Positions 1-63,429 of a stretch of 63,429 nt of DNA are shown piece after piece. The notes under the pieces were generated by a model. The model saw only the letters and a list, made by a program, of their open reading frames with translations, did no database searches and had not been told where the DNA came from. The DNA comes from Gammaproteobacteria bacterium. Lineage in GTDB: Bacteria; Pseudomonadota; Gammaproteobacteria; SZUA-140. A program made the translations under genes and the position numbers. Where the stretch lies: NCBI GenBank assembly GCA_015492435.1, contig WGFB01000009.1, positions 1 through 63,429 on the forward strand. The letters are read 5' to 3'. How positions within the stretch are numbered: position 1 is the stretch's first letter; each line of letters opens with the position of its first letter.

Positions 1-127
1 CTGATGAATGGATAAGGGAAAGAACACCCTGAGGAAATGCCTGCATCTCAGCGTGCATCGTATTTTGCCGAACCAGATATTCGGGTTCAAACCTCGAACC
101 GGCGTGTTGTTTCACCGCGTTGAGTGG

Positions 128-148
128 CTAAATCCGACAGGCTCCTAG
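128..148. mobile_element. Terminal inverted repeat of a family-B-like element (rest of element presumably runs off the window start)
   Basis: CTAAATCCGACAGGCTC-CTAG matches the right end of the 49223-49316 element (CTAAGTCCGACAGCCTC-CTAG) with 2 mismatches. Confidence 0.6.
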
Positions 149-307
149 GGAGCCTCTGATTAATTCTGGACCGGATGGATGGCGAGATGAAATGTTCCGG
201 ATCAAGGCGAAAAGCGCAGGTAATAGCATGCTATTGCCAAGCTTTTCAACGCAGAGCCGGGACATTTCAGCCGCCAGACGCCGGTTCATGAATTGATCAG
301 AGGTTCC
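149..307. mobile_element. MITE family A, copy 1 (159 bp, IS5-like ends)
   Basis: TIRs GGAGCCTCTGATTAATT / AATTGATCAGAGGTTCC, flanked by CTAG on both sides; near-identical copies at 12662-12820 and 43499-43657. Confidence 0.9.
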
Positions 308-401
308 CTAGCCGCTTTCTCCCAAGTGGAAGGGAAATCGCGCAGGGCATTCTGGCGAAAAAGGCGGATCGGTCAACCTCAGTTCTAAGGACTTTGTCGA
401 A

Positions 402-1172
402 ATGTTCAAAATCGCCACCTGGAATGTCAATTCCCTGCGCGTGCGCCTGCCCCATGTGCTGAAATGGCTGGAAACGGCCCGGCCGGACATGCTGACGCTG
501 CAGGAAACCAAGCTTCAGGACGGGGATTTTCCCGCCGCCGACTTCGAGAGCATGGGCTACCAGTGTCTCTTCAGCGGGCAGAAGACCTACAATGGCGTGG
601 CCATGCTCAGTCGCGGAGCGGCGGACGACGTGGTCACCGCGCTGCCGGGCATGGACGATCCCCAGAAACGCCTGCTGTGCGCCACCGTGGACGGCATCCG
701 CGTCGTCAATGTCTACGTACCCAACGGGGCGAGCGTCGGGTCGGACAAATACGCGTACAAGCTGCAATGGCTGCGGAATCTCGCCGCCTTCATCCAGGCC
801 CAGCTGCAACAGCATCCCCGCCTCGTCCTGCTGGGCGATTTCAATATCGCGCCCGGGGACGAGGACGTGCACGACCCGGAGCAATGGCGGGAAAAAATCC
901 TCTGCAGCACCCCGGAGCGAGCAGCCTTTCAGGCCCTGCTGGACACGGGCCTGGAGGATACTTACCGCCTCTTTCCCCGCGAGGAACGGGAATTCAGCTG
1001 GTGGGACTATCGCATGGCGGCCTTCCGCCGCAACCTGGGCCTGCGCATCGATCTCATCCTGGCGAGCCGGCCCCTAGCCGCCCTGTGTTCATCGAGCACC
1101 ATCGACAAGGAGCCCCGGCGCTGGGAACGGCCCTCCGACCACACGCCGGTCATGGCCGAGTTCGATGTCTGA
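402..1172 (+). CDS. xth: Exodeoxyribonuclease III (AP endonuclease)
   Basis: Motifs KIATWNVNS, LQETK, VYVPNG, GDFN, RIDLIL, SDHTPV. Confidence 0.95.
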   Translation: MFKIATWNVNSLRVRLPHVLKWLETARPDMLTLQETKLQDGDFPAADFESMGYQCLFSGQKTYNGVAMLSRGAADDVVTALPGMDDPQKRLLCATVDGIRVVNVYVPNGASVGSDKYAYKLQWLRNLAAFIQAQLQQHPRLVLLGDFNIAPGDEDVHDPEQWREKILCSTPERAAFQALLDTGLEDTYRLFPREEREFSWWDYRMAAFRRNLGLRIDLILASRPLAALCSSSTIDKEPRRWERPSDHTPVMAEFDV

Positions 1173-4164
1173 CAACTCGCCTGCCGCTTCATCAGCGCCA
1201 CGGTCACGCCCGCGCCGGTCCCTCAAATGGCTGGCCTGGGCCGTGGGCCTGTACGCCGCGGCCGGTTTCCTCCTCGCGCCCTACCTGCTGAGAAACCTGC
1301 TGCTGGATTTCATTCACGAAGACCTGCAACGGGATGGCACGGTCATCGAGGTCAAGATCAACCCCTTCGACCTCTCCCTCAACGTGTGGGGATTCAGGAT
1401 CGATGAAACCGACGGCACGCCCCTGCTGGCCTTCAACGAGCTGAATATCGACTTCAGCCTGGCGTCCCTGCTCAACCGCGCCTGGACCTTCGAGGAATTC
1501 CGCCTCGTACGGCCCTACGTCAATACCGTCATCAGGACGGACGGCACGGTCAATCTCACGGGGCTGGGAGACAACCTGAACAAAGAAACTGAAACGGATC
1601 CGGCCCCTGCATCCGGGGCTGGAATCCCGCGGCTGATATTCCGGAACATACTCATTGCGGACGGCCGGCTGGATTATCAGGATCTCACCCATCCGGCCCG
1701 CTATGCCGCCTCCCTCAAGCCCCTGAACCTGAAACTGGACGATTTCAGCACCCTCCCCGACCGGGAAGGCCGCTACGGCTTTAGCGCCACCCTGGGCGAT
1801 GGCGGACGCCTGCGGTGGTCGGGCAACGTGGCCCTCGTCCCCCCGCGCTCCAGCGGCACCCTGGAAATCAGCGGGGTGAAGGTCGCCACCCTGTGGCGCT
1901 ATTTCCAGCATCGGGTCAATTTCATTGCGGACGAGGGCGCCCTCGCCATGCGCGGCGACTATGCCCTGGCCATGGGACCCGGCGACAGCACCGTGGCCAT
2001 CGACGACGCCCGCCTGGAACTGGCCGGTCTGACCGTCAGAAAGCCAGGAGAGGCAGGCCCCCTGCTGACGCTCCCCCTGCTCCAGGTCGAGGGCATCGCC
2101 ATCCGCTGGCCGGAGCAGAAGGCCCGTATCGATACCATCCGGCTCACCGATACGGCCGTGCGTGCCGTGCTGGATGCCCAGGGCGAACTCGACTGGCAGC
2201 GGCTCGTGAAGACCGCGGACACCGCCACGGATACCCCACCCCCGGCCCAGGGCAAGGAGGACACCGCCCCGGTGCCCTGGCGCGTGACCATCGGCGACTT
2301 TCTGCTGCGGAACTTCACGGCCGGGCTTGCCGACCGCAGCGCCCTGCCCCGGGCCGATGTCACCCTGGATGCGCTGGACCTGCGCCTCAGCCACATCGAC
2401 AGCGCGTCCGGCTCACAGTTCGAACTCGACCTGAAGACCCGGGTCAACAAGGGGGGCGAGGTGCGCGTCACGGGCCAGGTGGGCGCCCTGCCCCCGGCGT
2501 CGGCCCTTCAGATCCAGGCCAGGGGCGTGCCGCTGAAACCCTTTCAGCCCTATGTCGCCAGGGCCGCGCGCCTCAAGCTGCGCTCCGGGGAACTGCATCT
2601 CGACGGCCAACTCGCCTACGGGGAAGACGGGGCCGCTCCCGATCTGCGTTTCACGGGCCGCGCCGGCATTGACCGTTTCGACAGCCGGGATACCCTCACG
2701 GGCCAGCGCTTCCTGGCCTGGAAGGCATTGCGCCTCGATGGGCTGGACCTTGCACTGTCACCGGATCATCTGGATATCGACACCATCGACAGTGAAGGCC
2801 TCTATGCCCGAATCGTCATCGCGGAGGATGGCAGCCTCAATATCAGCCATGTCCTGCAAAGCGATAGCGGGGAGGAAAAACAAGATCCTCCCGTGGAATC
2901 TCCGCCGTCAGGGAAGCCATTGCCCGTGAAGATCGGCCGCGTGCGCCTGAAAGGCGCATCCGCCCACTTTGCCGACCTGAGCCTCAAGCCCCGCTTCGCC
3001 ACCGCCATCCACAGCCTCGATGGGGAAATCGCCGGACTGTCCTCGGCGGCGCCCGCGCGCGCGGACGTCTATATCGACGGCAAGGTGGACAATCACGGCA
3101 CTGTCGCCATCCGGGGCAGGATCAATCCCCTCAGCGAGGACAAGTACACCGATCTCGATGTCAGGTTCGGCAATATCGAACTGACCACCTTCACCCCCTA
3201 TTCCGGCAAGTTCGCCGGCTACGTCATCGACAAGGGCAAGCTCGACCTGGCTCTCAACTACCAGGTCTCGCAACAGAAGCTGGTGGGCAAGAACCGTATC
3301 GTGCTCAATCAACTGACCCTGGGGGAACACACGGACAGCCCCGATGCCGTATCCCTGCCCATCAAGCTGGCCATCGCCCTCATGAAGGATGCCAACGGGC
3401 GCATCGATATCAACCTGCCCGTGGAGGGCGACCTGGACGACCCCGAGTTCCGCTACGGCCATCTCATCGGCAAGGCCCTGCTCAAGCTGATCACGGGCAT
3501 CGTCACCTCACCCTTCAAATTTCTGGGCAGCCTGTTGGGCGTGGATGGCGGCGAGCTGGAATACGCGCAGTTCGAACCCGGCAGCGACCGCCTCCCGCAG
3601 GACGAGCGGGAGAAGGCCCTCAAGGTTGCCGAGGCCTTGAAAATGCGCCCTCAACTGGACCTGGAGATCCGCGGCGCCCATGACCCGGCGCGGGACGGCC
3701 TCGCCCTCAAGACCGGGAAACTGGAGAAGCGCATCCTCCTGCGCCTGGGAGACAGCACTGCCGTCAACACCTCCCCGCAGGAGGCGCAGGAACAGATGCT
3801 GGGCATCCTGGAAACACTCTACGAGGAACAGTTCGGCGCCACGCAGCGCGCCCAGCTCGAGGCCGGTTTCACCCTTCCCGCACAAGAAGCGCCCGGAAAG
3901 AAGAAACCCTGGGGACGCAAGCCCGCCCAACCCCGGATCGACCAGGCGGCCTATCTCGCCGCCCTGAGAAACCGGCTCATCGATGTCCAGCCCCTGGCGG
4001 CGGGAGAGCTGCGCCTGCTGGCCCAGGCGCGCGCCATGGCGGTGATGGACATCCTCGTGGCGGAAGGCGGCATCGAAGGCACGCGCATCTATATCCTCGA
4101 ACCCCAGACGGACGGCGGGCGCGCCGGCGAGATGAAGGCCCATCTGAGTCTCACTGCCAAGTGA
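1165..4164 (+). CDS. DUF748-family envelope protein, N-terminal membrane anchor, repeated beta-rich domains, C-terminal OmpA-like region
   Basis: 999 aa ORF; N-terminal hydrophobic segment; C-terminal DANGRIDINLPVEGDLDDPEF and RPQLDLEIRG..D motifs as recalled for DUF748 proteins. Confidence 0.8.
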   Translation: MSDNSPAASSAPRSRPRRSLKWLAWAVGLYAAAGFLLAPYLLRNLLLDFIHEDLQRDGTVIEVKINPFDLSLNVWGFRIDETDGTPLLAFNELNIDFSLASLLNRAWTFEEFRLVRPYVNTVIRTDGTVNLTGLGDNLNKETETDPAPASGAGIPRLIFRNILIADGRLDYQDLTHPARYAASLKPLNLKLDDFSTLPDREGRYGFSATLGDGGRLRWSGNVALVPPRSSGTLEISGVKVATLWRYFQHRVNFIADEGALAMRGDYALAMGPGDSTVAIDDARLELAGLTVRKPGEAGPLLTLPLLQVEGIAIRWPEQKARIDTIRLTDTAVRAVLDAQGELDWQRLVKTADTATDTPPPAQGKEDTAPVPWRVTIGDFLLRNFTAGLADRSALPRADVTLDALDLRLSHIDSASGSQFELDLKTRVNKGGEVRVTGQVGALPPASALQIQARGVPLKPFQPYVARAARLKLRSGELHLDGQLAYGEDGAAPDLRFTGRAGIDRFDSRDTLTGQRFLAWKALRLDGLDLALSPDHLDIDTIDSEGLYARIVIAEDGSLNISHVLQSDSGEEKQDPPVESPPSGKPLPVKIGRVRLKGASAHFADLSLKPRFATAIHSLDGEIAGLSSAAPARADVYIDGKVDNHGTVAIRGRINPLSEDKYTDLDVRFGNIELTTFTPYSGKFAGYVIDKGKLDLALNYQVSQQKLVGKNRIVLNQLTLGEHTDSPDAVSLPIKLAIALMKDANGRIDINLPVEGDLDDPEFRYGHLIGKALLKLITGIVTSPFKFLGSLLGVDGGELEYAQFEPGSDRLPQDEREKALKVAEALKMRPQLDLEIRGAHDPARDGLALKTGKLEKRILLRLGDSTAVNTSPQEAQEQMLGILETLYEEQFGATQRAQLEAGFTLPAQEAPGKKKPWGRKPAQPRIDQAAYLAALRNRLIDVQPLAAGELRLLAQARAMAVMDILVAEGGIEGTRIYILEPQTDGGRAGEMKAHLSLTAK

Positions 4165-4318
4165 ACCCGACAGTTGCATGAATGCGTGTGACGACCCCAG
4201 GCGTTGGCGTCGCACCAGGTTTTATCCTGGCGGAAGGTACAAGATACAAGATTCAAGATACAAAAGGCTGCCTCACTTGTATCTTGTACCTTGAACCTTG
4301 TACCTTTCACAATCCCAG
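4165..4318 (+). repeat. Composite repeat family C, copy 1
   Basis: AACCCGACAGTTGCAT + GTGACGAC..GGCGTTGGCGTCGCACCAGG + 4x AAG(G/A)T(A/T)C ... 4x TTG(T/A)A(T/C)C + TTTCACAATCCCA. Confidence 0.85.
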
Positions 4319-4407
4319 TCCGCAATCCTAACCAGGATGGCGGGCCGGGTTGTGGACGCAAGCCCCTCTCTTGTATCTTGTAGCCTTGCATCAACCGCGG
4401 ACGGGCC

Positions 4408-5877
4408 ATGACCTACAAAGACCTGCGCGATTTCATTCGCCAACTGGAAAAACTGGGAGAACTCAAGCGCATCACCGCGGAAGTGGATCCCCGCCTGGAG
4501 ATGACGGAGATCTGCGACCGCACACTGCGCCGCCACGGTCCCGCCCTGCTGTTCGAGAACCCCAAGGGGCATGACATCCCCGTCCTGGGCAACCTGTTCG
4601 GCACCCCCCACCGGGTGGCGCTGGGAATGGGCGAGGAATCCGTGGAGGCCCTGCGCGAGGTGGGCAAATTGCTGGCCTATCTCAAGGAGCCCGATCCCCC
4701 CAAGGGGATCAGAGACGCGTGGGACAAGCTGCCCGTGCTCCGGCAGGTCATGAATATGTCCCCCAAGGTGCTCGGCCGCGCCCCCTGCCAGGAAGTGGTG
4801 GTGGAGGGCGAGGAGGTGGACCTGGGCAGGATCCCCATACAGACCTGCTGGCCCGGGGACGCCGCGCCCCTCATCACCTGGGCGCTGGTGGTCACCAAGG
4901 GGCCGCGCAAGGCGCGGCAGAATCTCGGCATCTACCGCCAGCAGGTCATCGGCCGCAACAAGGTCATCATGCGCTGGCTGTCCCACCGCGGCGGGGCGCT
5001 GGACTTCCGCGACTGGCAACAGGCCCACCCCGGCAAGCCCTTTCCCGTCGCCGTGGCCCTGGGGGCCGACCCCGCCACCATTCTCGGCGCCGTGACCCCC
5101 GTCCCGGACACCCTCTCCGAATATGCCTTCGCGGCCCTGTTGCGGGGCGCCAAGACGGAGGTGACCCAGTGCATGGGGCTGGACCTGCAGGTGCCCGCCC
5201 ATGCCGAATTCATCCTGGAAGGCCACATCGCGCCGGGCGAGGAGGCCCCGGAGGGCCCCTTCGGCGACCATACGGGCTATTACAACGAGGTGGACACCTT
5301 CCCGGTGTTCACCATCGAGCGCATCACCCACCGCAGGCAACCCATCTACCACAGCACCTACACGGGCCGCCCGCCGGACGAGCCGGCGGTGCTGGGTGTG
5401 GCCCTCAACGAGGTCTTCATCCCCATCCTGCAGAAACAGTTCCCGGAGATCTGCGACTTCTATCTCCCCCCCGAGGGCTGTTCCTACCGCCTGGCGTGCA
5501 TCAGTATCAGGAAACAGTACCCGGGGCACGCCAAGCGCATCATGTTCGGCCTGTGGTCCTTCCTGCGCCAGTTCATGTACACCAAGTTCATCATCGTCAC
5601 CGACGACGACGTGGACATCCGCAACTGGCAGGATGTCATCTGGGCCATGACCACGCGCATGGACCCCGTGCGCGACACCACCCTGGTGGAGAACACGCCC
5701 ATCGACTACCTGGATTTCGCCTCGCCCGTCTCCGGGCTGGGCGGCAAGATGGGCTTCGACGCCACCAACAAGTGGCCGGGGGAGACCCAGCGCGAATGGG
5801 GCCGCCCCATCGCCATGAGCCGGGAGATCATCCAGCGCGTGGATGCCTTGTGGGACGAACTGGGTATTGATGATTGA
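4408..5877 (+). CDS. ubiD: 4-hydroxy-3-polyprenylbenzoate decarboxylase
   Basis: [10 protein letters not shown] start; [28 protein letters not shown] motifs. Confidence 0.95.
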
Positions 5878-6019
5878 GCGAAGAGGACCGTCAGCCGATA
5901 ACGGGTAAAGAGCGCTTGAAATCTCCGCCACTACGCCGGATCCGGGGATCCTTCACTTCCAGGGAAAGAGGCGGGATGAGGAAAAACATTCGTGGGTAAC
6001 CAGCGATTGAGCCAACACC

Positions 6020-7210
6020 ATGCTGTGGTGGTCGAAAAAAGAACAGCCTGACCTCAAGACGGCGCTGGTGCTGCCGGGCGGCGGGGCGCGTGGCGCCTAC
6101 CAGGTGGGGGTGCTGCGCGCCATCGCCCATCTCCTGCCCAAGGACGCCCCCACCCCCTTCCCCATCATCACCGGCACCTCGGCCGGCTCCATCAATGCCA
6201 CGGCCCTGGCCATCCATGCCGAACATTTCCGCCGCGGGGTGCTGCTCATCAGCCGGGTGTGGGGCAATTTTCACGTCGACCAGGTCTTCCGCTCCGATTC
6301 CCTGGGACTCATGCGCACCGGGGCGCACTGGCTGACGGCCCTGATGGTCGGCGGGCTGGGCAAACGCAATCCCGTATCCCTGCTGGACCGTGCGCCCCTG
6401 GTGCCCCTGCTGCAACGCTACCTGCCCTGTAACAGGATCCAGGACGCCATCGATTCCGGCGCGCTGCACGCCCTGGGCATCACGGCCAACAGCTACGACA
6501 CCGGTCATTCGGTGACCTTCTTCCAGGGCGTCGATGCCCTGGAGCCCTGGGACCGGCACCGGAGGGTGGGCTATCCCGCGCGCATCACCATCGACCATCT
6601 CATGGCCTCGTCGGCCATCCCCTTCATGTTCTCGGCGGTCAAGATCGGCAATGAATACTTTGGTGACGGTTCCATGCGCCAGATCGCCCCCCTCAGCCCG
6701 GCGGTGCATCTGGGCGCCAACAAGATCCTGGTGGTGGGCATCCGCAAACGCCAGACCGGTCCCGAGGACTATCGCAACCGCAACGGCTACCCTACCCTGG
6801 CGGAGATCGCGGGCAACATCCTGGACAGCATTTTTCTCGACAGCCTGGATACGGACCTGGAGCGCCTGCAGCGCATCAACAAGACCATCAGCCTGATTCC
6901 CGACCGGCGCCTCGAACAGGGCGGCGTCACCCTGCGCCCCCTCGACGTGCTGAGAATCTCGCCCAGCCAGAGCATCGACAAGATCGCCGAGCGCTATGTG
7001 CACCTGCTGCCCAAGCCCCTCATCTACCTGCTGCGGGGGGTGGGCGCCATGGGCGGGCATGGCGCGACCCTGATCAGCTATCTGCTGTTCGAGAAGCAGT
7101 TCTGCCGCGAATTGATGGCCCTGGGATTCCGCGACGCCATGGCCCGGCGGGAGGACATCGTCCAGTTCCTGGAGCTGGAGGAGCCCGGCGCCAGCCAGGC
7201 CTCTCCATAA
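6020..7210 (+). CDS. Patatin-like phospholipase
   Basis: GGGARG loop, GTSAG nucleophile motif, DG(S) catalytic Asp motif. Confidence 0.9.
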   Translation: MLWWSKKEQPDLKTALVLPGGGARGAYQVGVLRAIAHLLPKDAPTPFPIITGTSAGSINATALAIHAEHFRRGVLLISRVWGNFHVDQVFRSDSLGLMRTGAHWLTALMVGGLGKRNPVSLLDRAPLVPLLQRYLPCNRIQDAIDSGALHALGITANSYDTGHSVTFFQGVDALEPWDRHRRVGYPARITIDHLMASSAIPFMFSAVKIGNEYFGDGSMRQIAPLSPAVHLGANKILVVGIRKRQTGPEDYRNRNGYPTLAEIAGNILDSIFLDSLDTDLERLQRINKTISLIPDRRLEQGGVTLRPLDVLRISPSQSIDKIAERYVHLLPKPLIYLLRGVGAMGGHGATLISYLLFEKQFCRELMALGFRDAMARREDIVQFLELEEPGASQASP

Positions 7211-7246
7211 CCTGCATTTCTTGCTTGGAGGCGGTCGGAATAACCC

Positions 7247-7624
7247 TCAATCCTTGGGTACCACCTCGAAGGGCAGGACCTGGGCCCTGGACGCGGGTGT
7301 TTCCTGGCGGGAGGCGGCCGCCAACTGGGCCGAGGTGTTGGCGTGGAGGGCGCTCAACAGGCCGTTTTCCCCGTAAACGGAGTTCCACATTTTCTTGTAG
7401 ATATGGATCATGGACTGGGTGGGATTGCCGCAGTGCTTTCTTTCCATGTCCACGCGCCACTGCAGGCCGGTGAGCCGGTGCTGCATGGGCTTGGGCGCCT
7501 TGGCGATCTCAGCCTGGAGCACCTTTTTACGCTGGATCTCGAAGGCCTCGGGGTTGGTCTCGGCCAGTTTCTTCCACGCATCGAAATTGAAACGCGATTT
7601 TTCTTTCCGTCGTCTGAGCGTCAT
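7247..7624 (-). CDS. DUF3135-like protein
   Basis: FDAWKKLAETNPEAFE...RLTGLQWRVD pattern recalled for DUF3135; GAGG upstream of ATG. Confidence 0.7.
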   Translation of the reverse strand: MTLRRRKEKSRFNFDAWKKLAETNPEAFEIQRKKVLQAEIAKAPKPMQHRLTGLQWRVDMERKHCGNPTQSMIHIYKKMWNSVYGENGLLSALHANTSAQLAAASRQETPASRAQVLPFEVVPKD

Positions 7625-7849
7625 GGGTCAACCTCACTTTCGCTATATATTCAGGTCGCATTTGAACAAATGCCATTGAATTATAACATAAATTCCATGG
7701 GAATTGCGACAGGATCATGCTCCCGAGGCTATTTCCGCCAGTCCGGGCCGGCTCAAGACGAAATACCGCAGGCAGCGATGCGGGAAGGGGCGCATGCTGT
7801 TAGACTGGCCTCAGAATTCTGATATATGGAGAACAGAGAGAATCGACCG

Positions 7850-8098
7850 ATGAGCATTCCCATCAAAGCCAAGAACGTTGGGTCACCTGACCCAGAGCTG
7901 AAGACCTCCCCCATCATGGAGGGAACGGATTACAGCGCCGAAGATCTCGCCCAGGAGGCCGCGGAACTGCCGGTCTGTTATTTCAACAATATCGGCTACA
8001 AACACGGCACCTATGTGTGCAGCGGCAGCGGTGAACTGCTGCGCTGCGACAAGGGGATCTGGGTGCAGGTGGGGAGCTGCGACCCGGACAATCCCTGA
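7850..8098 (+). CDS. Small Cys-containing protein, DUF1496-like
   Basis: C-terminal CYFNNIGYKHGTYVC..LLRCDKGIW pattern; start placed at ATG 7850 (7826 also possible). Confidence 0.65.
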   Translation: MSIPIKAKNVGSPDPELKTSPIMEGTDYSAEDLAQEAAELPVCYFNNIGYKHGTYVCSGSGELLRCDKGIWVQVGSCDPDNP

Positions 8099-8111
8099 CG
8101 GGCAGCGCCGC

Positions 8112-9998
8112 TCAGGGGGCCGCCGATCCGTCGAAATAGGCGGGGCTCAAGCCGGCCGCGCCAGGATCGTCGTGCACATCAGGCTCTGAGGAATCCGTCC
8201 CCGTGCCGGGGCCGCGCAGGGGACGGCCCGCCATGATGTCCAGAATCTGTTCCTTGTCCAGGGTCTCGTATTCCATCAGCGCCGCCGCCATGCGATGCAG
8301 GGTGTCGATATGCTTCTTGAGGATCTTCCTGGAGACAGCATAGTTCTTCTGGATGAGCGCCTTGATCTCCGCGTCGATGGCCTCCGCCGTGCTGGCGGCC
8401 ATGCTCTTCTCGCTGTGACCCTGCCCCAGAAAGCCCGCCCCTTCCTCCTCCGCGTAGGCGAGGGGGCCGACGATGGAAGACAAGCCCCACTTCTTGACCA
8501 TGTTGGTGGCCAGTTCGGTGGCGCGCTTGATGTCGTTGCTGGCGCCGGTGGTCACTGAATCGTCCCCGTAGATCAACTCCTCCGCCACCCGGCCGCCGAA
8601 GAGGCTGGCCAGTTGGCTCTCAAGGCGGCGCTTGCTGTAGCTGACGCGGTCCTCTTCCGGGAGGTACAGGGTGACGCCCAGGGCGCGCCCGCGGGGGATG
8701 ATGCTCACCTTATGCACAGGATCGTGCTCCGGCACCGACAGGCCGACGATGGTGTGTCCCGCCTCGTGATAGGCCGTGAGACGCTTCTCCTCCTCGCTCA
8801 GCACCATGGAACGGCGCTCAGCACCCATGAGGATCTTGTCCTTGGCGTGCTCGAAGTCGGCCATGGTGACCTCTTCACGGCGCGCGCGCGCCGCGATGAG
8901 GGCTGCCTCGTTGACCAGGTTGGCAAGCTCGGCGCCCGAGAATCCCGGCGTGCCGCGCGCGATTTGGGTAATATCGATGGACTCGCCCAGGGCGATCTTG
9001 CGCAGATGCACCTTGAGTATCTGTTCCCGGCCGCGGATGTCCGGCAGGGGAATGGTGACCTGGCGGTCGAAGCGGCCGGGACGCAACAGGGCCTTGTCCA
9101 GCACGTCGGGGCGGTTGGTGGCGGCGATGACGATGATGCCCTCCGTGCCCTCGAAGCCGTCCATTTCCACCAGGAGCTGATTGAGGGTCTGCTCTCGTTC
9201 GTCGTTACCGCCCCCGATGCCGCTGCCGCGCTTGCGGCCCACGGCGTCGATCTCATCGATGAACACGATGCAGGGCGCCGCCTTCTTGGCCTCCGCAAAC
9301 AGGTCCCTGACCCGCGAGGCGCCCACGCCCACGAACATCTCCACGAAATCGGAACCGGAAATGGAGAAAAAGGGCACTTCCGCCTCGCCGGCGATGGCCT
9401 TGGCCAGCAGGGTCTTGCCCGTTCCCGGCGACCCCACCATGAGCACGCCGCGCGGGATGCGTCCGCCCACCTTGTTGAAACGCTCGGCATTGCGCAGGAA
9501 ATCCACGATCTCGGCCACTTCCTCCTTGGCCTCCTCGATGCCGGCCACGTCGGCAAAGCGCACCTTCACCTCGCCCGCCTTGAACTCACGCGACTTGGAC
9601 TTGCCGAACTTGACCGCCCCGCCGCGGCTGCCGCCCTGCATGCGCCTCATGTAATAAATCCACACGGCGATGAGCAACAGTATGGGAAACCAGGACAACA
9701 GGATCTGCGCCAGGCCGGAGCCCTTGGGCGCGGCGGTAATCCTGACATTGTGCTCGATGAGATCGCCCATCAGGCCGGGATCGTTGGGTGTGTCGGTCTT
9801 GAAGGGAACGTTGTTGGTGGTACGGCCATAGATGACACCGTCATCGATGAACACTTCCGTGACCTCGTCGTTGGCCAGCTTGTTCAGGAAGTCCGAATAG
9901 GAGATGTTGGCATTGGACTTGACCTTGACCCCCGACATCAGCAATGCCATAAACATGACACCCAGTATCACCATGCCCGCCAGGAATTTGTTGCTCAT
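8112..9998 (-). CDS. ftsH: ATP-dependent zinc metalloprotease FtsH
   Basis: Two N-terminal TM segments, Walker A GSPGTGKT, Walker [35 protein letters not shown]. Confidence 0.95.
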
Positions 9999-10261
9999 TG
10001 CATGATCCTCCTCTGGATTCGATGCGGCAATGGGAGCAAGTGGTATCCTGTTGAAATCCCGACTGATTCAGTTGGAAACCAATACAGGCAACCGGCAGAC
10101 GCAAACACCGGGATCTGCCTCCATCTGGCCAGATGCAAGCCGCTCCATCGCTTTATCTCTCAATGGAGCAAAACTCATACCAGATGGAGGCTAGCCCATA
10201 TTTCTCTCCAGGATGGCGGGCATATCGGAAAAAGGCTCCGGCAGGGGCGCCGGCCCGGTAA

Positions 10262-10296
10262 GGTGGTGCGCAGCCCTCAAGGGCCTGCGCACCACC
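10262..10296. repeat. Strong isolated hairpin
   Basis: GGTGGTGCGCAG(CCC)...(GGG)C-CTGCGCACCACC; no U-tract. Confidence 0.5.
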
Positions 10297-10352
10297 CGCC
10301 CGGTGTGCCGTGGAACTGACATTGCGGATGACTGACCCGCAAGAGGCCCTCT

Positions 10353-12026
10353 TTACACCTTGAACTGATTTACCGTCCCTTGCAGATCCACGGCCAGCTT
10401 GGCGATATCGTGGCTGGCGATCTCGGTCTGCCCCGCGCCTTCGCTCACATCGCACGATACCTCGCTGATGGAGACGATGCTGCGGTTGATCTCCTCGGAA
10501 ACCATGGTCTGCTGTTCCGCCGCGCTGGCGATCTGGGTCGTCATGTCACTGATAACCCCTACTGAGCAAAGGATTTTTTCGAGGGACTCGTTGCTGGAGG
10601 CCACATTCTCCAGGCTGTGCGCGGCCCGCTCACTGCCATGGCTCATCACACTCACCGCCTCCCGGGCACGGCCCTGCAGTTTCTCGATGGTCTGCTGGAT
10701 CTCGTCGGTGGACTCCTGGGTGCGCTGCGCCAGCGTGCGCACCTCGTCCGCCACCACGGCAAAGCCCCGCCCCTGTTCACCGGCGCGCGCGGCCTCGATG
10801 GCGGCATTCAACGCCAACAGGTTGGTCTGCTCGGCAATGTCCTTGATCACGTCCAGAACGGAACCGATGCTCTCGCTGTCACCGGCAAGCAGTTCGATCA
10901 CGCGGGAGGCATTCTCGATTTCGCCGGCCAGGGACTGTATGGAGGCAATGGCTCCGCCCACCACCTCATTGTTCTTCTCAGCTTCCTGATTGGCGTCTCC
11001 GACAGCCCGGGCCGCCTCCGACGCATTTCTCGCCACCTCGTGCATGGAGGCCGTCATCTGTGTCATGGCGGTGGCAACCTGCTCCGTTTCCCCCTTCTGG
11101 CGCTCGGCGGAGGTGCGGGACTGGGTCGTCACGGCCGACAACTCCTCCGCCGCTGAGGCCAGTTGGGTGGAGGCGGAGGCCACCTGGTGCAACACCGCCT
11201 GCATGCTGTCCATCATGAAATTGAAGTTCGCCCCCATTTCGCCCAGCTCATCCTTGCCCTCGGGCACGCGCAGGGCGAGATCCTTGTTGGTGGCGATGTC
11301 GCGTATCACCTCGTTGGTGGCGCGCAGCGAGCGCCGGATTCCCCCCGTCATCCACACGCCGAGCCCCACGCCGATCATGATACTGCCCCCGGCGATGGCC
11401 GACATGCCCACCACGGCGGCATGCTCCTCCTCTTTGACCGTGAGGATGGACTGTTCGGTGAATTTCTCCACCTCCGCCAGCAGGGCCTCGAGTTCCCCGT
11501 CCAGCTTGGCGCCCTCGCGCTCGGCCGTGGCGGCAAGTTCCTCCGCATCCGCCGCCCGGCCTGCCTCGATCAGGGCAAAAGCTTCCGCCACATGCCGGCT
11601 GTATTTCTCATGCTCCTCGCCGATGCGGTCCAGCTCGGACAAAAGACGCTGAAACTCGGTCCGGGATGCCTCCGAATGGGCCACTTCCACGCCAGCGCGC
11701 GCCACACCCATGCCCTTTTCAATCTCGGCGACGATACGCTCGTCCAATTCCGCGAAGCGCTGATGTTCCCTCCGCACCCCGTCCAGACCATCCAGTTCGG
11801 GATTCCTGACATGGCCGGCGCGCAAGGCCTTCTCCAACGCCACGGCCTGTTCCAGCTGGCCCACGGTAATCGAGGTCAGGGATTCCAGCAGGGGGATGTC
11901 CTCTTCCGCGATTTCCTTGACCTCCTCCTCGATACTCATCAACTTGGACAATCCCCAGGCCACCACCGCAATCATCAGGACGGTATTGGCCACCAGCATC
12001 AGGTTCATCTTGTGGCTGATTTTCAT
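10353..12026 (-). CDS. Methyl-accepting chemotaxis protein (TM-sensor-TM-HAMP-signalling domain)
   Basis: [37 protein letters not shown] hairpin tip; two TM segments; GGAGG RBS. Confidence 0.95.
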
Positions 12027-12146
12027 AGATGCCTCCTCTCACCCGGTTATCGCCTGATGACTCCCTCCGCCGGCGGGACAATGACAGCCTTCAGTGTCTG
12101 CCGCGGAACTCCCGGCATGCGCCGGTGCATTCCTTACTATTCTAGT

Positions 12147-12173
12147 TTATCGGCCGGCGCGCGGAATCCTAAA
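12147..12173 (-). promoter_or_regulatory. Candidate sigma-28 (FliA) promoter for the MCP
   Basis: Minus strand TTTA-N15-GCCGATAA; -10 matches consensus exactly, -35 is weak (consensus TAAA). Confidence 0.5.
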
Positions 12174-12226
12174 ACCAAGGAATTCTTTCAGCATCAACGA
12201 CCTGTGAGCGGCACACAACTTCCTTG

Positions 12227-12541
12227 TCAGTGCAGGAACAGGGGCAGCGGAATCACCAGGGAAAGCGAGGGCCGCGCATGCACGACTTCGCGATGGAGAG
12301 GGCGGTGGATTTCGTAGACCACCTCGCGCCTGACGACATGGCCCGGGGCCACGTAGCCATGGTACCCATGTTCCCAGTCGCCATGATGCCGTGGGCGCTC
12401 CACAAGGACTGGGGCATGGCGGGGCTTGACATGATGGGTCCGCTCATCCGCGCGGGCCAGGGCGGGACTCATGCCCAAAATGATGATGACCAGGGCCGCG
12501 ATGGCCGCCGTCAACCAAGAAATTGAATCTCGCGTAGTCAT
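12227..12541 (-). CDS. Small predicted secreted His/Arg-rich protein
   Basis: Signal-peptide-like N-terminus ending ALARA; His-rich mature part; GAAGGAG RBS. Confidence 0.65.
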   Translation of the reverse strand: MTTRDSISWLTAAIAALVIIILGMSPALARADERTHHVKPRHAPVLVERPRHHGDWEHGYHGYVAPGHVVRREVVYEIHRPLHREVVHARPSLSLVIPLPLFLH

Positions 12542-12661
12542 GATCCGTTCTCCTTCTCAGTGAATACTTTCAGCCGTATATCATTCTCAGCGGGAACAGA
12601 TGAATACACGCTGAATGGCGCATGAAGTCGACAAAACCCGCTGATTGCGTTAAATTACTAA

Positions 12662-12820
12662 GGAACCTCTGATTAATTCTGGACCGGATGGATGGCGAGA
12701 TGAAATGTTCCAGATCAAGGCGAAAAACGCAGGTAATCGCATGCTATTGCCAAGCTTTTCAACGCAGAGCCGGGACATTTCAGCCGCCAGACGCCGGTTC
12801 ATGAATTAATCAGAGGTTCC
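12662..12820. mobile_element. MITE family A, copy 2 (159 bp)
   Basis: TIRs GGAACCTCTGATTAATT / AATTAATCAGAGGTTCC; flanks CTAA / TTAA. Confidence 0.9.
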
Positions 12821-12843
12821 TTAATCCGGCAACAATATATGTC
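12821..12843 (+). repeat. Solo left end of element family D
   Basis: TTAATCCGGCAACAATATATGTC, matches left end of 34487-34629. Confidence 0.7.
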
Positions 12844-12905
12844 ATTCCACGCAAACCGCCCGACATCCCCGGGCGTACCATCACAGTCAACCGAGAGGAT
12901 CCGAT

Positions 12906-13718
12906 ATGCCACCCATCCAGCGCGCATCCTGGTTTTTTTCCACCCTGATCGCCACAGCGCTCTTGCATTCGGGCGCGGCCCTGGCTGCCCCGGGCGCGGA
13001 GGACATCGTGCGCCAGTGCGGCAACAAGATTCCCGGCCAGGATCTCAAGACCAGGCTGACCATCGAACTCATCAACAAGGCGGGCGACACCAAGCGCCAG
13101 GAATTCGTGCGCCACTGGAAAAACAGCAATGGCCAGGACGACATCATGAGCAAGACCCTGCTGGTCACCACCTATCCCCCGGACAGCAAGGGAGTCGCCT
13201 TCCTGCGCTGGACCTACAGCCCGGGCGTGCACAAGCACGACGCCCAGTGGCTCTATCTCCCCAAGACCAAGACCCTGCGCAAGATTCCCATCCAGGATCT
13301 CAACAACAATTTTCTCAATTCCGACCTCACCTATGGCGACATGGCGCCCCGGGCCGTGGACGACGACACCCATACCCTGGTCGACGAGGATGCGGATTTC
13401 TATATCGTCGAAAGCAGGCCCAGGGAAAAGGACACCCTCTACAGCAAGAAACGGGTATGGTACAAGAAGGGAAAGAACGGGGATGAATGCGTCAAATCAC
13501 GGGTGGAATACTACGATCTCAACGGCGCCCTGCTGAAGACTCAGGCCATTCAGTGGGAGAACATCGATGGCGCCTGGATCTGGCGTGAAATGCAGGTCAA
13601 GAACGTGCAGAACGGCCACGCCACCCGTTTCACCATCGATGACGTGCAGCTCAATATCGGCCTGAAAGACAGCCTCTTTACCACCCGCACCCTCAAGCGC
13701 GGCCTGTCTGGAACCTGA
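12906..13718 (+). CDS. Outer-membrane lipoprotein-sorting (LolA-like fold) family protein
   Basis: Signal peptide; QWLYLP...RKI...FLNSDLTYGDM and LLK...W pattern of this family. Confidence 0.75.
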   Translation: MPPIQRASWFFSTLIATALLHSGAALAAPGAEDIVRQCGNKIPGQDLKTRLTIELINKAGDTKRQEFVRHWKNSNGQDDIMSKTLLVTTYPPDSKGVAFLRWTYSPGVHKHDAQWLYLPKTKTLRKIPIQDLNNNFLNSDLTYGDMAPRAVDDDTHTLVDEDADFYIVESRPREKDTLYSKKRVWYKKGKNGDECVKSRVEYYDLNGALLKTQAIQWENIDGAWIWREMQVKNVQNGHATRFTIDDVQLNIGLKDSLFTTRTLKRGLSGT

Positions 13719-13751
13719 GTCCGTGGATTCAGGTGGAGACCAGGCGGCCGC

Positions 13752-13773
13752 TATTAACCCGGCAACAATATAT
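13752..13773 (+). repeat. Solo left end of element family D
   Basis: TATTAACCCGGCAACAATATAT. Confidence 0.7.
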
Positions 13774-13805
13774 ATTGCAGGATGGCGGGGTGTACCCTGT
13801 CCTGC

Positions 13806-14228
13806 TCAATGAATCCAATGGGATTCCAGCAACATCAACCCGCTCAATGCCGCCACCACCACGGCGGTGGAGGTGAAATTGTCCACCACCACCAGATTCA
13901 GGTCCGGCGAGAACAGGGTCGCCGACGAGGTGCGCAGAATAATCATCACCCACATCCCGACCAGCGCCATGGCGCCCAGATTAAACGTGCTGTTGATGAT
14001 GCGCGAATGCTTCAGGTTGTGCAGAAAATATCCCAGCAGGAAATAGACCGAGTAAGGCACGGTATAAATGTATACTGTCTTCATGGCGATCTCGGTGCTG
14101 TTGCCCGGCGTATAGAGCGCGGCGGTGAAACCGACGGCGATGGTAAACACCAGTGCCGCTACAGCCAGGATCAGTCCGAAAGTCACGGTTTGAATAATAT
14201 ATTGGTTGATTTGCTTCAGAATGATCAT
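13806..14228 (-). CDS. Hypothetical integral membrane protein (140 aa, about 4 TM)
   Basis: GGAGG RBS before ATG 14228; several hydrophobic stretches; more AT-rich than flanking genes; no family recognised. Confidence 0.65.
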   Translation of the reverse strand: MIILKQINQYIIQTVTFGLILAVAALVFTIAVGFTAALYTPGNSTEIAMKTVYIYTVPYSVYFLLGYFLHNLKHSRIINSTFNLGAMALVGMWVMIILRTSSATLFSPDLNLVVVDNFTSTAVVVAALSGLMLLESHWIH

Positions 14229-14434
14229 GGGTTGACCTCCCGCAGGTTCCGGATCAGTCAGTGACCTGCCCGATGACACGCTCAGTGTACCACCAACACG
14301 CGCGGCATCATCATGCCAAGAGTGCGGCGCTGGTGACAAACCGCCTGTTTGAGGGCAGACTATGTTACCTATTTGACAAGCGAGAATCGGGCCAATCTCA
14401 AGCAGGAAAACACACACTTTTCCCGGCAGTACAT

Positions 14435-14537
14435 CAGGCCTTATCCAGGGAAGGTACAAGATACAAAAGGCTGATTCCCTTGTACCTTGTATCTTTTACC
14501 TTTCACAATCCCAATACCTAATCTATTGCAATGACTG
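14435..14537 (+). repeat. Composite repeat family C, copy 2 (5'-truncated)
   Basis: CAGG..TTATCC + AAGGTAC-AAGATAC ... TTGTACC-TTGTATC-TTTTACC + TTTCACAATCCCA-N12-TTGCAATGACTG. Confidence 0.85.
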
Positions 14538-14569
14538 GGTTTATTGACGTTACCGGGACATTGATTTCC

Positions 14570-15400
14570 ATGAACATCCAATTCACCAAAATGCATGGCT
14601 TGGGGAACGACTTCGTGGTTATCGACGACACGGCGCGCGCCCTCCGTCTGACTTCACGGCAGATCCGCTTTCTGGCAGACCGCCATTTCGGTGTCGGCTG
14701 TGATCAGGTGCTGATCGTCGAACGGGCGCGGGATCCGGCCCACGACTTCCGTTACCGCATCTTCAATGCCGATGGAGAAGAAGTGGGCGCCTGTGGCAAC
14801 GGGGCGCGTTGCTTTGCCCGCTATGTCCATGACCGGGGGCTGACGGACAAGCGTGAACTGGCCCTGGAGACCCTGGGCGGAGTGGTGCGCACCCGTATCG
14901 AAGACGACGGCATGATCACCGTGGACATGGGCACGCCCCGTTTCGAGCCCCGGGAGATCCCCTTCGTGGCGGATGCGCCCGCCCCCGCTTATCTCCTGAG
15001 CGTGGAAGGCGAAGACTATGAGATCAGCGCCCTGTCTCTCGGCAACCCCCATGCCGTGCTCCTGGTGGACGATGTCGATGAGGCGCCCGTGGCGCGGCTC
15101 GGGCCACTGATCGAGCGCCACGAACGCTTTCCCCAGCGGGTCAACGTGGGCTTCCTCGAAATCGGCGGACGTGCCCATGCCCGCCTGCGCGTCCATGAGC
15201 GTGGCGCGGGGGAGACCCTGGCCTGTGGCAGCGGCGCCTGCGCCGCCATGGTCGCCGCCCGCCGCCGCGATCTGATGGATGCGCGTTGCACCCTCTCCCT
15301 GCGCGGTGGAGACCTGACAATTGCATGGCCAGGTCCGGGAAGTTCCGTTATGATGACGGGACCAGCCACATTCGTTTTTGAAGGAACCCTGGAAGTATGA
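14570..15400 (+). CDS. dapF: Diaminopimelate epimerase
   Basis: [37 protein letters not shown]; start placed at ATG 14570. Confidence 0.95.
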
Positions 15401-16134
15401 ATACCGGGCAAGACCAGAATCCGGCGGCGGAACTGGCGGACGAGGCCGCCGTCGTCAAATACCTGCGCACGCACCCCGATTTCTTCGCCGCTCACCCCGA
15501 TGTGCTCGCCGAACTGAACCTGTCCCATGAAACCGGGGCGGCCACTTCCCTGATCGAGCGCCAGGTGGCCATCCTGCGGCGCCAGAATCATCAGCACCGG
15601 GAACAACTGCAGGAACTGATCCGGATCGCCCAGGACAATGAACGCCTCATCCTGCGCCTGCAGCAACTGACTCTCGACCTGCTCGACACGGAGCGGTTGC
15701 CGGACATGATCGACCTGCTGCGCGCCACCCTGCAGGGCGATTTCCACGCCGACGCCGCCGCACTGCATTTCACCAGCCTGCCCCTGCGCCAACTGCCGGG
15801 CATCCACGAGGACGACTTTATCCAGGTATTCATCCATGGCGCCGAGGATGAAACGCCGCAAGAACTCACCCGGCTCATCGCCAATGAAAAACCCTGCTGT
15901 GGTAAATTCAACGAGAACGTGCTGGCCCGGATCTTTCCGGAAGAAGGCAGGGAAACCACCACCGCGGCCTTGATTCCCCTGGCGCTCAAGGACATACCTG
16001 GCAAGGGACTGCTCGCCATCGGCAGCCATGACGAGCACCGTTTCAACGCCGAAATGGGCACGGTCTACCTGCAATACATGGGCGAGCTGATCGGACGCAA
16101 GCTGGCCCCCCATCTCTCCGCGCCCTCCCCTTGA
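15397..16134 (+). CDS. DUF484 (YigA) family protein
   Basis: YLRTHPDFF...[11 protein letters not shown]; conserved position between dapF and xerC. Confidence 0.9.
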
Positions 16135-17051
16135 TCGCTTACCGGGCCTGGCTGGACAGATACCGCGACTATCTTCAGGTCGAGAAACGCTACTCATCCC
16201 ATACATGCCTGGCCTATATGCGCGATCTGCGCAAGCTCGTGGACTACTGCAGGGACGCCGGGATCGAGGAATGGACGGCGCTGGATCATTCCCACATCCG
16301 CAACTTCGTCGCCGCCCATCACCGCAAGGGCCTGGGCAGCGCCAGCCTGCAGCGCCTGCTGTCATCGGTGCGCGGCTTCTGCGCCTTTCTGATACGGGAA
16401 GGCGCCATGAAGCACAATCCCGCCGTGGATACCCAGGCGCCGCGGACAGCGCGCCGCCTCCCGGACGTGCTGGACGTGGACCAGACCAGCCAGCTCCTCG
16501 CCTTCTCGGGCGGGGGGATTCTGGATATCCGTGACCGCGCCATCATGGAGCTGTTCTATTCCTCGGGGCTGCGCCTCGGTGAACTGGCCGCCCTCGATCT
16601 CAGGCACCTGGACCTGGCCAACGCCACGGTTGAAGTGACGGGCAAGGGCCGCAAGACCCGTATCCTCCCCGTCGGTGGCCACGCCCGCCGCGCCCTCGAA
16701 GCCTGGCTGGCGCAGCGAGCCGGCCTCGCGCGCGATGACACCCAGGCCCTGTTTCTGAGCCGCCGGGGAAAGCGCCTCACGCCGCGCGCCATTCAGCAGC
16801 GCATCCAGCGGCAGGCGCACAGACAGCTCCTGCCCGGCAGGGTCCATCCCCACATGCTGCGCCACAGTTTCGCCAGCCACCTGCTGGAATCCAGCGCCGA
16901 CCTGCGCGCCGTGCAGGAACTGCTGGGACACGAAGACATCTCCACCACCCAGATCTACACCCACCTGGATTTCCAGCACCTGGCCAGGGTCTACGACAAG
17001 GCCCACCCGCGCGCGCGCAAGAAACGCGGCAAAATGGATTTGAAGGACTGA
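16131..17051 (+). CDS. xerC: Tyrosine recombinase XerC
   Basis: [29 protein letters not shown]...TTQIYTH; dapF-DUF484-xerC synteny. Confidence 0.95.
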
Positions 17052-17174
17052 ACTGGAATCGTCCGGCCTCTCCCCGGCACCTTCCCGGCGGAAGATTCTG
17101 TCCCGCCACGCAGATGGTGTACAATTCATGGTCCGCCCCGTGAAAAAGCCGGGGCATTGCAAGGAGAAAACACA

Positions 17175-17720
17175 GTGGAACAATTCCGCGGCACGACCAT
17201 CCTCAGCGTGCGCAGAAACGGCAAGGTCGTTCTGGGCGGCGACGGACAGGTGTCCATGGGCAACACCGTCATGAAGGGCAATGCGCGCAAGGTGCGCAGG
17301 CTCTACAACGACCAGGTGCTGGCGGGTTTCGCCGGGGGCACCGCCGACGCCTTCACCCTCTTCGAGCGCTTCGAAGGCAAACTGGAAATGTATTCCGGCA
17401 ACCTGCTGCGCGCCGCCGTGGAACTGGCCAAGGACTGGCGCACCGACCGCATGCTGCGCCGCCTGGAGGCCCTGCTGGCCATTGCCGACAGCAAATCCTC
17501 CCTCATCATTTCCGGCAACGGCGACGTGATCGAACCGGAGAACAATCTCATCGCCATCGGCTCGGGCGGCCCCTACGCCCAGGCCGCGGCGCGCGCCCTG
17601 CTGGAGAATACGGAGCTGGAAGCGCGCGCCATCGTGGAGCAGGCCCTGGGCATCGCCGCCGACATCTGCGTCTACACCAACCGCAATCTGACCATTGAAG
17701 AACTCTCGACAGGTGAATAA
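17175..17720 (+). CDS. hslV: ATP-dependent protease peptidase subunit HslV
   Basis: TTILSVRR N-terminal Thr, [15 protein letters not shown]; AAGGAG RBS before GTG 17175. Confidence 0.95.
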
Positions 17721-17726
17721 TCGATC

Positions 17727-19052
17727 ATGTCCGAAATGACACCCCGTGAAATCGTCCAGGAACTGGACAAGCACATCATCGGGCAACACAATGCCAAGCG
17801 CGCCGTGGCCATCGCCCTGCGCAACCGCTGGCGGCGCATGCAGGTGGACGAGAGCCTGCGCAACGAAATCACACCCAAGAACATCCTGATGATCGGCCCC
17901 ACCGGCGTGGGCAAGACGGAAATCGCGCGCCGCGTCTCCAAGCTGGCCCGCGCGCCCTTTATCAAGGTGGAAGCCAGCAAATTCACGGAAGTGGGCTACG
18001 TTGGCAGGGATGTCGAATCCATCATTCGCGATCTGGCGGACATCTCCGTAAAAATGACCAGGGAAACCGAGATGGAGAAGGTGCGTCACCGGGCCGAGGA
18101 CATGGCCGAGGAACGCATCCTCGACATCCTGCTGCCGGCGGCGCGCGGAGAAGGCGGTGATGCCGACAGCATGGCCGCCACCCGCCAGAAATTCCGCAAG
18201 AAACTGCGCGAGGGCCAACTGGATGAGCGCGAGATCGAGGTGGAACTGGCGGCGGCCCCCGTGGGCGTGGAGATCATGACCCCGCCGGGCATGGAGGAGA
18301 TGAGCAACCAGCTCTCCACCCTGTTCCAGAACATGGCCGGCAGCCGCACCAGGAAACGCCGCCTGCCCATCAAGCAGGCCTACAAGCTGTTGTGCGACGA
18401 GGAGGCCGCCAAGCTGGTCAACGAGGAGGAGATCAAGACCCGCGCCATGCAGAACCTGGAGCAGAACGGCATCGTCTTTCTCGACGAGATCGACAAGATC
18501 GCGCGGCGCTCCGATCACAGCAGCGGCCCGGACGTCTCCCGCGAGGGGGTGCAGCGCGACCTCCTGCCCCTGGTGGAGGGCTGCACGGTCTCCACCAAGT
18601 TCGGCATGGTCAAGACCGACCACATCCTGTTCATCGCCTCGGGCGCCTTTCACCTCAGCAAGCCCTCGGACCTGATCCCGGAGCTGCAAGGCAGGCTGCC
18701 CATCCGCGTTGAGCTGGAAGCCCTGTCGGTGGACGACTTCGTGCGCATCCTCACCGAGACGGACGCCTCCCTGACCCAGCAGTACCAGGCTCTCATGGAG
18801 ACCGAGAACCTCCATCTCGAATTCAGCGCCGACGGCATCGCCCGCCTCGCGGAGATCGCCTGGCAGGTCAACGAGCGCACCGAGAACATCGGCGCCCGCC
18901 GCCTGCACACGGTCATGGAGCGGGTCATGGAAACCCTGTCCTTCGAGGCCTCCGACATGTCCGGCAAGACCGCGGTCATCGACGCCGCTTATGTCAACGC
19001 CCACCTGGACAAGCTGGTGCAGGACGAAGACCTGAGCCGTTACATTCTGTAA
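17727..19052 (+). CDS. hslU: ATP-dependent protease ATPase subunit HslU
   Basis: [41 protein letters not shown]. Confidence 0.97.
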
Positions 19053-19065
19053 CCCCGGCACGCCC

Positions 19066-19443
19066 ATGACCCGCCACGACGCCTCACCCAGACCCACCAG
19101 CATCCGCCTGCATCAGAAGTCGCGCCTCCTGGAGGTCGTCTTCGACGACGGCAGTCATTTCGAGCTGCCCTGCGAATACCTGCGGGTCTATTCGCCCTCC
19201 GCCGAGGTGCAGGGTCACGGCCCGGGACAGGAGACCCTGCAGGTGGGCAAGGAAGACGTGAACATCACCGCCATCGAGCCCGTCGGCAGCTACGCCGTGC
19301 GCCTCGCCTTCGACGACGGCCACGACACCGGCCTGTACTCCTGGCCCGTACTCTACCGGCTCGGCAGCCAGAAGGACCGGCTCTGGCGGGCCTACCTGGA
19401 CCAGCTCGCGGCGGCGGGCCATCAGCGCAAGGAAGAATCGTGA
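19066..19443 (+). CDS. DUF971 / gamma-butyrobetaine hydroxylase-like N-terminal domain protein
   Basis: [19 protein letters not shown]...[12 protein letters not shown]. Confidence 0.85.
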
Positions 19444-20195
19444 ACGAGAACGACAGCAAAACCACCCATTTCGGCTTCGAGAAAGTCCCGGAAGAAGCTA
19501 AGAAGCACCGTGTCGCCCAGGTCTTCGACTCGGTGGCGGACCGCTACGACGTGATGAATGACGTCATGTCCTTTGGCATTCACCGCCTGTGGAAGTGGCT
19601 CACCATCCAGCTGTGCCACATCCGTCCGGGGCAGACCGTACTGGACGTGGCCGCCGGCACCGGCGATCTCAGCGCGCGCCTCGCCCGCCAGGTGGGCGAT
19701 GCGGGACAGGTGGTGGCCACCGACATCAACGCCAGCATGCTGAAACAGGGGCGCCAGCGCCTGACCAACCGGGGCATCGCGGGCAACATCGCCTACGTGC
19801 AGGCCGACGCGGAGACTCTGCCGTTTCCTGACAATACCTTCGACTGCGTCACCATCGCCTTCGGACTGCGCAACGTGACCCGCAAGGAGGCCGCCCTCGC
19901 CTCCTTCCATCGCGTGCTCAAGCCCGGCGGACGCCTCATGGTCCTGGAATTCTCCAAAACCCGCGTGCCCCTGGTCAGCGGCCTCTACGACTTCTATTCC
20001 TTCAATATCCTGCCGCGCATGGGCAGGATCATCGCCAACGACAGCGACAGCTACCGCTACCTGGCGGAATCCATCCGCATGCATCCCGACCAGGATACCC
20101 TGCGCGCCATGATGGAAGCGGCCGGTTTCGAGAACTGTGGCTATCACAACTTTTCCACCGGCATCGTCGCCCTGCATCATGGCTACAAGTACTGA
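19440..20195 (+). CDS. ubiE: Ubiquinone/menaquinone C-methyltransferase
   Basis: [36 protein letters not shown]. Confidence 0.95.
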
Positions 20196-20871
20196 ATCCC
20201 GCAAGGCGCAATCCAGACCCGCCGCGAACACGGTCACCCGGGCCGCCTGCGACGCCCTGGGCGCCGCCCTCGATGCCTGGCTCGCCCTGGACCCCGACAG
20301 CCGTGAACGGCTCATCTCCCTGGAAGGCAAGGTCGTCACCATCCGCCTGCGCGGCCTGCAACTGGAATTCTCCCTGGCGGTGGAAGAGGGCCGCATGGAG
20401 GTCATGCCCCAACCCGCGGAAGGCGCGCCCGACACCATGCTGGAAGGCACGCCCCTGACCCTCCTCAAGGCGGGCCTCGCGTCACCGGGGGAGCGCGCGG
20501 CCCTGGGCGGAGAACTGGAGATCACGGGCGATACGGAAACGGGGCGCCGCTTCCAGGCCTTCTTCCAGGGCGTCCATATCGACTGGGAGGAACATCTCTC
20601 CAGGCTGATCGGCGACGTGGCCGCCCACCAGGCCGGCAACCTCGGGCGCGGCGTTGTGCAGTGGGGGGCCGAGACCCGCGAAGCCCTCCAGCAGGACGTG
20701 GGTGAATACCTGCAGGAGGAAGGGCGCTACCTGCCCCATCCCGACGAAGTGGAATCCTTTCTGTCCGCCGTGGACCGCCTGAGAAACGATGCCGACCGCC
20801 TGGAACAACGCATCCAGCGCCTGCGGCGCAGAATCCGCGAATTGAAGCAGACGCCGGAGAACCCGGCGTGA
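20179..20871 (+). CDS. ubiJ: Ubiquinone biosynthesis accessory factor (SCP2 domain)
   Basis: Between ubiE and ubiB; [12 protein letters not shown]...EYLQEE motif; start uncertain. Confidence 0.85.
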
Positions 20872-22523
20872 TCCGTCCCGCGCAACTGTTGCGGTTGCTG
20901 AAGATCAACCGCACCCTGGTCAAGCACGGCCTCGACGAGATCGTCTTCGCCACCCACCTGTTCCGCCCGGTGCGCTTCCTGCTCTACCTCGCCCCCTGGA
21001 ACTGGCGGCGCCAGGAGCGGGAACCGCGCGCCGTGCGCATCCGCCGCACCCTGGAGGACCTGGGGCCCATCTTCGTCAAGTTCGGACAGATCCTCTCCAC
21101 GCGGCGCGACCTGCTGCCGGAAGACATCGCCGACGAACTGGCGCGCCTGCAGGACGCCGTGCCGCCCTTTCCCGGCCACATCGCCCGCCAGATGGTGGAA
21201 CAGTCCCTGGGCGACAGCGTGGACGACATGTTCGCAAGCTTCGACGAAACCCCCATGGCCTCCGCCTCCATCGCCCAGGTGCACGCGGCGCGCCTCAAGG
21301 ACGGGCGGGAGGTGATCGTCAAGGTGGTGCGGCCGGGCATCGCCGATGTCATCCGCCGCGACGTGGGCCTGCTCTACATCATCGCCGACCTGGCCGAGCG
21401 CTACTGGTCCGAGGGCCACCGCCTGCGTCCCCGCGAGGTGATCCAGGAATACGAAAAAACCATCTTCGACGAACTGGACCTGGTGCGCGAGGCCGCCAAC
21501 GCCTCCCAGTTGCGGCGCAACTTCTCCGGTTCCGGGCTTCTCTACGTCCCGGAGGTCTACTGGCCCTACACGCGCAAGAACGTCATGGTCATGGAGCGCA
21601 TCAGCGGCACGCCCATCGGCAACGTGGACGAGCTGCGCGCCCAGGGCATCGACATGAAACAGCTCTCGGAACGGGGCGTGGAGATCTTCTTCACCCAGGT
21701 GTTCCGCCACAATTTCTTTCATGCCGACATGCATCCCGGCAACATCTTCGTCTCGCCCGGGGGCCAGTACATCGCCGTGGACTTCGGCATCATGGGCACC
21801 CTCAGCCCCGAGGACCAGCGCTACCTGGCGGAGAACTTCCTCGCCTTCTTCAACCGCGACTACCACCGCGTGGCAGAGCTGCACGTGCAGTCCCGCTGGG
21901 TGCCCGAAAACACCCGCGTCGACGAATTCGAGAGCGCCATCCGCAGCGTGTGCGAGCCCATTTTCGAGCGCCCCCTCAAGGATATCTCCTTCGGGCGCCT
22001 GCTCTTGCACCTGTTTCAGACGGCGCGCCGCTTCAACATGGTGGTCCAGCCCCAGTTGATCCTGCTGCAGAAGACACTGCTCAATATCGAGGGCCTGGGA
22101 CGCCAGCTCTATCCCGACCTGGACCTGTGGCAGACGGCCAAGCCCTTCCTGGAACGCTGGACCACCGACCATGTGGGGCCCAAGGCCTTCGTCAAGGCCC
22201 TCTACAAGACCAGCCCCCAGGTGCTGGAAAAACTGCCCCACATGCCGCTGCTGCTGAACGAGGCACTGGAGAAGATCCACGAGGGCAGGCTGGCCGTGGA
22301 ATTCAAGTCCCGGGAACTGGAGGCGGTGCGCGCCGAGATCCACAAGGCCAACCGCCGCACCTACGGCGCCATCGGCGGCGCCGCGCTGCTCATCACGGCA
22401 ACCGTGGTCAGCAGCTGGAACATGGCAGGGGGCTTCTCGCTGGGCGCCGTTCCCCTGCTGGGATGGCTGCTGGGCGGCGCCGGCGCCTTCTTGCTCTTCA
22501 GCGCCCGGCCCGGCAATCACTGA
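20868..22523 (+). CDS. ubiB: Ubiquinone biosynthesis kinase-like protein
   Basis: [39 protein letters not shown]. Confidence 0.95.
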
Positions 22524-22631
22524 AGGCTGGCCGTAGCCGTTGAGCTGATCACAGCGAAACCCGGCGGATTCCCGGATGCCGGGTTACAACCCGGCCCGTA
22601 TGCCAATTCAGAATCGAAGTGAACGGAAAAA

Positions 22632-23312
<681 letters not shown>

Positions 23313-24332
23313 TCAGGCTCCAAAGGTCTCTTCCCGGGGGTGGCGGGACAGCAGGTCGTCCACGGCCTGGCGTGGCGGTTTTCCTTCGTGGAGCACCTGG
23401 TAGACCTGCTCGGTGATGGGCATGGCGATGCCATGGCGGCGCGCCAGGCCCATGGTTTCCACGGCGCTCTGGATGCCTTCCACGGCCTGGCCGATCTCAT
23501 CAACAGCCTCCCGCAAAGCCTTGCCACCGGCGAGGGCGAGCCCCAGGCGGCGGTTGCGGGACTGGTCGTCGGTGCAGGTCAGTACCAGGTCGCCCAGCCC
23601 CGCCAGCCCCATGAAGGTCTCACGCCTTGCCCCCAGGGCTACGCCGAGACGGGTCATTTCCACCAGGCCGCGGGTGACCAGGGCGGCGCGGGTATTGGCC
23701 CCGAAGCCCAGGCCGTCGGCGATGCCGGCCGCGATGGCGTGGACGTTCTTGATGGCGCCGCCCACCTCCAGGCCGATCATGTCCTGGGAGGTGTATACCC
23801 GGAAACGCGCATTGTGCAGGTATCTCACCAGGTCATGGGCGAATTCCCTGTCGCTGGCCGCGGCGGCGATGGCGGTGGGCAACGCCCGCGCCACTTCATG
23901 GGCGAAGGTGGGACCCGAGATGACCGCCTGGGGTGTGCCTCGCCCCAGGACCTCGGAGACGATTTCGTGCAGCAGCTTGCCCGTTCCAGGCTCCATGCCC
24001 TTGCTGGCCCAGGCCAGGCGGATGTCGCCCGGGGCCGTCTCGGCAACAAGCCGCAGGGTGTCGCGGAAACCGGCGCAGGGCACGGCCAGGAGGATGTCGC
24101 GCACGCCGTCCAATGCCTCTTCCAGCGTGACACAGGCCCGCAGGCTTTCGGGAAAGTCGATGTCCGGCAGGAATTGCGCATTGCAGCGCTCGCGAACCAG
24201 GCGCTCCATGTGAGGGGCCTCGTGCCCCCATAGCCTCGCCTGGACCCCGTTGCGCGCCAGCAGCACCGCCAGCGCCGTGCCCCACGCGCCGGCGCCCAGC
24301 ACGGCAAGGGATTCGGTTTGCGGCGTTGTCAT
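23313..24332 (-). CDS. gpsA: NAD(P)H-dependent glycerol-3-phosphate dehydrogenase
   Basis: GAGAWGTALA, SGPTFA, KNV.AIAAG, GLAGLGDLVLTCTD..SRN; follows secB. Confidence 0.95.
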   Translation of the reverse strand: MTTPQTESLAVLGAGAWGTALAVLLARNGVQARLWGHEAPHMERLVRERCNAQFLPDIDFPESLRACVTLEEALDGVRDILLAVPCAGFRDTLRLVAETAPGDIRLAWASKGMEPGTGKLLHEIVSEVLGRGTPQAVISGPTFAHEVARALPTAIAAAASDREFAHDLVRYLHNARFRVYTSQDMIGLEVGGAIKNVHAIAAGIADGLGFGANTRAALVTRGLVEMTRLGVALGARRETFMGLAGLGDLVLTCTDDQSRNRRLGLALAGGKALREAVDEIGQAVEGIQSAVETMGLARRHGIAMPITEQVYQVLHEGKPPRQAVDDLLSRHPREETFGA

Positions 24333-24368
24333 GACGATCCGGTCGCGGCGCCTATGTGATCCGGCGCC

Positions 24369-24851
24369 TCAGTGCTTGGCCTCGCCCGCCGCGGCCTGCT
24401 GCTGTTTCTGTTGCGCCTGACCTTCATAGATGGCGTCGAAATCCACGGGCGTTAGCAGAAAGCCCGGAAATCCCCCCTTGTGCAGCAGATCGTCCACGGT
24501 CTGGCGCAGATAGGGAAACAGGTTGGCGGGACAGAAGGTTCCCAGAAAGCGGGGAATGTCCTCCTCGGGGATGCCGGAGGTTTCGAAGATGCCGGCCTGG
24601 TGCACTTCGATGAGATAGGCGGTCTTGTCTCCCAGCTTGGTGGTGATGGTGATGCTGAGCACCACCTCGTAGGCGTTGTTGCCCAGCGAGGTACCCGAAT
24701 TGGATAACTGGATATTCACCTCCGGCTTCCAGTTCTCCGAGAAAATCTGGGGCGTATTGGGCGCTTCGAAGGAGCTGTCCTTCAAGTAGACCTTCCGGAT
24801 CAGGACCGGCGGTTGCTCCGGCTGGGTATTGGCTGCATTCGTTTCTGACAT
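24369..24851 (-). CDS. secB: Protein-export chaperone SecB
   Basis: YLKDSSFEAPNTP, EV.QAGIF, CPANLFPY, PVDFDAIY. Confidence 0.93.
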   Translation of the reverse strand: MSETNAANTQPEQPPVLIRKVYLKDSSFEAPNTPQIFSENWKPEVNIQLSNSGTSLGNNAYEVVLSITITTKLGDKTAYLIEVHQAGIFETSGIPEEDIPRFLGTFCPANLFPYLRQTVDDLLHKGGFPGFLLTPVDFDAIYEGQAQQKQQQAAAGEAKH

Positions 24852-24997
24852 GTATGGTTTACCTTGCAATTGCGTCTTCGGGAATCCCGGCCAGTCTCCG
24901 GGGCGGCGCGCCCCGCCCCGCGGTCACCGCGGCCGCGTGGGCTATTCTTGCATTGCCCCAAGGAAAAGTCGAGTTGAGGGAGCCTGGGGCCGCCCTC

Positions 24998-25447
24998 TCA
25001 GTCCTCGCTATCCGTGTCCCCGTCTCCGGAAGGGGAGGTGACCACGGGCAGGTTGGCGCCCTGCCAGGCCAGCATGCCGCCATTCATCTTGTAGACGCCG
25101 GTGAAGCCGTTCTTGGCCAGGAGGGATGCGGCCTTGGCGGAGCGCTGTCCGGTGCGGCAGTAGACGATGACCTTGTCCTGCTTGTGGGGTTCCAGTTCTC
25201 CCAGCCGCGCCTCCATCTGATCATGGGGGATATTGAGGGCATTAAGAATGTGTCCCTGGGAAAACTCCTCGGGGGACCGGGTATCGATGACGACGGGATC
25301 GTCGCGGCTCATGATCTGCACGGCCTCGGCCGTCTTGATTTCATTGAAACCCAGCAGCCTGCCGCGTGCCGAGTTCATCAGCAGGAGTATAATGATGAAC
25401 ACCAGGGCCAGAAACAACGGCCAGTTTTCCAAGATGAACGTACCCAT
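24998..25447 (-). CDS. Rhodanese-like domain protein (YibN type) with N-terminal anchor
   Basis: N-terminal TM; DTRS..EF..GHI..A, VYCRTG active-site loop, GG..AW; start at ATG 25447. Confidence 0.88.
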   Translation of the reverse strand: MGTFILENWPLFLALVFIIILLLMNSARGRLLGFNEIKTAEAVQIMSRDDPVVIDTRSPEEFSQGHILNALNIPHDQMEARLGELEPHKQDKVIVYCRTGQRSAKAASLLAKNGFTGVYKMNGGMLAWQGANLPVVTSPSGDGDTDSED

Positions 25448-25530
25448 TGCGCTGTAATCCTCTTCCCCCGTCTTGAATTGATGAAGGCAAGTATACCTGA
25501 CAGTTGCGTATTTTGGTGCAAGATGCAGCA

Positions 25531-25693
25531 AACACCTCGTTTCATACGCCCTGCCGCGCGTGACGGTCCAAGCGTCGGCGTCACACCAGGCCACAAGGAA
25601 AGTACAAGATACAAAAAGCTGCTTCCGTTGTATCTTGTACCTTACATCTTGTGCCTTTCACAATCCCAGCATCCAATTTTTTGCAATGACTGC
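25531..25693 (+). repeat. Composite repeat family C, copy 3
   Basis: AACACCTCGTTTCATACGCCCT + GTGACGG..GCGTCGGCGTCACACCAGG + heptamer hairpin + TTTCACAATCCCA-N12-TTGCAATGACTG. Confidence 0.85.
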
Positions 25694-25807
25694 ATACTCA
25701 GCCCGGCCCGATTGGAACACCCTTTCCCGCCCGAGGTTATACTTTTGCGCCGGGAAGCATTATCATGGCAGCCATTTTCGGCAGCCTGAGAAAAAACTGA
25801 CATACTC

Positions 25808-27373
25808 ATGAGTTCCAACACGCCACATATACCCTTCAAGCCTTTGCTGCTGGTGGTCCTGGACGGCTGGGGATACAGCGAGAATCCCCGTTGCAACGCC
25901 ATCCTCTCGGCCAGCACGCCTAACTGGGACCAACTGTGGGAGGACCATGCCCACACCCTGATCGAAGGCTCGGGCATGCAGGTCGGCCTGCCCGAGCGGC
26001 AGATGGGCAATTCGGAAGTAGGGCACCTCAATCTTGGCGCCGGGCGCGTGGTCTACCAGGAGTTCACGCGCATAGATAAGGCCATCACCGACGATGAATT
26101 CGACCACAATACCGTGCTGCTGAATGCCGTGCGGCAGGCAGTGGCAACGGACAAGGCGGTTCATGTCATGGGGCTGCTCTCCCCGGGCGGCGTGCACAGC
26201 CATGAGCAGCAGATCCACGCCATGCTCCGCCTGGCCGTGGCTCAGGGCGCTCAGAAGGTGTACCTGCACGCCTTCCTCGATGGCCGCGACACGCCTCCCC
26301 AGAGCGCGGCGCCCTCCCTGCAGGCGGCCGAGGAATTGTTCTCGCGGCTGGGAGCGGGCCGGGTGGCTTCGGTGGTGGGACGCTATTATGCCATGGACCG
26401 CGACAGGCGCTGGGAGCGCGTGAAAATGGCCTACGATCTCATCTGCCATGGCAAGGCGGAGTATCAGGCGCCCGATGCGGTAAACGCCGTGGAACAGGCC
26501 TACGGGCGCGGCGAGACGGACGAGTTCGTGAAGGCCACGGCCATCGTGCCCGAAGGCGCGCGCCCCGTGCGGGTGGAGGATGGCGATGTGGTGATCTTCA
26601 TGAATTTCCGTGCCGACCGCGCCCGGGAGTTGTCCCACGCTTTCGTGGACGAACGTTTCGCGGACTTCGAGCGCGGCGCGCGTCCCCGGCCGGGCTGTTT
26701 TGTCAGCCTGACGGAATACAGCAAGGACCTGGATGTCCCCGTCGCCTTTCCCCCCACCCGGCTGCGCAATGTCTTTGGCGAGTATATCTCCCGGCTGGGG
26801 TTGCGGCAGTTGCGGGTGGCGGAAACCGAGAAATATGCCCATGTGACCTTTTTCTTCAACGGCGGTCAGGAAGCGCCGTTTCCCGGCGAGGAGCGCATCC
26901 TGATTCCCTCGCCCAAAGTGGCCACCTATGACCAGAAGCCGGAAATGAGCGCCGTGGAAGTCACGGACACCCTGTTGTCCGCCATCAGCGGAGGAGAACA
27001 CGAAGTCATCATCTGCAATTACGCCAATCCCGACATGGTGGGGCATACGGGGCAGTTCGACGCGGCCGTCAAGGCGATCGAGACCATCGATGGCTGCCTG
27101 GGCCGTCTCCGCGAGGCGGTGGACAAGGCCGGGGGCGAAATGATCATCACCGCCGATCATGGCAATGCCGAGCAGATGTGTGATCCCGCCACGGGCAAGC
27201 CGCACACGGCCCATACCTCCAATCCCGTGCCGCTGATCTACGTGGGGCGGCCGGCCACGCTGCGCGGCGGGGGCGCCCTCTCCGATGTGGCGCCCACCAT
27301 GCTGGATCTGCTGGGCCTGGACAAGCCGGCGGAAATGGAAGGCGAATCCCTGGTTACCCTGCGGGACGCCTGA
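25808..27373 (+). CDS. gpmI: 2,3-bisphosphoglycerate-independent phosphoglycerate mutase
   Basis: [38 protein letters not shown]. Confidence 0.97.
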
Positions 27374-27391
27374 AACCCGGATGCCAAGGCT

Positions 27392-28585
27392 GTGAGGCGT
27401 GATGTGCTGAGCGCCGCCTTTGCGAGGAAAGGGGGTTTATTCCTGGCATTGGTGCTGGTGATCAGTCCGGTGCCACCTGTGTCCGCCGGGGAGGACGGCG
27501 CCGCCCGGGAAAAGGCCGCCCAGCTCCAGGGCTTGCGCGAGAAAATCCGTCAATTGCAGGCCTCCCTGGATAAGACCCGTGATCGCCAGCAGGCCCTGCG
27601 TCAGGCGCTGAAAGCCGCCGAGAAGGAGATCGGGCGCCTCAGCCGCGCCTTGAGAAAAACCCGGGCGGACTTGCGCCTCAAGCAGCAAGAGCTGACGCGC
27701 TTGCAGCAACACCACCAGGAACAGCAGGAAGCCTTGGCCCGGCAGCGCGAGGCCCTGAGGCAGCAGATCCTGGCCAGTTACGCCATGGGCCGGCAGGGGT
27801 ATCTGAAAATCATCCTCAACCAGCAGGACCCGGCGCGGATCGGCCGCACCCTGGCCTATTTTGATTATTTCAATCGCGCGCGCGCCAGGCAGATCGAGGA
27901 GATACAACGCAGCCTGAAGGCAATCGACACGCTGGAAACGCGCATCACGCGCGAGACGGAGGGCTTGCAGAACCTCCTCGGCCAGCAGGAGTCCCAGGTA
28001 AGGGAAAAGGAGCGCCAGCGCGGCCGGCGCCAGGAGGTGCTGGCCAGGCTGGAGCGGGAAATACAGACCAAGGAGCAGCGCCTGCAAGCCTTAATCCAGG
28101 ACGAAAAGGCGCTGGCCAGCCTGGTGAATCAACTCCAGAGCGTATTGACCGATATACCTCCTGATACAAGTGAGGGGCGGCCCTTTCCCGCCGCCAAGGG
28201 GCGTCTGATATGGCCGGTCAGTGGAAAAATCGCTGCCCGTTTTGGCAGCCGGCGCAACAATACCGGGAAATTGCGCTGGCAGGGTATCGTCATCCGCGCG
28301 GGGGAAGGCGAGGAAGTGCGCAGTGTCCATGCCGGACGGGTGGCCTACGCCGACTGGTTGCGCGGTTTCGGCCTGCTGGTCATCATCGACCATGGCGATG
28401 GCTACATGAGCCTGTATGCCCACAACCAGAGCCTGTACAAGAGCGTGGGCGAGTGGGTGTCGCGGGGTGAAGTCATCGCCACGGTGGGCAACAGCGGGGG
28501 CCGCGCCAACCCCGGGCTGTATTTCGAGATCCGCCACAACGGCAAGCCCGCCAACCCCCTTAAATGGTTGCAGGCGCGCCGTTAA
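27392..28585 (+). CDS. envC: Murein hydrolase activator (coiled coil + M23-like domain)
   Basis: Long coiled coil; C-terminal W.GI.I...GLLVIIDHG..SLYAHN...LYFEIR. Confidence 0.9.
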   Translation: MRRDVLSAAFARKGGLFLALVLVISPVPPVSAGEDGAAREKAAQLQGLREKIRQLQASLDKTRDRQQALRQALKAAEKEIGRLSRALRKTRADLRLKQQELTRLQQHHQEQQEALARQREALRQQILASYAMGRQGYLKIILNQQDPARIGRTLAYFDYFNRARARQIEEIQRSLKAIDTLETRITRETEGLQNLLGQQESQVREKERQRGRRQEVLARLEREIQTKEQRLQALIQDEKALASLVNQLQSVLTDIPPDTSEGRPFPAAKGRLIWPVSGKIAARFGSRRNNTGKLRWQGIVIRAGEGEEVRSVHAGRVAYADWLRGFGLLVIIDHGDGYMSLYAHNQSLYKSVGEWVSRGEVIATVGNSGGRANPGLYFEIRHNGKPANPLKWLQARR

Positions 28586-28840
28586 CCCGCATTGTTACCC
28601 GCATTTCTCACCAGGATGGCGGGTTCTATGGCCTTGAAAGAACGGCTTTTTAGATGCGCCGGGGCCATTTCTGGTAAAGTATGGCACTGACAGGTGCTGT
28701 TATGTTCAATTTCTTCGGAGGCCGGAGGAAAACGCATGGAATAATAGCGGGTTACCAGATACAGGAGTGTAACAGACCCCGCGTGAACCACCGCAGCCTT
28801 CCCGGGTCCGCAGCAGCGGAGCCGCATTCATGGAGACAAT

Positions 28841-30172
28841 ATGAAGTCAAAGACCCGTAATTTCTTGATCCTCAGCCTCGGGCTGACCCTGGGCGTCACC
28901 TTGTCCCTGGGATTCAGTGTTTTCGCCGACCGCGACAATGCCGATTTTGGCCCCCTGCCGCTGCAGGAACTGCGCACCTTTTCGGATATCTTTGCCAACA
29001 TCAAGAGCAACTATGTCGAGCCTGTTGAAGACAAAGACCTGCTCGAGAACGCCATTCGTGGCATGCTGTCCGGACTGGATCCCCACTCCGCCTATCTGGA
29101 TCCCGATGACTACAAGGAACTGCAGGTGGGCACCACCGGCGAATTCGGTGGCCTGGGCATCGAGGTGGGTATGGAGGATGGTTTCGTCAAGGTCATCGCG
29201 CCCATCGACGACACGCCTGCGCAACGCGCCGGAATCGTGGCGGGCGACCTGATCATCCGTCTCGATGACACGCCGGTCAAGGGGCTCACCCTCAGGGATG
29301 CGGTGGAGATCATGCGCGGCGAGCCCGATACGGACATCGTCCTCACCATCGTGCGCGAGGGCCTGGACAAACCCCTCAAGATCAAGATCACCCGCGCCAT
29401 CATCAAGGTGACCAGCGTCAAGCACCGCCTGCTGGATCCGGGTTTTGGCTACGTGCGCATTACCCAGTTTCAGTCCAACACCTCCGAAAACCTGCTGGAC
29501 GCCATCGACAAACTGAGGAAGGAAAACGACGGTCCCCTGCAGGGCCTGGTGCTGGATCTGCGCAACAATCCCGGCGGTGTGCTGAGCGCCGCCGTGGATG
29601 TGGCGGATGCCTTTCTGGAAAAGGGCCTGATCGTCTATACCAAGGGCCGCGCATCGGATTCCGAGGTGGAGTTCAAGGCCACGCCCAAGGACGTGCTGGA
29701 CAAGGCGCCCATGGTGGTTCTGATCAACGTCGGTTCCGCTTCGGCTTCCGAGATTGTCGCCGGCGCGCTACAGGATCACCACCGCGCGATCATCATGGGC
29801 AACAAGTCCTTCGGCAAGGGGTCCGTGCAGACCGTGCTGCCCATGAAGAACGGCGCCGCGCTCAAGCTGACCACGGCGCGCTACTATACTCCTTCCGGCC
29901 GCTCCATCCAGGCCGAAGGTATCGTCCCGGACATCAAGCTGGAACGCGTCAAGGTCACCGCGCTGGAGCAGAATGAATTCACGCCTGTCAAGGAAGCTGA
30001 CCTGGCCCGTCACCTGGAGAACGGTGACGGAAAGAAGGGAGAAGGGGATGCCCAGGATGAACAGCAGACGGATGAAGAAAGGCGCGCGCAATTGCTGAAC
30101 GAAGACTATCAGCTCTATGAGGCGCTGAATCTGCTCAAGGGCATTCAGATTCTGCAAAAACACGGATCGTAA
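28841..30172 (+). CDS. ctpA: Carboxyl-terminal processing protease (S41, PDZ)
   Basis: LDPHS, FGGLGIEV, DLRNNPGG, SASASEIVAGALQD, FGKGSVQ. Confidence 0.92.
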   Translation: MKSKTRNFLILSLGLTLGVTLSLGFSVFADRDNADFGPLPLQELRTFSDIFANIKSNYVEPVEDKDLLENAIRGMLSGLDPHSAYLDPDDYKELQVGTTGEFGGLGIEVGMEDGFVKVIAPIDDTPAQRAGIVAGDLIIRLDDTPVKGLTLRDAVEIMRGEPDTDIVLTIVREGLDKPLKIKITRAIIKVTSVKHRLLDPGFGYVRITQFQSNTSENLLDAIDKLRKENDGPLQGLVLDLRNNPGGVLSAAVDVADAFLEKGLIVYTKGRASDSEVEFKATPKDVLDKAPMVVLINVGSASASEIVAGALQDHHRAIIMGNKSFGKGSVQTVLPMKNGAALKLTTARYYTPSGRSIQAEGIVPDIKLERVKVTALEQNEFTPVKEADLARHLENGDGKKGEGDAQDEQQTDEERRAQLLNEDYQLYEALNLLKGIQILQKHGS

Positions 30173-30176
30173 CCAA

Positions 30177-30210
30177 GGAACCCCTGATTCCAGAATTGAT
30201 CAGGGATTCC
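30177..30210. mobile_element. 34-bp internally deleted derivative of MITE family A
   Basis: GGAACCCCTGAT-TCCAGAATTGATCAGGGATTCC = two degenerate family-A ends joined; flanks CCAA / ATAA. Confidence 0.6.
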
Positions 30211-30220
30211 ATAACGTCAA

Positions 30221-30251
30221 CGTCACCCCGCGTCGTCCACGCGGGGTGACG
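30221..30251. terminator. 13-bp-stem hairpin downstream of ctpA, possible terminator
   Basis: CGTCACCCCGCGT-N5-ACGCGGGGTGACG; only a weak U-tract follows. Confidence 0.45.
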
Positions 30252-30390
30252 CATCTTTCCCCGATAAATCATTACCGTATATTTTCTCCATTTCCCGCTT
30301 GTCTTTTCCCATGCGTGCGGGTATTCTCTTGCGCTAATGCCGTCATGGCAGCCATGATGGCCGTACAAAATAGACGAGATTATCGATTAC

Positions 30391-31233
30391 ATGATCGCAC
30401 GCTGGGTCGTCTGTTTTATGACGATAGTGTTAGCATGCCAGGCCCAGGCAGAAGATCGTTCCCCCCCGAATTACCTCACCACCCTCGACAGGCCGGCCAT
30501 CAGCATCATCATCGACGACATGGGCGAGCGCCATGCGCTGGGGCTCCATGCCGTGCGGATACCCGCGAGACTGACATATTCTTTTCTTCCCCACTCGCCC
30601 TATGCGCGGAGCCTGGCCACTCTCGCCCACCGCCTGGGCAAGGAGGTCATGCTGCATATCCCCATGGAAACCCAGGACCGCCGCCGCCTCGGGCATGGGG
30701 GTTTGCGGCCGGGCATGACGCGCCAGGATTTCATCGTCAGCATACTCAACGGGCTGGGTTCGGTGCCCTATGTGCGTGGCATCAACAATCACATGGGCAG
30801 CCTCCTGACCCAGGACCCCACGGCCATGAGCTGGCTGATGGAGGAAATCGCGCGCCAGGGGAATTTGTATTTCGTGGACAGCCGCACCACGCGCTACACC
30901 GTGGCCCAACAGGTAGCCAATGAATTCCGTGTCCCGGGCATCAGCCGCAATGTTTTCCTGGACAACGTGCTCGATCCGCGCGCCATTGAGCGGGAATTCC
31001 GCCGCCTGCTGACCATTGCCCGCCGGGAGGGGGTCGCGCTCGCCATCGGGCATCCTCACCCGCAGACCCTGGCCTTTCTCGACGAGGCCCTGCCCCTGCT
31101 GGAGGAGCGTGGCATCGTGCTGCTGCCCGTCTCGGAATTGATCGAACGGGCGCAATGGTTGAAGGGACACCGCCCCGCGCCCCTGCTGGTCAAGCGCTCG
31201 CTTGAAACCGGTGTGGCGAATATCGAGAATTAG
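30391..31233 (+). CDS. Divergent polysaccharide deacetylase (YibQ family)
   Basis: IIIDDMG, LHIPME, GINNHMGS, FVDSRT, RNVFLDN, AIGHP; envC-ctpA synteny. Confidence 0.92.
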   Translation: MIARWVVCFMTIVLACQAQAEDRSPPNYLTTLDRPAISIIIDDMGERHALGLHAVRIPARLTYSFLPHSPYARSLATLAHRLGKEVMLHIPMETQDRRRLGHGGLRPGMTRQDFIVSILNGLGSVPYVRGINNHMGSLLTQDPTAMSWLMEEIARQGNLYFVDSRTTRYTVAQQVANEFRVPGISRNVFLDNVLDPRAIEREFRRLLTIARREGVALAIGHPHPQTLAFLDEALPLLEERGIVLLPVSELIERAQWLKGHRPAPLLVKRSLETGVANIEN

Positions 31234-31303
31234 CCAAAGTCCTCCGGCCATCGCCCGCCTGGCAGGCTGGAGACCCGATTCCGATCATTGAAGGAGGCGC
31301 TCC

Positions 31304-31852
31304 ATGAAGGTACTCATTCCCCTGGCCCAAGGCTGTGAAGAACTTGAGGCCGTCACCCTTATCGATCTGCTGAGACGCGCAAATATCGAGGTCATCACCG
31401 CCGGCCTGGAGAGCGGCCCGGTGCATGCCAGCCGCGGTACGGTACTGATGCCGGATACGACCCTCGACGAGGCGCTGGGCGGCGAATACGATATGGTGGT
31501 TCTGCCGGGCGGACTGCCGGGCGCGGACCATCTCGACAACGATGGACGTATCCACGAGCTGCTGCGGGACATGTCGGCCAAGGACCGTTTCACGGCCGCC
31601 ATCTGCGCGGCGCCCAAGGTGCTTGCCCATGCCGGCCTGCTGCGGGGACGGCGCGCCACGGCCTATCCCGGCGTGCTGGAGAGCCTGGATCCGGGGAACA
31701 TCACCTTGCAGAGCGACGCCGTGGTTGTGGACGGCAAGGTGATCACGTCACGCGGGCCGGGTACCGCCATGGATTTCGCCCTGACACTGATTGAGCTGCT
31801 GGCGGGAACCGCGACCCGCAACGAGGTTGAGGCCGCCCTGACGCGCTCCTGA
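31304..31852 (+). CDS. DJ-1/PfpI (ThiJ/YajL) family protein
   Basis: GCEELEAV, LPGG.PGA, AAICAAP nucleophile Cys, ITSRGPGTA. Confidence 0.92.
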   Translation: MKVLIPLAQGCEELEAVTLIDLLRRANIEVITAGLESGPVHASRGTVLMPDTTLDEALGGEYDMVVLPGGLPGADHLDNDGRIHELLRDMSAKDRFTAAICAAPKVLAHAGLLRGRRATAYPGVLESLDPGNITLQSDAVVVDGKVITSRGPGTAMDFALTLIELLAGTATRNEVEAALTRS

Positions 31853-31995
31853 GCGCGCGTCAGGGCCCATGGTACAACAGGCTCTTCCCATTACCATGTA
31901 ATCTTGTTCCTTGTATTTTTCCACCCTGAATCCAAGATCCGCCACCCTCTGCCCAAGCGGCTTTTTGCGATGATGGCACAGACTCCCGGCACGGT

Positions 31996-32024
31996 TTTAC
32001 CGTCCCTGGAAAATGGCGCATAAT
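31996..32024 (+). promoter_or_regulatory. Candidate sigma-70 promoter giving a leaderless transcript
   Basis: TTTACC-N17-CATAAT, 6 nt before ATG 32031. Confidence 0.45.
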
Positions 32025-32030
32025 GCCTCC

Positions 32031-33464
32031 ATGGGCACCGAGGTAAGCAGCAGCCGTTTTTTCAAACAGGACTTCAAAACCTACGAAAAACGGTTGCGGG
32101 AGGAAACCGCTCTACTGGGCGAGTGGTTCGCCAACAATCTCTTTGCCCGCGGGCATCCCAAGGGCGGCTTCGAACTGGAAGCCTGGCTGGTAGACGGTAA
32201 CGGGGTACCCAGCCCCGTCAACGACGCCTTTCTCGAACAGGGCAGGGACCTGCTGGTGGTCCCCGAGCTGGCCAAGTTCAACATTGAAATCAACGGCAGT
32301 CCTCTTTCCCTGGAAGGCGATGCCCTGTCCCGCATGGAGGCGGAACTGCGCGACACCTGGCGCCGCTGCAACGACATTGCCGCCGCGCTCGGCGCCTCCA
32401 TGCTGATGATCGGCACCCTGCCCACGGTGCGCGACCGCGACCTCAATCTGGAAAACATGTCCAGCATGGAGCGCTACCGGGCCCTCAATGAACAGGTACT
32501 GCGCCTGCGCAGAGGAGAACCCATCGGGCTCGACATCCAGGGCTTCCAGCATCTGCGCACGGCCCACTACGACGTCATGCTGGAAGCCGCCGCCACCTCT
32601 TTCCAGATTCACCTGCAGATCGGGCAGGAGCTGTCGGTGCGCATGTACAACGCGGCGCAGATCGTTTCCGCGCCCATCGTCGCCGCGGCGGCCAACTCGC
32701 CCTTTCTGTTCGGCAGGAACCTCTGGGATGAATCGCGCATTCCCCTGTTCGAACAGGCCATCGCCGTGGGCGGTTTCGACTCCCCCGAGTGCGGCGCCCA
32801 GCAACGCGTGAACTTCGGAGTGGAATACGTGCGGGATTCCCTCTATGAGTGTTATCTCAAGAATCAGGCCTGTTTCCCCATCCTGCTGCCGGCATGCATG
32901 GACGAAGCCACCGAGAAACTGGCTCACCTGCGCCTGCACAATGGCACCATCTGGCGCTGGAACCGTCCCCTCATCGGGGTGGATGAAGGGGGTGAGAACC
33001 ATTTGCGCATCGAGCACCGCGTGGTGCCCGCCGGCCCCACCATCCGCGACAGCTTTGCCAACGCTGCGCTGTTCTTCGGCCTGGTCTACGAACTCGGCAC
33101 CCAGGCTGTGCCGCCGGAATCCCTGCTGCCCTTCGAGGAGGCGCGGCGCAATTTCTACAATGCCGCCAGGACGGGGCTGCGCGCCAAGGTGACCTGGCTC
33201 AACGGCAAGCGTGGCGCCATCCTCGACCTGTTGCTGGACGAGTTGCTGCCCCTGGCCCGGGCGGGACTGAACAAGCTGGGCCTGGATCCGGCCGAGGGCG
33301 ACTATTACCTGGGCATCATCGAGCAACGCCTGCGCAGCGGCCAGAACGGGGCCGCCTGGCAACGGGCCTACGCGGAAAAACATCAGTGCGACATGAAGGA
33401 CCTGACGTCCGCCTACCTGGAACGCCAGGAAAGCGGCAAACCGGTGCATCAATGGACACTGTGA
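32031..33464 (+). CDS. Glutamate-cysteine ligase family 2 (GCS2)-like carboxylate-amine ligase
   Basis: GFELEAWLVD, ELAKFNIEIN, ATSFQIH, HNGTIWRWNRP, HLRIEHRVVPAGPT; start 32031 (alternative 32013). Confidence 0.8.
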   Translation: MGTEVSSSRFFKQDFKTYEKRLREETALLGEWFANNLFARGHPKGGFELEAWLVDGNGVPSPVNDAFLEQGRDLLVVPELAKFNIEINGSPLSLEGDALSRMEAELRDTWRRCNDIAAALGASMLMIGTLPTVRDRDLNLENMSSMERYRALNEQVLRLRRGEPIGLDIQGFQHLRTAHYDVMLEAAATSFQIHLQIGQELSVRMYNAAQIVSAPIVAAAANSPFLFGRNLWDESRIPLFEQAIAVGGFDSPECGAQQRVNFGVEYVRDSLYECYLKNQACFPILLPACMDEATEKLAHLRLHNGTIWRWNRPLIGVDEGGENHLRIEHRVVPAGPTIRDSFANAALFFGLVYELGTQAVPPESLLPFEEARRNFYNAARTGLRAKVTWLNGKRGAILDLLLDELLPLARAGLNKLGLDPAEGDYYLGIIEQRLRSGQNGAAWQRAYAEKHQCDMKDLTSAYLERQESGKPVHQWTL

Positions 33465-34492
33465 CCGGGCTGCCCATGCTGACCATCCTGGATGCCTTGC
33501 CCGGGGGATTTCTGAATTGCGAACCCACCCGCCTGCACACCATTCTCTCCGGCCCTACGCTCATCCACCTGGAGGGCCGGCGCTCGCCACCCGTGTTCGT
33601 CTCCATCCTGCTCCACGGCAATGAATACACGGGCCTGCTGGCGGTGCAAAAACTGCTGCGCCGCTATCAGGGGCGCGGGCTGCCGCGCGACCTGTCGATC
33701 TTCGTGGGCAACGTCGCGGCGGCGCGGTTCGGCCTGCGCCGCCTCGATCATCAACCCGACTACAACCGCATCTGGCAAGGCAACGGCACACCCGAGCATG
33801 ACGCCGTGCAACGCGTGGTCGAGGAAATGGCGCAACGCAAGGTGGTGGCCAGCATCGATATCCACAACAACACCGGCCACAATCCTCACTATGCCTGCAT
33901 CAACCGCCTCGACCACCGCTTTCTCCATCTGGCGGCCCTGTTCAACCGCACCGTGGTCTACTTCACCAAGCCGGAAGGGGTGCAGTCGGCGGCCTTCGCC
34001 CGGCTGTGCCCGGCGGTCACCCTGGAATGCGGGCGGCCGGGGGAACCGCGTGGCATCGAGCACGCCTTCCGCTATCTGGACGCCGCTCTCAACTTGTCCG
34101 AGTTTCCAGCCCACCCGGTCGTGCCGGGAGACATCGACCTGTTTCACACCGTTGCCATTGTCAAGATTCCCCGCGACATCTCCTTCGGCTTCGGCGACAC
34201 GTCCACGGATATCCGCTTCATCGAGGATCTCGACCGCCTCAATTTCTCGGAACTCCCCGCCGGCACCTGCCTGGCCCATACCGACCCCAACAAGCGCGCG
34301 CGCCTGGATGTGCGCGACGAACGGGGCGAGGAAGTCAGTAGCGCCTATTTCACTTTCGACGATCAAAGGATCTGTACCCGCACCGAAGTCATGCCCGCCA
34401 TGCTCACCCTGAACCCGCAGGTGATCCGTCAGGACTGCCTGTGCTATCTTATGGAACGCCTGCCCGTACCCGAGGCGTCTCAACATTATTAA
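33452..34492 (+). CDS. M14-family metallo-hydrolase (succinylglutamate desuccinylase/aspartoacylase-like)
   Basis: LLHGNE (HxxE), DYNR, IDIHN, TLECG; overlaps upstream ligase stop. Confidence 0.8.
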   Translation: MDTVTGLPMLTILDALPGGFLNCEPTRLHTILSGPTLIHLEGRRSPPVFVSILLHGNEYTGLLAVQKLLRRYQGRGLPRDLSIFVGNVAAARFGLRRLDHQPDYNRIWQGNGTPEHDAVQRVVEEMAQRKVVASIDIHNNTGHNPHYACINRLDHRFLHLAALFNRTVVYFTKPEGVQSAAFARLCPAVTLECGRPGEPRGIEHAFRYLDAALNLSEFPAHPVVPGDIDLFHTVAIVKIPRDISFGFGDTSTDIRFIEDLDRLNFSELPAGTCLAHTDPNKRARLDVRDERGEEVSSAYFTFDDQRICTRTEVMPAMLTLNPQVIRQDCLCYLMERLPVPEASQHY

Positions 34493-34629
34493 CACGGCAA
34501 CAATATATGTCGTGTTCAGCGCTTCAGGCCCGTGCGGGATCAAGGCGCGGCCCGCGGGGAACGCCGAGCCCGTGCGGGCCTGAGGCGCCTAACGAATTGA
34601 TTTGAAAAAGGCAGGTTGCCGGGTTAATA
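34487..34629. mobile_element. Element family D, complete copy (about 139 bp plus TA flanks; IS630/Tc1-mariner-like end structure)
   Basis: TA-TTAACACGGCAAC ... GTTGCCGGGTTAA-TA; internal hairpin GCGCTTCAGGCCCG / CGGGCCTGAGGCGC. Confidence 0.75.
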
Positions 34630-34653
34630 GTCCCGCGATTCCCGACGTACATC

Positions 34654-35787
34654 ATGGCCAGAAACACCCGCACGGAAAATCAGCTGCTGCGCCGCAAACT
34701 GGAAGACTTCATGGCGCAGGCGCGCCAGAACGAGCGCAAGCTGCGGCGCTTCCAGTCCCTGGAGCTTCATCTCATCGGGCTCCATTCACTCTATGACCTC
34801 ATCAAGGCCATACTTTACCCGGATTACGCCACTTTCAAGTGGGACATGGTCACCCTCGTGCTGCTGGACCCGGAATACGAGATTCAACGCATTCTCGAAG
34901 AAGCCCATATCGATCTGGAACAACATCCCACTCTCATGTTCGCCTCAGAACCCGCGGAACTGGAAACCCTCTATCCCCATTCCCTGTTTCCCACCCTGAG
35001 CGCCTACCGCCCGCGCCAGCATGCGCGCCTGTTCGTCCCGGGGTCGCCCCGCCCCGCCAGCGTGGCCCTGCTGCCCCTGGTGCGCCACGGCAGGCTCATC
35101 GGCAGCCTCAACATCGGCAGCCACACCGATACCCGCTTCATTAAGGGCGTACGCACGGATTTCTTCGAACACCTGGGCGGCGTGGTGGCCATCTGCCTGG
35201 AAAATGCCGTCAACCACGAACGCCTCAAACGCCAGGGCCTGACCGACACCCTCACGGCCGTCAACAACCGCCGGTTCTTCGATCAGCGCCTGGGCGAGGA
35301 AGTAGCCCACGCCATCCGTGAGCAACAGCCCCTTTCGTGCCTGCTGCTGGACATCGACCATTTCAAACAGATCAACGACCGTTACGGCCACCAGATGGGA
35401 GATCGCGTGTTGATGGAAGTGGCATCCCTGATACGCGCCCAGATGCGCGGCAACGACGTACTGGCGCGCTATGGCGGCGAGGAATTCGCGGCGCTGCTGT
35501 CTCAAACGTGCAATGCCGCGGCCATGGAAGTGGCGGAACGCATACGCGGCAGCATTGCCGCGCGCGGCTTCGGCCTGGAACGGGACGCACCCGGCTTCGG
35601 CGTCACCATTTCCATCGGCATCGCCACCCTCGATCCCGGCTCCCTGGACCAGACCCATCCCGTAAGCGGTGAGTTTCTCGTCGGACAAGCCGACAAGGCC
35701 CTCTATGACGCCAAGGCGGGGGGCAGAAACCGGGTCATTTCATCCGGCAACATGCAGTTAGACGGTGAATGGCTGGTGGCGGGCTGA
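34654..35787 (+). CDS. Diguanylate cyclase with N-terminal DUF484/GAF-like domain
   Basis: DTLT...NRR, DIDHFKQINDRYGH..GD, RGND I-site (RxxD), RYGGEEF. Confidence 0.9.
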   Translation: MARNTRTENQLLRRKLEDFMAQARQNERKLRRFQSLELHLIGLHSLYDLIKAILYPDYATFKWDMVTLVLLDPEYEIQRILEEAHIDLEQHPTLMFASEPAELETLYPHSLFPTLSAYRPRQHARLFVPGSPRPASVALLPLVRHGRLIGSLNIGSHTDTRFIKGVRTDFFEHLGGVVAICLENAVNHERLKRQGLTDTLTAVNNRRFFDQRLGEEVAHAIREQQPLSCLLLDIDHFKQINDRYGHQMGDRVLMEVASLIRAQMRGNDVLARYGGEEFAALLSQTCNAAAMEVAERIRGSIAARGFGLERDAPGFGVTISIGIATLDPGSLDQTHPVSGEFLVGQADKALYDAKAGGRNRVISSGNMQLDGEWLVAG

Positions 35788-35875
35788 GGCGCATTCGAAT
35801 TCAGGGGGAAGCGAGGGTCGATATGAGTGCCCCCGGCACCACGGCAAGGCGACCCGAACCCGTGCCGCGTGGCAG

Positions 35876-37093
35876 TCAGATGCCCGTCCAGCGCGCCAGC
35901 CGCGGCAGATCGCCCTTCAGCCCCATGGCCTGGCGGATGAGTCCCTGCTTCACCGGGCTTTCGATATTGGCCAGCCTGAGGCCCGTATTGCGCAGCAGGC
36001 GCAGGGGCAGGGAGGGCGAGCCAAAGAGACGCTTGAAACCATCCATGGCCGACATGGTCAGCAGATTGTCCCCCTTGCGCCAGCGCTCGTAGCGGCGCAG
36101 CACGCCCTGGGAATAGAAGGGCCGGTCCTGGGCCAGGGCGTCCAGCAGGACCTCGGACAAGGCGGCCGCATCGAGAAAACCGAGGTTCACTCCCTGCCCC
36201 GCCAGTGGGTGAATCATATGGGCGGCGTCCCCCACCAGGGCGCGGCGCGGGGCGATGTAGCGGGTGCTGTGCCGCAGGCGCAGGGGAAACGCGGCACGCG
36301 GCCCCGTCCCCGAAATCTCCCCCAGCCGGTACTCGAAGGCTTCGCCCAGGGCCCGGCAGAAGGCCTGGTCATCCAGAGCCAGCAGTTCGTCGGCATGACC
36401 AGGGGCGGTGGACCAGACGATGGAGCTGCGCCCGTCGCGCAGCGGGAGAAAGGCGAGGGGGCCATCGGGCATGAAACGCTGCCAGGCCGTCTCCTGATGG
36501 GGCTTGCGGGTGGCGACGGTGGCCACCACCGCCTTCTGCTCATAGGCCCAGCCCCGCGTGGCGATGCCCGCCTGCTGGCGCACCCGGGAATTGCCGCCAT
36601 CGGCGCCCACCACCAGGGCGGCGCCAATGGCGTCTTCGTCCTCGAGACGCACGCATACCTGCTCCGCCTCGTCCTCGATGGTGGTGATGCGGGCGGGACA
36701 GATCAGCTCGATGTTGTCGAAGGCCTTCATGCGCTCCAGCAAGGCGCGCTGAATGACGCGGTTCTCGATGATATGGCCCAGCCACGGCTCGCCGACGGAG
36801 GCGCAGTCGAAATGAATGGCGCCATTGCCCGTGGCGTCCCACACGTGCATCTCGTAATAGGGGCTGACCCCCAGCGCCACCATGCGCTCCCAGGCATCCA
36901 GCGCCATGAAGATCTGCTGGGAGGCGGCGGAGATGGCCGACACGCGCAGGTCCACGCTGTCCCTGGGCCAGCGGGTCTTGGGACGCTGCGCCTCGATGAC
37001 GGCCACCCGGTAACGGCTGCCGCCCAGCATGCAGGCCAGGGCGGCGCCCACCATGCCGGCGCCGACGATGACGATGTCGTAGTGGCGGCTCAT
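35876..37093 (-). CDS. ubiI: FAD-dependent ubiquinone hydroxylase (UbiI/VisC-like)
   Basis: GAGMVG, RVSAIS, ALVGDAAHMIHPLAGQGVNLG; ATGA overlap with ubiH; start at 37093. Confidence 0.85.
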   Translation of the reverse strand: MSRHYDIVIVGAGMVGAALACMLGGSRYRVAVIEAQRPKTRWPRDSVDLRVSAISAASQQIFMALDAWERMVALGVSPYYEMHVWDATGNGAIHFDCASVGEPWLGHIIENRVIQRALLERMKAFDNIELICPARITTIEDEAEQVCVRLEDEDAIGAALVVGADGGNSRVRQQAGIATRGWAYEQKAVVATVATRKPHQETAWQRFMPDGPLAFLPLRDGRSSIVWSTAPGHADELLALDDQAFCRALGEAFEYRLGEISGTGPRAAFPLRLRHSTRYIAPRRALVGDAAHMIHPLAGQGVNLGFLDAAALSEVLLDALAQDRPFYSQGVLRRYERWRKGDNLLTMSAMDGFKRLFGSPSLPLRLLRNTGLRLANIESPVKQGLIRQAMGLKGDLPRLARWTGI

Positions 37094-38337
37094 GCCCCGT
37101 CCCCGCCCGGAATGGGCAGGCCGCGCGCCAGGCGTGGCAGGCGCCCGGCCAGCCCCATGGCCTGGCGCATCATGAGCCGCTTGGCGGGCGCCACGCGGTC
37201 GAGCACCAGCAGCCCCAGGTTGCGCCCCACCACCACGGGCGGCAGGGTGGTGCTGAACAGGCGCACCAGCCCGTCGGTGAGGCGCGCCACCCTGTTCTGG
37301 TCCGCCCGCCGCCAGGCATTGTAGCGCCTCAGCACCCGCGCGGCGCCGATGTCCCCGCCGGCCAGCCGGGCCTGGGCGATCACTTCGGCCAGAACCGCCA
37401 CGTCCCGGATGCCCAGGTTGAAACCCTGCCCGGCGACGGGATGCAGGGTATGGGCGGCGTTGCCGATGAGGGCCAGGCGCGGTGTGTCCGCGGGTTCGGC
37501 CATCACCAGCGCCAGGGGATAGGCGCTGCGCCGCCCGGTCTTCCGCAGCTCGCCGAGGCGATATCCGAAACGCGCCTGGAGGCGCGCCAGAAAAGACGCG
37601 TCGTCCAGGGCCAGCAATGCCTCTTCCTCTCCCTGGTTCACGGTCCACACCAGGGAGCAGCGGTTATCGCTCATGGGCAGCATGGCCAGGGGACCGCTGT
37701 CGGTGAACCGTTCGTAGGCGACACCGCGGTGGGGGCGGCCCGGGGTGACATTGGCGATCACGGCGCACTGGCCGTAGTCCCAGCGGCGGGTGCCGATGCC
37801 CGCCAGTTCCCTCACCTGTGAACGACCGCCATCGGCGCCGACGAGCAGCCGCGCCGTGAACTGCCTTTTCCCGCCTTCCATGGCGATCTGCACGCAGGCC
37901 CGGCCGGCGTCCGTCTCCAGCCCTTCCAGCTCCGCGGGACACAGCAAATCAACGTCGTCCAGCGCCTTGAGGCGCGCGGCGAACAGCTTGCCCAGTTCGC
38001 GGTTTTCCACCACGTAACCCAGGGCGTCGTAGCCGTGGCGGGCGGCGTCCATCCTCAGCATGCCGAAGTGGCCGCGGTCCGATACGTGAATCTTCCTGAT
38101 GGGCGTCACGGAGGCGGCCAGTTCGTCCCACAGGCCCATGGCGGAAAAGATGCGGCGGCTGCCATAGGCCAGGGCGATGCTGCGGTCGTCATAACTGGGC
38201 TGGGAGGCGGCGCGCAGGGGCACGGCCTCCACGACGGCGATGCGCAGGCCGCGCCCGCCCAGGGCGCAGGCCAGGCTGGCGCCCACCATGCCGCCGCCGA
38301 CGATGATCAGGTCGTAGTCGTATTCCATTTCAGCCAT
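37090..38337 (-). CDS. ubiH: 2-octaprenyl-6-methoxyphenol hydroxylase
   Basis: GGGMVG, DDRSIAL, AYERFT..GP.A.LP, GNAAHTLHPVAGQGFNLG; follows pepP. Confidence 0.9.
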   Translation of the reverse strand: MAEMEYDYDLIIVGGGMVGASLACALGGRGLRIAVVEAVPLRAASQPSYDDRSIALAYGSRRIFSAMGLWDELAASVTPIRKIHVSDRGHFGMLRMDAARHGYDALGYVVENRELGKLFAARLKALDDVDLLCPAELEGLETDAGRACVQIAMEGGKRQFTARLLVGADGGRSQVRELAGIGTRRWDYGQCAVIANVTPGRPHRGVAYERFTDSGPLAMLPMSDNRCSLVWTVNQGEEEALLALDDASFLARLQARFGYRLGELRKTGRRSAYPLALVMAEPADTPRLALIGNAAHTLHPVAGQGFNLGIRDVAVLAEVIAQARLAGGDIGAARVLRRYNAWRRADQNRVARLTDGLVRLFSTTLPPVVVGRNLGLLVLDRVAPAKRLMMRQAMGLAGRLPRLARGLPIPGGDGA

Positions 38338-39631
38338 TCATCAAGGCCTCGATTTCCTCAACGGACTTGGGCACGTCCTTGCTGAGCACATCGCACCCAT
38401 GGCGCGTCACCAGTACATCGTCCTCGATGCGCACGCCGATGTTCCACCATTTCTTCGCCACGCCCTTGCTGCCGGCCGGGATATAGAGGCCCGGCTCCAC
38501 CGTCATCACCATGCCGGGCTCCAGCATGCGCCACGTCTCCCCCACCTTGTAGTCGCCCACGTCGTGCACATCCATGCCCAGCCAGTGCCCGGTGCGGTGC
38601 ATGAAGAAACGCCTGTAGGCGCCCTTCTTGATAAGCGTGCGCTGGTCGCCCCTGAGCAGGCCCAGCTTGCGCAGGCCACGGGTCAATACGCGCACCGCCG
38701 CCTGATGGGGGTCCATCCAGTGATTGCCCGGGCGGATCTTGTCGATGGCGGCAAGTTGCGCCTCCAGCACCAGTTCGTAGATGAGGCGTTGCGGCTCGCT
38801 GAAACGGCCATTGACCGGAAAGGTGCGGGTGATGTCGGCGGCATAACACTCCAGCTCGGCGCCCGCATCGATCAACAACAGGTCACCGTCCTGCAGCTGG
38901 GCCCTGTTGTCCGTGTAATGGAGGACGCAGGCATTGGCACCCCCGCCGACGATGGGCGGATAGGCGGTGTGCCGGCAGCCGTTGCGCATGAACACGTGAA
39001 GCAGTTCCGCCTCGATCTCATACTCCCACATGCCCGGCCTGCAGACCTGCATGGCGCGCACATGGGCCTGCGCCGAGATCTTCGCCGCGCGGCGCATGAG
39101 GGTGATCTCCTTGCGGCTCTTGAACAGGCGCATTTCGTGCAGCAGGTGTTCCAGGGACACGATCTCCCCGGGGACATGGACGCCGGCGCGGGACTTCTGA
39201 CGAATCTGTTTCAGCCACTCGGGAATCTTCTGGTCGTATTCGGGACTGCCGCCCATGGTGTAATAGACCTTTTCCCGGTTCTCCAGCAATCCCGGCAGGA
39301 TCTCGTCGATGTCCGAAATGGGAAAGGCGTCATCGGCGCCGAAAACCGTCTTGGCCCCTTCCGGGCCGTGGCGTGGCCCCGTCCACAGTTCCAGCTCGGG
39401 ATCCCGCGCCTGGCAGAAGAGGATGTAACTGCCCTGGGGCCTGCCGGGGATGAGCACCAGTACGGCCTGGGGTTCGGAGAAACCCGTCAGGTAGTAAAAA
39501 TCGCTGTCGGGGCGGTAGGGATATTCGATATCCCGGTTGCGCGTGGCGACGGGCATGGTGGGCAGGATGGCGATCCCGTCCCGCCCCATCATGTGCATCA
39601 GGCGCTTGCGGCGCCGGGCGAATTCCTTCAT
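38330..39631 (-). CDS. pepP: Xaa-Pro aminopeptidase
   Basis: DSDFYYLTGF, LLIDAG...DITRTFP, HWLGMDVHDVG, TVEPGLY, RIEDD. Confidence 0.95.
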   Translation of the reverse strand: MKEFARRRKRLMHMMGRDGIAILPTMPVATRNRDIEYPYRPDSDFYYLTGFSEPQAVLVLIPGRPQGSYILFCQARDPELELWTGPRHGPEGAKTVFGADDAFPISDIDEILPGLLENREKVYYTMGGSPEYDQKIPEWLKQIRQKSRAGVHVPGEIVSLEHLLHEMRLFKSRKEITLMRRAAKISAQAHVRAMQVCRPGMWEYEIEAELLHVFMRNGCRHTAYPPIVGGGANACVLHYTDNRAQLQDGDLLLIDAGAELECYAADITRTFPVNGRFSEPQRLIYELVLEAQLAAIDKIRPGNHWMDPHQAAVRVLTRGLRKLGLLRGDQRTLIKKGAYRRFFMHRTGHWLGMDVHDVGDYKVGETWRMLEPGMVMTVEPGLYIPAGSKGVAKKWWNIGVRIEDDVLVTRHGCDVLSKDVPKSVEEIEALMNG

Positions 39632-39632
39632 C

Positions 39633-40220
39633 TCAATGCAATACCTTGTCGTCGTTCTGCTCACGTTCCGCCTGCAACTCTTCGTGGATCAGCATGACGC
39701 CGACACGCACATATTCCGCCAACTCCATGAAGGAGGCCTCGTCGAGGTCCTCGTCCTCATCCACTTCCTCATCATCATGATAAACCCGGGAAATTTCAAT
39801 CATGTCCCTGACAATCTCCTCTACGTTGCCGGGCGCCTCCCCAGTATTCTCCAGCCCTCCCGCAGCCAGGCCATAGAGAAAACCCTTGCTCCAGTCCGCA
39901 AGCGCCTGGGTGCGCACGGACAGCGGCTGCTCGTCGTCAGGCAACAGGAGGCGGAATCCGAATTCGGCATCGCGAATCTGCAGCAGGGTTTCCTTATATA
40001 ATTGGTGCAAAATGACCTGCTCCTGACCCTGCCCGGCGTTTTCTTCCGGAACCAGTAAATGTTCCACCGGCCCCTCAAGCAGATGCCCCAGCCATGCCTC
40101 CTGACTCACTGTCCGCCGGGTGCAGATCAGGCCGCAGAGCAGCCCGTGCGCTTCCGCCGTTTCCTGGGCAAGGCCCAGGCGGCGGAAGGCAATATTGACT
40201 TGGGTATAATCCATTCTCAT
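39633..40220 (-). CDS. UPF0149 (YgfB) family protein
   Basis: AEAHGLLCG, F.LLLPDDE..L..R..AL..W..GFL.G, ELAEYVRV; upstream of pepP. Confidence 0.9.
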   Translation of the reverse strand: MRMDYTQVNIAFRRLGLAQETAEAHGLLCGLICTRRTVSQEAWLGHLLEGPVEHLLVPEENAGQGQEQVILHQLYKETLLQIRDAEFGFRLLLPDDEQPLSVRTQALADWSKGFLYGLAAGGLENTGEAPGNVEEIVRDMIEISRVYHDDEEVDEDEDLDEASFMELAEYVRVGVMLIHEELQAEREQNDDKVLH

Positions 40221-40274
40221 GGCGGGCCCGGTTCAACGCTGAACTGTTCATCATAAACCATCGTATGCGCCACG

Positions 40275-40472
40275 TTAACCCGACTGTTGCATAAATTGCG
40301 AGTGCCATGCGAGGATAACACCTTGTTTCATACGCCCTTCCGGTGGTGACGACTCCTGGCGTTGGCGTCACGCCAGGTTTTATCCAACCGCAGGCCCACA
40401 AGGAAGGCAAAAGATACAAGGTACAAGATACAAAAGGCCGCTTCCCTTGCATCTTGTACCTATCACATTCCC
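40275..40472 (+). repeat. Composite repeat family C, copy 4 (longest)
   Basis: TTAACCCGACTGTTGCAT + AACACCTTGTTTCATACGCCCT + GTGACGACTCCTGGCGTTGGCGTCACGCCAGGTTTTATCC + heptamer hairpin + TATCACATTCCCA. Confidence 0.85.
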
Positions 40473-40649
40473 ATATGTGCTGTTCTAGAGGCGGCGGTTG
40501 CACCTTCAACCGCCTCCGGGTGGACTTCATGCGCGGGAGAACCCGCCATTTCCGCACTCTCCTGGCCGGCACCTGCTGAAACCGGGGGTTGTCGTACCAC
40601 CGGGCCAGCCCATCACCTGTAAAGATTGCCCCCTTCTGGGAATCCACCA

Positions 40650-40678
40650 TTGACCGAAAAAAGGTGGCGAACTATAGT
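40650..40678 (+). promoter_or_regulatory. Sigma-70 promoter, probably leaderless, for TIGR02449-zapA
   Basis: TTGACC-N17-TATAGT, 6 nt before ATG 40685; no Shine-Dalgarno. Confidence 0.65.
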
Positions 40679-40684
40679 TAAGTC

Positions 40685-40909
40685 ATGAGCACACAAGACA
40701 AGAATCCCTTGGATATCGAAAAACTCACGGCAAGCGTCGAAGAACTGTTGCAGCTCTGCGAAACCCTGATGGAGGAAAATGAGCGGCTGAGAAAACAGAA
40801 TCGGCAGTTGTTGAGGGAGAAAAATGCCCTGAACGAAAAGAATCAGCTTTCCCAGTCCAAAATTTCGAGCATGATCACGCGCCTGAAAACCCTCGAAGTC
40901 GAGCTATGA
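40685..40909 (+). CDS. TIGR02449-family / ZapB-like coiled-coil protein
   Basis: Heptad pattern; ends KI..MITRLK.LE; directly upstream of zapA. Confidence 0.85.
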   Translation: MSTQDKNPLDIEKLTASVEELLQLCETLMEENERLRKQNRQLLREKNALNEKNQLSQSKISSMITRLKTLEVEL

Positions 40910-41226
40910 GCACCGAAAGCCCCTCACCTGTAACCATCAATATCCTGGACAAGGAATACAGGGTTTCCTGTGCGCCGGGTGAGCGCGACGCCCTGGTGAA
41001 TTCAGCCAGCTTCCTGAACGGCAAAATGAAGGAAGTGCGTGACACGGGCAAGGTCATCGGCATGGACAGAATCTCCATCATGGCGGCGCTGAACATCACC
41101 CACGACCTGCTGAAATATAAAGGGCAGGTGGATAATTTTGAACTACACACAGCGCCCAGGCTGAGGGCATTGCAGCTCAAGATTGATACCATGCTGGACA
41201 AGGGCAGACAACTGGAACTCGGCTGA
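40906..41226 (+). CDS. zapA: Cell division protein ZapA
   Basis: INILDKEYRVSC..E...L..A..L..KM...G.DRI.IMAALNI. Confidence 0.92.
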   Translation: MSTESPSPVTINILDKEYRVSCAPGERDALVNSASFLNGKMKEVRDTGKVIGMDRISIMAALNITHDLLKYKGQVDNFELHTAPRLRALQLKIDTMLDKGRQLELG

Positions 41227-41266
41227 CCCGCCCCGCGAAAGCGCGGGACGAATGATTTTCTGATAT

Positions 41267-41456
41267 GGGCATACCCTGTAACGCCCGTTAGTGAACTGGA
41301 AAATACTCTTGAGCCTAATAAACTGCCCAGGGGACAGAGTATTGATATTATTGAGCAGGCCCGCGAAGGGCGGGAAGCCTACGATATCATCAATGTTCCC
41401 ACCTGAACCTCTGGTTCAAGGGCGAAGGTTCACGACGACGAGTATGGGGAATGCCC
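41267..41456 (+). ncRNA. ssrS: 6S RNA
   Basis: Between zapA and ygfA; ends GGGCAT / ATGCCC pair; TTGAGCC and CCACCTGAAC..GGTTCAAGGGC motifs resembling gammaproteobacterial 6S; boundaries approximate. Confidence 0.85.
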
Positions 41457-41480
41457 TCCTCTTTCCTCCCCGGGCCGTGC

Positions 41481-42065
41481 ATGGCCGACCGTAAGGAAAT
41501 CCGCCGCCGGATGCGCGCCAGGCGCGCCGCCCTGAACCGCGCCCAGCGCCACCAGGCCGCTCTCCTGATATGCCGCCTGTGCGCCACCACCCGGACCTTC
41601 CTCAGCAGCCGGCGCATTGCCTGTTATTTTCCCTGTAATGGCGAAGTGGATTTATTACCCCTGGTCGAGCAGGCCTGGGCGATGGGGAAACGCTGCTACC
41701 TGCCCGTGCTCAACGGACGATCCCGCAACCGGCTCCTGTTTGCCCCATTCCACAAAGACGATGACCTTTACAAAAACCATCTTGGCATCCCCGAGCCGGC
41801 AATTTCCCGGCGCCATTGCCTGACCGCGCGGCAGCTCGACCTAATCCTGACACCGCTGGTCGCTTTTGACGAGGCAGGACATCGCCTGGGCATGGGAGGG
41901 GGATACTATGACCGCACCCTGGCGTTTCTCAATCTTCGCCACTGCTGGATCAAACCCCGGGTCTTTGGCGTGGCATACGATTTTCAACGGGTCAGGCACA
42001 TCGAGCCGGAGCCCTGGGACGTCCCCTTGCACGGCGTCATCACGGAAACCACCATCTATCCATGA
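41481..42065 (+). CDS. ygfA: 5-formyltetrahydrofolate cyclo-ligase
   Basis: LDLILTPLVAFD..G.RLGMGGGYYDR, EPWDVPL. Confidence 0.93.
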   Translation: MADRKEIRRRMRARRAALNRAQRHQAALLICRLCATTRTFLSSRRIACYFPCNGEVDLLPLVEQAWAMGKRCYLPVLNGRSRNRLLFAPFHKDDDLYKNHLGIPEPAISRRHCLTARQLDLILTPLVAFDEAGHRLGMGGGYYDRTLAFLNLRHCWIKPRVFGVAYDFQRVRHIEPEPWDVPLHGVITETTIYP

Positions 42066-42075
42066 GGGCGCACCC

Positions 42076-42537
42076 ATGAAATACTGGCTCATGAAATCCG
42101 AACCGGATACTTATTCCATCGACGATCTGGCCGCGCAACCCCGCCGCACCGATCACTGGGACGGCATACGCAACTACCAGGCGCGAAATTTCATGCGCGA
42201 CGAGATGAAGAAGGGGGATCTGGCCTTTTTCTATCACTCCAACTGCAGTGAACCCGGCATCGCCGGCATCATGGAGATCGTCAGGGACGCCTATCCTGAT
42301 TTTACATCCTGGGACCCAGGCAGCCCCTATCATGACCCCAAGAGCAGTCCGGACCGGCCCCGCTGGTTCATGGTAGACGTCCGGTTCAAGCGCAAACTGA
42401 AAAGAATCATCACCCTGCGCGAGCTGAAACAGCATCCCGAACTCGGTTCCATGAAACTGTTACAGCGGGGCAACCGCCTTTCCATCATGCCTGTCAGTGA
42501 CAGGGAGTGGCGGTTCATTCTCTCCCTGATGGACTAG
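42076..42537 (+). CDS. EVE domain protein
   Basis: MKYWLMKSEP, WDGIRNYQARNFMR, FFYHSNC, PRW.MVDV. Confidence 0.93.
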   Translation: MKYWLMKSEPDTYSIDDLAAQPRRTDHWDGIRNYQARNFMRDEMKKGDLAFFYHSNCSEPGIAGIMEIVRDAYPDFTSWDPGSPYHDPKSSPDRPRWFMVDVRFKRKLKRIITLRELKQHPELGSMKLLQRGNRLSIMPVSDREWRFILSLMD

Positions 42538-42996
42538 CCTCAGTCATTGCAAAACAACGCTCCGGGTACTGATAACCGCGTTTCGGGCACGGTGGAATGC
42601 AGCCGGAGCATTCAAAAATGCCTCCTTTCAGGAAAACCTTTCGCGCGCCATGACGGCGCCTCGTGCTCCACGCACGCCGCTCAAGCTCGACGAAACATAA
42701 CCTCGCCCGGCCCGCATCATCACACCCGCCAATGTTTGGACATTGTCTGACACATGCGTTTCATGCTGTATATATAGCGTGAGCAACATATCATGCAAAC
42801 CATCCGGTGGACTGCATCACCCGGAAGTTGTTACGCATGACGAAAGAAAACACAGACACGATCTCCATTGAAATCATTCAAGAATAAAAAGCGCCAGTCG
42901 ATACACAATCTCGAATGTAGAATTTTTTGCGCAAATACTAGCAATATGTGTAAAGATGATTATACTTAATTGCGTTTAACACTCGGAGGATAAACG

Positions 42997-43386
42997 ATGG
43001 CCACAAAAAAATCTGTCGCCAAAAAGAAAGTAGCAACGAAAAAGAAAGCCGTAGCCAAGAAAAAAGCAGTAGCCAAGAAAAAAGTTGTTAAGAAAAAAGC
43101 CGCAGTCAAAAAGAAAGTCGTAAAGAAGAAAGCTGCCGCCAAGAAGAAAGTCGTAAAGAAGAAAGCCGCAACCAAGAAAAAGGCCGCTGCCAAGAAAAAA
43201 GTCGCAAAGAAAAAAGCAGCGCCCAAAAAGAAGGTAGCCAAGAAAAAAGCCGCCGCCAAAAAGAAAACCGCAAAGAAAAAAGCAGCGCCCAAAAAGAAAG
43301 TAGCCAAGAAAAAAGCCGCCGCCAAGAAAAAGGCCGCGCCGAAAAAGAAAACCGCCAAGAAAAAGGCGGCTGCCAAGAAGAAGTAA
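42997..43386 (+). CDS. Histone H1-like Lys/Ala-rich basic protein (129 aa)
   Basis: GGAGG RBS; 22 KKK triplets, 68 Lys, no acidic or aromatic residue; own terminator. Confidence 0.85.
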   Translation: MATKKSVAKKKVATKKKAVAKKKAVAKKKVVKKKAAVKKKVVKKKAAAKKKVVKKKAATKKKAAAKKKVAKKKAAPKKKVAKKKAAAKKKTAKKKAAPKKKVAKKKAAAKKKAAPKKKTAKKKAAAKKK

Positions 43387-43436
43387 AAGGAACCAGGAAT
43401 AACAAATCACGCATTCTGATTCTTTTTACCCAGGCA

Positions 43437-43470
43437 ATAAAAAAGGCCCGTTACCACGGGCCTTTTTTTA
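43437..43470 (+). terminator. Rho-independent (bidirectional-type) terminator
   Basis: A-run-GGCCCGT-TACC-ACGGGCC-TTTTTTT. Confidence 0.9.
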
Positions 43471-43498
43471 TTGCCCCACCCTGCGAGGCCAAACCTAA

Positions 43499-43657
43499 GG
43501 AACCTCTGATTAATTCTGGACCGGATAGATGGCGAGATGAAATGTTCCGGATCAAGGCGAAAAGCGCAGGCAATAGCATGCTATTGCCAAGATTTTCAAC
43601 GCAGAGCCGGGACATTTCAGCCGCCAGACGCCGGTTCATGAATTGATCAGAGGTTCC
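43499..43657. mobile_element. MITE family A, copy 3 (159 bp)
   Basis: Same TIRs; CTAA direct repeat on both sides. Confidence 0.9.
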
Positions 43658-43680
43658 CTAACCTTATGAAATCAAAACGT

Positions 43681-43725
43681 TATTAACCCGGCAACAATAT
43701 ATGTCGTGTTCAGCGCTTCAGGCCC
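43681..43725 (+). repeat. Left 45 bp of element family D
   Basis: TATTAACCCGGCAACAATATATGTCGTGTTCAGCGCTTCAGGCCC, one mismatch to 34487-34531. Confidence 0.8.
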
Positions 43726-43727
43726 CC

Positions 43728-44573
43728 TCAGCCGCCACGCAAGGAGGCGATCACCGGCGCCGTATCGGGACGAACACCCCGCCACAGCCAGAAAGATTCT
43801 GCCGCCTGCTCGACCAGCATCCCCAGCCCGTCCATGAGCCGCGACGCGCCTTGCGCCTCGCCCCATTGCAGGAATGGATTGACCTCCAGGCCATACATCA
43901 TGTCATAGCAGGCCCCGTGAACGGCGAGAATGCCATCAGGCAAAGGCAGGCTTTCTCCATGGAGGCTAGCCGCTGTGCCGTTAATGACAAGATCGAACGT
44001 TTCATCACCCAAGGCATCGAAGCCACAACCCTCCATCACCAGGTTTCCACCAAACGCCCGAGCCAGTATTTCGGCCTTTTCGGCGGTGCGGTTGGCAATG
44101 ACGACCCTGGCAGGCCGCTCAGCGAGCACGGGCCCCAGCACCCCGCGCACCGCGCCGCCCGCCCCCAATATCAACAACCGCCTGCCGGAGATGGCGCAAC
44201 CGTGGTTGAGGACGATGTCCCGCACCATTCCCACGCCATCCGTGTTGTCGCCCCGTACCAGCCCACTGTCGAGAAAAAGCAGGGTATTGACGGCACCAGC
44301 CTGCTCGGCCCGCTCACTGCGCTCCTCGGCATAGGTCCACGCCTCCTGCTTGAATGGCACGGTGACGTTCAGGCCCTTGCCGCCAGCGGCACGGAAATTG
44401 CCCACCGCCTGACTGAAACCGCCGGGATCAACCTGAATGGCCTCATAGACGATGCGCTGCCCCGTCTGCCGCGCGAGGGCCTGGTGAATCTGTGGTGACT
44501 TGCTGTGGCTGACCGGGTTGCCCATAACCGCATAACGGTCCGGCGGCCCATCGAAATCGAACAATGAATCCAT
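43728..44573 (-). CDS. aroE: Shikimate dehydrogenase
   Basis: GNPVSHSKSP.IH, NVTVPFK, GAVNT, NTDGVG, GAGGAVRG, GLGMLVEQAA; start at ATG 44573. Confidence 0.95.
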   Translation of the reverse strand: MDSLFDFDGPPDRYAVMGNPVSHSKSPQIHQALARQTGQRIVYEAIQVDPGGFSQAVGNFRAAGGKGLNVTVPFKQEAWTYAEERSERAEQAGAVNTLLFLDSGLVRGDNTDGVGMVRDIVLNHGCAISGRRLLILGAGGAVRGVLGPVLAERPARVVIANRTAEKAEILARAFGGNLVMEGCGFDALGDETFDLVINGTAASLHGESLPLPDGILAVHGACYDMMYGLEVNPFLQWGEAQGASRLMDGLGMLVEQAAESFWLWRGVRPDTAPVIASLRGG

Positions 44574-44587
44574 GTCGTGCCCTAGGC

Positions 44588-45844
44588 TCAATTGTAAAAG
44601 ATACCCTTGAGGATGAAGAAAAATAGAATGGCGAGGAAACCGCCCGCTGGCAGGGTCACCACCCATGACATGAAAATGGTGCGTATGACACGCATATTCA
44701 AGGCCGCGATACCGCGCGCCAGACCCACACCCAACACCGCCCCCACCAGGGTATGGGTAGTGGAAATGGGCAATCCCGTGCCCGACGCCAGCACGACCGT
44801 CGTGGCCGCCGCCAGGGTTGCCGCAAAGCCGCGGCTGGGCGTCAGCTCCGTGATGCGCGTGCCGATGGTGGCAATGACCTTGTGCCCATAGGTTATCAGG
44901 CCAATGACAATACCCACCCCTCCCAGCACCAGGATCCACAAGGGGAGCGCCGACTTCTGGGTCACCGCGCCATCGTGCTCCACGATGCTGACCACGGCGG
45001 CTATGGGACCCACGGCATTGGCCACGTCATTGGATCCGTGGGCAAAGGCCATGGCGCACGCCGTGACCATCATCAACACGGCGAAAACCTTCTCCACATT
45101 GGTAAAGTGAAATTCCTGATCGGCCTTGGGATCGATCTTGATGCGGCGGATGTAGACCTGGCTGACACCCGTAATAATGGCGCCGGCCAAGATGGCGAGC
45201 AGATAACACTCCAGGGTGCTCAGCTCCAGCCCTACATGCTTGAGGCCCTTGAATACCGTCACCAGGGTAATGACAAAACCCGTCAGAAAAATATAGACCG
45301 GCACGAAACGCTTGGCATTGGCGAAGGGATCGCTGGTATCGATGATCAGGCGCTGGACGCTGAGGAAAAGCCCATAGGCGATGGAACCCGCCAGCAATGG
45401 CGACACCACCCAGCTCATGACAATGGTGCCCACCTTGTTCCAATGCACGGCCTCCATGCCGATGCCGACGGCGGCAAAGCCAACGATGGCGCCCACGATG
45501 GAATGAGTCGTGGAGACGGGCCAGCCGAAATATGAGGCCACCAGCAGCCAGATCCCCGCCGCCAGCAGGGAGGCCAGCATGCCATACACCAGCAGTTCAG
45601 GGGTCGCGGCCAGCATATTGGCATCGACCATGCCCTTACGTATAGTCTGGGTCACCTCGCCCCCCGCCAGGAAGGCGCCGGCAAACTCGAAAATGGCGGC
45701 AATGATGACCGCCTGTCTGATGGTCAACGCCCCGGATCCCACCGAGGTCCCCATGGCATTGGCCACGTCGTTGGCGCCAATGCCCCATGCCATGAAAAAC
45801 CCGAAGGCGATCGCCAGAATAATGAAAGTGGTTCCGAAGTCCAT
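44588..45844 (-). CDS. Inorganic phosphate transporter, PiT family
   Basis: GANDVANAMG and HGSNDVANA repeats, PVSTTH / PISTTH. Confidence 0.93.
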   Translation of the reverse strand: MDFGTTFIILAIAFGFFMAWGIGANDVANAMGTSVGSGALTIRQAVIIAAIFEFAGAFLAGGEVTQTIRKGMVDANMLAATPELLVYGMLASLLAAGIWLLVASYFGWPVSTTHSIVGAIVGFAAVGIGMEAVHWNKVGTIVMSWVVSPLLAGSIAYGLFLSVQRLIIDTSDPFANAKRFVPVYIFLTGFVITLVTVFKGLKHVGLELSTLECYLLAILAGAIITGVSQVYIRRIKIDPKADQEFHFTNVEKVFAVLMMVTACAMAFAHGSNDVANAVGPIAAVVSIVEHDGAVTQKSALPLWILVLGGVGIVIGLITYGHKVIATIGTRITELTPSRGFAATLAAATTVVLASGTGLPISTTHTLVGAVLGVGLARGIAALNMRVIRTIFMSWVVTLPAGGFLAILFFFILKGIFYN

Positions 45845-45856
45845 TGCCCAGCCCCG

Positions 45857-46531
45857 CTACTTGGCCAGCATCAGTTGCAGGCGGCTGCCCACCCGCTGGG
45901 CGAGATCGGCGACATCGCCGATCCACTGGATGATCTGATAGAGAAACATGACATCCACCGGCGGCAGAGCCTTCTCGATCTCGAACAACATGGAACGTAT
46001 CTCCACCTGCAGCACATCGGTGTCGTTCTCGATCTTGTTCAACCCCTTGATGAGCCGGGTGACCAGTTTGGCCTCCTGCCCCCTGAATCCCGTCTCCAGT
46101 AGCTCGTCGAACTCGTTGATGACCTTCCGGGCCTGAAGGGCGGCATCGACACTGCGCCTGACATATTTCATCATTTTCTTAGTGAGCGGCTTTGGAATGG
46201 TCATTCTGCGCCCCAGCATCAGGCCGGCGATATCCTTGGCCTTGTTGGCCATGTAATCCTGCATGGCGATGACCTCCAGCAAATCGCGGCGGTCCACTGG
46301 CAGGAACATCCCCTTGGGCAACTGCAACCTCAATTCCCGCTTCAGTTCGTCAGCCTCGTTTTCCAAAGTCACGATGGACTCCTGGAGCGCCTGCATCTGC
46401 CCGTGATCCTGCTGGATCACGGCCTCGAAAAAGGGCACGAGTTGGGAAACGCAGGCTGAGGCACGCTCCATGTGCTGTTGCAGGGGACCGACAGGTGAGC
46501 GGCCAAACATGCGAAACAGGTAATCAGACAT
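45857..46531 (-). CDS. TIGR00153 / DUF47 phosphate transport regulator
   Basis: SP..PLQ.HM, LENEAD.LKR.LR..LP, E..TD..Q; upstream of PiT. Confidence 0.9.
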   Translation of the reverse strand: MSDYLFRMFGRSPVGPLQQHMERASACVSQLVPFFEAVIQQDHGQMQALQESIVTLENEADELKRELRLQLPKGMFLPVDRRDLLEVIAMQDYMANKAKDIAGLMLGRRMTIPKPLTKKMMKYVRRSVDAALQARKVINEFDELLETGFRGQEAKLVTRLIKGLNKIENDTDVLQVEIRSMLFEIEKALPPVDVMFLYQIIQWIGDVADLAQRVGSRLQLMLAK

Positions 46532-46753
46532 ACGGTGATCCTCTCAAAAGAATTCTGTCGTCGGAAACGAGGGTCAGGGGGGCGCGTTTTTTACCACGAA
46601 GGACACAAAGACTTTATTTTCATGGCAAAAAAGCCACTTGCTTGAAAGTATTGCCTTTAGATTAGACACCTGACAAATGCTTCACAAGCAAATCCAGCAC
46701 AACCTTCGTGATCTCCGTATCCTTCGAGGCAAAAAGAAAAATGATGGATGGGC

Positions 46754-47818
<1,065 letters not shown>

Positions 47819-47843
47819 TCAGCCCTGAATCCGCGGGTTCAGG

Positions 47844-49007
47844 TCAGCGTTTCCTGGCCACTTTCTTGCGGGTGGCTTTCGCCGCGGTCTTCTTCTTCGC
47901 CGCGGGCTTTTTCTTTACAGCCTTCTTTTTAACCGCCGTCTTTTGCTTTACGGTTTTCTTTTTCGCCGTGACCTTCTTTTTGACCGCGGCCTTCTTTGTT
48001 GCGGCCTTCTTTTTTTTGACGCCCGCCTTCTTCACCGCTTTTTTCTTCGCCGCCGCCTTTTTCTTGGCAGTGGTTTTTCTAGACGTGACCTTTTTCTTGG
48101 CCGGCGCTTTTTTCTTCACCACGGCTTTCTTTTTCACTGTGGCCTTCTTTTTTGTAGTAGCCTTCTTGGCTGCGGGCTTTTTCTTGACCGCTTTAGTGGT
48201 TTTTTTCTTTGCGGCAGCCTTCTTTTTGACGACTTTTTTCTTTGTGTCCGCCTTTTTCTGTGTAGCGGCCTTTGGCTTGGCGCTTACCGCCGCCTTCCTG
48301 GCGGCAGTCTTTTTCCCGGAAGGCACGGAATCCGCCGCTTTCTCGGTTCCTTCCTGCGCCATCGCCCAGTCGATGACCTTGACAATGGCCTTGAAAATAT
48401 CCTGGATCTCTCCCACGCCCTGCACGGTCTTGAGCAGGCCCTGGGTGCGATAATAATCGACAAGCGGCGTCGTCTGATGCTCGTAGACCCTGAGGCGGTT
48501 GCTGATGGTTTCCTCGTTGTCATCGGCGCGATGGCGCAGATTGCCGCCACATTTGTCGCAACGGTCTTCCAGCTTGGGCGGGGAGGTATAGATGTTGTAC
48601 ATCTGCCCGCAGGACTCGCAGGTGCGGCGCCCGGTGATGCGCTGCATCAGCACATCCAGATCGATATCGATGAGCAGCGCCATATCCAGTGGCTTGCCCA
48701 GCTTGGCCAGGGTGTCATCCAGGGCGCGCGCCTGCGCCAGATTGCGCGGAAAGCCGTCCAGGATGAAGCCGTCCCGCGTATCGTCCTCTTCCAGGCGCTC
48801 GCGTATCATGCCCAGCACGATTTCATCGGAAACCAGCCGCCCGGCGTCCATGGCCGCCCTGGCCTGCAGGCCCAGGGGCGTGCCCGCCTTGACCGCCGCG
48901 CGCAGCAGATCTCCCGTTGAAATCTGCGGTACATGGTACTTGCTGGCCATCAGTTTGCCCTGCGTTCCCTTCCCCGACCCCGGCGCTCCCAGCAGCACAA
49001 TTCTCAT
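47844..49007 (-). CDS. adk: Adenylate kinase with Cys4 LID and a C-terminal ~174-aa histone-H1-like tail
   Basis: GAPGSGKGTQ, STGDLLR, LDGFPR, CESC...CDKC, DD....NRL; then uninterrupted K/A/V/T-rich tail. Confidence 0.93.
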   Translation of the reverse strand: MRIVLLGAPGSGKGTQGKLMASKYHVPQISTGDLLRAAVKAGTPLGLQARAAMDAGRLVSDEIVLGMIRERLEEDDTRDGFILDGFPRNLAQARALDDTLAKLGKPLDMALLIDIDLDVLMQRITGRRTCESCGQMYNIYTSPPKLEDRCDKCGGNLRHRADDNEETISNRLRVYEHQTTPLVDYYRTQGLLKTVQGVGEIQDIFKAIVKVIDWAMAQEGTEKAADSVPSGKKTAARKAAVSAKPKAATQKKADTKKKVVKKKAAAKKKTTKAVKKKPAAKKATTKKKATVKKKAVVKKKAPAKKKVTSRKTTAKKKAAAKKKAVKKAGVKKKKAATKKAAVKKKVTAKKKTVKQKTAVKKKAVKKKPAAKKKTAAKATRKKVARKR

Positions 49008-49222
49008 TTGCCTTTACCCCGCTTTTCTCTGTACCTGAGCCTTTATTATTCGCCTTGAAAAACAGGCTGTTATATTTTATCTACCACATTGGGCGCGTAA
49101 CAGGGTAACCATGCAGCGGACAGTTTGCAACCGTGACGCCCCTTTGTCCCTCCCTTACCATCCGTCTAGCCATCCAATTCTCCACGCGACCATCCCGACT
49201 CCTGGCGGAAAATGCGGGCTAG

Positions 49223-49316
49223 GAGGCTGTCGGACTTAGGTGATCGTAGCGAGGCGAGTGGGAAATGGGCTCATTTCACGCCGCCGCAGTAGATTCATCC
49301 TAAGTCCGACAGCCTC
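49223..49316. mobile_element. MITE family B (94 bp)
   Basis: Perfect 18-bp TIRs GAGGCTGTCGGACTTAGG / CCTAAGTCCGACAGCCTC, CTAG on both sides. Confidence 0.85.
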
Positions 49317-49472
49317 CTAGCGCGGCTTCAATTTCATTCCCAGCCGAGTATTGTATGCTTATACCGTTTTTTTGACGGGATGAAAAGCTCGCTTGCGTGC
49401 GTGTTGCCCGTGGGCCATGCTATCTATTTTGCGCGAGAGCAAAACTGCAGCCATCACCGGAGGGAGAGAACA

Positions 49473-50738
49473 ATGACTAAAAAGAAAAATGCCTTTTATG
49501 CCCAGTCTGGAGGCGTCACCGCCGTCATCAACGCCACCGCCTGCGGAGTGATCGAGACGGCGCGTGGCCACAAGGACAAAATCGGCAAGGTGTACGCGGG
49601 CCGTAACGGAATCATTGGCGCCCTGACCGAGGATCTCATCGATACCAGCCGAGAATCCGCCAGCGCCATTGCCGCCTTGCGCCACACTCCGTCCGGAGCC
49701 TTCGGTTCCTGCCGCTACAAACTCAAGGGCCTGGAGGAGAACCGGCGCGAATACGAGCGCCTCATTGCCGTCTTCGAGGCTCATAATATCGGCTACTTCT
49801 TCTATAACGGCGGGGGAGACTCGGCCGACACCTGCCTCAAGGTTTCCCAGCTTTCCGAGCGCATGGGCTATCCCATCCAGGCCATCCATGTTCCCAAGAC
49901 CGTGGACAATGACCTGCCCATCACCGACAACTGCCCCGGCTTCGGCTCGGTGGCCAAATACATCGCGATCTCCACTCTGGAGGCCAGCTTCGACGTCGCC
50001 TCCATGGCCAAGACCTCCACCAAGGTGTTCGTGCTCGAGGTCATGGGCCGCCACGCCGGCTGGATCGCCGCTGCCGGCGGCATGGCCTCCACCGAAAAGG
50101 ACGAACTTCCCATCGTCATCCTCTTTCCCGAGGTGACATTCAACAAGAAACGTTTTCTGGACAAAGTGAAGACCATGGTCAAGGAATTTGGCTATTGTTC
50201 GGTGGTGGTCTCCGAGGGCGTGCGCGACCGCAGTGGCAAATTTCTCGCCGACCAGGGGCTGCGGGACGCCTTCGGGCACGCGCAGTTGGGAGGGGTGGCG
50301 CCCGTGGTGGCCAACATCATCAAGGAAGGCCTGGGATACAAGTATCACTGGGGGGTCGCCGATTACCTGCAGCGCGCCGCGCGCCATATCGCCTCCAAAA
50401 CGGACGTGGAGCAGGCATACGCCATGGGCAGGGCGGCGGTGCAATTCGCCCTGCAAGGCCACAACTCGGTGATGCCCACCATCGTGCGCGCCTCCAACAA
50501 GCCCTACCGCTGGAAAGTGGGCATGGCGCCTCTCAAGAAGGTGGCCAACGTGGAAAAGATGATGCCCAAGAGCTTCATCAGCCGCGACGGCTTCGGCATC
50601 ACCAAGAAGTGCCGCGATTATCTCGCCCCGTTGATGCGCGGGGAAGACTACCCACCCTACAAGGATGGACTGCCGCGCTATGTCCGCCTGAAAAACGTGG
50701 CAGTCAGGAAGAAACTGAACCAGGACTTCAAGATCTGA
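49473..50738 (+). CDS. pfp: 6-phosphofructokinase, predicted pyrophosphate-dependent
   Basis: QSGG..AVIN, NGGGDS, PKTVDND, EVMGRHAGW; start at ATG 49473. Confidence 0.88.
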   Translation: MTKKKNAFYAQSGGVTAVINATACGVIETARGHKDKIGKVYAGRNGIIGALTEDLIDTSRESASAIAALRHTPSGAFGSCRYKLKGLEENRREYERLIAVFEAHNIGYFFYNGGGDSADTCLKVSQLSERMGYPIQAIHVPKTVDNDLPITDNCPGFGSVAKYIAISTLEASFDVASMAKTSTKVFVLEVMGRHAGWIAAAGGMASTEKDELPIVILFPEVTFNKKRFLDKVKTMVKEFGYCSVVVSEGVRDRSGKFLADQGLRDAFGHAQLGGVAPVVANIIKEGLGYKYHWGVADYLQRAARHIASKTDVEQAYAMGRAAVQFALQGHNSVMPTIVRASNKPYRWKVGMAPLKKVANVEKMMPKSFISRDGFGITKKCRDYLAPLMRGEDYPPYKDGLPRYVRLKNVAVRKKLNQDFKI

Positions 50739-50748
50739 TCGCGCCGGC

Positions 50749-50777
50749 GCGGGTCCGGGGAGACGCCCCGGACCCGC
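50749..50777. terminator. Hairpin between convergent pfk and hppA
   Basis: GCGGGTCCGGGG-N5-CCCCGGACCCGC. Confidence 0.6.
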
Positions 50778-50789
50778 CTCCATCCCGGC

Positions 50790-52799
50790 CTAACCACCCA
50801 GCAGCGGAGCGATCACCAGGCTGACGATCGCCAGCACATTGATCAGGATGTTCATGGAAGGCCCGGAGGTATCCTTGAAGGGATCACCGACGGTGTCACC
50901 CACCACGGCGGCCTTGTGGACATCGGAACCCTTGCCGCCGAGGTTGCCTTTCTCCACATATTTCTTGGCATTGTCCCAGGCGCCTCCGGCATTGGCCATG
51001 GTCAGGGCCAGGAGCACGCCGGCCACCAGGGCGCCACCCAGCATCCCGCCCAGGGCCTGGGGACCGATGCCGAATCCCACCACCACGGGCGCCGATACCG
51101 CCAGGACGCCCGGCAGGATCATCTTTTTCAACGCGGCCTGAGTGGCGATATCCACGCAGCGCTCGTTGTCTGGCTTGGCCGTCCCCTCCAGCAACCCCGG
51201 GATCTCGCGGAACTGGCGGCGGATCTCCTTGATCATGTCGAAAGCCGCGTCACCCACCGCCGTCATGGTCAGAGCTGCCACCAGGAAGGGGAAAATGCCT
51301 CCCAAAAACATGCCCATCAGGACATGGGGATTACCCAGCTCCAGGCTGAAGTTTTCCACATGCAAAGAGACTTCCTGCACATAGGCGGTAATGATGGCCA
51401 ACGCCGCCAGGGCCGCGGCCCCGATGGCGAAGCCCTTGCCGATAGCGGCAGTGGTATTGCCCAGTTCGTCCAGAGAATCGGTGATCTTGCGGGTATCCTC
51501 GCCCAGTTCAGCCATTTCGGCGATCCCGCCTGCGTTGTCCGCCACGGGACCATAGGCATCGATGGCCATGGTGATACCCACCGTGGCCAGCATGCCTACC
51601 GCCGCAATACCCACGCCATAGAGGCCGCATAGTTCACTGGAAACATAGATGATTCCCGCGAGGGTCAACAGAGGCACCACAACGGATTGCATGCCCGTGG
51701 CCAGGCCGGTGATCATCACCGTGGCCGGCCCGGTCTCCCCCGCCTTGGCGATGTGACGCACGGGGGCGGCGGCCGTGTAGTATTCCGTCACCAGACCGAT
51801 GATGATGCCGCCCAAGGAGCCCACCAGCACCGCGCCCCAGGCGGAACCGTGCACGCCCACCATTTTGATGATGAGGTAGGCCAGCAGGATGAAGGCTACC
51901 GAGGCCCCGATGGTGCCGATGCGCAGGGCCACGTCCGCCGCCTTGTTGGAAAACTTTTTCACCATGGCGACGCCGAGCACGGAACAGATCAGGCCACCCG
52001 AGGCCAGCGCCAAAGGCAGGAACATCAGGTCGGCGCGCTCACCCAGGTTGGCGAGTTGCGCCAGGGACATGGTGGAGGCCATGGCAATGGTGGCGATCAT
52101 GGCGCCGCAATAGGACTCGAAAATATCCGATCCCATGCCGGCCACATCGCCCACGTTGTCACCCACGTTGTCGGCGATCACACCCGGATTGCGGGGATCG
52201 TCCTCCGGAATGCCGGCCTCCACCTTGCCCACCAGGTCGGCGCCCACGTCGGCGCTCTTGGTGTAGATGCCGCCGCCCACACGGGAGAACAAGGCGACGC
52301 TGGAGGCGCCCATGCCGAACCCATGGATCTTGGCCGCCGTCTCCGGGTCACCGCCAAAGAAGAGATAGAGGATCCCCAGCCCGAAAAGGCCGATGGACGC
52401 CACCACCAGGCCCATGATGGAACCGCCGAAAAAGGCGACGGTGAGGGCATCGGATGCCCCCTTGGTGTGGGCCGCCTCGGTGGTGCGCACATTGGCCTGA
52501 GTTGCCGTGTACATGCCGATGTACCCGGCCGTCGCCGAACTCAGAGCGCCGACGAGAAAGGCAAAGGTCGTCCCGATCCCCAGGGAGAACAACAGCAAGA
52601 CAGCAACCACCGCGACGAAAATACCCAGCATCCTGTATTCACGGCGTATGAAGACCATGGCCCCCTGGTGGATGGCATCGGCGATCTCCGTTATCTTTCC
52701 CGAGCCGGCGGGATATTCCTTGACCAGTAGATAGATTCGATAGGCTATATACAAGCCTGCGGCGCCGAATAGCGGCGGCAACAAATGAGAAAAGCTCAT
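50790..52799 (-). CDS. hppA: Membrane-bound ion-translocating pyrophosphatase
   Basis: [58 protein letters not shown]. Confidence 0.95.
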
Positions 52800-53083
52800 G
52801 TCTCCCCCTGTCAGGTCACTGATATTATTGTCGTTGGAAGATCTTGACTACATTGGTAGCTTACTGTTCTTGTTGTAAATATTCTGTCCTGGCGGTCGTC
52901 TGGCGGGACATGGAAACATCCCCGGAATGACTGTCTCCGCGCGCTGCGCGCAAGCCACATGAAAGAATAGACAAATCACTTACGCAAATCAATGGCGGGG
53001 AACACGCATCGGATTTATCATACCGGCGAAGTACGGGTATAATGCGCGCTCACAAAATTGATGTAACGCTCAGGAGCCAAGCC

Positions 53084-53632
53084 ATGAATCTGGACAGGGT
53101 CAACCCCGGTCAAAATGTTCCCAATGAAATCAACGTCATCATCGAGATCCCTTCTCATAGCGACCCCGTCAAATACGAGGTGGACAAGGAAAGCGGCGCC
53201 ATGTTCGTGGACCGCTTCATGGCCACGGCCATGTTCTACCCCTGCAATTACGGCTATGTGCCCCACAGCCTCTCGGAGGATGGCGATCCGGTGGACGTTC
53301 TCGTGGTCACGCCCGTCCCGCTCATCAGCGGCTCGGTGATCACCTGCCGCCCGGTGGACATGCTGGAAATGACCGACGAATCCGGCGTGGACGCCAAGAT
53401 TCTTGCCGTACCCACCGACAAGCTCAGCAGTATATATAGTCACGTTCATTCCGGACAGGACCTGCCCCCCAACCTGCTGGCGCAACTGACCCATTTTTTT
53501 GAGCATTACAAGGATCTGGAGCCCAACAAATGGGTGCGCATCGAGGGCTGGACAGGACCCGACAAGGCCAGGCAGGAAATCGTGGACAGCATCAGGCGTT
53601 ACGACGATTCACCCGAGAAACCGTGTTTTTGA
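53084..53632 (+). CDS. ppa: Soluble inorganic pyrophosphatase (family I)
   Basis: VKYEVDK, YP.NYG..P.SL..DGDPVD, D.KILAVP, FF.HYKDLE; CAGGAG RBS before ATG 53084. Confidence 0.95.
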
Positions 53633-53718
53633 ACCGGATCCACAAACAGAGAAGGCCGCAACCTTGAATCAAGGGCGGTCACGCCGCCAGGAAATCTGAC
53701 TCCGACTCCCATGCCGCC

Positions 53719-54612
53719 GTGGCTCATCATACCCACCAGCACACCGCCTCCGCCGACCGAACACTGATCACGGGACTCGCCGTTACCCTCTCCTATGCCC
53801 TCATCGAGGCGCTGGGCGGCTGGTGGTCGGGCTCCCTGGCTTTGCTGGGCGACGCCGGGCACATGCTCACCGACGCAACGGCCCTGGGTCTGGCGGCCTT
53901 CGCCGCCTGGGTATCGCGTCAGCCGCCCTCCAGCCGCCACTCCTATGGCCTGGTGCGCGCCGAGGTCGTGGCCGCCATGGTCAATGGCCTGTTCATGCTA
54001 ATCATCGTGGCAAGCATCGCCTACCACGCCATCGAGCGCCTGCGCCACCCCCACGAAGTGGCCGGTGGCGCGGTGATGATCATCGCCTTCATCGGCCTGC
54101 TGGTGAATCTCTATGTGGCAAAGATTCTCCATGGTGGCGAACAGACCCTCAACACACGCGCGGCATTGCTGCATGTGCTGGGCGACCTGCTGGGCTCGGT
54201 CGCGGCCCTCCTGGCCGGCGCGGTGATTTATTTCACGGGCTGGACGCCGATCGATCCCCTGCTTTCCCTGCTCATCTGCGCCCTCATCCTGTGGTCCAGC
54301 GTGCGCTTGCTGCGCGATGTCCTGCACGTCATCATGGAAGGCGTGCCCCCCTACCTCGACCTGCCCGAGGTGGGCCGCGCCATGGCAGGAGTTAGAGGCG
54401 TCAATTCAATACACGACCTGCACATATGGACCTTGTCCTCGGGTTTGGTGGCCCTGTCGGCCCATGTGGTGATCGAGGATCTGAGCCATTGGGAAGACAC
54501 CCTGGCGCGCTTGAAGGAACTGCTGAAATCCCGTTACGCCATTGAACATGTCACCCTGCAGCCGGAAACACCCTCACCCCATCCGGTGCCCATCGAGCTG
54601 AATCTGAAATAG
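53719..54612 (+). CDS. Cation diffusion facilitator (ZitB/CzcD-like)
   Basis: His-rich N-terminus, SLALL.DA.HM..D, H..GD.LGS, HDLHIW, H.T.Q.E; GTG start uncertain. Confidence 0.9.
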   Translation: MAHHTHQHTASADRTLITGLAVTLSYALIEALGGWWSGSLALLGDAGHMLTDATALGLAAFAAWVSRQPPSSRHSYGLVRAEVVAAMVNGLFMLIIVASIAYHAIERLRHPHEVAGGAVMIIAFIGLLVNLYVAKILHGGEQTLNTRAALLHVLGDLLGSVAALLAGAVIYFTGWTPIDPLLSLLICALILWSSVRLLRDVLHVIMEGVPPYLDLPEVGRAMAGVRGVNSIHDLHIWTLSSGLVALSAHVVIEDLSHWEDTLARLKELLKSRYAIEHVTLQPETPSPHPVPIELNLK

Positions 54613-54733
54613 CAAAATCTCCCCACCTTCATCGTGATTTTTGCTACCATGTGATGCCATTCGGCGGCAGTAAAACCCAATCAGATGGCGCCTCTTCGAG
54701 CCGCGGCGCCATGCGTTAAGGAGCACAATACCC

Positions 54734-55951
54734 ATGTCACAACTCGTCAAACCTCACGGCAGCAATGAACTCAAGCCCCTCCTGCTGGAGGGTGAAGCCC
54801 TGACTGAAGAACAGAACCGCGCCCAGAGCCTGCCCAGCATCCGCATCAGCTCCCGCGAGGTGGGCGACCTGATCATGATGGGCATCGGCGGCTTCACGCC
54901 CCTGGAAGGCTTCATGACCCACAGCGACTGGCAGGGCGTATGCGACGGCTACAAGATGGCCAATGGCCTGTTCTGGCCCATTCCCATCACCCTGTCCACG
55001 GACCGCGCTACCGCGGAGGACATCAAGACCGGCTCGGAAATCGCCCTGGTCAACGGTGAGACGGACGAAATCATGGCCACCATGCAGGTGACGGAGAAAT
55101 ACGAGATCGACAAGGCCCATGAGTGCATGACCGTCTACAAGACCACGGACATCGCCCACCCTGGCGTAAAAATGGTGATGGAGCAAGGCGATATCAATCT
55201 GGCCGGCCCCGTCAAGGTGCTCTCCCAGGGGGATTTCGCCAGCCGTTTCCCCGACATCTACATGACCCCGGCCCAGACCCGCGCCCTGTTCGAGAAAAAG
55301 GGCTGGTCCACCGTCGCGGCCTTCCAGACCCGCAACCCCATGCACCGCTCCCACGAATACCTGACCAAGATCGCCATCGAGATCTGCGACGGAGTGCTGA
55401 TCCATTCCCTGCTCGGCAAACTCAAGCCGGGCGACATTCCCGCCGAGGTGCGCAGCGCGGCCATCGACGCCCTGGTCAACGAATATTTCGTGGAAAATAC
55501 CGTGGTGCATGCCGGCTATCCCCTGGACATGCGCTATGCCGGCCCCCGCGAGGCCCTGCTGCACGCCCTGTTCCGCCAGAACTACGGGTGCTCCCATCTG
55601 CTGGTCGGCAGGGACCATGCGGGCGTGGGCGACTATTACGGCCCCTTTGATGCCCATCATATCTTCGACGAAATCCCGGCGGACGCCCTGCTGACCAAGC
55701 CCCTGAAGATCGACTGGACCTTCTGGTGCTACAAATGCAACGGCATGGCCTCCATGCGCACCTGCCCCCACGAAGGCGGCGACCGCCTGCTCCTCTCAGG
55801 CACCAAATTACGCAAGGCCCTCTCCGAGGATGAGGAGGTACCCGCCGAGTTCAGCCGCCCCGAGGTACTGGCCATCCTGCGGGAATATTACGCCGGCATT
55901 GCCAAGAACGAGCGGGTGGAAGTAGAACTCAAGGGTCACTCCGCCAAATAA
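54734..55951 (+). CDS. sat: Sulfate adenylyltransferase (ATP sulfurylase, homo-oligomeric Sat type)
   Basis: [38 protein letters not shown]. Confidence 0.95.
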
Positions 55952-56071
55952 GCATCCGGCCCGGCCATGCCCGGGCCGATACCCCCCCACGTTCTGACCA
56001 GGGCGCCGGAAGCGCCCTGACAGGCGTTTTTCCATCACGAAATGTCAGAAAATTCTGGCATGAACCATGCA

Positions 56072-56087
56072 CCACAATATGTTGTGG
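56072..56087. promoter_or_regulatory. NrdR box (distal)
   Basis: CCACAATATGTTGTGG, near-palindrome resembling the NrdR consensus acaCwAtATaTwGtgt. Confidence 0.75.
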
Positions 56088-56233
56088 TCAGGGGTTTCCA
56101 CGCCCCTATCTCAAAGCCTGATCAAAAACCTCTGGGTTCGACCGTTCCCCAACCCAAAAATAGCTATTAACATGATGAAAATAAAGCATAAATTTTAGGC
56201 CGGCAAGACTGCGGCCCGGACTTGAAAAAAGCG

Positions 56234-56262
56234 TTGACAGGTTCCACCATTTGCAAGAGAAT
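56234..56262 (+). promoter_or_regulatory. Sigma-70 promoter of nrdJ
   Basis: TTGACA-N17-GAGAAT, NrdR box 12 bp downstream. Confidence 0.6.
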
Positions 56263-56273
56263 CAGATTTCCAA

Positions 56274-56289
56274 ACACAATATATTGTGT
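56274..56289. promoter_or_regulatory. NrdR box (proximal)
   Basis: ACACAATATATTGTGT, perfect 16-bp palindrome upstream of an RNR gene. Confidence 0.9.
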
Positions 56290-56393
56290 TTCCTGCCAGG
56301 GTTCGTGACATGAACAGCGCGCGGGCCGCGCACGGCGCCGCAACTACGGAACGCATCAAATAACTGAATTCGATTCATGGAGTTAACAACAAT

Positions 56394-59300
56394 ATGGAAT
56401 CCGCACACCTGCGCATCATTTCCGACAACGCCCCCAATATCAAGCTGCAACCGGCCTCCCTCGACATCTGGGACAAGAAATACCGCCTCAAGAGCAAGGA
56501 CGGCGTCTGCATCGACGAAACCATAGACGACACCTACAAGCGCGTGGCCCGCGCCCTGGCGGACGTGGAGACCTCCCTGGACGCCCGCGAGAAATGGTAC
56601 GAGGCCTTCCTGTGGGCCCTGCGCCATGGCGCCATCCCCGCCGGCCGCATCACCTCCAATGCCGGCGCCCTGGAACACAAGCCCGCCACCTCCACCATCA
56701 ACTGCACCGTCTCCGGCACCATCAAGGACTCCATGGACGGGATCCTGGAGAAGGTCCACGAGGCCGGCCTGACCCTCAAGGCGGGCTGCGGCATCGGCTA
56801 CGAATTCTCCACCCTGCGCCCCAAGGGCGGCTACGTCTCCGGCGCCGGCGCCTACACCTCCGGCCCCATGTCCTTCATGGACATCTACGACAAGATGTGT
56901 TTCACCGTCTCCTCCGCCGGCGGGCGGCGCGGCGCCCAGATGGGCACCTTCGACATCGGCCACCCCGATGTGCTGGACTTCATCAAGGCCAAGCGCGAGG
57001 ACGGCCGCCTGCGCCAGTTCAACCTCTCCCTGCTCATCACGGAAGAGTTCATGGATGCCGTGAAGAACGACCGGCAATGGCCGCTGGCCTTTCCCATCAC
57101 CCCCACGGAGGCCTACAACGAGTCCCTCGACCTCGACGACCCGGACAAGGTGGTCTGGCGCGACTGGCCCACCAAGAGCGACTACATCACCAACGAGCAA
57201 GGGCTGGTGGCCTGCAAGATCAGCAGGAAAATCCGTGCGCGCCGCCTGTGGGATGTCATCATGTCCTCCACCTACGACTACGCGGAACCCGGCTTCATCC
57301 TCATCGACAAGGTCAACGAGATGAACAACAACTGGTTCTGCGAGAACATCCGCGCCACCAATCCCTGCGTCACGGCGGAAACCTGGGTACAGACGGCGCA
57401 AGGCCCCCGCCAGGTCCGCGACCTGGTGGGGCGGCCATTCCACGCCATCGTCGATGGCCAGGCCCATGCCTCCACACGGGAAGGGTTCTTCAGGACCGCC
57501 ACCAAGCCCGTGGTCAGGCTCATGACCAGCGAGGGCTATCACCTGCGCCTGACCGCGGATCATCGCGTGCGCCGGGTCACCCGCTTCACCCGTTATGCCA
57601 CCGACACCGAATGGTGCGAGGCTGGCAAATTGCGCGCGGGCGACCGCGTGCTGCTCAACGATCACCGCGCGGCGCAGGGCTGGGAAGGCCCCTACAACAG
57701 GGAGCAGGGCTATCTGCTCGGCCTTCTGCTGGGAGACGGCACCCTGAAAACCGACAAGGCCGTCCTCTCCGTCTGGACATCCGCCCTGGCCGCCAACGGC
57801 GCGGAGGCCCCGCTGCCCCAAGGAATCCGCGCCGTCATGGACGCCGCCCTGCAGGCCGCCCGCGCCCTGCCCCATCGCGGCGATTTTCAGGGCTGGCAGG
57901 CTATCGCTGGGCGCAACGAATACCGCCTCTCCACCGCGGCCCTGAAGCGGCTGGCGGAAGAGGCGGGCATGACGCCCGGCAACAAGGCCGTCACCCCCAT
58001 CATGGAGCGCGCCTCCAGTGAATTCTACCGGGGCTTCCTGCGCGGCCTGTTCGACGCGGATGGTTCCGTCCAGGGCAGCCACGAGAAGGGCGGCAGCGTG
58101 CGCCTCGCCCAATCGGACCTGGCCTGCCTGGAGGCCGTGCAGCGCATGCTGCTGCGCCTGGGCATCGCCTCCCGCCTCTACCGCTTCCGGCGCAAGGCGG
58201 GCAGCCGCCTGCTGCCGGACGGCAAGGGCGGCGAGGCATCCTATGCCGTCCGGGACCAGCACGAGCTGGTCATCAGCAACGAGAACCTGCTGCGCTTCCA
58301 TGAGAGGGTGGGCTTTGCCGACGTGGACAAGCAGGAACGCCTGGAACGGCACCTGTCCCGCTACAGGCGCAAACTCAACCGCGAGCGATTCGTGGCGCGC
58401 GTGGAGGCCATCGAGCCCGACGGCGTGGAGGACGTGTACGATGTGCAGATCCCCGGCATCAACACCTTCGACGCCAACGGTCTCCATGCCCACAATTGCG
58501 GGGAACAACCCCTGCCCCCTTACGGCTCCTGCCTGCTGGGCTCCGTCAACCTCACCAAGTTCGTCCGGGCGCCCTTCACCGACAAGGCGCAGTTCGACTG
58601 GGAGGAATACCGCAAGGTGGTCGCCATTTTCACGCGCATGCTCGACAACGTGGTGGAAATCAACGGCCTGCCCCTGCCCCAGCAGCGCGAGGAGATCATG
58701 AGCAAGCGCCGCCACGGCATGGGCTATCTGGGACTGGGCTCCACCTTGACCATGCTGCGCATGAAATACGGCGACCAGGATTCACTGGAATTCACCGAGC
58801 GGGTCACCCGTGAAATGGCCCTCACGGGCTGGCATACGGCCCTGGAACTCGCCCGCGAGAAAGGCTGCGCCCCCATCCTGGAGCAGGACTTCACCGTCAC
58901 GGATGAAATGCTGCGCAAGCGTCCGGAAATGGCCCGTGACGGTTACAAGCCCGGCGACATCGTCAAGGGCAAGGTGCTGCACGCGCGCTACAGCCGCTAC
59001 ATGCAAAAGATCGCCGCCGTCGAGCCGGAACTGGTGGAAAACCTTGCAGCGGAAGGGGCGCGCTTCACCCATCACACCTCCATCGCGCCCACGGGCACCA
59101 TCTCCCTGTCCCTGGCCAACAACGCCAGCAACGGCATCGAGCCCAGCTTCGCCCATCACTACTCGCGCAACGTGATCCGCGAGGGCAAGAAGACCAAGGA
59201 GAAGGTGGACGTCTATTCCTTCGAACTGCTGGCCTACCGGCAGCTGGTCAACCAGGACGCCATGCCCGATACCGGGGAGGGTGAAAACAGGCTGCCCGAG

Positions 59301-59678
59301 TATTTCATCGCCGCGGACGACATCCATCCCAGGCAACACGTGGACGTTCAGGCGGCGGCCCAGTTGTGGGTGGACTCGTCCATCTCCAAAACGGCCAACG
59401 TGCCCAGCGACTATCCCTATGAGGACTTCAAGGATATCTACCTCTACGCCTACGAGAAGGGCCTGAAGGGCTGCACCACCTTCCGCTTCAACCCGGAGGC
59501 CTTCCAGGGCGTGCTGGTCAAGGAGCAGGACCTGGAAAACACGATCTACCGTTTCGTCCTGGAAGACGGCACCGTCGTCGAGGCCAGGGGCAACGAGGAA
59601 ATCGAGTACGACGGCGAGATACACACCGCCGCCAACCTCTACGACGCTCTCAAGGAAGGGTATTACGGAAAACACTGA
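56394..59678 (+). CDS. nrdJa: Class II (adenosylcobalamin-dependent) ribonucleotide reductase large chain, intein-containing
   Basis: INCTVS, GCGIG, RRGAQM, ATNP[intein]CGEQ, SIAPTGTISL, DSSISKT, KGCTTFR; no N-terminal ATP-cone recognised. Confidence 0.93.
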   Translation: MESAHLRIISDNAPNIKLQPASLDIWDKKYRLKSKDGVCIDETIDDTYKRVARALADVETSLDAREKWYEAFLWALRHGAIPAGRITSNAGALEHKPATSTINCTVSGTIKDSMDGILEKVHEAGLTLKAGCGIGYEFSTLRPKGGYVSGAGAYTSGPMSFMDIYDKMCFTVSSAGGRRGAQMGTFDIGHPDVLDFIKAKREDGRLRQFNLSLLITEEFMDAVKNDRQWPLAFPITPTEAYNESLDLDDPDKVVWRDWPTKSDYITNEQGLVACKISRKIRARRLWDVIMSSTYDYAEPGFILIDKVNEMNNNWFCENIRATNPCVTAETWVQTAQGPRQVRDLVGRPFHAIVDGQAHASTREGFFRTATKPVVRLMTSEGYHLRLTADHRVRRVTRFTRYATDTEWCEAGKLRAGDRVLLNDHRAAQGWEGPYNREQGYLLGLLLGDGTLKTDKAVLSVWTSALAANGAEAPLPQGIRAVMDAALQAARALPHRGDFQGWQAIAGRNEYRLSTAALKRLAEEAGMTPGNKAVTPIMERASSEFYRGFLRGLFDADGSVQGSHEKGGSVRLAQSDLACLEAVQRMLLRLGIASRLYRFRRKAGSRLLPDGKGGEASYAVRDQHELVISNENLLRFHERVGFADVDKQERLERHLSRYRRKLNRERFVARVEAIEPDGVEDVYDVQIPGINTFDANGLHAHNCGEQPLPPYGSCLLGSVNLTKFVRAPFTDKAQFDWEEYRKVVAIFTRMLDNVVEINGLPLPQQREEIMSKRRHGMGYLGLGSTLTMLRMKYGDQDSLEFTERVTREMALTGWHTALELAREKGCAPILEQDFTVTDEMLRKRPEMARDGYKPGDIVKGKVLHARYSRYMQKIAAVEPELVENLAAEGARFTHHTSIAPTGTISLSLANNASNGIEPSFAHHYSRNVIREGKKTKEKVDVYSFELLAYRQLVNQDAMPDTGEGENRLPEYFIAADDIHPRQHVDVQAAAQLWVDSSISKTANVPSDYPYEDFKDIYLYAYEKGLKGCTTFRFNPEAFQGVLVKEQDLENTIYRFVLEDGTVVEARGNEEIEYDGEIHTAANLYDALKEGYYGKH
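57366..58496 (+). mobile_element. Intein (377 aa) with dodecapeptide LAGLIDADG homing endonuclease
   Basis: Begins CVTAET, block B LTADH, blocks LLGLLLGDG and LRGLFDADG, ends LHAHN before Cys; removing it restores ATNPCGEQ. Confidence 0.95.
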
Positions 59679-59722
59679 ACACGCCAGGGAAGCGCGTCCC
59701 GGCATTACCAAGGAGCAAGAAC

Positions 59723-60421
59723 ATGGCCATCAAGATAGACAAAAAAATCGTCGACTACGAAGTCGCCAGCAAGAGCGAAGACAAGACTGCGGACACGGCT
59801 CAACCCCAGGCCGGCGACCCGTCCAACATCATCCAGATGCACGAAAAACTCGAGCGGCCCGACATGCTGCTGGGCTCCACCTACAAGGTCAAGACGCCCC
59901 TCAGCGAACACGCCCTCTACGTCACCATCAACGACGTCATCCTCAACGAGGGCACCGAACACGAACTGCGGCGCCCCTTCGAGATCTTCATCAACTCCAA
60001 GAACATGGACCACTTCCAGTGGATCGTCGCCCTCACCCGCATCATCTCCGCCGTATTCAGGAAGGGCGGCGACATCACCTTCCTGGTGGAGGAACTGCGT
60101 TCCGTGTTCGATCCCCGTGGCGGCTACTTCAAGAAAGGCGGCAAGTTCATGCCCTCCCTGGTGGCCGAGATCGGCGACGTCATCGAGCACCACCTTAAAT
60201 CCATCGGCATGCTCAACAGTGAAAACCTCGACAACCACCAGAAGGCATTCATCGCCCAGAAACGCGAGGAATACAGTGCCTCCCAGGACGAGCAGAACAA
60301 CCAGAACGACAACGCCTTCCCCGCGGGCGCCCAGCTCTGCAACAAGTGCAACACCAAGGCCATGATCCAGATGGACGGCTGCCTGACCTGCCTCAATTGC
60401 GGCGAGTCTAAATGCGGCTGA
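59723..60421 (+). CDS. nrdJb: NrdJb / TSCPD-domain subunit with C-terminal Zn ribbon
   Basis: TYKVKTP..EHALYVTIND, RPFEIFINSK, C-terminal CNKC..DGCLTCLNCGESKCG. Confidence 0.88.
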   Translation: MAIKIDKKIVDYEVASKSEDKTADTAQPQAGDPSNIIQMHEKLERPDMLLGSTYKVKTPLSEHALYVTINDVILNEGTEHELRRPFEIFINSKNMDHFQWIVALTRIISAVFRKGGDITFLVEELRSVFDPRGGYFKKGGKFMPSLVAEIGDVIEHHLKSIGMLNSENLDNHQKAFIAQKREEYSASQDEQNNQNDNAFPAGAQLCNKCNTKAMIQMDGCLTCLNCGESKCG

Positions 60422-60555
60422 CACCACAACACTTTAACAACTTCAGAACATCTGTGGATGACACCCTAAGCTGCAAGTTTTGACACTATAAGATGCAACA
60501 ACACTACCGTATATGCTGCCCTTGGCGATCACTATCCGCTGCGCCAAGGGTGATA

Positions 60556-61761
60556 TCATTTGCTCAGCACCGCCCTGGCCTTGATATCCTTTCTCAATCT
60601 CATGATGTCATGCTGTGGCACTTCATAGTTCTCAAAAACTTGCTCCCACCGTAATACCGCATTCACAACCTCATCAATCACCACCAAAGCCCGCCTGGAT
60701 TGCAAGTTATATTGCTTGGCAATCTGTAGCAGCTCGTCTTTCGACGGCGGGGATGCCGTCAGCCCAAAGCGCAGGACGTGTTCACGGTTCTGGGCCAGAT
60801 TGGGCACCAGATCATACGCGGGGGTCAGCTGATAACCCTGCTCATCATGCATCATCGAGAAGTTCTTCAAATGATCGTCGGTATTACCAATCAGGGCATT
60901 AAAGACCATGCGGCGGTAGAGCTCGTGCAAGTCATCTCCAGGGTAAGCAGAAAAGCGCCGTAGCACATTCGCCATGTCCTCATAACCCAGCACATAATAA
61001 TCATCGGCCTGTAGTAACGACTGCATACTGATGACATGGCGCCTCCCCTCCCCTGTCACATCAAAGCGTTTGGACAGGAGCACCTTGCGCTCACCACAGG
61101 GGTAACAGCTAAACTCAGGCACCGTGATACCGGCATCACGGGCCAATTGCAGGGTCGCGGCTTCGAGTGACACCACGTCATATTGATCTTTTACGCTGGG
61201 AAATTTGGCAATCCAGTCAACACCCGCATCATGGATCAGGGCCTTGGGCCGGGCACCCCCCGGTGAACTGCCGGCCTCGAATAATCGGGCAAGTGCTTCA
61301 TCTTCAAGCGCTTCTCCGGCTTCGAAGGCCTGCGCCGCATTCAGTAAACCGGTTAATGAATGCAGCGGCGCCTCTTGTGTTCGCGGCTCGACCGATTCTC
61401 TGGCAAAACTCAAGGCCCCTAAACCCTGCCCCAGGTAGGCCAGTAAATCAGGCACTCGCTGTTCCTGGCGGGGCAGACGATATTGGCGCACCAGTAGGCG
61501 CCGCCCCCAATCATCCGGCAGGGCATCTTCAAAGACGCCGTGCACCCCCGCCTTGGGCCGGTTTGCTGCAAAGATATCCTGGGCCAAAGGCAATGCGTGG
61601 GGATCAAGCGGAAACGCGTCAGGCCTGTCCAGATACGTCTGCGCATAGCGAAACTCGCCATGAATGGAGCCCCGGCGCCCCTCAGGATCGGCGGCGATCA
61701 ACTCGCCCGCCAGACAGGTTTCGCCATGAGGCAGGGTCAGGAAGACATTCAGGCGGATCAT
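60556..61761 (-). CDS. HipA-family Ser/Thr kinase toxin
   Basis: LPDDWGR, GSSPGGARPK, IAKFP, KRFD, GNTDDHLKN, PAYD. Confidence 0.92.
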   Translation of the reverse strand: MIRLNVFLTLPHGETCLAGELIAADPEGRRGSIHGEFRYAQTYLDRPDAFPLDPHALPLAQDIFAANRPKAGVHGVFEDALPDDWGRRLLVRQYRLPRQEQRVPDLLAYLGQGLGALSFARESVEPRTQEAPLHSLTGLLNAAQAFEAGEALEDEALARLFEAGSSPGGARPKALIHDAGVDWIAKFPSVKDQYDVVSLEAATLQLARDAGITVPEFSCYPCGERKVLLSKRFDVTGEGRRHVISMQSLLQADDYYVLGYEDMANVLRRFSAYPGDDLHELYRRMVFNALIGNTDDHLKNFSMMHDEQGYQLTPAYDLVPNLAQNREHVLRFGLTASPPSKDELLQIAKQYNLQSRRALVVIDEVVNAVLRWEQVFENYEVPQHDIMRLRKDIKARAVLSK

Positions 61762-62093
61762 TTTCTCGCCCGCCCGACCCGTTGACGCCGTGGTTGTTGT
61801 GTCTGCTCGAATTGCTCAAACAAACTGCGTGTTTCCTTGAAGAGCTGCTCCCATTCGTCCTCGCGGTTCAAGAGACTTGATGCCCTCACCCACAAACCGA
61901 TTGGTGTGGAAGGATGACCCTTTTCCATCTTGGCATAGGTCTGACGAGAAACCCCCATCCTTTCAGCAAAAATGGCCTGGGATTCATTGTGCTGGATTCT
62001 TAATTGCCGAAGTCTGCGTCCCAGCGACTGGCAAATATCCGCTTGTTGATCATAGACAGTGCTCACAAGATAATAATGTACTCGATAATCCAC
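61758..62093 (-). CDS. XRE-family HTH antitoxin/regulator (HipB-like)
   Basis: LRQLRI....SQ..FAERMGVSRQTY.KMEKG; ATGA overlap with hipA; true start may be the GTG near 62066. Confidence 0.85.
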   Translation of the reverse strand: MDYRVHYYLVSTVYDQQADICQSLGRRLRQLRIQHNESQAIFAERMGVSRQTYAKMEKGHPSTPIGLWVRASSLLNREDEWEQLFKETRSLFEQFEQTQQPRRQRVGRARK

Positions 62094-62138
62094 ATTATAT
62101 CTACTAAAAACGGTTAATGTTAGCTATATATGACATTA
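62074..62138. promoter_or_regulatory. Two tandem palindromic operators, candidate antitoxin binding sites
   Basis: TAATGT-N12-ACATTA at 62074-62097 and 62115-62138; each overlaps a minus-strand TATAAT. Confidence 0.7.
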
Positions 62139-62423
62139 TATAGCATTTGAGCCGGATCTGCTCTATGCGCAGATGGACTGGTGAATCAGCCGGGATAGCC
62201 TGAGCGCCCGCTTGTACGCAGCCATATATGCCAATCCACCTTGCCACGTAGCAAGCGTAGCGGAATTCCAGAGATGGCAGCCTACCCCAGCCGTGGCTGC
62301 CTGGATATTAGTGGCAATATTTCCAACGTAAAAATATTATTTCTTTAATATTCAACAGAATAGTTAAATGGTTGCCAATTGGCCTGCCCTACTATCCATC
62401 TGTTTCAAAAGATGGATTTTGAC

Positions 62424-62892
62424 TCGGGCGGGGGTACCGGAACGGTTACCATTTCCGGCAGCTCTACAGCCACGTGGGGCCGCTGACGCTGCTTCCGCCG
62501 CAGTTCCGGGACGGGACGTTCTCGACGGAGATTTTCCAGCGCTATCAGCGCTCCGAGCAGGCCCTGGTCTGGCGTTGCCGGAGAAGTATCGGCGACGCCT
62601 GAAGTCGACCAACATGCAGGAGCGTCTGATCCAGGAGATACGGCGTCGGGAGCGGGTGATCCGGATCTTCCCCAACGAGGAATCCGCGCACCGTCTCATC
62701 AGTGCGTTGCTGGCCGAGATTCACGAGGAGTGGTAAAGTCGGCGCTATCTGGACATGAGTGATTTTCACGAGTGGTGGGCAACCCAACAGCTTGCAGACC
62801 AGAAGGAAGGAAGTGTGGTTAATCTTGACCACTGAACCCGGAGCAACACCGATCCCGCGGAGAAGAATATACAGCAAAATTGGGACTTGACC
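62424..62892 (+). pseudogene. IS256-family relic: fused N- and C-terminal transposase fragments plus right end
   Basis: RNGY.RQL..VGPL...PQFRDGTFSTEIFQRYQRSEQALV joined out of frame to LPEKYRRRLKSTN.QER...RRRERVIRIFPN; internal stop; ends AAAATTGGGACTTGACC. Confidence 0.85.
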
Positions 62893-63032
62893 GCCCGATA
62901 CTCAGGGAGCATGGATTCACCAACATTCTTCTTCCCGGCAGGGCAAAGAGCATGCTATGACGGTGAGGAGAGTTTTGCTATCATCGAAGCGGGGAAACAG
63001 GCAATCCGGAATCGCAGTAACAGGGGGGAGTC

Positions 63033-63263
63033 ATGGCGCTCAATATCAAACCAGAAATCGGCAGCTGGTATATGAATGTGACAGGGCAGCTCATCAAGGT
63101 ATGGGCCGTGGCATATACCGGTAAGCACTTGACTAGCATTGTAATTGAGTATCTGAATGGCGACCGGCGCATTATTTCAGGCGAGGACTGGAAACGGCTC
63201 GATCTCGAAGCACATCTCTACCAGTCGACGCGCAGGCGCAACGGGGAACATTTGCGTCACTGA
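63033..63263 (+). CDS. Small hypothetical protein (76 aa), possibly SH3-like beta protein
   Basis: GGGGGAG RBS; P.IG.WY......V......IEYLNGD pattern; family not firmly recognised. Confidence 0.6.
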   Translation: MALNIKPEIGSWYMNVTGQLIKVWAVAYTGKHLTSIVIEYLNGDRRIISGEDWKRLDLEAHLYQSTRRRNGEHLRH

Positions 63264-63281
63264 AGCGATAGATGCTGGATC

Positions 63282-63429
63282 GGGTGCGATTCAAACTGAT
63301 GTGTTCTCCAATCATGCCGCTTGCGGCAACTCATTGTCCCAATAGCTGCTCCACTGTTTATTGGCCCGATTGAGACGTAATGCCAACATGTGCTCGGCAT
63401 TCTCTATACGCCACCAAGCACCGGGGCGC
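63282..63429 (-). mobile_element. Right end and transposase C-terminus of an ISKra4-like element (truncated by window)
   Basis: Minus strand 63429-63312 reads RPGAWWRIENAEHMLALRLNRANKQWSSYW...stop; end sequence GGGTGCGATTC at 63282. Confidence 0.7.

Follow-up and report, generated by a model that had tools for sequence, protein, structure and literature searches.

Four repeats upstream of ubiD, dapF, gpmI and zapA as probable worn copies of a MITE with IS1380-type ends and a heptamer-hairpin core

The window analyzed here, a stretch of 63,429 nucleotides from a gammaproteobacterial draft genome (G000; 2.12 Mb, 90% complete) for which 2 sister species (G001 and G002) are available, contains 4 copies of a modular repeat, family C. 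Re-inspection located all 4 copies on the + strand, close to the coordinates given in a preliminary description of this DNA, and confirmed the ordered modules that they share; their limits were refined to 4166-4317 (copy 1, upstream of ubiD), 14439-14539 (copy 2, upstream of dapF), 25496-25694 (copy 3, upstream of gpmI), and 40279-40473 (copy 4, upstream of TIGR02449-zapA). As argued below, they are best read as MITEs in different states of decay. Copy 3 is almost full length with mutated ends and includes the left end CCTGACAGTTGCGT (from 25496), the AACACCT module (25531-25552), the GTGACG hairpin (25560-25590), the heptamer hairpin (about 25603-25655), the 3′ module (25655-25668), and the right end TTGCAATGACTGCA (25681-25694). 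Copy 4 combines a left terminal repeat, CCCGACTGTTGCATAAATTGCG (40279-40300), with the body of the element, namely, the AACACCT module (40317-40338), the GTGACG hairpin (40346-40377), a 5′ heptamer arm (40411-40431), a short 3′ arm (about 40446-40459), and a degenerate 3′ module (40460-40473), the right terminal repeat being missing. The right repeat is also missing from the decayed copy 1, which retains a truncated left repeat, CCCGACAGTTGCAT (4166-4179), the GTGACG hairpin plus CCAGG (4188-4219), the heptamer hairpin (5′ arm, 4234-4261; loop, about 4264-4276; 3′ arm, 4276-4306), and the 3′ module CTTTCACAATCCCA (4304-4317), with the AACACCT module deleted. Copy 2 consists of the right half only, with heptamer arms at 14451-14464 and 14482-14495, the 3′ module at 14500-14513, and the right terminal repeat TTGCAATGACTGGG at 14526-14539. 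None of the 4 copies keeps both ends unmutated. Outside copy 1, the ubiD leader contains a short heptamer remnant, CTCTTGTATCTTGTAGCC (4368-4385, + strand), which is kept at the equivalent place upstream of ubiD in G000, G001, and G002 and is thus older than the MITE.

The modules recur in the same order across the 2.12 Mb of the genome, with approximately 35 copies of the 130-nt 5′ part, approximately 35 of the 3′ module, and approximately 80 heptamer-array sites, and the pattern ACAAGRTACAAGRTACAAG occurs 83 times in G000 versus 0 in a reversed control. The repeats had been rightly recognized as one modular family; module loss is random among copies, mosaic copies losing modules independently. 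The copies range in size from 107 to 247 bp, lack a transposase gene, do not preserve reading frames from one to another, and in some cases have other MITEs nested inside them. The AACACCT module contains a short reverse-strand ORF (MKQGVIL...), which was rejected because its frame is not kept between copies. Intact copies, found elsewhere in the genome, are about 220 bp long and are bounded by imperfect 24-bp terminal inverted repeats (CCCGRCAGTTGCATAAAATTG ... CAATTTTTTGCAATGACTGGG); the left CCCGRCAGTTGCATAAAATTGCG and the reverse-complemented right CCAATTTTTTGCAATGACTGGG share 18 of their first 24 bases. Paired terminal repeats were recognized in about 20 copies, the flanks of which are 83% A+T. 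An AT-rich 4-bp target-site duplication is exact in 8 of the 20 paired copies, and at least 3 of the 4 positions just outside the ends match in 13 of the 20; in one copy, the duplication is 5 bp. The exact-duplication count in 20,000 shuffles had a mean of 0.74 and a maximum of 5, never reaching the observed 8. We attribute the lack of a perfect duplication in the other 12 copies to decay. The earlier statement that no pair of inverted repeats and target duplications is visible holds for the 4 window copies, all of which are damaged, hence its origin, but not for the family, the intact members of which have both.

Elements of the IS1380 family have ends starting with CC and produce duplications of 4-5 bp. 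By their sequence, the terminal inverted repeats of family C are shown to be those of an IS1380-family insertion sequence. A related genome encodes such an element of 1,629 bp (G017:C84:151-1779), the 459-aa ORF of which reaches 236.8 bits against NF033539 (the IS1380 family transposase model, with a cut-off of 180) and also matches PF13701. The terminal repeats of the MITE, which start with CC, are identical to the 2 ends of this insertion sequence at 20/24 and 19/24 positions, and beyond about 25 bp per end the MITE interior is unrelated to it. At a contig edge of G000 (C78:1-149), the last 37 codons of an IS1380-type transposase (73% identity, E 6e-11) are followed by ...AATTTATGCAATGATTGGG; this 149-bp terminal fragment is all that is assembled of a complete insertion sequence with these ends in the 90% complete draft, and a search of G000 for terminal-repeat pairs at the spacing of an insertion sequence yielded none. 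For the full-length element of G017 itself, no clear target duplication was seen. In another genome (G012), the same ends bound a MITE of another kind, 234 bp in length, which is flanked by a TATA/TATA duplication and lacks the heptamer hairpin. Within the family, IS1247 measures 1,672 bp and is flanked by a 5-bp direct repeat (PMC3281130 Table 2), and IS1380-family elements carry neighboring genomic DNA along as "transposable modules" (PMC3281130). Family C is akin to IS1380, IS1247, ISEcp1, and ISPme1 in its CC-starting ends, which match an IS1380-family insertion sequence, and its duplication, 4 bp long or, in one copy, 5 bp, agrees with the family, whereas the absence of a transposase gene and an interior made of a heptamer-repeat hairpin set it apart. 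We know of no described IS1380-derived MITE with a heptamer-hairpin core.

The 4 repeats are very probably worn copies of a MITE, most likely moved by an IS1380-family transposase. A DDE transposase of this type would bind both terminal repeats, move or copy the element, and leave the duplication behind. Amplification took place in this species only, and the insertions lie mainly in AT-rich, promoter-bearing intergenic DNA, in either orientation. The window copies are old insertions that, having lost one end or internal modules, are no longer mobile.

G000 contains 20 occurrences of the left-end pattern, G001 a single one, and 34 other genomes of the family none, and BLAST searches of 40 relatives with the complete element found heptamers alone in common. 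Copy 1 is absent from the orthologous ubiD site of G001, and in G002 the gene upstream of ubiD is a different one. At the site of copy 4, homology with G001 and G002 extends to ...TTAA and ends exactly where CCCG starts; in both of these filled/empty comparisons, the right junctions are unreadable, the copies being decayed. Strain-level assemblies were found by exact-protein look-up of neighboring genes (ubiD, dapF, and one further protein gave no match). In 7 other assemblies from this population, copy 3 is unchanged; the heptamer number of copy 4 is identical in 5, and that of an intact copy (C51:35499-35745) is unchanged in 2. No presence/absence polymorphism of any copy was detected among the 3-7 strain-level assemblies compared. 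Two other contigs were compared, one of which is a probable chimera across 2 MITE copies and the other has an N-gap. Breaks or N-gaps within copies recur in assemblies from metagenomes, as expected because the element is a repeat.

The constant core of the MITE interior is a hairpin with arms of tandem AAGRTAC and GTAYCTT heptamers and a loop of 13-15 nt that contains no ORF, and every family C variant found already has it. Three sister copies, 95.5-97.6% identical outside the hairpin, differ in arm length, and the loop is inverted in 3 of the 15 copies examined; both kinds of change may result from replication slippage together with template switching or recombination between the arms. The hairpin is a passenger and is not derived from the insertion sequence. 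The same AAGRTAC arms enclose the single PF05635 (23S rRNA intervening-sequence protein) gene of G000 (C23:5356-5661, 113.7 bits), this ORF-bearing version occurring only at C23:5319-5751. Although the family C core is similar to the stem of such a PF05635 cassette, it is not a member, as there is no ORF between its arms. Heptamer arrays without MITE flanks are also present in G001, G002, and G022; the hairpin between pheS and pheT is orthologous in G000 and G001, and some free hairpins occupy orthologous sites in sister species without the MITE and are older than this element. Many of the seemingly free hairpins of G000, by contrast, have the MITE loop or residual ends and are therefore MITE remnants. 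Tentatively, the core could be the stem of a PF05635 cassette that an IS1380-type MITE took up and then amplified about 35-50-fold, an origin that is possible but that we would not bet on.

A reading that we consider unlikely reverses these roles: the heptamer hairpin would be the active part, a gene-less derivative of the PF05635 cassette with a mechanism of its own, perhaps involving the four-helix-bundle protein, for which the IS1380 ends are just one vehicle, and its stem would be cut by RNase III in transcripts. One heptamer is indeed found both in the cassette arms and in the approximately 80 dispersed hairpins, and across loci from many phyla the polarity is fixed, with the purine-rich arm 5′ in 34 pairs versus 3 in the opposite arrangement. 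Furthermore, period-7 inverted arms are present at 12 of 20 PF05635 loci representing 20 gammaproteobacterial families, compared with 0 of 300 control windows, and the heptamer of the G086 gene recurs at 4 other loci, one of which is a gene-less hairpin. A parallel, the 23S rRNA intervening sequence of Coxiella burnetii with its S23p gene, has a 28-bp stem of variable tandem heptamers, which RNase III cleaves at the first repeat (PMC4990558). Compared with ORF-bearing intervening sequences, which share the variable tandem heptamer stem, the family C hairpins are gene-less and lie outside rRNA, inside a DDE-type MITE. Free hairpins were seen with no target duplication, enzyme, or movement, and several of them are stable, being orthologous between species. 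In addition, both sister species (G001 and G002) have a disrupted PF05635 ORF, and the heptamer of G213 occurs at the gene only.

Far less probable is a form of the first of 2 proposals in the preliminary description, a structured cis-acting RNA (leader or riboregulator) in which heptamer slippage tunes the stem and sets the expression of the downstream gene. The stems do fold well as RNA (z-scores of −3.0 to −6.3 versus shuffles), arm length differs between paralogues, and copies are enriched in promoter-bearing gaps (10/26 in divergent and 1/26 in convergent gaps, against a background of 198/986 and 140/986, respectively). All 4 window copies precede a + strand gene, as had been reported, but this does not extend to the genome, where copies in tandem gaps are oriented at random (7 with and 8 against transcription) and neither end is favored toward gene starts (3′ end in 17/26 copies, p = 0.17; 5′ end in 18/26). 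G.U pairs, moreover, do not exceed A.C mismatches in the stems (38 versus 52 on the transcribed strand and 34 versus 51 on the MITE strand), heptamer number is constant at the 3 loci with strain-level assemblies, the downstream genes have no functional relation, and modules are lost at random. In the GTGACG hairpin, inspection by eye revealed no covariation, the copies being too similar and the few changes not compensatory. No known RNA family matched: Rfam 15, searched at gathering and at E-value thresholds with 2 copies, returned miRNA-hairpin models as the best matches, at 26-31 bits compared with gathering thresholds of 98-100. The sole Rfam match in the window is a 6S RNA (41270-41454). 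A sigma-70 or sigma-54 promoter in the conserved 5′ part was considered by eye and discarded, the spacing being unfit on either strand.

Y1 transposases mobilize elements without duplicating the target, and these elements carry hairpins in subterminal position in place of terminal inverted repeats. The second proposal, a hairpin-ended repeat moved by an HUH/Y1 enzyme (REP/BIME-RAYT or IS200/IS605 type), was correct as to the mobile nature of the repeat but is hardly credible as to the enzyme, for although the element contains 2 hairpins and the genome one Y1_Tnp fragment (G000 C84:3-140, 35.6 bits), family C has terminal inverted repeats of 24 bp, is flanked by 4-bp duplications, and matches an IS1380 DDE element at its ends. 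The Y1 fragment, the only such trace in the genome, is unrelated and lies at a contig edge with no family C copy or heptamer array nearby, the only element on that contig being about 30 kb away.

Among known systems, bacterial MITEs such as Correia, RUP, and Nezha are, like family C, small and intergenic, have terminal inverted repeats and a target duplication, are present in many decayed copies, contain nested insertions of other MITEs, and break assemblies; family C differs in the independent loss of modules and in its microsatellite-like hairpin, which changes in length and flips. REPs lack terminal inverted repeats as well as target duplications and rely on a Y1 transposase. Family C resembles REP/BIME-RAYT systems as dispersed intergenic palindromes in mosaics, but has both terminal repeats and duplications, and none of its copies is associated with Y1. 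The TAACTGA repeats of marine Beggiatoaceae, the analogy named in the preliminary description, are likewise intergenic tandem heptamers with a patchy phylogeny, and some family C copies, too, are close to start codons; the TAACTGA repeats are, however, nearly all direct, forward, and just upstream of start codons (169 direct sets versus one inverted; PMC4679880), whereas family C arrays are inverted pairs in random orientation.

The preliminary description had put the repeats forward as a candidate undescribed system and had named, as evidence to the contrary, random orientation genome-wide and a match to a known IS end; both were observed, and the candidate is instead transposon debris with IS1380-type ends. 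Apart from its unusual cargo, family C is an ordinary mobile element rather than a regulatory system; as a MITE family it is new, but its kind is known. The repeats upstream of ubiD, dapF, gpmI, and zapA are no shared control element, and any effect on these genes would be incidental. By analogy with the Coxiella intervening sequence, the long double-stranded stem of family C might serve as a site for RNase III or as a structure at transcript ends. For a MITE that breaks metagenome assemblies of an uncultured gammaproteobacterium, the source of the ends can now be named, and family C provides a concrete case of a microsatellite-like hairpin inside a transposon. If the capture of a PF05635 cassette stem did occur, heptamer hairpins without a mobility enzyme of their own would have been carried through a genome as hitchhikers of a DDE transposon, each insertion would have placed a long RNase III-type double-stranded stem, able to change in length and to flip, into a promoter or leader, and bacterial heptamer repeats, rRNA intervening sequences, and MITE bursts, all 3 unexplained, would be linked. 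Because its heptamers are the same as those around the PF05635 gene of the genome, the locus is a natural experiment on intervening-sequence-type hairpins, which bears on the activity of heptamer hairpins in mRNA and on the way in which they spread.

Family C is a small non-autonomous transposon (MITE) built on IS1380-type ends around a constant core, a hairpin of the intervening-sequence type that contains no gene. The positions and module order initially described for the four copies in the window (4166-4317, 14439-14539, 25496-25694 and 40279-40473, all on the + strand and preceding ubiD, dapF, gpmI and zapA, respectively) were confirmed, and the family is not limited to the window but recurs across the source genome, a 2.12-Mb draft of 128 contigs (62% G+C, 90% complete; G000), of which the window is contig C9. 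Arrays of the AAGRTAC heptamer occupy approximately 80 sites in this genome, about 30 of which contain both arms of the hairpin, with the AAGRTAC array being 5' every time. The 130-nt conserved 5' part is found at approximately 35 sites and the 3' module CTTTCACAATCCCA in approximately 35 real copies, whereas 12 copies are essentially full-length and alignable end to end. The hairpin is present in every MITE variant, with the other modules being lost one by one. Two sites, C14:33473-33615 and C19:2715-2864, carry very long one-sided arrays, each with 15 heptamer units facing a 2-unit partner arm. Two family C copies (C34:3468-3885 and C13:39042-39437) contain a nested palindromic MITE of approximately 190 bp (GGAACCTCTGATCAATTC...GAATTGATCAGAGGTTCC), which also adjoins several further copies.

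Extension of all copies in the 3' direction showed the element to run past CTTTCACAATCCCA to ...GTACCCAATTTTTTGCAATGACTGGG. The reverse complement of this right end, CCCAGTCATTGCAAAAAATTGG, shares 18 of its first 24 positions with the left (5') end, CCCGACAGTTGCATAAAATTGCG, and the two thus constitute an imperfect terminal inverted repeat. The 4 bp just outside the ends are identical in 8 of the 20 paired copies in G000 (TTTA, TAAA twice, GTAA, TTAC, TTCA, TACA, and ATAA) and at least 3 of the 4 flanking bases match in 13; one additional copy displays a 5-bp duplication, TAGTA. In 20,000 shuffles of the partners, exact matches averaged 0.74 and never exceeded 5. None of the 4 window copies is intact at both ends, with copies 1 and 4 keeping only the left end, copy 2 representing the right half and copy 3 retaining both ends in mutated form, and hence neither the repeat nor the duplication is visible from the window alone. 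Thus, the reported absence of terminal inverted repeats and target-site duplications holds for the damaged window copies, but not for the intact copies elsewhere in G000.

With as many as 3 mismatches allowed, the left-end pattern was counted 20 times in G000, once, at a contig edge, in the sister species G001, and in none of 34 other genomes of the same family. From the sequence inside the G001 end, two genomes belonging to a different genus were found to have related ends; in G017 (C84:151-1779), such an end opens a 1,629-bp element. The 459-aa product of its ORF matches NF033539 (NCBIfam, IS1380 family transposase; 236.8 bits, cut-off 180) as well as Pfam PF13701, and its left (CCTGACAGTTGCATAAATCC) and right (CAAATTTATGCAATGATTGGG) ends agree with those of the MITE at 20/24 and 19/24 positions, respectively. 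In G000, a 90%-complete draft, the partner IS is represented by a terminal fragment only: contig C78 opens within an IS1380-type transposase gene, covering its last 37 codons (73% identity, E 6e-11), and continues into ...AATTTATGCAATGATTGGG, as would be expected if the assembler had collapsed a repeated IS. A separate 234-bp MITE in G012 has the same ends, flanked by a perfect TATA/TATA duplication, and its subterminal sequence is IS-like, but it lacks the heptamer hairpin, indicating that this IS group produces 4-bp duplications and spawns MITEs, and that the hairpin is unnecessary for either. Judging from sequence, a transposase of this group most likely moves the MITE. Duplications of 4-5 bp and CC ends are typical of the IS1380 family. 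The family member IS1247 is listed at 1,672 bp with a 5-bp direct repeat (PMC3281130).

Family C copies are insertions rather than ancestral sequence. In place of copy 1, G001 carries approximately 95 nt of unrelated spacer before ubiD; the second sister species, G002, carries a different gene there and is therefore not a strict empty site. At the site of copy 4, the three genomes are homologous through ...CATCATAAAC.ATC......CACGTTAA, and the homology of G001 and G002 to G000 breaks precisely at the start of CCCGACTG. Other assemblies of the same population have contig ends or N runs inside copies. The heptamer number is unchanged for copy 4 in 5 other assemblies, for copy 3 in 7 and for the intact copy C51:35499-35745 in 1 spanning assembly (L169), as judged from consensus assemblies, from which rare variants would escape, and the three copies show point differences only; a second contig at the latter copy (L171) begins within the element, 3' of the hairpin. 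In L170 (GCA_027001565.1, contig JALTMO010000455.1), the MITE joins the right flank of C103:35171-35395 to a flank of C51:35499-35745, representing either a chimera produced by assembly through the repeat or a genuine recombination event involving the two copies. A palindromic insert of approximately 74 bp (CTGAATCCGTGGGTTCATGACGG...CCCTGAACCCACGGATCC) with a 9-bp duplication, AGGTTATAC, is found in 3 of 7 other assemblies (L164, L166, and L167) between copy 3 and gpmI, where the window (approximately 25746-25754) is the empty site; this small element is distinct from family C and apparently active.

The preliminary description favored either a structured cis-acting RNA with a slippage-tuned stem or an HUH/Y1-type mobile repeat. 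In RNA folding against shuffles, the heptamer stems reached z = −3.0 to −6.3, with the GTGACG hairpin being marginal (z = −0.9 to −2.0); furthermore, arm length differs among three sister paralogues whose sequences beyond the hairpin are 95.5-97.6% identical, and the loop is reverse-complemented in 3 of 15 copies inspected. However, G.U pairs are not in excess over A.C mismatches in 33 hairpins, whether oriented by transcription (38 versus 52) or by the MITE (34 versus 51), and an Rfam search yielded no family near threshold, which, together with the invariant heptamer number, leaves the RNA reading unsupported. Arm length and loop orientation thus vary over the period in which the family spread and, within the limits of these data, not from cell to cell. 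The HUH/Y1 reading is excluded, because terminal repeats and duplications are incompatible with that mechanism, and the Y1 transposase flanked by copies that was sought in G000 was not found, the single Y1_Tnp fragment (C84:3-140, 35.6 bits, contig edge) having no family C copies or heptamer arrays nearby.

The MITE displays no polarity toward genes. We considered 26 oriented copies with both neighboring genes within 400 bp, using a simple, crude GC3-based gene caller covering 86% of the genome. Among the 15 copies in tandem gaps, 7 are co-oriented with transcription and 8 are opposite; a gene start is faced by the 3' end in 17 of the 26 (p = 0.17) and by the 5' end in 18. Divergent gaps are over-represented (10/26 versus 198/986 in the background) and convergent gaps almost lacking (1/26 versus 140/986), and the element thus favors AT-rich promoter DNA. 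Accordingly, location before a + strand gene is correct for all 4 window copies, where it follows from most genes being on the + strand, but does not extend to the family, and random orientation had been named beforehand among the findings that would speak against the original proposal. No host function is indicated. Elsewhere in the window, 6S RNA (41270-41454, 85.7 bits) lies immediately downstream of zapA, the usual arrangement, and long AAGAAAAAAGCC-type tandem repeats (43029-43383 and 47878-48273) in two genes on opposite strands encode Lys/Ala-rich, histone-H1-like tails.

Of the G000 element, the heptamers alone recur in related genomes. Pattern ACAAGRTACAAGRTACAAG occurs 83 times in G000, 20 in G022, 13 in G001, 2 each in G002 and G011, and once in G041, with none in 30 other genomes of the family or in any reversed control. 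Some free hairpins predate the MITE. G000 and G001 have the pheS-pheT hairpin at an equivalent position, and a short heptamer motif (CTCTTGTATCTTGTAG; CTCTTGTATCTTGTAGCC) located approximately 25 nt before the start codon of ubiD (window 4368-4385) is kept in G000, G001 and G002, the three species of the genus, the remaining spacer not being alignable. The only G000 gene for a 23S rRNA intervening-sequence protein (PF05635; C23:5356-5661, 113.7 bits) is enclosed by AGATACAAGGGAAAAGATACAAGATACAAGGGG and its complement, that is, inverted AAGATAC-type arms, in a cassette (C23:5319-5751) between rpsI and a tRNA gene (L154 and L156); the orthologous G001 cassette has the same arms and an ORF broken by a stop. 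The 23S rRNA intervening sequence of Coxiella burnetii is laid out in the same way and comprises a 28-bp stem, an S23p ORF and tandem GACAGAT heptamers varying in number among strains, with RNase III cutting at the first repeat (PMC4990558). Under a strict rule, period-7 inverted arms were detected at 12 of 20 PF05635 loci, sampled one per gammaproteobacterial family, versus 0 of 300 random G000 windows; the heptamer differs by lineage, one locus repeating the Coxiella GACAGAT. In L152 (G017:C116:6278-6589), a PF05635 gene with inverted arms seems, from flanking translation inspected by eye, to interrupt a DNA methyltransferase-like frame. Among AAGRTAC-triplet loci from many phyla, the purine-rich array lies 5' of its complement in 34 adjacent pairs and 3' of it in 3, the arrays of these 3 all being at least 700 nt apart; one locus, from an Oscillospiraceae genome, also encloses a PF05635 gene (105 bits). 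Dispersal of gene-less hairpins is uneven: the heptamer of the PF05635 gene recurs at four further loci in G086 and at none in G213.

Many apparently free G000 hairpins carry the MITE loop (AAAAGGCTGCTTCCC) or residual ends, and thus well over half of the approximately 80 heptamer sites were probably delivered by the MITE. One element of the IS1380 family is described as carrying adjacent genomic DNA in "transposable modules" (PMC3281130), and such capture of flanking DNA would be the simplest route by which the hairpin entered between the IS ends.

Follow-up and report, generated by a model that had tools for sequence, protein, structure and literature searches.

The locus lies at positions 44588-55951 of the window (the whole 63,429-nucleotide stretch of DNA that was analysed) and encodes a PiT-family transporter with its PhoU_div partner, HemB, Adk, Pfp, HppA, Ppa, a CDF transporter and Sat, as assigned with Pfam and NCBIfam models. 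The genes are found on both strands in at least four transcription units, and each is present as a single copy in the 2.1-Mb genome (completeness 90.5%). All the genes named here in an earlier, sequence-only reading of the DNA were recovered where it had placed them, and its remark that the mixed strands are not those of one operon is correct. Two genes within the span had been omitted from it, namely hemB (46754-47770, minus strand) and a ZitB-like CDF transporter gene (53719-54612, plus strand).

The aroE gene (shikimate dehydrogenase; 43728-44540 with an approximate start, minus strand; Pfam PF08501, PF18317 and PF01488) borders the locus and is syntenic with the block in the loci of the source family. 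Next to it on the same strand is the PiT-family transporter gene (44588-45844; PF01384, 409 bits), which has the gene of its accessory protein PhoU_div (DUF47/TIGR00153; 45857-46531, minus strand; PF01865, 199 bits; TIGR00153, 186 bits, above cut-off) 12 nt upstream. The pap-pit pair of Sinorhizobium meliloti and the ykaA-pit pair of Bacillus subtilis are two-gene phosphate units with the same arrangement, a DUF47 gene directly upstream of a PF01384 transporter. The present transporter differs from theirs in its NCBIfam matches, which are to the CysP sulfate permease and PitA models, both below cut-off, with CysP the best. Its substrate could thus be Pi or sulfate, and is probably Pi. Only some genera of the family have the PiT/PhoU_div pair, and of 71 loci in other families 1-2 carry it, so the earlier proposal that the transporter and its regulator belong to a PPi hub cannot be upheld. 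Together with hemB and aroE, the pair looks like a set of syntenic passengers.

The adk gene (47844-49007, minus strand; NF001380, 298 bits) encodes a complete adenylate kinase core, residues 1-213, followed by a Lys/Ala-rich C-terminal tail of about 174 residues (47844-48368). Of 68 adk genes linked to pfp, 49 have a long tail. The hemB gene (porphobilinogen synthase; NF006762, 520 bits) begins 73 nt downstream of adk, an adjacency that is retained in the source family, and pfp is divergent from adk on the other side. The adk-pfp spacer contains a palindromic, MITE-like insertion without strand assignment (49215-49324), whose 26-nt inverted arms are 96% complementary. Over 25 contigs of the genome carry copies or fragments of it, and it is outside the PPi module.

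The pfp gene lies within an open reading frame at 49380-50738 on the plus strand. Its true start is most likely the ATG at 49473, which is preceded by GGAGGGAGAGA. About 118 nt upstream of this start is a conserved GTATGCTTATACCGTTTTTTT element (49353-49373, plus strand) that recurs upstream of family pfp genes, an identical 9-20-mer being found 98-161 nt 5' of pfp in 10 family loci. It is a candidate promoter or operator. The protein matches the diphosphate-fructose-6-phosphate phosphotransferase model NF010675 with 660 bits (cut-off 273), and its top matches in the PDB are the PPi-dependent phosphofructokinases (PPi-PFKs) 3HNO (770 bits) and 3K2Q (670 bits). It carries the motifs PKTVDND and NGGGDS, the latter with Asp at the fourth signature position, and by the motif rule for PPi-type phosphofructokinases (PMC12203962) it is predicted to be PPi-dependent. 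This is the sole gene of the phosphofructokinase family in the genome; a paralogue search was negative and no ATP-PFK was found.

The membrane-integral pyrophosphatase gene hppA (50790-52799, minus strand; PF03030, 845 bits) is convergent with pfp, with 51 nt between the two stop codons. HppA has Ala at position 12.46 (GNTTAA) and Glu at position 6.53 (in GSDIFES). Under the class rule for these two positions (Table 1 of PMC10897367), it is predicted to belong to the K+-dependent class with a Na+ or Na+/H+ signature; dual Na+/H+ pumps share both positions, and selectivity is argued to depend on the geometry of helix 5 as well (PMC10897367). Both residues are found as well in the Na+-PPase of Thermotoga maritima (4AV3), to which HppA scores 518 bits. 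However, HppA scores slightly higher, 551 bits, to the H+-PPase of Vigna radiata, and the Thermotoga enzyme is not known to be encoded beside a PPi-PFK and ppa. In marine heterotrophs that lack pfp, membrane pyrophosphatases of the same type, about 74% identical, are encoded divergently from ppa.

A spacer of 284 nt separates hppA from the divergent ppa gene (53084-53632, plus strand; NF002317, 280 bits), which encodes a family I soluble inorganic pyrophosphatase, annotated with 182 aa in other assemblies. A promoter-like TTATCA-17-TATAAT is situated at 53015-53043, ahead of ppa. The gene of the CDF divalent-cation exporter (TIGR01297, 268 bits) comes next and is followed by sat (54734-55951, plus strand; NF003166, 534 bits), encoding a homo-oligomeric ATP sulfurylase. 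The CDF-sat pair is kept family-wide, even where ppa or hppA has been lost, and a CDF gene lies 3' of ppa in 5 of 71 loci of other families. No regulatory RNA or motif common to all transcription units was found across the locus. Because the strand alternates from pfp to hppA to ppa in the source family, co-transcription of the three is impossible; we infer that they are co-regulated.

The synteny that the sequence-only reading had suggested checking is conserved. The gene order is retained across 11 genera of the source family, and the hppA-pfp adjacency is kept in most of them, while hppA or ppa is missing from the locus in several genera that retain RuBisCO. A class-level sample comprised 71 genomes of other families, chosen as those whose Pfp hits scored best and had long sequence upstream. 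Of these, 50 genomes have adk no more than 1.5 kb from pfp (45 divergent and 5 co-directional downstream), 43 have a membrane pyrophosphatase beside pfp (35 co-directional with GNTTKA and 8 convergent with GNTTAA), 29 have ppa downstream of pfp on the same strand, and 21 have all three linked to pfp. The ppa gene follows the membrane pyrophosphatase irrespective of the type or orientation of the latter. Linkage of adk to pfp was found in 43 of 54 RuBisCO-positive and 7 of 17 RuBisCO-negative genomes (p=0.005), and that of the membrane pyrophosphatase in 37 of 54 and 6 of 17, respectively (p=0.02), by a test that ignores phylogeny. As the genes are single-copy, their order is shared by 11 genera and the core is present in most of the 71 genomes of other families, the clustering exceeds chance. 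The core, adk divergent from pfp-hppA-ppa, is a widespread and largely known PPi cassette of CO2-fixing Gammaproteobacteria.

Calvin-cycle genes, which the earlier reading had expected, are present in the genome: cbbL, cbbS, cbbQ and cbbO lie with cbbR on one contig, and there is a phosphoribulokinase (NF011997, 517 bits). Of 25 source-family genomes, 24 encode RuBisCO. The accompanying expectation that FBPase and SBPase would be absent proved wrong, since a class 1 FBPase was found (PF00316, 223 bits; NF006779, 586 bits); GlpX was not found in the genome.

A pfp-hppA operon occurs in Methylococcus capsulatus Bath, in ammonia-oxidising bacteria and in thiotrophic symbionts, and this pairing of pfp with a membrane pyrophosphatase is the one proposed for an energy-saving variant of the Calvin cycle (PMC4949241, PMC5960693). 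The proposal of the PPi-dependent cycle is credited to Reshetnikov 2008 and Kleiner 2012 in PMC4949241 and PMC5960693. The present locus resembles these systems in having a Pfp of the same family, NF010675, for which 3HNO from Nitrosospira multiformis is the nearest structure, with the membrane pyrophosphatase adjoining pfp, RuBisCO and phosphoribulokinase in the genome, and no ATP-PFK. In contrast to them, the pyrophosphatase is predicted to be of the K+-dependent class with Glu at 6.53 and not a K+-independent H+ pump, hppA is convergent with pfp, so that the pair cannot be an operon, the genome has a class 1 FBPase, and the genes flanking the pair include adk, ppa and sat. The literature searched makes no mention of adk and ppa as regular partners of pfp-hppA.

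The sequence-only reading had assigned Sat to sulfite oxidation via APS. The search for aprA (TIGR02061) found only a 25-bit flavoprotein match in the genome, and aprA was found in none of the 25 source-family genomes, several of which are 99-100% complete; outside the family the same search was positive for 2 of 16 genomes and for 45 of the 71 class-level genomes. For dsrB the genome gave only weak matches, to NirB and a Sir-like protein, and for soxB it gave none. A regular-expression search for the SoxY GGCGG C-terminus found none. On these searches for aprA, dsrB, soxB and SoxY, the proposed role of Sat is not borne out. Queries with E. coli CysD, CysN and CysC found no orthologue of cysDN or cysC in the genome, and Sat is its only sulfate-activating enzyme. 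The genome encodes CysH (NF002537, 204 bits; cut-off 154), which has the Fe-S motif FCCS...GCKHC...ECGLH, and a 695-aa sirohaem-type protein whose matches to the NirA, Sir and CysI models each fall short of the cut-off and which could equally be a nitrite reductase. Given no aprA, cysDN or cysC and the presence of CysH and a Sir/NirA-type protein, Sat is most likely assimilatory, producing rather than consuming PPi. An SQR-like flavoprotein below cut-off is the only hint of sulfide oxidation in the genome.

The locus is best explained, in our judgment with moderate confidence, as a local version of the cassette of CO2-fixing Gammaproteobacteria, with adk divergent from pfp-hppA-ppa and family-specific neighbours around it. 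The enzymes of the mechanism are identified and their fluxes deduced. Pfp, as the only phosphofructokinase, would catalyse the reversible reaction F6P + PPi <-> FBP + Pi and, judging from the characterised enzyme of Methylococcus, probably also uses S7P/SBP. Running in the Calvin-cycle or gluconeogenic direction, it would yield PPi instead of Pi. The membrane pyrophosphatase would hydrolyse this PPi, together with that from biosynthesis, to pump ions, and soluble Ppa would clear the surplus, while Adk would recycle the AMP that is formed when ATP is split to AMP and PPi. Assimilatory Sat would convert ATP and sulfate to APS and PPi, with CysH and then the putative Sir acting downstream. Sat would then be a PPi source, drawn forward by the adjacent pyrophosphatases, with no part in sulfite oxidation.

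Descent alone might have kept the genes together as housekeeping neighbours, their synteny having no functional meaning past the known pfp-hppA pair. The alternating strands, the interspersed hemB, aroE and CDF transporter genes, the loss of pit/phoU_div, hppA or ppa in single genera that kept RuBisCO, and the lack of a regulatory RNA or motif spanning the units are all consistent with such an origin. Nevertheless, it is unlikely in view of the linkage of adk to pfp in two arrangements across 50 of the 71 genomes of other families, the constancy with which ppa follows the membrane pyrophosphatase, and the greater frequency of linkage where RuBisCO is present. Moreover, the pyrophosphatase slot has been refilled by a different enzyme class and not left empty.

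It is also rather improbable that the locus serves PPi homeostasis or glycolysis unrelated to the Calvin cycle. Pfp would then be glycolytic, acting on stored or imported sugars with biosynthetic PPi, HppA would be reversible and work as a gradient-driven PPi synthase, and Ppa would cap the PPi level. Without an ATP-PFK any glycolysis must indeed go through Pfp, the FBPase is available for the gluconeogenic and Calvin direction, and the cassette, partly complete, occurs also in 17 RuBisCO-negative genomes. Roles of PPi-PFKs in PPi homeostasis are documented (PMC12203962), as is the reversibility of membrane pyrophosphatases (PMC9408878). However, the cassette partners occur more often in genomes that have RuBisCO, nearly every source-family genome carries it, and the closest characterised homologues of Pfp are those proposed for the Calvin cycle (PMC5960693).

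Dissimilatory sulfur oxidation, in which APS reductase would oxidise sulfite, Sat would turn PPi into ATP and sulfate, Adk would rebalance AMP and HppA or Pfp would supply or buffer PPi, is very unlikely, as the aprA, dsrB and soxB searches largely refute such a role for the source lineage and Sat, with cysDN lacking, is needed for assimilation, even though the closest solved Sat structures are from the Riftia symbiont and Allochromatium vinosum (1JHD, 346 bits; 4DNX, 343 bits), aprA accompanies this Pfp in 45 of the 71 class-level genomes, and a different type of Sat (45-47% identical) is beside the cassette in four loci. The link of Apr and Sat with PPi is seen in other lineages of the class, aprA being about 10 kb or less from pfp in four sampled genomes. 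The present Sat is like that of the AprBA-Sat systems of A. vinosum and the Riftia symbiont in being a homo-oligomeric protein of about 400 aa that aligns over its full length to both structures (about 345 bits). It differs in its setting, which lacks AprA, rDsr and SoxB; as the sole sulfurylase beside CysH and a Sir/NirA-type protein, it is predicted to work in the opposite direction.

Of the PPi-economy supercluster envisaged from the sequence, a conserved PPi neighbourhood in a genome with Calvin genes thus stands, while its sulfur-oxidation logic falls. The link between pfp and hppA was already known from published work; the convergent pyrophosphatase of the predicted K+-dependent class is the family-specific feature. 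The presence of a class 1 FBPase means that Pfp is not required and that a PPi-dependent Calvin cycle would be optional, and the genera that lost hppA or ppa yet kept RuBisCO indicate that the coupling is dispensable. In the source family this pyrophosphatase has replaced the K+-independent H+-PPase (GNTTKA) that usually sits next to pfp in the same direction, and its Na+ or Na+/H+ signature suggests that the energy of PPi probably goes into a sodium gradient.

The gene map of the region, made from the ORF listing with Pfam and NCBIfam, bears out the gene list from PiT to Sat that had been read from the sequence alone, and adds two genes which that list missed, hemB and a CDF transporter gene. 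The reverse strand carries aroE (about 43728-44540; Pfam), the PiT-family transporter gene (44588-45844; PF01384, 409 bits), phoU_div (45857-46531; TIGR00153) 12 nt upstream of it, hemB (46754-47770; NF006762, 520 bits) and adk (47844-49007; NF001380, 298 bits over residues 1-213, followed by a Lys/Ala-rich tail). Then come pfp, for a PPi-dependent 6-phosphofructokinase (49473-50738, forward; NF010675, 660 bits against a cut-off of 273), the membrane pyrophosphatase gene hppA (50790-52799, reverse; PF03030, 845 bits) and, all forward, the soluble pyrophosphatase gene ppa (53084-53632; NF002317, 280 bits), the ZitB-like CDF gene (53719-54612; TIGR01297, 268 bits), sat (54734-55951; NF003166, 534 bits) and an intein-bearing ribonucleotide reductase (RNR) gene (56394-59678; Pfam). 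These genes fall into four or more transcription units, with adk-hemB(-phoU_div-pit-aroE) and hppA each read leftward and pfp and ppa-CDF-sat each read rightward. All are single-copy in the genome except the CDF gene, which has one paralogue, 37% identical.

The pfp ORF as listed begins at 49380. A GGAGG-like site precedes the ATG at 49473, and alignments with relatives start only at about residue 25-35 of the listed ORF. Two long ORFs without a family match, one of 394 residues (46748-47932, forward) and one of 474 residues (49359-50783, reverse), are, judged by their position, probably opposite-strand shadows of hemB and pfp, respectively. An Rfam search over 42500-56500 detected neither a riboswitch nor a leader, its only matches being noise below the threshold, and a promoter and terminator scan gave nothing decisive except a promoter-like site ahead of ppa.

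The window is an entire contig of a 2.1 Mb assembly in 128 contigs, estimated to be 90.5% complete. An identical Sat occurs in "REYS20" metagenome scaffolds and in assembly GCA_015487295.1; the sample naming suggests that the REYS20 samples are hydrothermal-vent deposits. The intein within the RNR is of the LAGLIDADG type. Just past this gene, a 232-residue ORF (59723-60421, forward) matches only positions 586-759, the C-terminal part, of the B12-dependent RNR model, suggesting that the RNR gene is split or rearranged. Elsewhere on the contig, four consecutive reverse-strand ORFs of 217, 449, 913 and 405 residues (13806-20639) match no Pfam family and have a third-position GC of 0.64-0.70, lower than that of their neighbours; they may be an acquired island. 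A free-standing ORF of 129 residues (42997-43386, forward) also lacks a Pfam match. The contig end carries a HipA-like toxin kinase gene (60556-61761, reverse) and a fragment of a Mutator-family transposase (62368-62736, forward).

Among 41 relatives Pfp could be placed in 35, and 33 neighbourhoods were retrieved. Eleven genera of the family share the order aroE-(pit-phoU_div)-hemB-adk, pfp, hppA, (ppa)-CDF-sat-RNR, with pit/phoU_div, hppA or ppa missing in particular genera. A Pfp of the same type is found in 307 of 400 genomes drawn evenly from the class. Sixty further neighbourhoods were taken from the best-scoring Pfp matches whose upstream flank was 9 kb or longer, a sample biased to close Pfp relatives. 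In 50 of 71 genomes of other families adk lies within 1.5 kb of pfp, divergent and upstream in 45 and co-directional and downstream in 5. A membrane pyrophosphatase gene follows pfp in 43 of the 71 (35 K+-independent and co-directional, 8 K+-dependent and convergent), ppa follows on the pfp strand in 29, and all three partners are near pfp in 21. Sat is near pfp in four genomes and is then of a different type, 45-47% identical; CDF is near it in five, and PiT/PhoU_div in one or two. These counts define the recurrent unit as adk<>pfp-hppA-ppa. The clustering predicted from the sequence thus holds for the gene order within the family and for the core across the class, but not for PiT/PhoU_div, which together with hemB and aroE appear to be local passengers of the cassette. 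The CDF-sat pair is confined to the window family and a few neighbouring families.

Linkage is commoner in genomes that have RuBisCO. Among RuBisCO-positive genomes 43 of 54 have adk linked to pfp, as against 7 of 17 RuBisCO-negative ones (Fisher p = 0.005, phylogeny not corrected for); for the membrane pyrophosphatase the figures are 37 of 54 and 6 of 17 (p = 0.02, likewise uncorrected). In 34 of the 71 outside-family genomes the gene immediately ahead of pfp, on the pfp strand, encodes a conserved protein of about 115 residues (at 8784-9146, 8933-9274 and 10610-10963 of the pfp neighbourhoods L129, L131 and L174, and in 31 others). Its consensus reads ...IPDFTDxELW...ERYG...CPA.YW...C.F...K.G..RYR.QFFYR..QQYGTG..EYDDL..CV.TLLQVQADH. 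Searches of Pfam, NCBIfam and PDB gave no match to this protein, which was not found in the window genome.

The C-terminal tail of Adk (47844-48368, reverse) is Lys/Ala-rich and resembles histone H1. Such tails occur elsewhere too: of 68 adk genes linked to pfp, from many families (neighbourhoods L087-L179), 49 encode C-terminal extensions of 96-326 residues, mostly rich in Lys, Ala and Pro, and the tail is missing in one genus of the family. A polyphosphate-docking role for this cationic tail is unsupported, because E. coli Ppk and Ppx queries found no homologue in the window genome; regular expressions for PPK2 and PPDK gave nothing credible there either. The divergent spacer between adk and pfp contains a palindromic MITE-like element (49215-49324) with 26-nt arms that are 96% complementary. 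Copies or fragments of it occur on more than 25 contigs of the genome, often at contig ends, and a weak Rfam match to MIR2118 is the hairpin of this element. Between the element and pfp lies the 20-nt sequence GTATGCTTATACCGTTTTTTT (49353-49373, forward), which is conserved 98-161 nt upstream of pfp in 10 family loci and may be a promoter or operator.

The membrane pyrophosphatase of the window has Ala at position 12.46 and Glu at 6.53, a combination that marks K+-dependent Na+ pumps or Na+/H+ dual pumps; Lys at 12.46 marks K+-independent H+ pumps and Glu at 6.57 K+-dependent H+ pumps (PMC10897367, Table 1). All five classical co-directional enzymes examined from other families have the motif GNTTKA. 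The motif GNTTAA together with Glu at 6.53 is found in five enzymes of the window family and at five further loci of the K+-dependent type, the marine L006, L011, L012 and L013 and the more distant L083; the four marine enzymes share one 10-residue motif. In all eight class-level cases the K+-dependent enzyme is convergent with pfp and ppa remains on the pfp strand. In Pleionea, Paraglaciecola, Pseudoalteromonas and Methylophaga MAGs, among the matches listed, an enzyme of this type, about 74% identical, is encoded divergently from ppa (hppA<>ppa), with no pfp beside the pair. The matches listed when genome contigs were scanned with HppA are mostly from distant phyla, with one similar MAG locus. 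Comparison with solved structures (Vigna H+-PPase, 551 bits; Thermotoga Na+-PPase, 518 bits) by itself leaves the transported ion unsettled. The simplest reading of the residues and the gene order is that an H+ pump was probably replaced in situ by a Na+-type pump.

The closest solved structures to Pfp are PPi-dependent enzymes from Nitrosospira multiformis (3HNO, 771 bits) and Marinobacter (3K2Q, 670 bits). The protein has the PKTVDND signature, and in the GGDG/GGDD motif (here NGGGDS) its fourth residue is Asp, as read by the motif rule of PMC12203962. It has been proposed that this type of Pfp substitutes for FBPase and SBPase in the Calvin cycle and that the PPi it forms is used by the co-encoded H+-PPase (PMC4949241, PMC5960693). 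As the sequence-only reading anticipated, the genome encodes a RuBisCO large subunit (form-I-sized) and cbbS, with cbbQ, cbbO and a divergent LysR regulator; phosphoribulokinase is also present (NF011997, 517 bits), and RuBisCO occurs in 24 of the 25 family genomes. The fbp gene, by contrast, was expected to be absent, but a class 1 FBPase is encoded (586 bits); GlpX was not found in the genome. In ammonia oxidisers, PPi-PFK expression is lower in the one that has FBPase (PMC5960693). Taken with the FBPase found here, this weakens the proposal, which may still hold. The PPi-dependent Calvin cycle remains a proposal, drawn mainly from the pfp-hppA gene pair.

Sat had been assigned to sulfite oxidation, as a consumer of PPi, and the searches argue against this. 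The APS reductase gene aprA was found neither in the window genome (90.5% complete) nor in any of the 25 family genomes, several of which are 99-100% complete. The search itself works, because it recovered aprA from two genomes outside the family and from 45 of the 71 class-level genomes. In the window genome dsrB gave only weak matches to NirB and a Sir-like protein, and soxB none. A group 3b-like [NiFe] hydrogenase is present, as is an SQR-like flavoprotein scoring below the cut-off. The closest solved Sat structures do come from sulfur oxidisers (1JHD and 4DNX, about 345 bits), a likeness that leaves the direction of the reaction unfixed.

The same genome has genes for assimilation. E. coli CysH found a full-length homologue (33% identity, E = 6e-28) that is above the NF002537 cut-off and contains FCCS...GCKHC...ECGLH, the Fe-S signature of enzymes using APS directly, and CysI matched a sirohaem protein. 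CysD, CysN and CysC queries found no orthologue in the genome (CysC by tblastn), nor did a regular expression for the APS kinase motif find a credible match. Sat is therefore most likely the sole sulfate-activating enzyme, feeding a Sat-CysH-Sir route, and as such would make PPi rather than consume it. It follows that sat beside PPi enzymes is by itself no sign of dissimilatory sulfur oxidation. The link between the APS pathway and PPi fails for the window family but exists in other lineages, because aprA lies 1.6-10 kb from pfp in four Apr-positive genomes of other families (G172, contig C4; G340, C1; G338, C1; G192, C17), with the order aprA ... sat ... hppA-adk-pfp in G192.

When ATP is split to AMP and PPi, one AMP would go to Adk and one PPi to the pyrophosphatases or Pfp. 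The Adk and PPi-salvage arms may be kept together because the two products arise jointly. The pfp-hppA link is already published; on the adk-pfp link, or on adk and ppa as cassette members, nothing relevant was found in the literature covered, which is incomplete. It is possible, if on balance doubtful, that adk and ppa belong to the pfp-hppA cassette as integral members under joint selection (joined elsewhere by the protein of about 115 residues upstream of pfp), forming an "AMP + PPi salvage" unit of autotrophic Gammaproteobacteria that recycles both products of ATP pyrophosphorolysis, and that in this hydrothermal family, which lacks Apr, a Na+-type enzyme took the place of the proton pump in situ, so that PPi from the Calvin cycle and sulfate activation energises a sodium-motive force.

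The published proposal is sharpened in three respects: adk and ppa accompany pfp-hppA in most sampled autotrophic lineages, the pump appears exchangeable for a Na+-type enzyme, and the window family, which possesses FBPase but no APS pathway, has kept the cassette. Together these points bear on what the cassette is for, and they predict that AMP and PPi recycling would be co-regulated and that sodium energetics in the family would be driven by PPi.

What the first reader, a model, noticed from the sequence alone, without database searches (positions are those of the whole stretch)
47844..49007. Adenylate kinase fused to a ~174-aa histone-H1-like tail
Seen: complete Adk core (about aa 1-213) continues in frame through a short linker into a K/A/V/T-rich tail (47844-48368) resembling the free protein at 42997 (e.g. 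KKKVVKKKAAAKKK in both). Established: ordinary bacterial Adk ends near 215 aa. Inference: the tail tethers the enzyme to nucleoid, ribosomes or polyphosphate granules or drives condensates, coupling adenylate balance to a polyanion. Two H1-like modules within 5 kb beside a PPi/phosphate cluster may form one polyanion-associated system.
Basis: partly seen in the sequence, partly recalled or inferred. Interest (0 to 1): 0.72.

Follow-up and report, generated by a model that had tools for sequence, protein, structure and literature searches.

The report
Adenylate kinase with histone-H1-like tail
The only adenylate kinase gene of this uncultured autotrophic gammaproteobacterium really does encode a normal enzyme plus a 174-residue, floppy, very positively charged histone-H1-like tail; the fusion is kept in hundreds of relatives, I found no paper on it, and it most likely sticks the enzyme to DNA or RNA rather than to polyphosphate.

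Summary
ORF 47844-49007 (-) encodes 387 aa: a complete Zn-lid adenylate kinase (aa 1-213) followed in frame by a Lys/Ala/Val/Thr tail (43% Lys, net charge about +72, predicted disordered).

It is the genome's only adk. The identical protein occurs in an independent assembly, so it is not an assembly error.

The fusion is common. All 120 best database hits are 307-479 aa. It is present in 10 of 11 genera of the organism's own family and in one clade of sulfur-oxidiser-type Gammaproteobacteria, always beside the pfp (PPi-phosphofructokinase) gene.

- The genome has only three H1-like modules: this tail, the free protein at 42997, and an N-terminal tail on DksA.
- One genus of the family lacks all three, with the tail cleanly absent from the same pfp-adk-hemB locus.
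- This genome and four tailed genera lack both polyphosphate kinases (PPK1, PPK2). The tail-less genus has them.

I therefore favour a non-specific nucleic-acid (nucleoid or RNA) tether over a polyphosphate tether.

The neighbouring H1-like gene is linked to adk only within the genus. I found no literature on tailed Adk.

This is a new variant of a known kind, of moderate interest.

The parts
48369..49007 (-). Adenylate kinase core, aa 1-213: P-loop GAPGSGKGT, NMP-binding and LID arginines, Cys4 zinc lid (C130, C133, C150, C153)
   Evidence: NF001380 298 bits, Pfam ADK and ADK_lid. The catalytic Arg/Asp and four Cys are invariant in a 41-sequence alignment. Best solved relatives are Zn-lid Adks 5g3y and 1zin. 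AF2 pLDDT 82-95.
47847..48368 (-). C-terminal tail, aa 214-387: a short neutral or slightly acidic linker (WAMAQEGTEKAADSVPSG), then a K/A/V/T-rich polycation built of KKK runs separated by 2-3 small residues, ending in ...ATRKKVARKR
   Evidence: Composition and charge. 18- and 33-nt tandem periodicities. pLDDT below 50 and no secondary structure from aa 224. Tails are conserved in presence and composition but not in sequence across homologues.
47844..47846 (-). TGA stop of the fused ORF, 73 nt before the hemB start; no terminator-like site on the minus strand after it
49045..49073 (-). Sigma-70-like promoter match (ATAACA-17-AATAAT) 38 nt upstream of the adk ATG
   Evidence: This is a consensus match only.
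42997..43386 (+). Stand-alone H1-like protein, 129 aa, 53% Lys, 11-residue (33-nt) repeat. It is the same module type as the tail but is not syntenic with adk outside the genus.
49380..50738 (+). pfp (PFK family, PPi-type by context), transcribed divergently from adk. This is the conserved neighbour of this adk clade. The true start is probably the MTKKKN Met near 49473.
   Evidence: Pfam PFK. Adjacent to adk in about 24 related loci, including a SUP05-labelled MAG and the tail-less forms.
50790..52799 (-). hppA, membrane H+/Na+-pyrophosphatase, partner of pfp
   Evidence: Pfam H_PPase 845 bits; synteny. The pfp-hppA pairing is described in PMC4287430.
46754..47770 (-). hemB (porphobilinogen synthase), immediately downstream and probably co-transcribed with adk
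   Evidence: Pfam ALAD. The adk-hemB order is conserved. No terminator lies between them.

Best explanation
The gene encodes one polypeptide with two parts.
- A fully functional Zn-lid adenylate kinase, the cell's only Adk.
- A C-terminal, intrinsically disordered, polycationic tail of about 164 K-rich residues (about +72).

The tail most likely acts as a sequence-non-specific electrostatic tether to nucleic acid: nucleoid DNA and/or RNA.

It is one of three copies of a lineage-specific H1-like module in this genome. The others are a free H1-like protein and an N-terminal tail on the RNA-polymerase factor DksA.

The effect would be to hold a share of Adk, and therefore ATP/ADP/AMP equilibration, in the nucleic-acid-rich phase of the cell. 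The C-terminus leaves the CORE domain away from the moving LID and NMP domains, so catalysis should be unaffected.

**Shown:** the fusion, its intact catalytic core, its disorder, its conservation, its single copy, the co-distribution of the three modules, and the absence of PPK genes.

**Inferred:** binding to nucleic acid, localisation, and any physiological benefit.
For: - **Real and complete.**; independent contig with the identical protein.
- **Only adk in the genome.**. ndk is present with a normal length, so Adk is not standing in for it.
- **Disordered polycation.**
- **Selection on presence and composition, not on sequence.**
  - In close homologues the core is 98% and 92% identical while the tail is 84% and 55% identical, with in-frame indels.
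  - 101 homologue tails are 94-266 aa, with median K 0.35 and D+E 0.02.
  - Tailed Adks form essentially one clade: 36 tailed and 9 untailed rows, and 0 of 500 label shuffles are as clustered.
  - 10 of 11 genera of the family carry the tail.
- **Same module on a nucleoid-acting protein.**
  - DksA carries an about 85-aa K-rich N-terminus (MAVAKKK...) that is conserved across the family.
  - This is the architecture of Streptomyces DdbA, whose H1-like domain is described as DNA-binding (PMC3643593).
- **All-or-none pattern.** Genus g3 has no Adk tail, a plain DksA and zero KKK-periodic DNA matches. 21 of 21 other family genomes have such matches. The g3 adk sits in the same pfp-adk-hemB locus.
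- **PolyP is unlikely as the partner.** No PPK1 or PPK2 in G000-G002, G005, G007, G012, G015, G017, G020 or G022. Both are present in tail-less g3: PPK1 in G004 and G019, PPK2 in G004 and G014.
- **Tested analogues bind DNA or RNA.** AlgP CTD peptides bind DNA (PMC9239181). PhaF CTD binds RNA directly (PMC12818456).
Against: - There is no direct evidence of binding, localisation or even translation of the tail in this organism.
- The joint loss in g3 is a single evolutionary event (n = 1).
- Outside the family the modules are not strictly coupled. G055 has a K-rich DksA extension but a plain Adk. G060 has a tailed Adk but no K-rich DksA extension.
- A +72 tail would bind any polyanion, including anionic lipids and free nucleotides, so DNA, RNA and the others cannot be told apart in silico.
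- PPK absence rests on MAGs 81-99% complete and on two Pfam models.
- Clean loss in g3 shows the tail is dispensable in at least one lineage.
Confidence: 0.5

Rival explanations
1. Polyphosphate tether. The tail docks Adk on polyP granules, so that Adk together with PPK acts as a polyP:AMP phosphotransferase unit, beside the Pit/PhoU-like phosphate genes.
For: - AlgP localises to polyP granules, and granule spacing is lost without its H1-like C-terminal domain (PMC9239181).
- PPK1 overproduction in E. coli gives polyP:AMP phosphotransferase activity through adenylate kinase (review PMC3163519).
- pit and phoU_div lie 1-3 kb away.
Against: - No PPK1 or PPK2 was detected in this genome, its genus, or genera g4 (except a partial PPK2 match in G028), g6 and g11. 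All are tailed, and several are 95-99% complete.
- The tail-less genus g3 has both kinases.
- The pit/phoU-like linkage is also seen with tail-less adk, and it is less conserved than the pfp linkage.
Confidence: 0.12
2. Tolerated low-complexity expansion. Slippage-prone AAG/AAA-rich repeats grew at the 3' end of adk (and at the 5' end of dksA) in a lineage prone to such expansions. They persist because they are harmless and have no specific role.
For: - Tail sequence and length turn over fast, with in-frame indels.
- The coding DNA has 18/33-nt tandem periodicity.
- Genus g3 lost the tail cleanly and keeps a normal Adk.
Against: - The tail is retained in 10 of 11 genera. It is also kept across a clade whose cores have diverged to about 50-60% identity.
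- Composition is tightly held: K median 0.35, acidic residues 2%, always a basic C-terminal end.
- Linker motifs are conserved within sub-clades.
- Only three genes in 2.1 Mb carry such modules, so there is no genome-wide drift.
- An independent gain occurred on a Bacteroidia Adk.
Confidence: 0.13
3. Membrane tether. The polybasic tail binds anionic phospholipids and holds Adk at the inner membrane, next to the H+-PPase and ATP synthase.
For: - adk is tightly linked to pfp-hppA.
- Polybasic tails bind acidic lipids; this rests on general knowledge and was not tested here.
Against: - The same module sits on DksA, a soluble RNA-polymerase factor, and exists as a free H1-like protein. A membrane role does not explain either.
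- The tail has no hydrophobic or amphipathic element.
- The pfp linkage persists without the tail.
Confidence: 0.07
4. Nucleotide-responsive condensate. The polylysine-like tail forms coacervates with ATP or RNA. Partitioning of Adk (and of the free H1-like protein) would then depend on adenylate charge, which the enzyme itself sets.
For: - Polylysine forms coacervates with ATP. These form and dissolve as enzymes interconvert ADP and ATP (PMC9536485).
- The tail is 43% Lys, about +72 and disordered.
Against: - This is purely an analogy with synthetic systems.
- In a cell, RNA and DNA would out-compete ATP for the tail.
- No comparative signal singles out this reading.
Confidence: 0.06
5. Assembly or annotation artefact: a stop codon or frameshift after the core was lost in assembly.
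For: The source is a fragmented MAG of 128 contigs, and reads could not be inspected.
Against: - An identical protein is on an independent Logan contig.
- More than 100 homologous fusions come from unrelated assemblies.
- Composition shifts smoothly, and the linker is conserved in close homologues.
Confidence: 0.01

Closest known systems
Long-type, Zn-lid bacterial adenylate kinase (Bacillus/Geobacillus type; PDB 1zin, 1p3j; reconstructed ancestors 5g3y, 5g3z)
   Same: aa 1-213 align end to end (E 8e-74 to 5g3y). They share the P-loop, all catalytic Arg/Asp and the Cys4 zinc site. The protein passes the NCBIfam equivalog cut-off.
   Different: It carries 174 extra C-terminal residues. The core is closer to Nitrospirota/Actinomycetota-type Adks (58-63% identity) than to ordinary gammaproteobacterial Adks (40-48%).
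AlgP and PhaF of Pseudomonas (H1-like KPAA-repeat C-terminal domains)
   Same: A long, disordered, Lys/Ala-rich C-terminal domain appended to a folded N-terminal domain. The analogues have been tested for DNA binding, RNA binding and polyP- or PHA-granule organisation (PMC9239181, PMC12818456).
   Different: The repeat here is KKK plus 2-3 small residues (5-6 / 11-residue period) with only 3% Pro, not KPAA. The folded partner is a housekeeping metabolic enzyme. The genome lacks detectable PPK.
Streptomyces DdbA (H1-like domain fused to a DksA-like domain)
   Same: This genome's DksA has the same layout: an H1-like N-terminus on a DksA domain. This shows that H1-like modules are used to place soluble factors on the nucleoid (PMC3643593).
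   Different: DdbA is a different protein in a different phylum. It bears on the Adk tail only by co-occurrence in this lineage.
Chlamydial Hc1/Hc2 and eukaryotic histone H1 C-terminal domain
   Same: Lys/Ala-rich, repeat-built, length-variable polycations (PMC2848022). Pfam HC2 hits are recorded on many tailed Adk homologues and, below the cut-off, on the DksA tail.
   Different: The Adk tail itself gives no Pfam HC2 hit at E <= 0.01. The resemblance is compositional and is not demonstrable homology.
Tailed adenylate kinases already in sequence databases (annotated only 'adenylate kinase')
   Same: Same clade, same architecture and same pfp neighbourhood. Earlier notes of this scan describe the same class in other genomes.
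   Different: None in kind: this is one more member. What this genome adds is the three-module census, the joint absence in one genus and the PPK-negative background.

Membership tests
Adenylate kinase (NCBIfam NF001380 / TIGR01351; Pfam PF00406 + PF05191) | Whole-domain profile match above the curated cut-off | tested here: met
   NF001380 298.1 bits against cut-off 251, aa 1-213 on profile 1-213/216. TIGR01351 254 against 168. PF00406 185.5 against 26.8. PF05191 51.8 against 26.6.
Adenylate kinase (NCBIfam NF001380 / TIGR01351; Pfam PF00406 + PF05191) | P-loop GxPGxGKGT plus the catalytic and substrate-binding Arg/Asp (E. coli R36, R88, R123, R156, D158, D159, R167) | tested here: met
   G7-T15, R36, R88, R127/R128, R160, D162, D163 and R171 are present, and invariant or nearly so in 41 homologues.
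Adenylate kinase (NCBIfam NF001380 / TIGR01351; Pfam PF00406 + PF05191) | Structural Zn site of the long LID (Cys4) | tested here: met
   C130, C133, C150 and C153 are invariant. The best solved matches are Zn-lid Adks.
Adenylate kinase (NCBIfam NF001380 / TIGR01351; Pfam PF00406 + PF05191) | Enzymatic activity ATP + AMP <-> 2 ADP | not testable with these tools
   Inferred from the intact residues and from its being the only adk in the genome.
NCBIfam NF010381 (PRK13808, 335-position long adenylate kinase) | Score above the curated cut-off of 426 bits | tested here: not met
   189.2 bits, with the best stretch limited to aa 1-127. It is not a member of that catalogued long-Adk family.
Histone H1-like nucleoprotein HC2 (Pfam PF07382) | Profile match above the gathering score | tested here: not met
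   No HC2 hit for the Adk protein or the free 129-aa protein at E <= 0.01. The DksA tail scores 27.6 bits, below the cut-off of 40. Precomputed HC2 hits exist on many homologues.
Histone H1-like nucleoprotein HC2 (Pfam PF07382) | Lys/Ala-rich, repeat-built, disordered polycation | tested here: met
   43% K, 24% A, pI 11.65, pLDDT below 50, 18/33-nt periodicity.
Histone H1-like nucleoprotein HC2 (Pfam PF07382) | DNA binding and nucleoid condensation | not testable with these tools
   Needs EMSA and localisation experiments.
AlgP/PhaF-type KPAA-repeat C-terminal domain | Tandem KPAA (or KPVA/KTAAA) repeats | tested here: not met
   Pro is 3% of the tail. The unit is KKK plus 2-3 of A/V/T.
AlgP/PhaF-type KPAA-repeat C-terminal domain | Association with a storage granule (polyP or PHA), which requires the polymer-making enzymes | tested here: not met
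   PPK1 (PF02503) and PPK2 (PF03976) were not found in G000 or its genus. PHA synthase was not examined.

The most novel reading that the evidence does not exclude
A whole family of autotrophic Gammaproteobacteria uses one co-inherited polycationic 'address tag' in three forms: a free H1-like nucleoid protein, a tag on Adk and a tag on DksA. The tag would build a nucleoid-associated compartment. In it, adenylate equilibration (Adk) and NTP/ppGpp-sensing control of RNA polymerase (DksA) sit together on the chromosome.

This would be a bacterial counterpart of chromatin-tethered metabolic enzymes. It may also respond to adenylate charge through tail-nucleotide or tail-RNA coacervation.

Genus g3, which dropped all three forms at once, would be the natural knock-out.
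Probability: 0.2. Interest if true: 0.75.

Novelty: new variant of a known kind. Interest (0 to 1): 0.52.

Why it matters
Adenylate kinase is treated as a freely diffusing housekeeping enzyme in bacteria. Targeting of Adk isoforms by terminal extensions is, to my knowledge, known only from eukaryotes.

Here the sole Adk of a large, environmentally important group of autotrophic, sulfur-oxidiser-type Gammaproteobacteria, symbiont lineages included, carries a histone-H1-like polycation. That implies spatial organisation of adenylate metabolism in bacteria.

The genome-level pattern gives a concrete, testable hypothesis and a natural control lineage:
- the same module sits on DksA and exists as a free protein;
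- all three are lost together in one genus;
- there are no polyphosphate kinases.

If the tail is only tolerated low-complexity sequence, the case still documents how such tails spread onto essential genes.

Tried and rejected
- **Assembly error.** Rejected: an identical protein on an independent contig and more than 100 homologous fusions.
- **Second, plain adk in the genome.** None found. Some other families (G053, G060) do have both a plain and a tailed Adk.
- **Adk replacing a missing Ndk.** Rejected: ndk is present with normal length in all 24 family genomes.
- **PolyP link.** Tested through PPK1/PPK2 distribution, which goes against it.
- **Free H1 gene plus adk as one conserved locus.** Rejected: they are linked only within the genus.
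- **Recent duplication between the free H1 gene and the tail.** Rejected: about 68% DNA identity in many registers, typical of repeats with similar codons.
- **Nested internal start producing the tail on its own** (suggested for another genome in note e1-3795118). Here the only candidate, Met216, has no good SD and is not conserved in homologues of 86-92% identity.
- **Amphipathic-helix reading of the 11-residue period.** Dropped: a mental helical-wheel estimate (no tool run) spreads the Lys runs around the helix, and AF2 predicts no structure.
- **APS reductase (PF12139) in the genome.** No hit, but the control genomes did not ring either, so this is inconclusive. I therefore do not claim an APS-pathway role for Adk.
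- **Literature.** Four searches found no paper on a lysine-tailed bacterial Adk.
Full report
**1. What is there**

ORF 47844..49007 on the minus strand starts with ATG and encodes 387 aa (DNA read).

- Residues 1-213 are a complete adenylate kinase.
  - NCBIfam equivalog NF001380 scores 298 bits (cut-off 251) over profile positions 1-213 of 216.
  - TIGR01351 scores 254 bits. Pfam ADK gives 8e-55 and ADK_lid 7.5e-14.
- In an alignment with 40 homologues, the P-loop is nearly invariant (≥90%). R36, R88, R127/R128, R160, D162/D163, R171 and the four zinc-lid cysteines (C130, C133, C150, C153) are invariant.
- The nearest solved structures are Zn-lid Adks of the Bacillus type and their reconstructed ancestors (5g3y 8e-74, 1zin). 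E. coli Adk is clearly more distant.
- Residues 214-387 form the tail: a short linker (WAMAQEGTEKAADSVPSG), then runs of KKK separated by two or three A/V/T/P residues.
  - The K-rich part is 43% K, 24% A, 10% V and 10% T.
  - The tail has pI 11.65 and charge about +72. The core has pI 6.3 and charge -1.
- AlphaFold2 with a 41-sequence alignment gives pLDDT 82-95 for the core. From residue 224 onward it gives pLDDT below 50 with no secondary structure.

**2. Is the observation more than chance or artefact?**

- The string KKKVVKKKAAAKKK is present in both the tail and the free 129-aa protein at 42997-43386.
- The tail-versus-free alignment score lies 10 SD above composition-preserving shuffles.
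- Both proteins, and a third module described below, share Lys-run autocorrelation peaks at lags 5-6, 11, 16-17 and 22. The coding DNA shows 18- and 33-nt periodicities.
- At DNA level the two are only about 68% identical, in many registers, so this is not a recent duplication.
- The exact 387-aa protein is also encoded on an independently assembled Logan contig from run SRR10312498.
- Its 90% cluster has three members.
- Homologues with 86-92% identity from other assemblies have the same fusion.
- No terminator-like site lies on the coding strand between core and tail or after the stop. hemB starts 73 nt downstream.

**3. Distribution**

- The genome (2.12 Mb, 128 contigs, 90.5% complete, 62% GC) has a single Pfam ADK match, so the tailed enzyme is the housekeeping Adk.
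- A search of 5.8 billion proteins returned 6181 hits. The best 120 are all 307-479 aa, and many carry precomputed Pfam HC2 (H1-like) hits.
- In 101 of these hits the tail is 94-266 aa (median 166). Lys fraction is 0.19-0.48 (median 0.35), Ala 0.26, Pro 0.07 and acidic residues 0.02. The tail always ends in a basic cluster.
- Among 60 relatives, Adk open frames are 316-578 aa in 10 of 11 genera of the organism's own family. Only genus g3 (G004, G014, G019) has a plain 222-aa Adk.
- Named records with tailed Adk are MAGs labelled as follows:
  - Chromatiales, Ectothiorhodospiraceae, Acidiferrobacteraceae and Thiotrichaceae;
  - Sedimenticola and Thiohalophilus;
  - a Lamellibrachia endosymbiont and SUP05 Thioglobus.
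- A maximum-likelihood tree of 91 cores puts 36 tailed and 9 untailed sequences in one clade.
  - That clade is sister to tail-less Nitrospirota/Actinomycetota-type Adks (58-63% identity to the query).
  - Ordinary gammaproteobacterial Adks (40-48% identity) lie elsewhere.
  - The label needs at least six changes on the tree, two of them forced by well-supported branches. 0 of 500 shuffles were as clustered.
  - A Bacteroidia Adk (33% core identity) gained a K/A/P tail independently.
- Some genomes of other families (G053, G060) hold both a plain gamma-type Adk and a tailed one.

**4. Evolutionary mode**

- Against the two closest homologues the core is 98% and 92% identical. The tail is 84% identical (with a 29-residue in-frame deletion) and 55% identical.
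- Presence, charge and composition are conserved; sequence and length are not. That is the signature of a compositionally selected disordered region.
- Linker motifs are conserved within sub-clades.

**5. Neighbourhood**

- Pfam assigns the following genes:
  - on the hemB side of adk: pit (44588-45844), phoU_div (45857-46531) and hemB (46754-47770);
  - adk itself;
  - on the pfp side: a PFK-family gene (49380-50738, divergent), the membrane pyrophosphatase (50790-52799), a soluble pyrophosphatase, a CDF transporter and ATP sulfurylase.
- pfp lies next to adk in about 24 related loci, including SUP05-labelled L071 (core 49% identical). It also lies there in tail-less Oceanococcaceae and in genus g3. 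hppA, hemB, phoU-like and pit are often there too.
- The pfp-hppA pair is the known PPi-saving Calvin-cycle module of chemoautotrophic symbionts and methanotrophs (PMC4287430).
- RuBisCO large subunit is present in the genome.
- The adk-pfp linkage is therefore real, but it is a property of this adk clade and not of the tail.

**6. The genome-level pattern**

- A six-frame scan of the whole genome for K-rich windows found four regions.
  - One is a TonB-like Pro/Lys linker.
  - The other three are H1-like modules: the free protein at 42997, the Adk tail, and an about 85-residue N-terminal extension (MAVAKKKTAQKK...) on DksA at C106:14166-14840. Pfam finds DksA_N and zf-dskA_traR in that protein.
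- The DksA extension is conserved across the family, with open frames of 199-377 aa against about 145-170 elsewhere. It is K-rich wherever I read it.
- Genus g3 has a plain DksA (156-162 aa).
- A strict DNA pattern for three KKK runs hits 21 of 24 family genomes. It gives zero hits in exactly the three g3 genomes.
- In g3 the adk gene sits in the same pfp-adk-hemB locus, with hemB beginning within about 40 nt of the stop and no K-rich remnant.
- So the three modules are present together or absent together within the family. This is one loss event, so it is suggestive and not statistical.
- Outside the family the coupling is looser. G055 has a tailed DksA with a plain Adk. G060 has a tailed Adk with an untailed DksA.
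- The free H1-like gene lies within about 5 kb of adk only in the genus (G001, G002). In other genera it is on other contigs or about 35 kb away.

**7. Which polyanion?**

- Tested H1-like tails bind DNA (AlgP peptides; DdbA), RNA (PhaF CTD) or organise polyP/PHA granules. The relevant papers are PMC9239181, PMC12818456 and PMC3643593.
- I tested the polyP option through the enzymes that make polyP.
  - PPK1 (PF02503) and PPK2 (PF03976) are both undetectable in G000, G001 and G002 (genus g1).
  - They are also undetectable in G005, G015 and G020 (g4), G007 (g6), and G012, G017 and G022 (g11). All of these are tailed, and several are 95-99% complete.
  - Tail-less g3 has both: PPK1 in G004 and G019, PPK2 in G004 and G014.
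- This argues against a polyP granule as the selected partner.
- ndk is present everywhere, so Adk is not a stand-in for Ndk.
- The presence of the same module on DksA, which works on RNA polymerase, and as a free H1-like protein points to nucleic acid. I cannot separate DNA from RNA in silico.

**8. Conclusion and mechanism**

- The best-supported reading (about 50%) is that the tail is a non-specific electrostatic tether. It would hold part of the cell's only Adk in the nucleoid/RNA phase, as one of three uses of a lineage-specific H1-like module.
- Rivals:
  - tolerated low-complexity expansion (about 13%);
  - polyP tether (about 12%);
  - membrane tether (about 7%);
  - nucleotide-responsive coacervate, by analogy with polylysine-ATP droplets (PMC9536485; about 6%);
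  - artefact (about 1%).
- Binding, localisation, translation of the tail and any benefit are inferred, not shown.

**9. Novelty**

- Four literature searches found no study of a lysine-tailed bacterial Adk.
- The architecture is abundant in databases under the plain name 'adenylate kinase'.
- Earlier unchecked notes of this scan describe the same class in at least eight other genomes. I reached my reading before seeing them and treat them as leads only.
- One note's idea of a nested internal start does not hold here. Met216 lacks a good SD and is not conserved.
- One note's polyP-metabolon reading is contradicted here by the PPK-negative background.
- I rate this a new variant of a known kind: an H1-like polycationic tail placed on a core metabolic enzyme. 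What this genome adds is the three-module census, the joint loss in one genus and the PPK result.

Noticed in passing
G000:C106:14166-14840 (minus strand; outside the window): DksA carries an about 85-residue H1-like N-terminal extension (MAVAKKKTAQKKTVKKK...). This is the same layout as Streptomyces DdbA. The extension and its MAVAKKK start are conserved across the family and absent in genus g3.
   Followed up: yes
Genomes G004, G014, G019 (genus g3 of the same family); loci L094, L095: This genus lacks the Adk tail, the DksA extension and any KKK-periodic gene, yet keeps pfp-adk-hemB synteny. It has PPK1 and PPK2, which many tailed genera lack. It is a natural 'knock-out' lineage for all H1-like modules.
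   Followed up: partly
window 49215-49324: A 26-nt inverted repeat, 96% complementary with a 58-nt spacer, lies in the divergent pfp/adk promoter region. It is a copy of a MITE-like family. The 22-nt arm CTAGGAGGCTGTCGGACTTAGG has 44 matches (up to 3 mismatches) genome-wide. Many sit about 130 nt from contig ends, and arm spacing falls into two classes (about 80 and about 147 nt).
   Followed up: partly
window 48369-49007 and loci L041-L069: The Adk core of this clade is a Zn-lid type. Its nearest tail-less relatives are Nitrospirota/Thermodesulfovibrionales/Actinomycetota MAGs (58-63% identity), while ordinary gammaproteobacterial Adks are 40-48% identical. Genomes G053 and G060 hold both types. 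This suggests xenologous replacement of adk, possibly together with the pfp cassette.
   Followed up: partly
whole genome G000: No PPK1 or PPK2 was detected, although a Pit transporter and a PhoU_div gene lie next to adk. RuBisCO large subunit is present (C87:10344-11270). The APS-reductase beta C-domain was not found, but that search had no positive control.
   Followed up: partly
window 42997-43386: The free H1-like protein (129 aa, 53% Lys, near-perfect 11-residue repeat) is not in the 15-billion-protein collection as an exact sequence. Gene callers may be skipping it.
   Followed up: no
loci L038 and L023: Two Adk homologues have very long tails (481 and 544 aa) with low Lys (6-7%) and Pro/Ala-rich starts. 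L038 is labelled Candidatus Aminicenantes but its Adk sits inside the gammaproteobacterial clade, so the contig may be mis-binned.
   Followed up: no
locus L087 (G053:C1, about 2651000-2655000): The tailed Adk of another family has a different repeat type, AAKKEVKEIKKQAKAIGKKV, which mixes charges and looks potentially helical. The tail is therefore not one uniform sequence class.
   Followed up: no
window 49380-49472: The pfp ORF as listed begins 31 codons upstream of a more plausible start (MTKKKNAFYAQSGG). The upstream part overlaps the intergenic region near the MITE.
   Followed up: no
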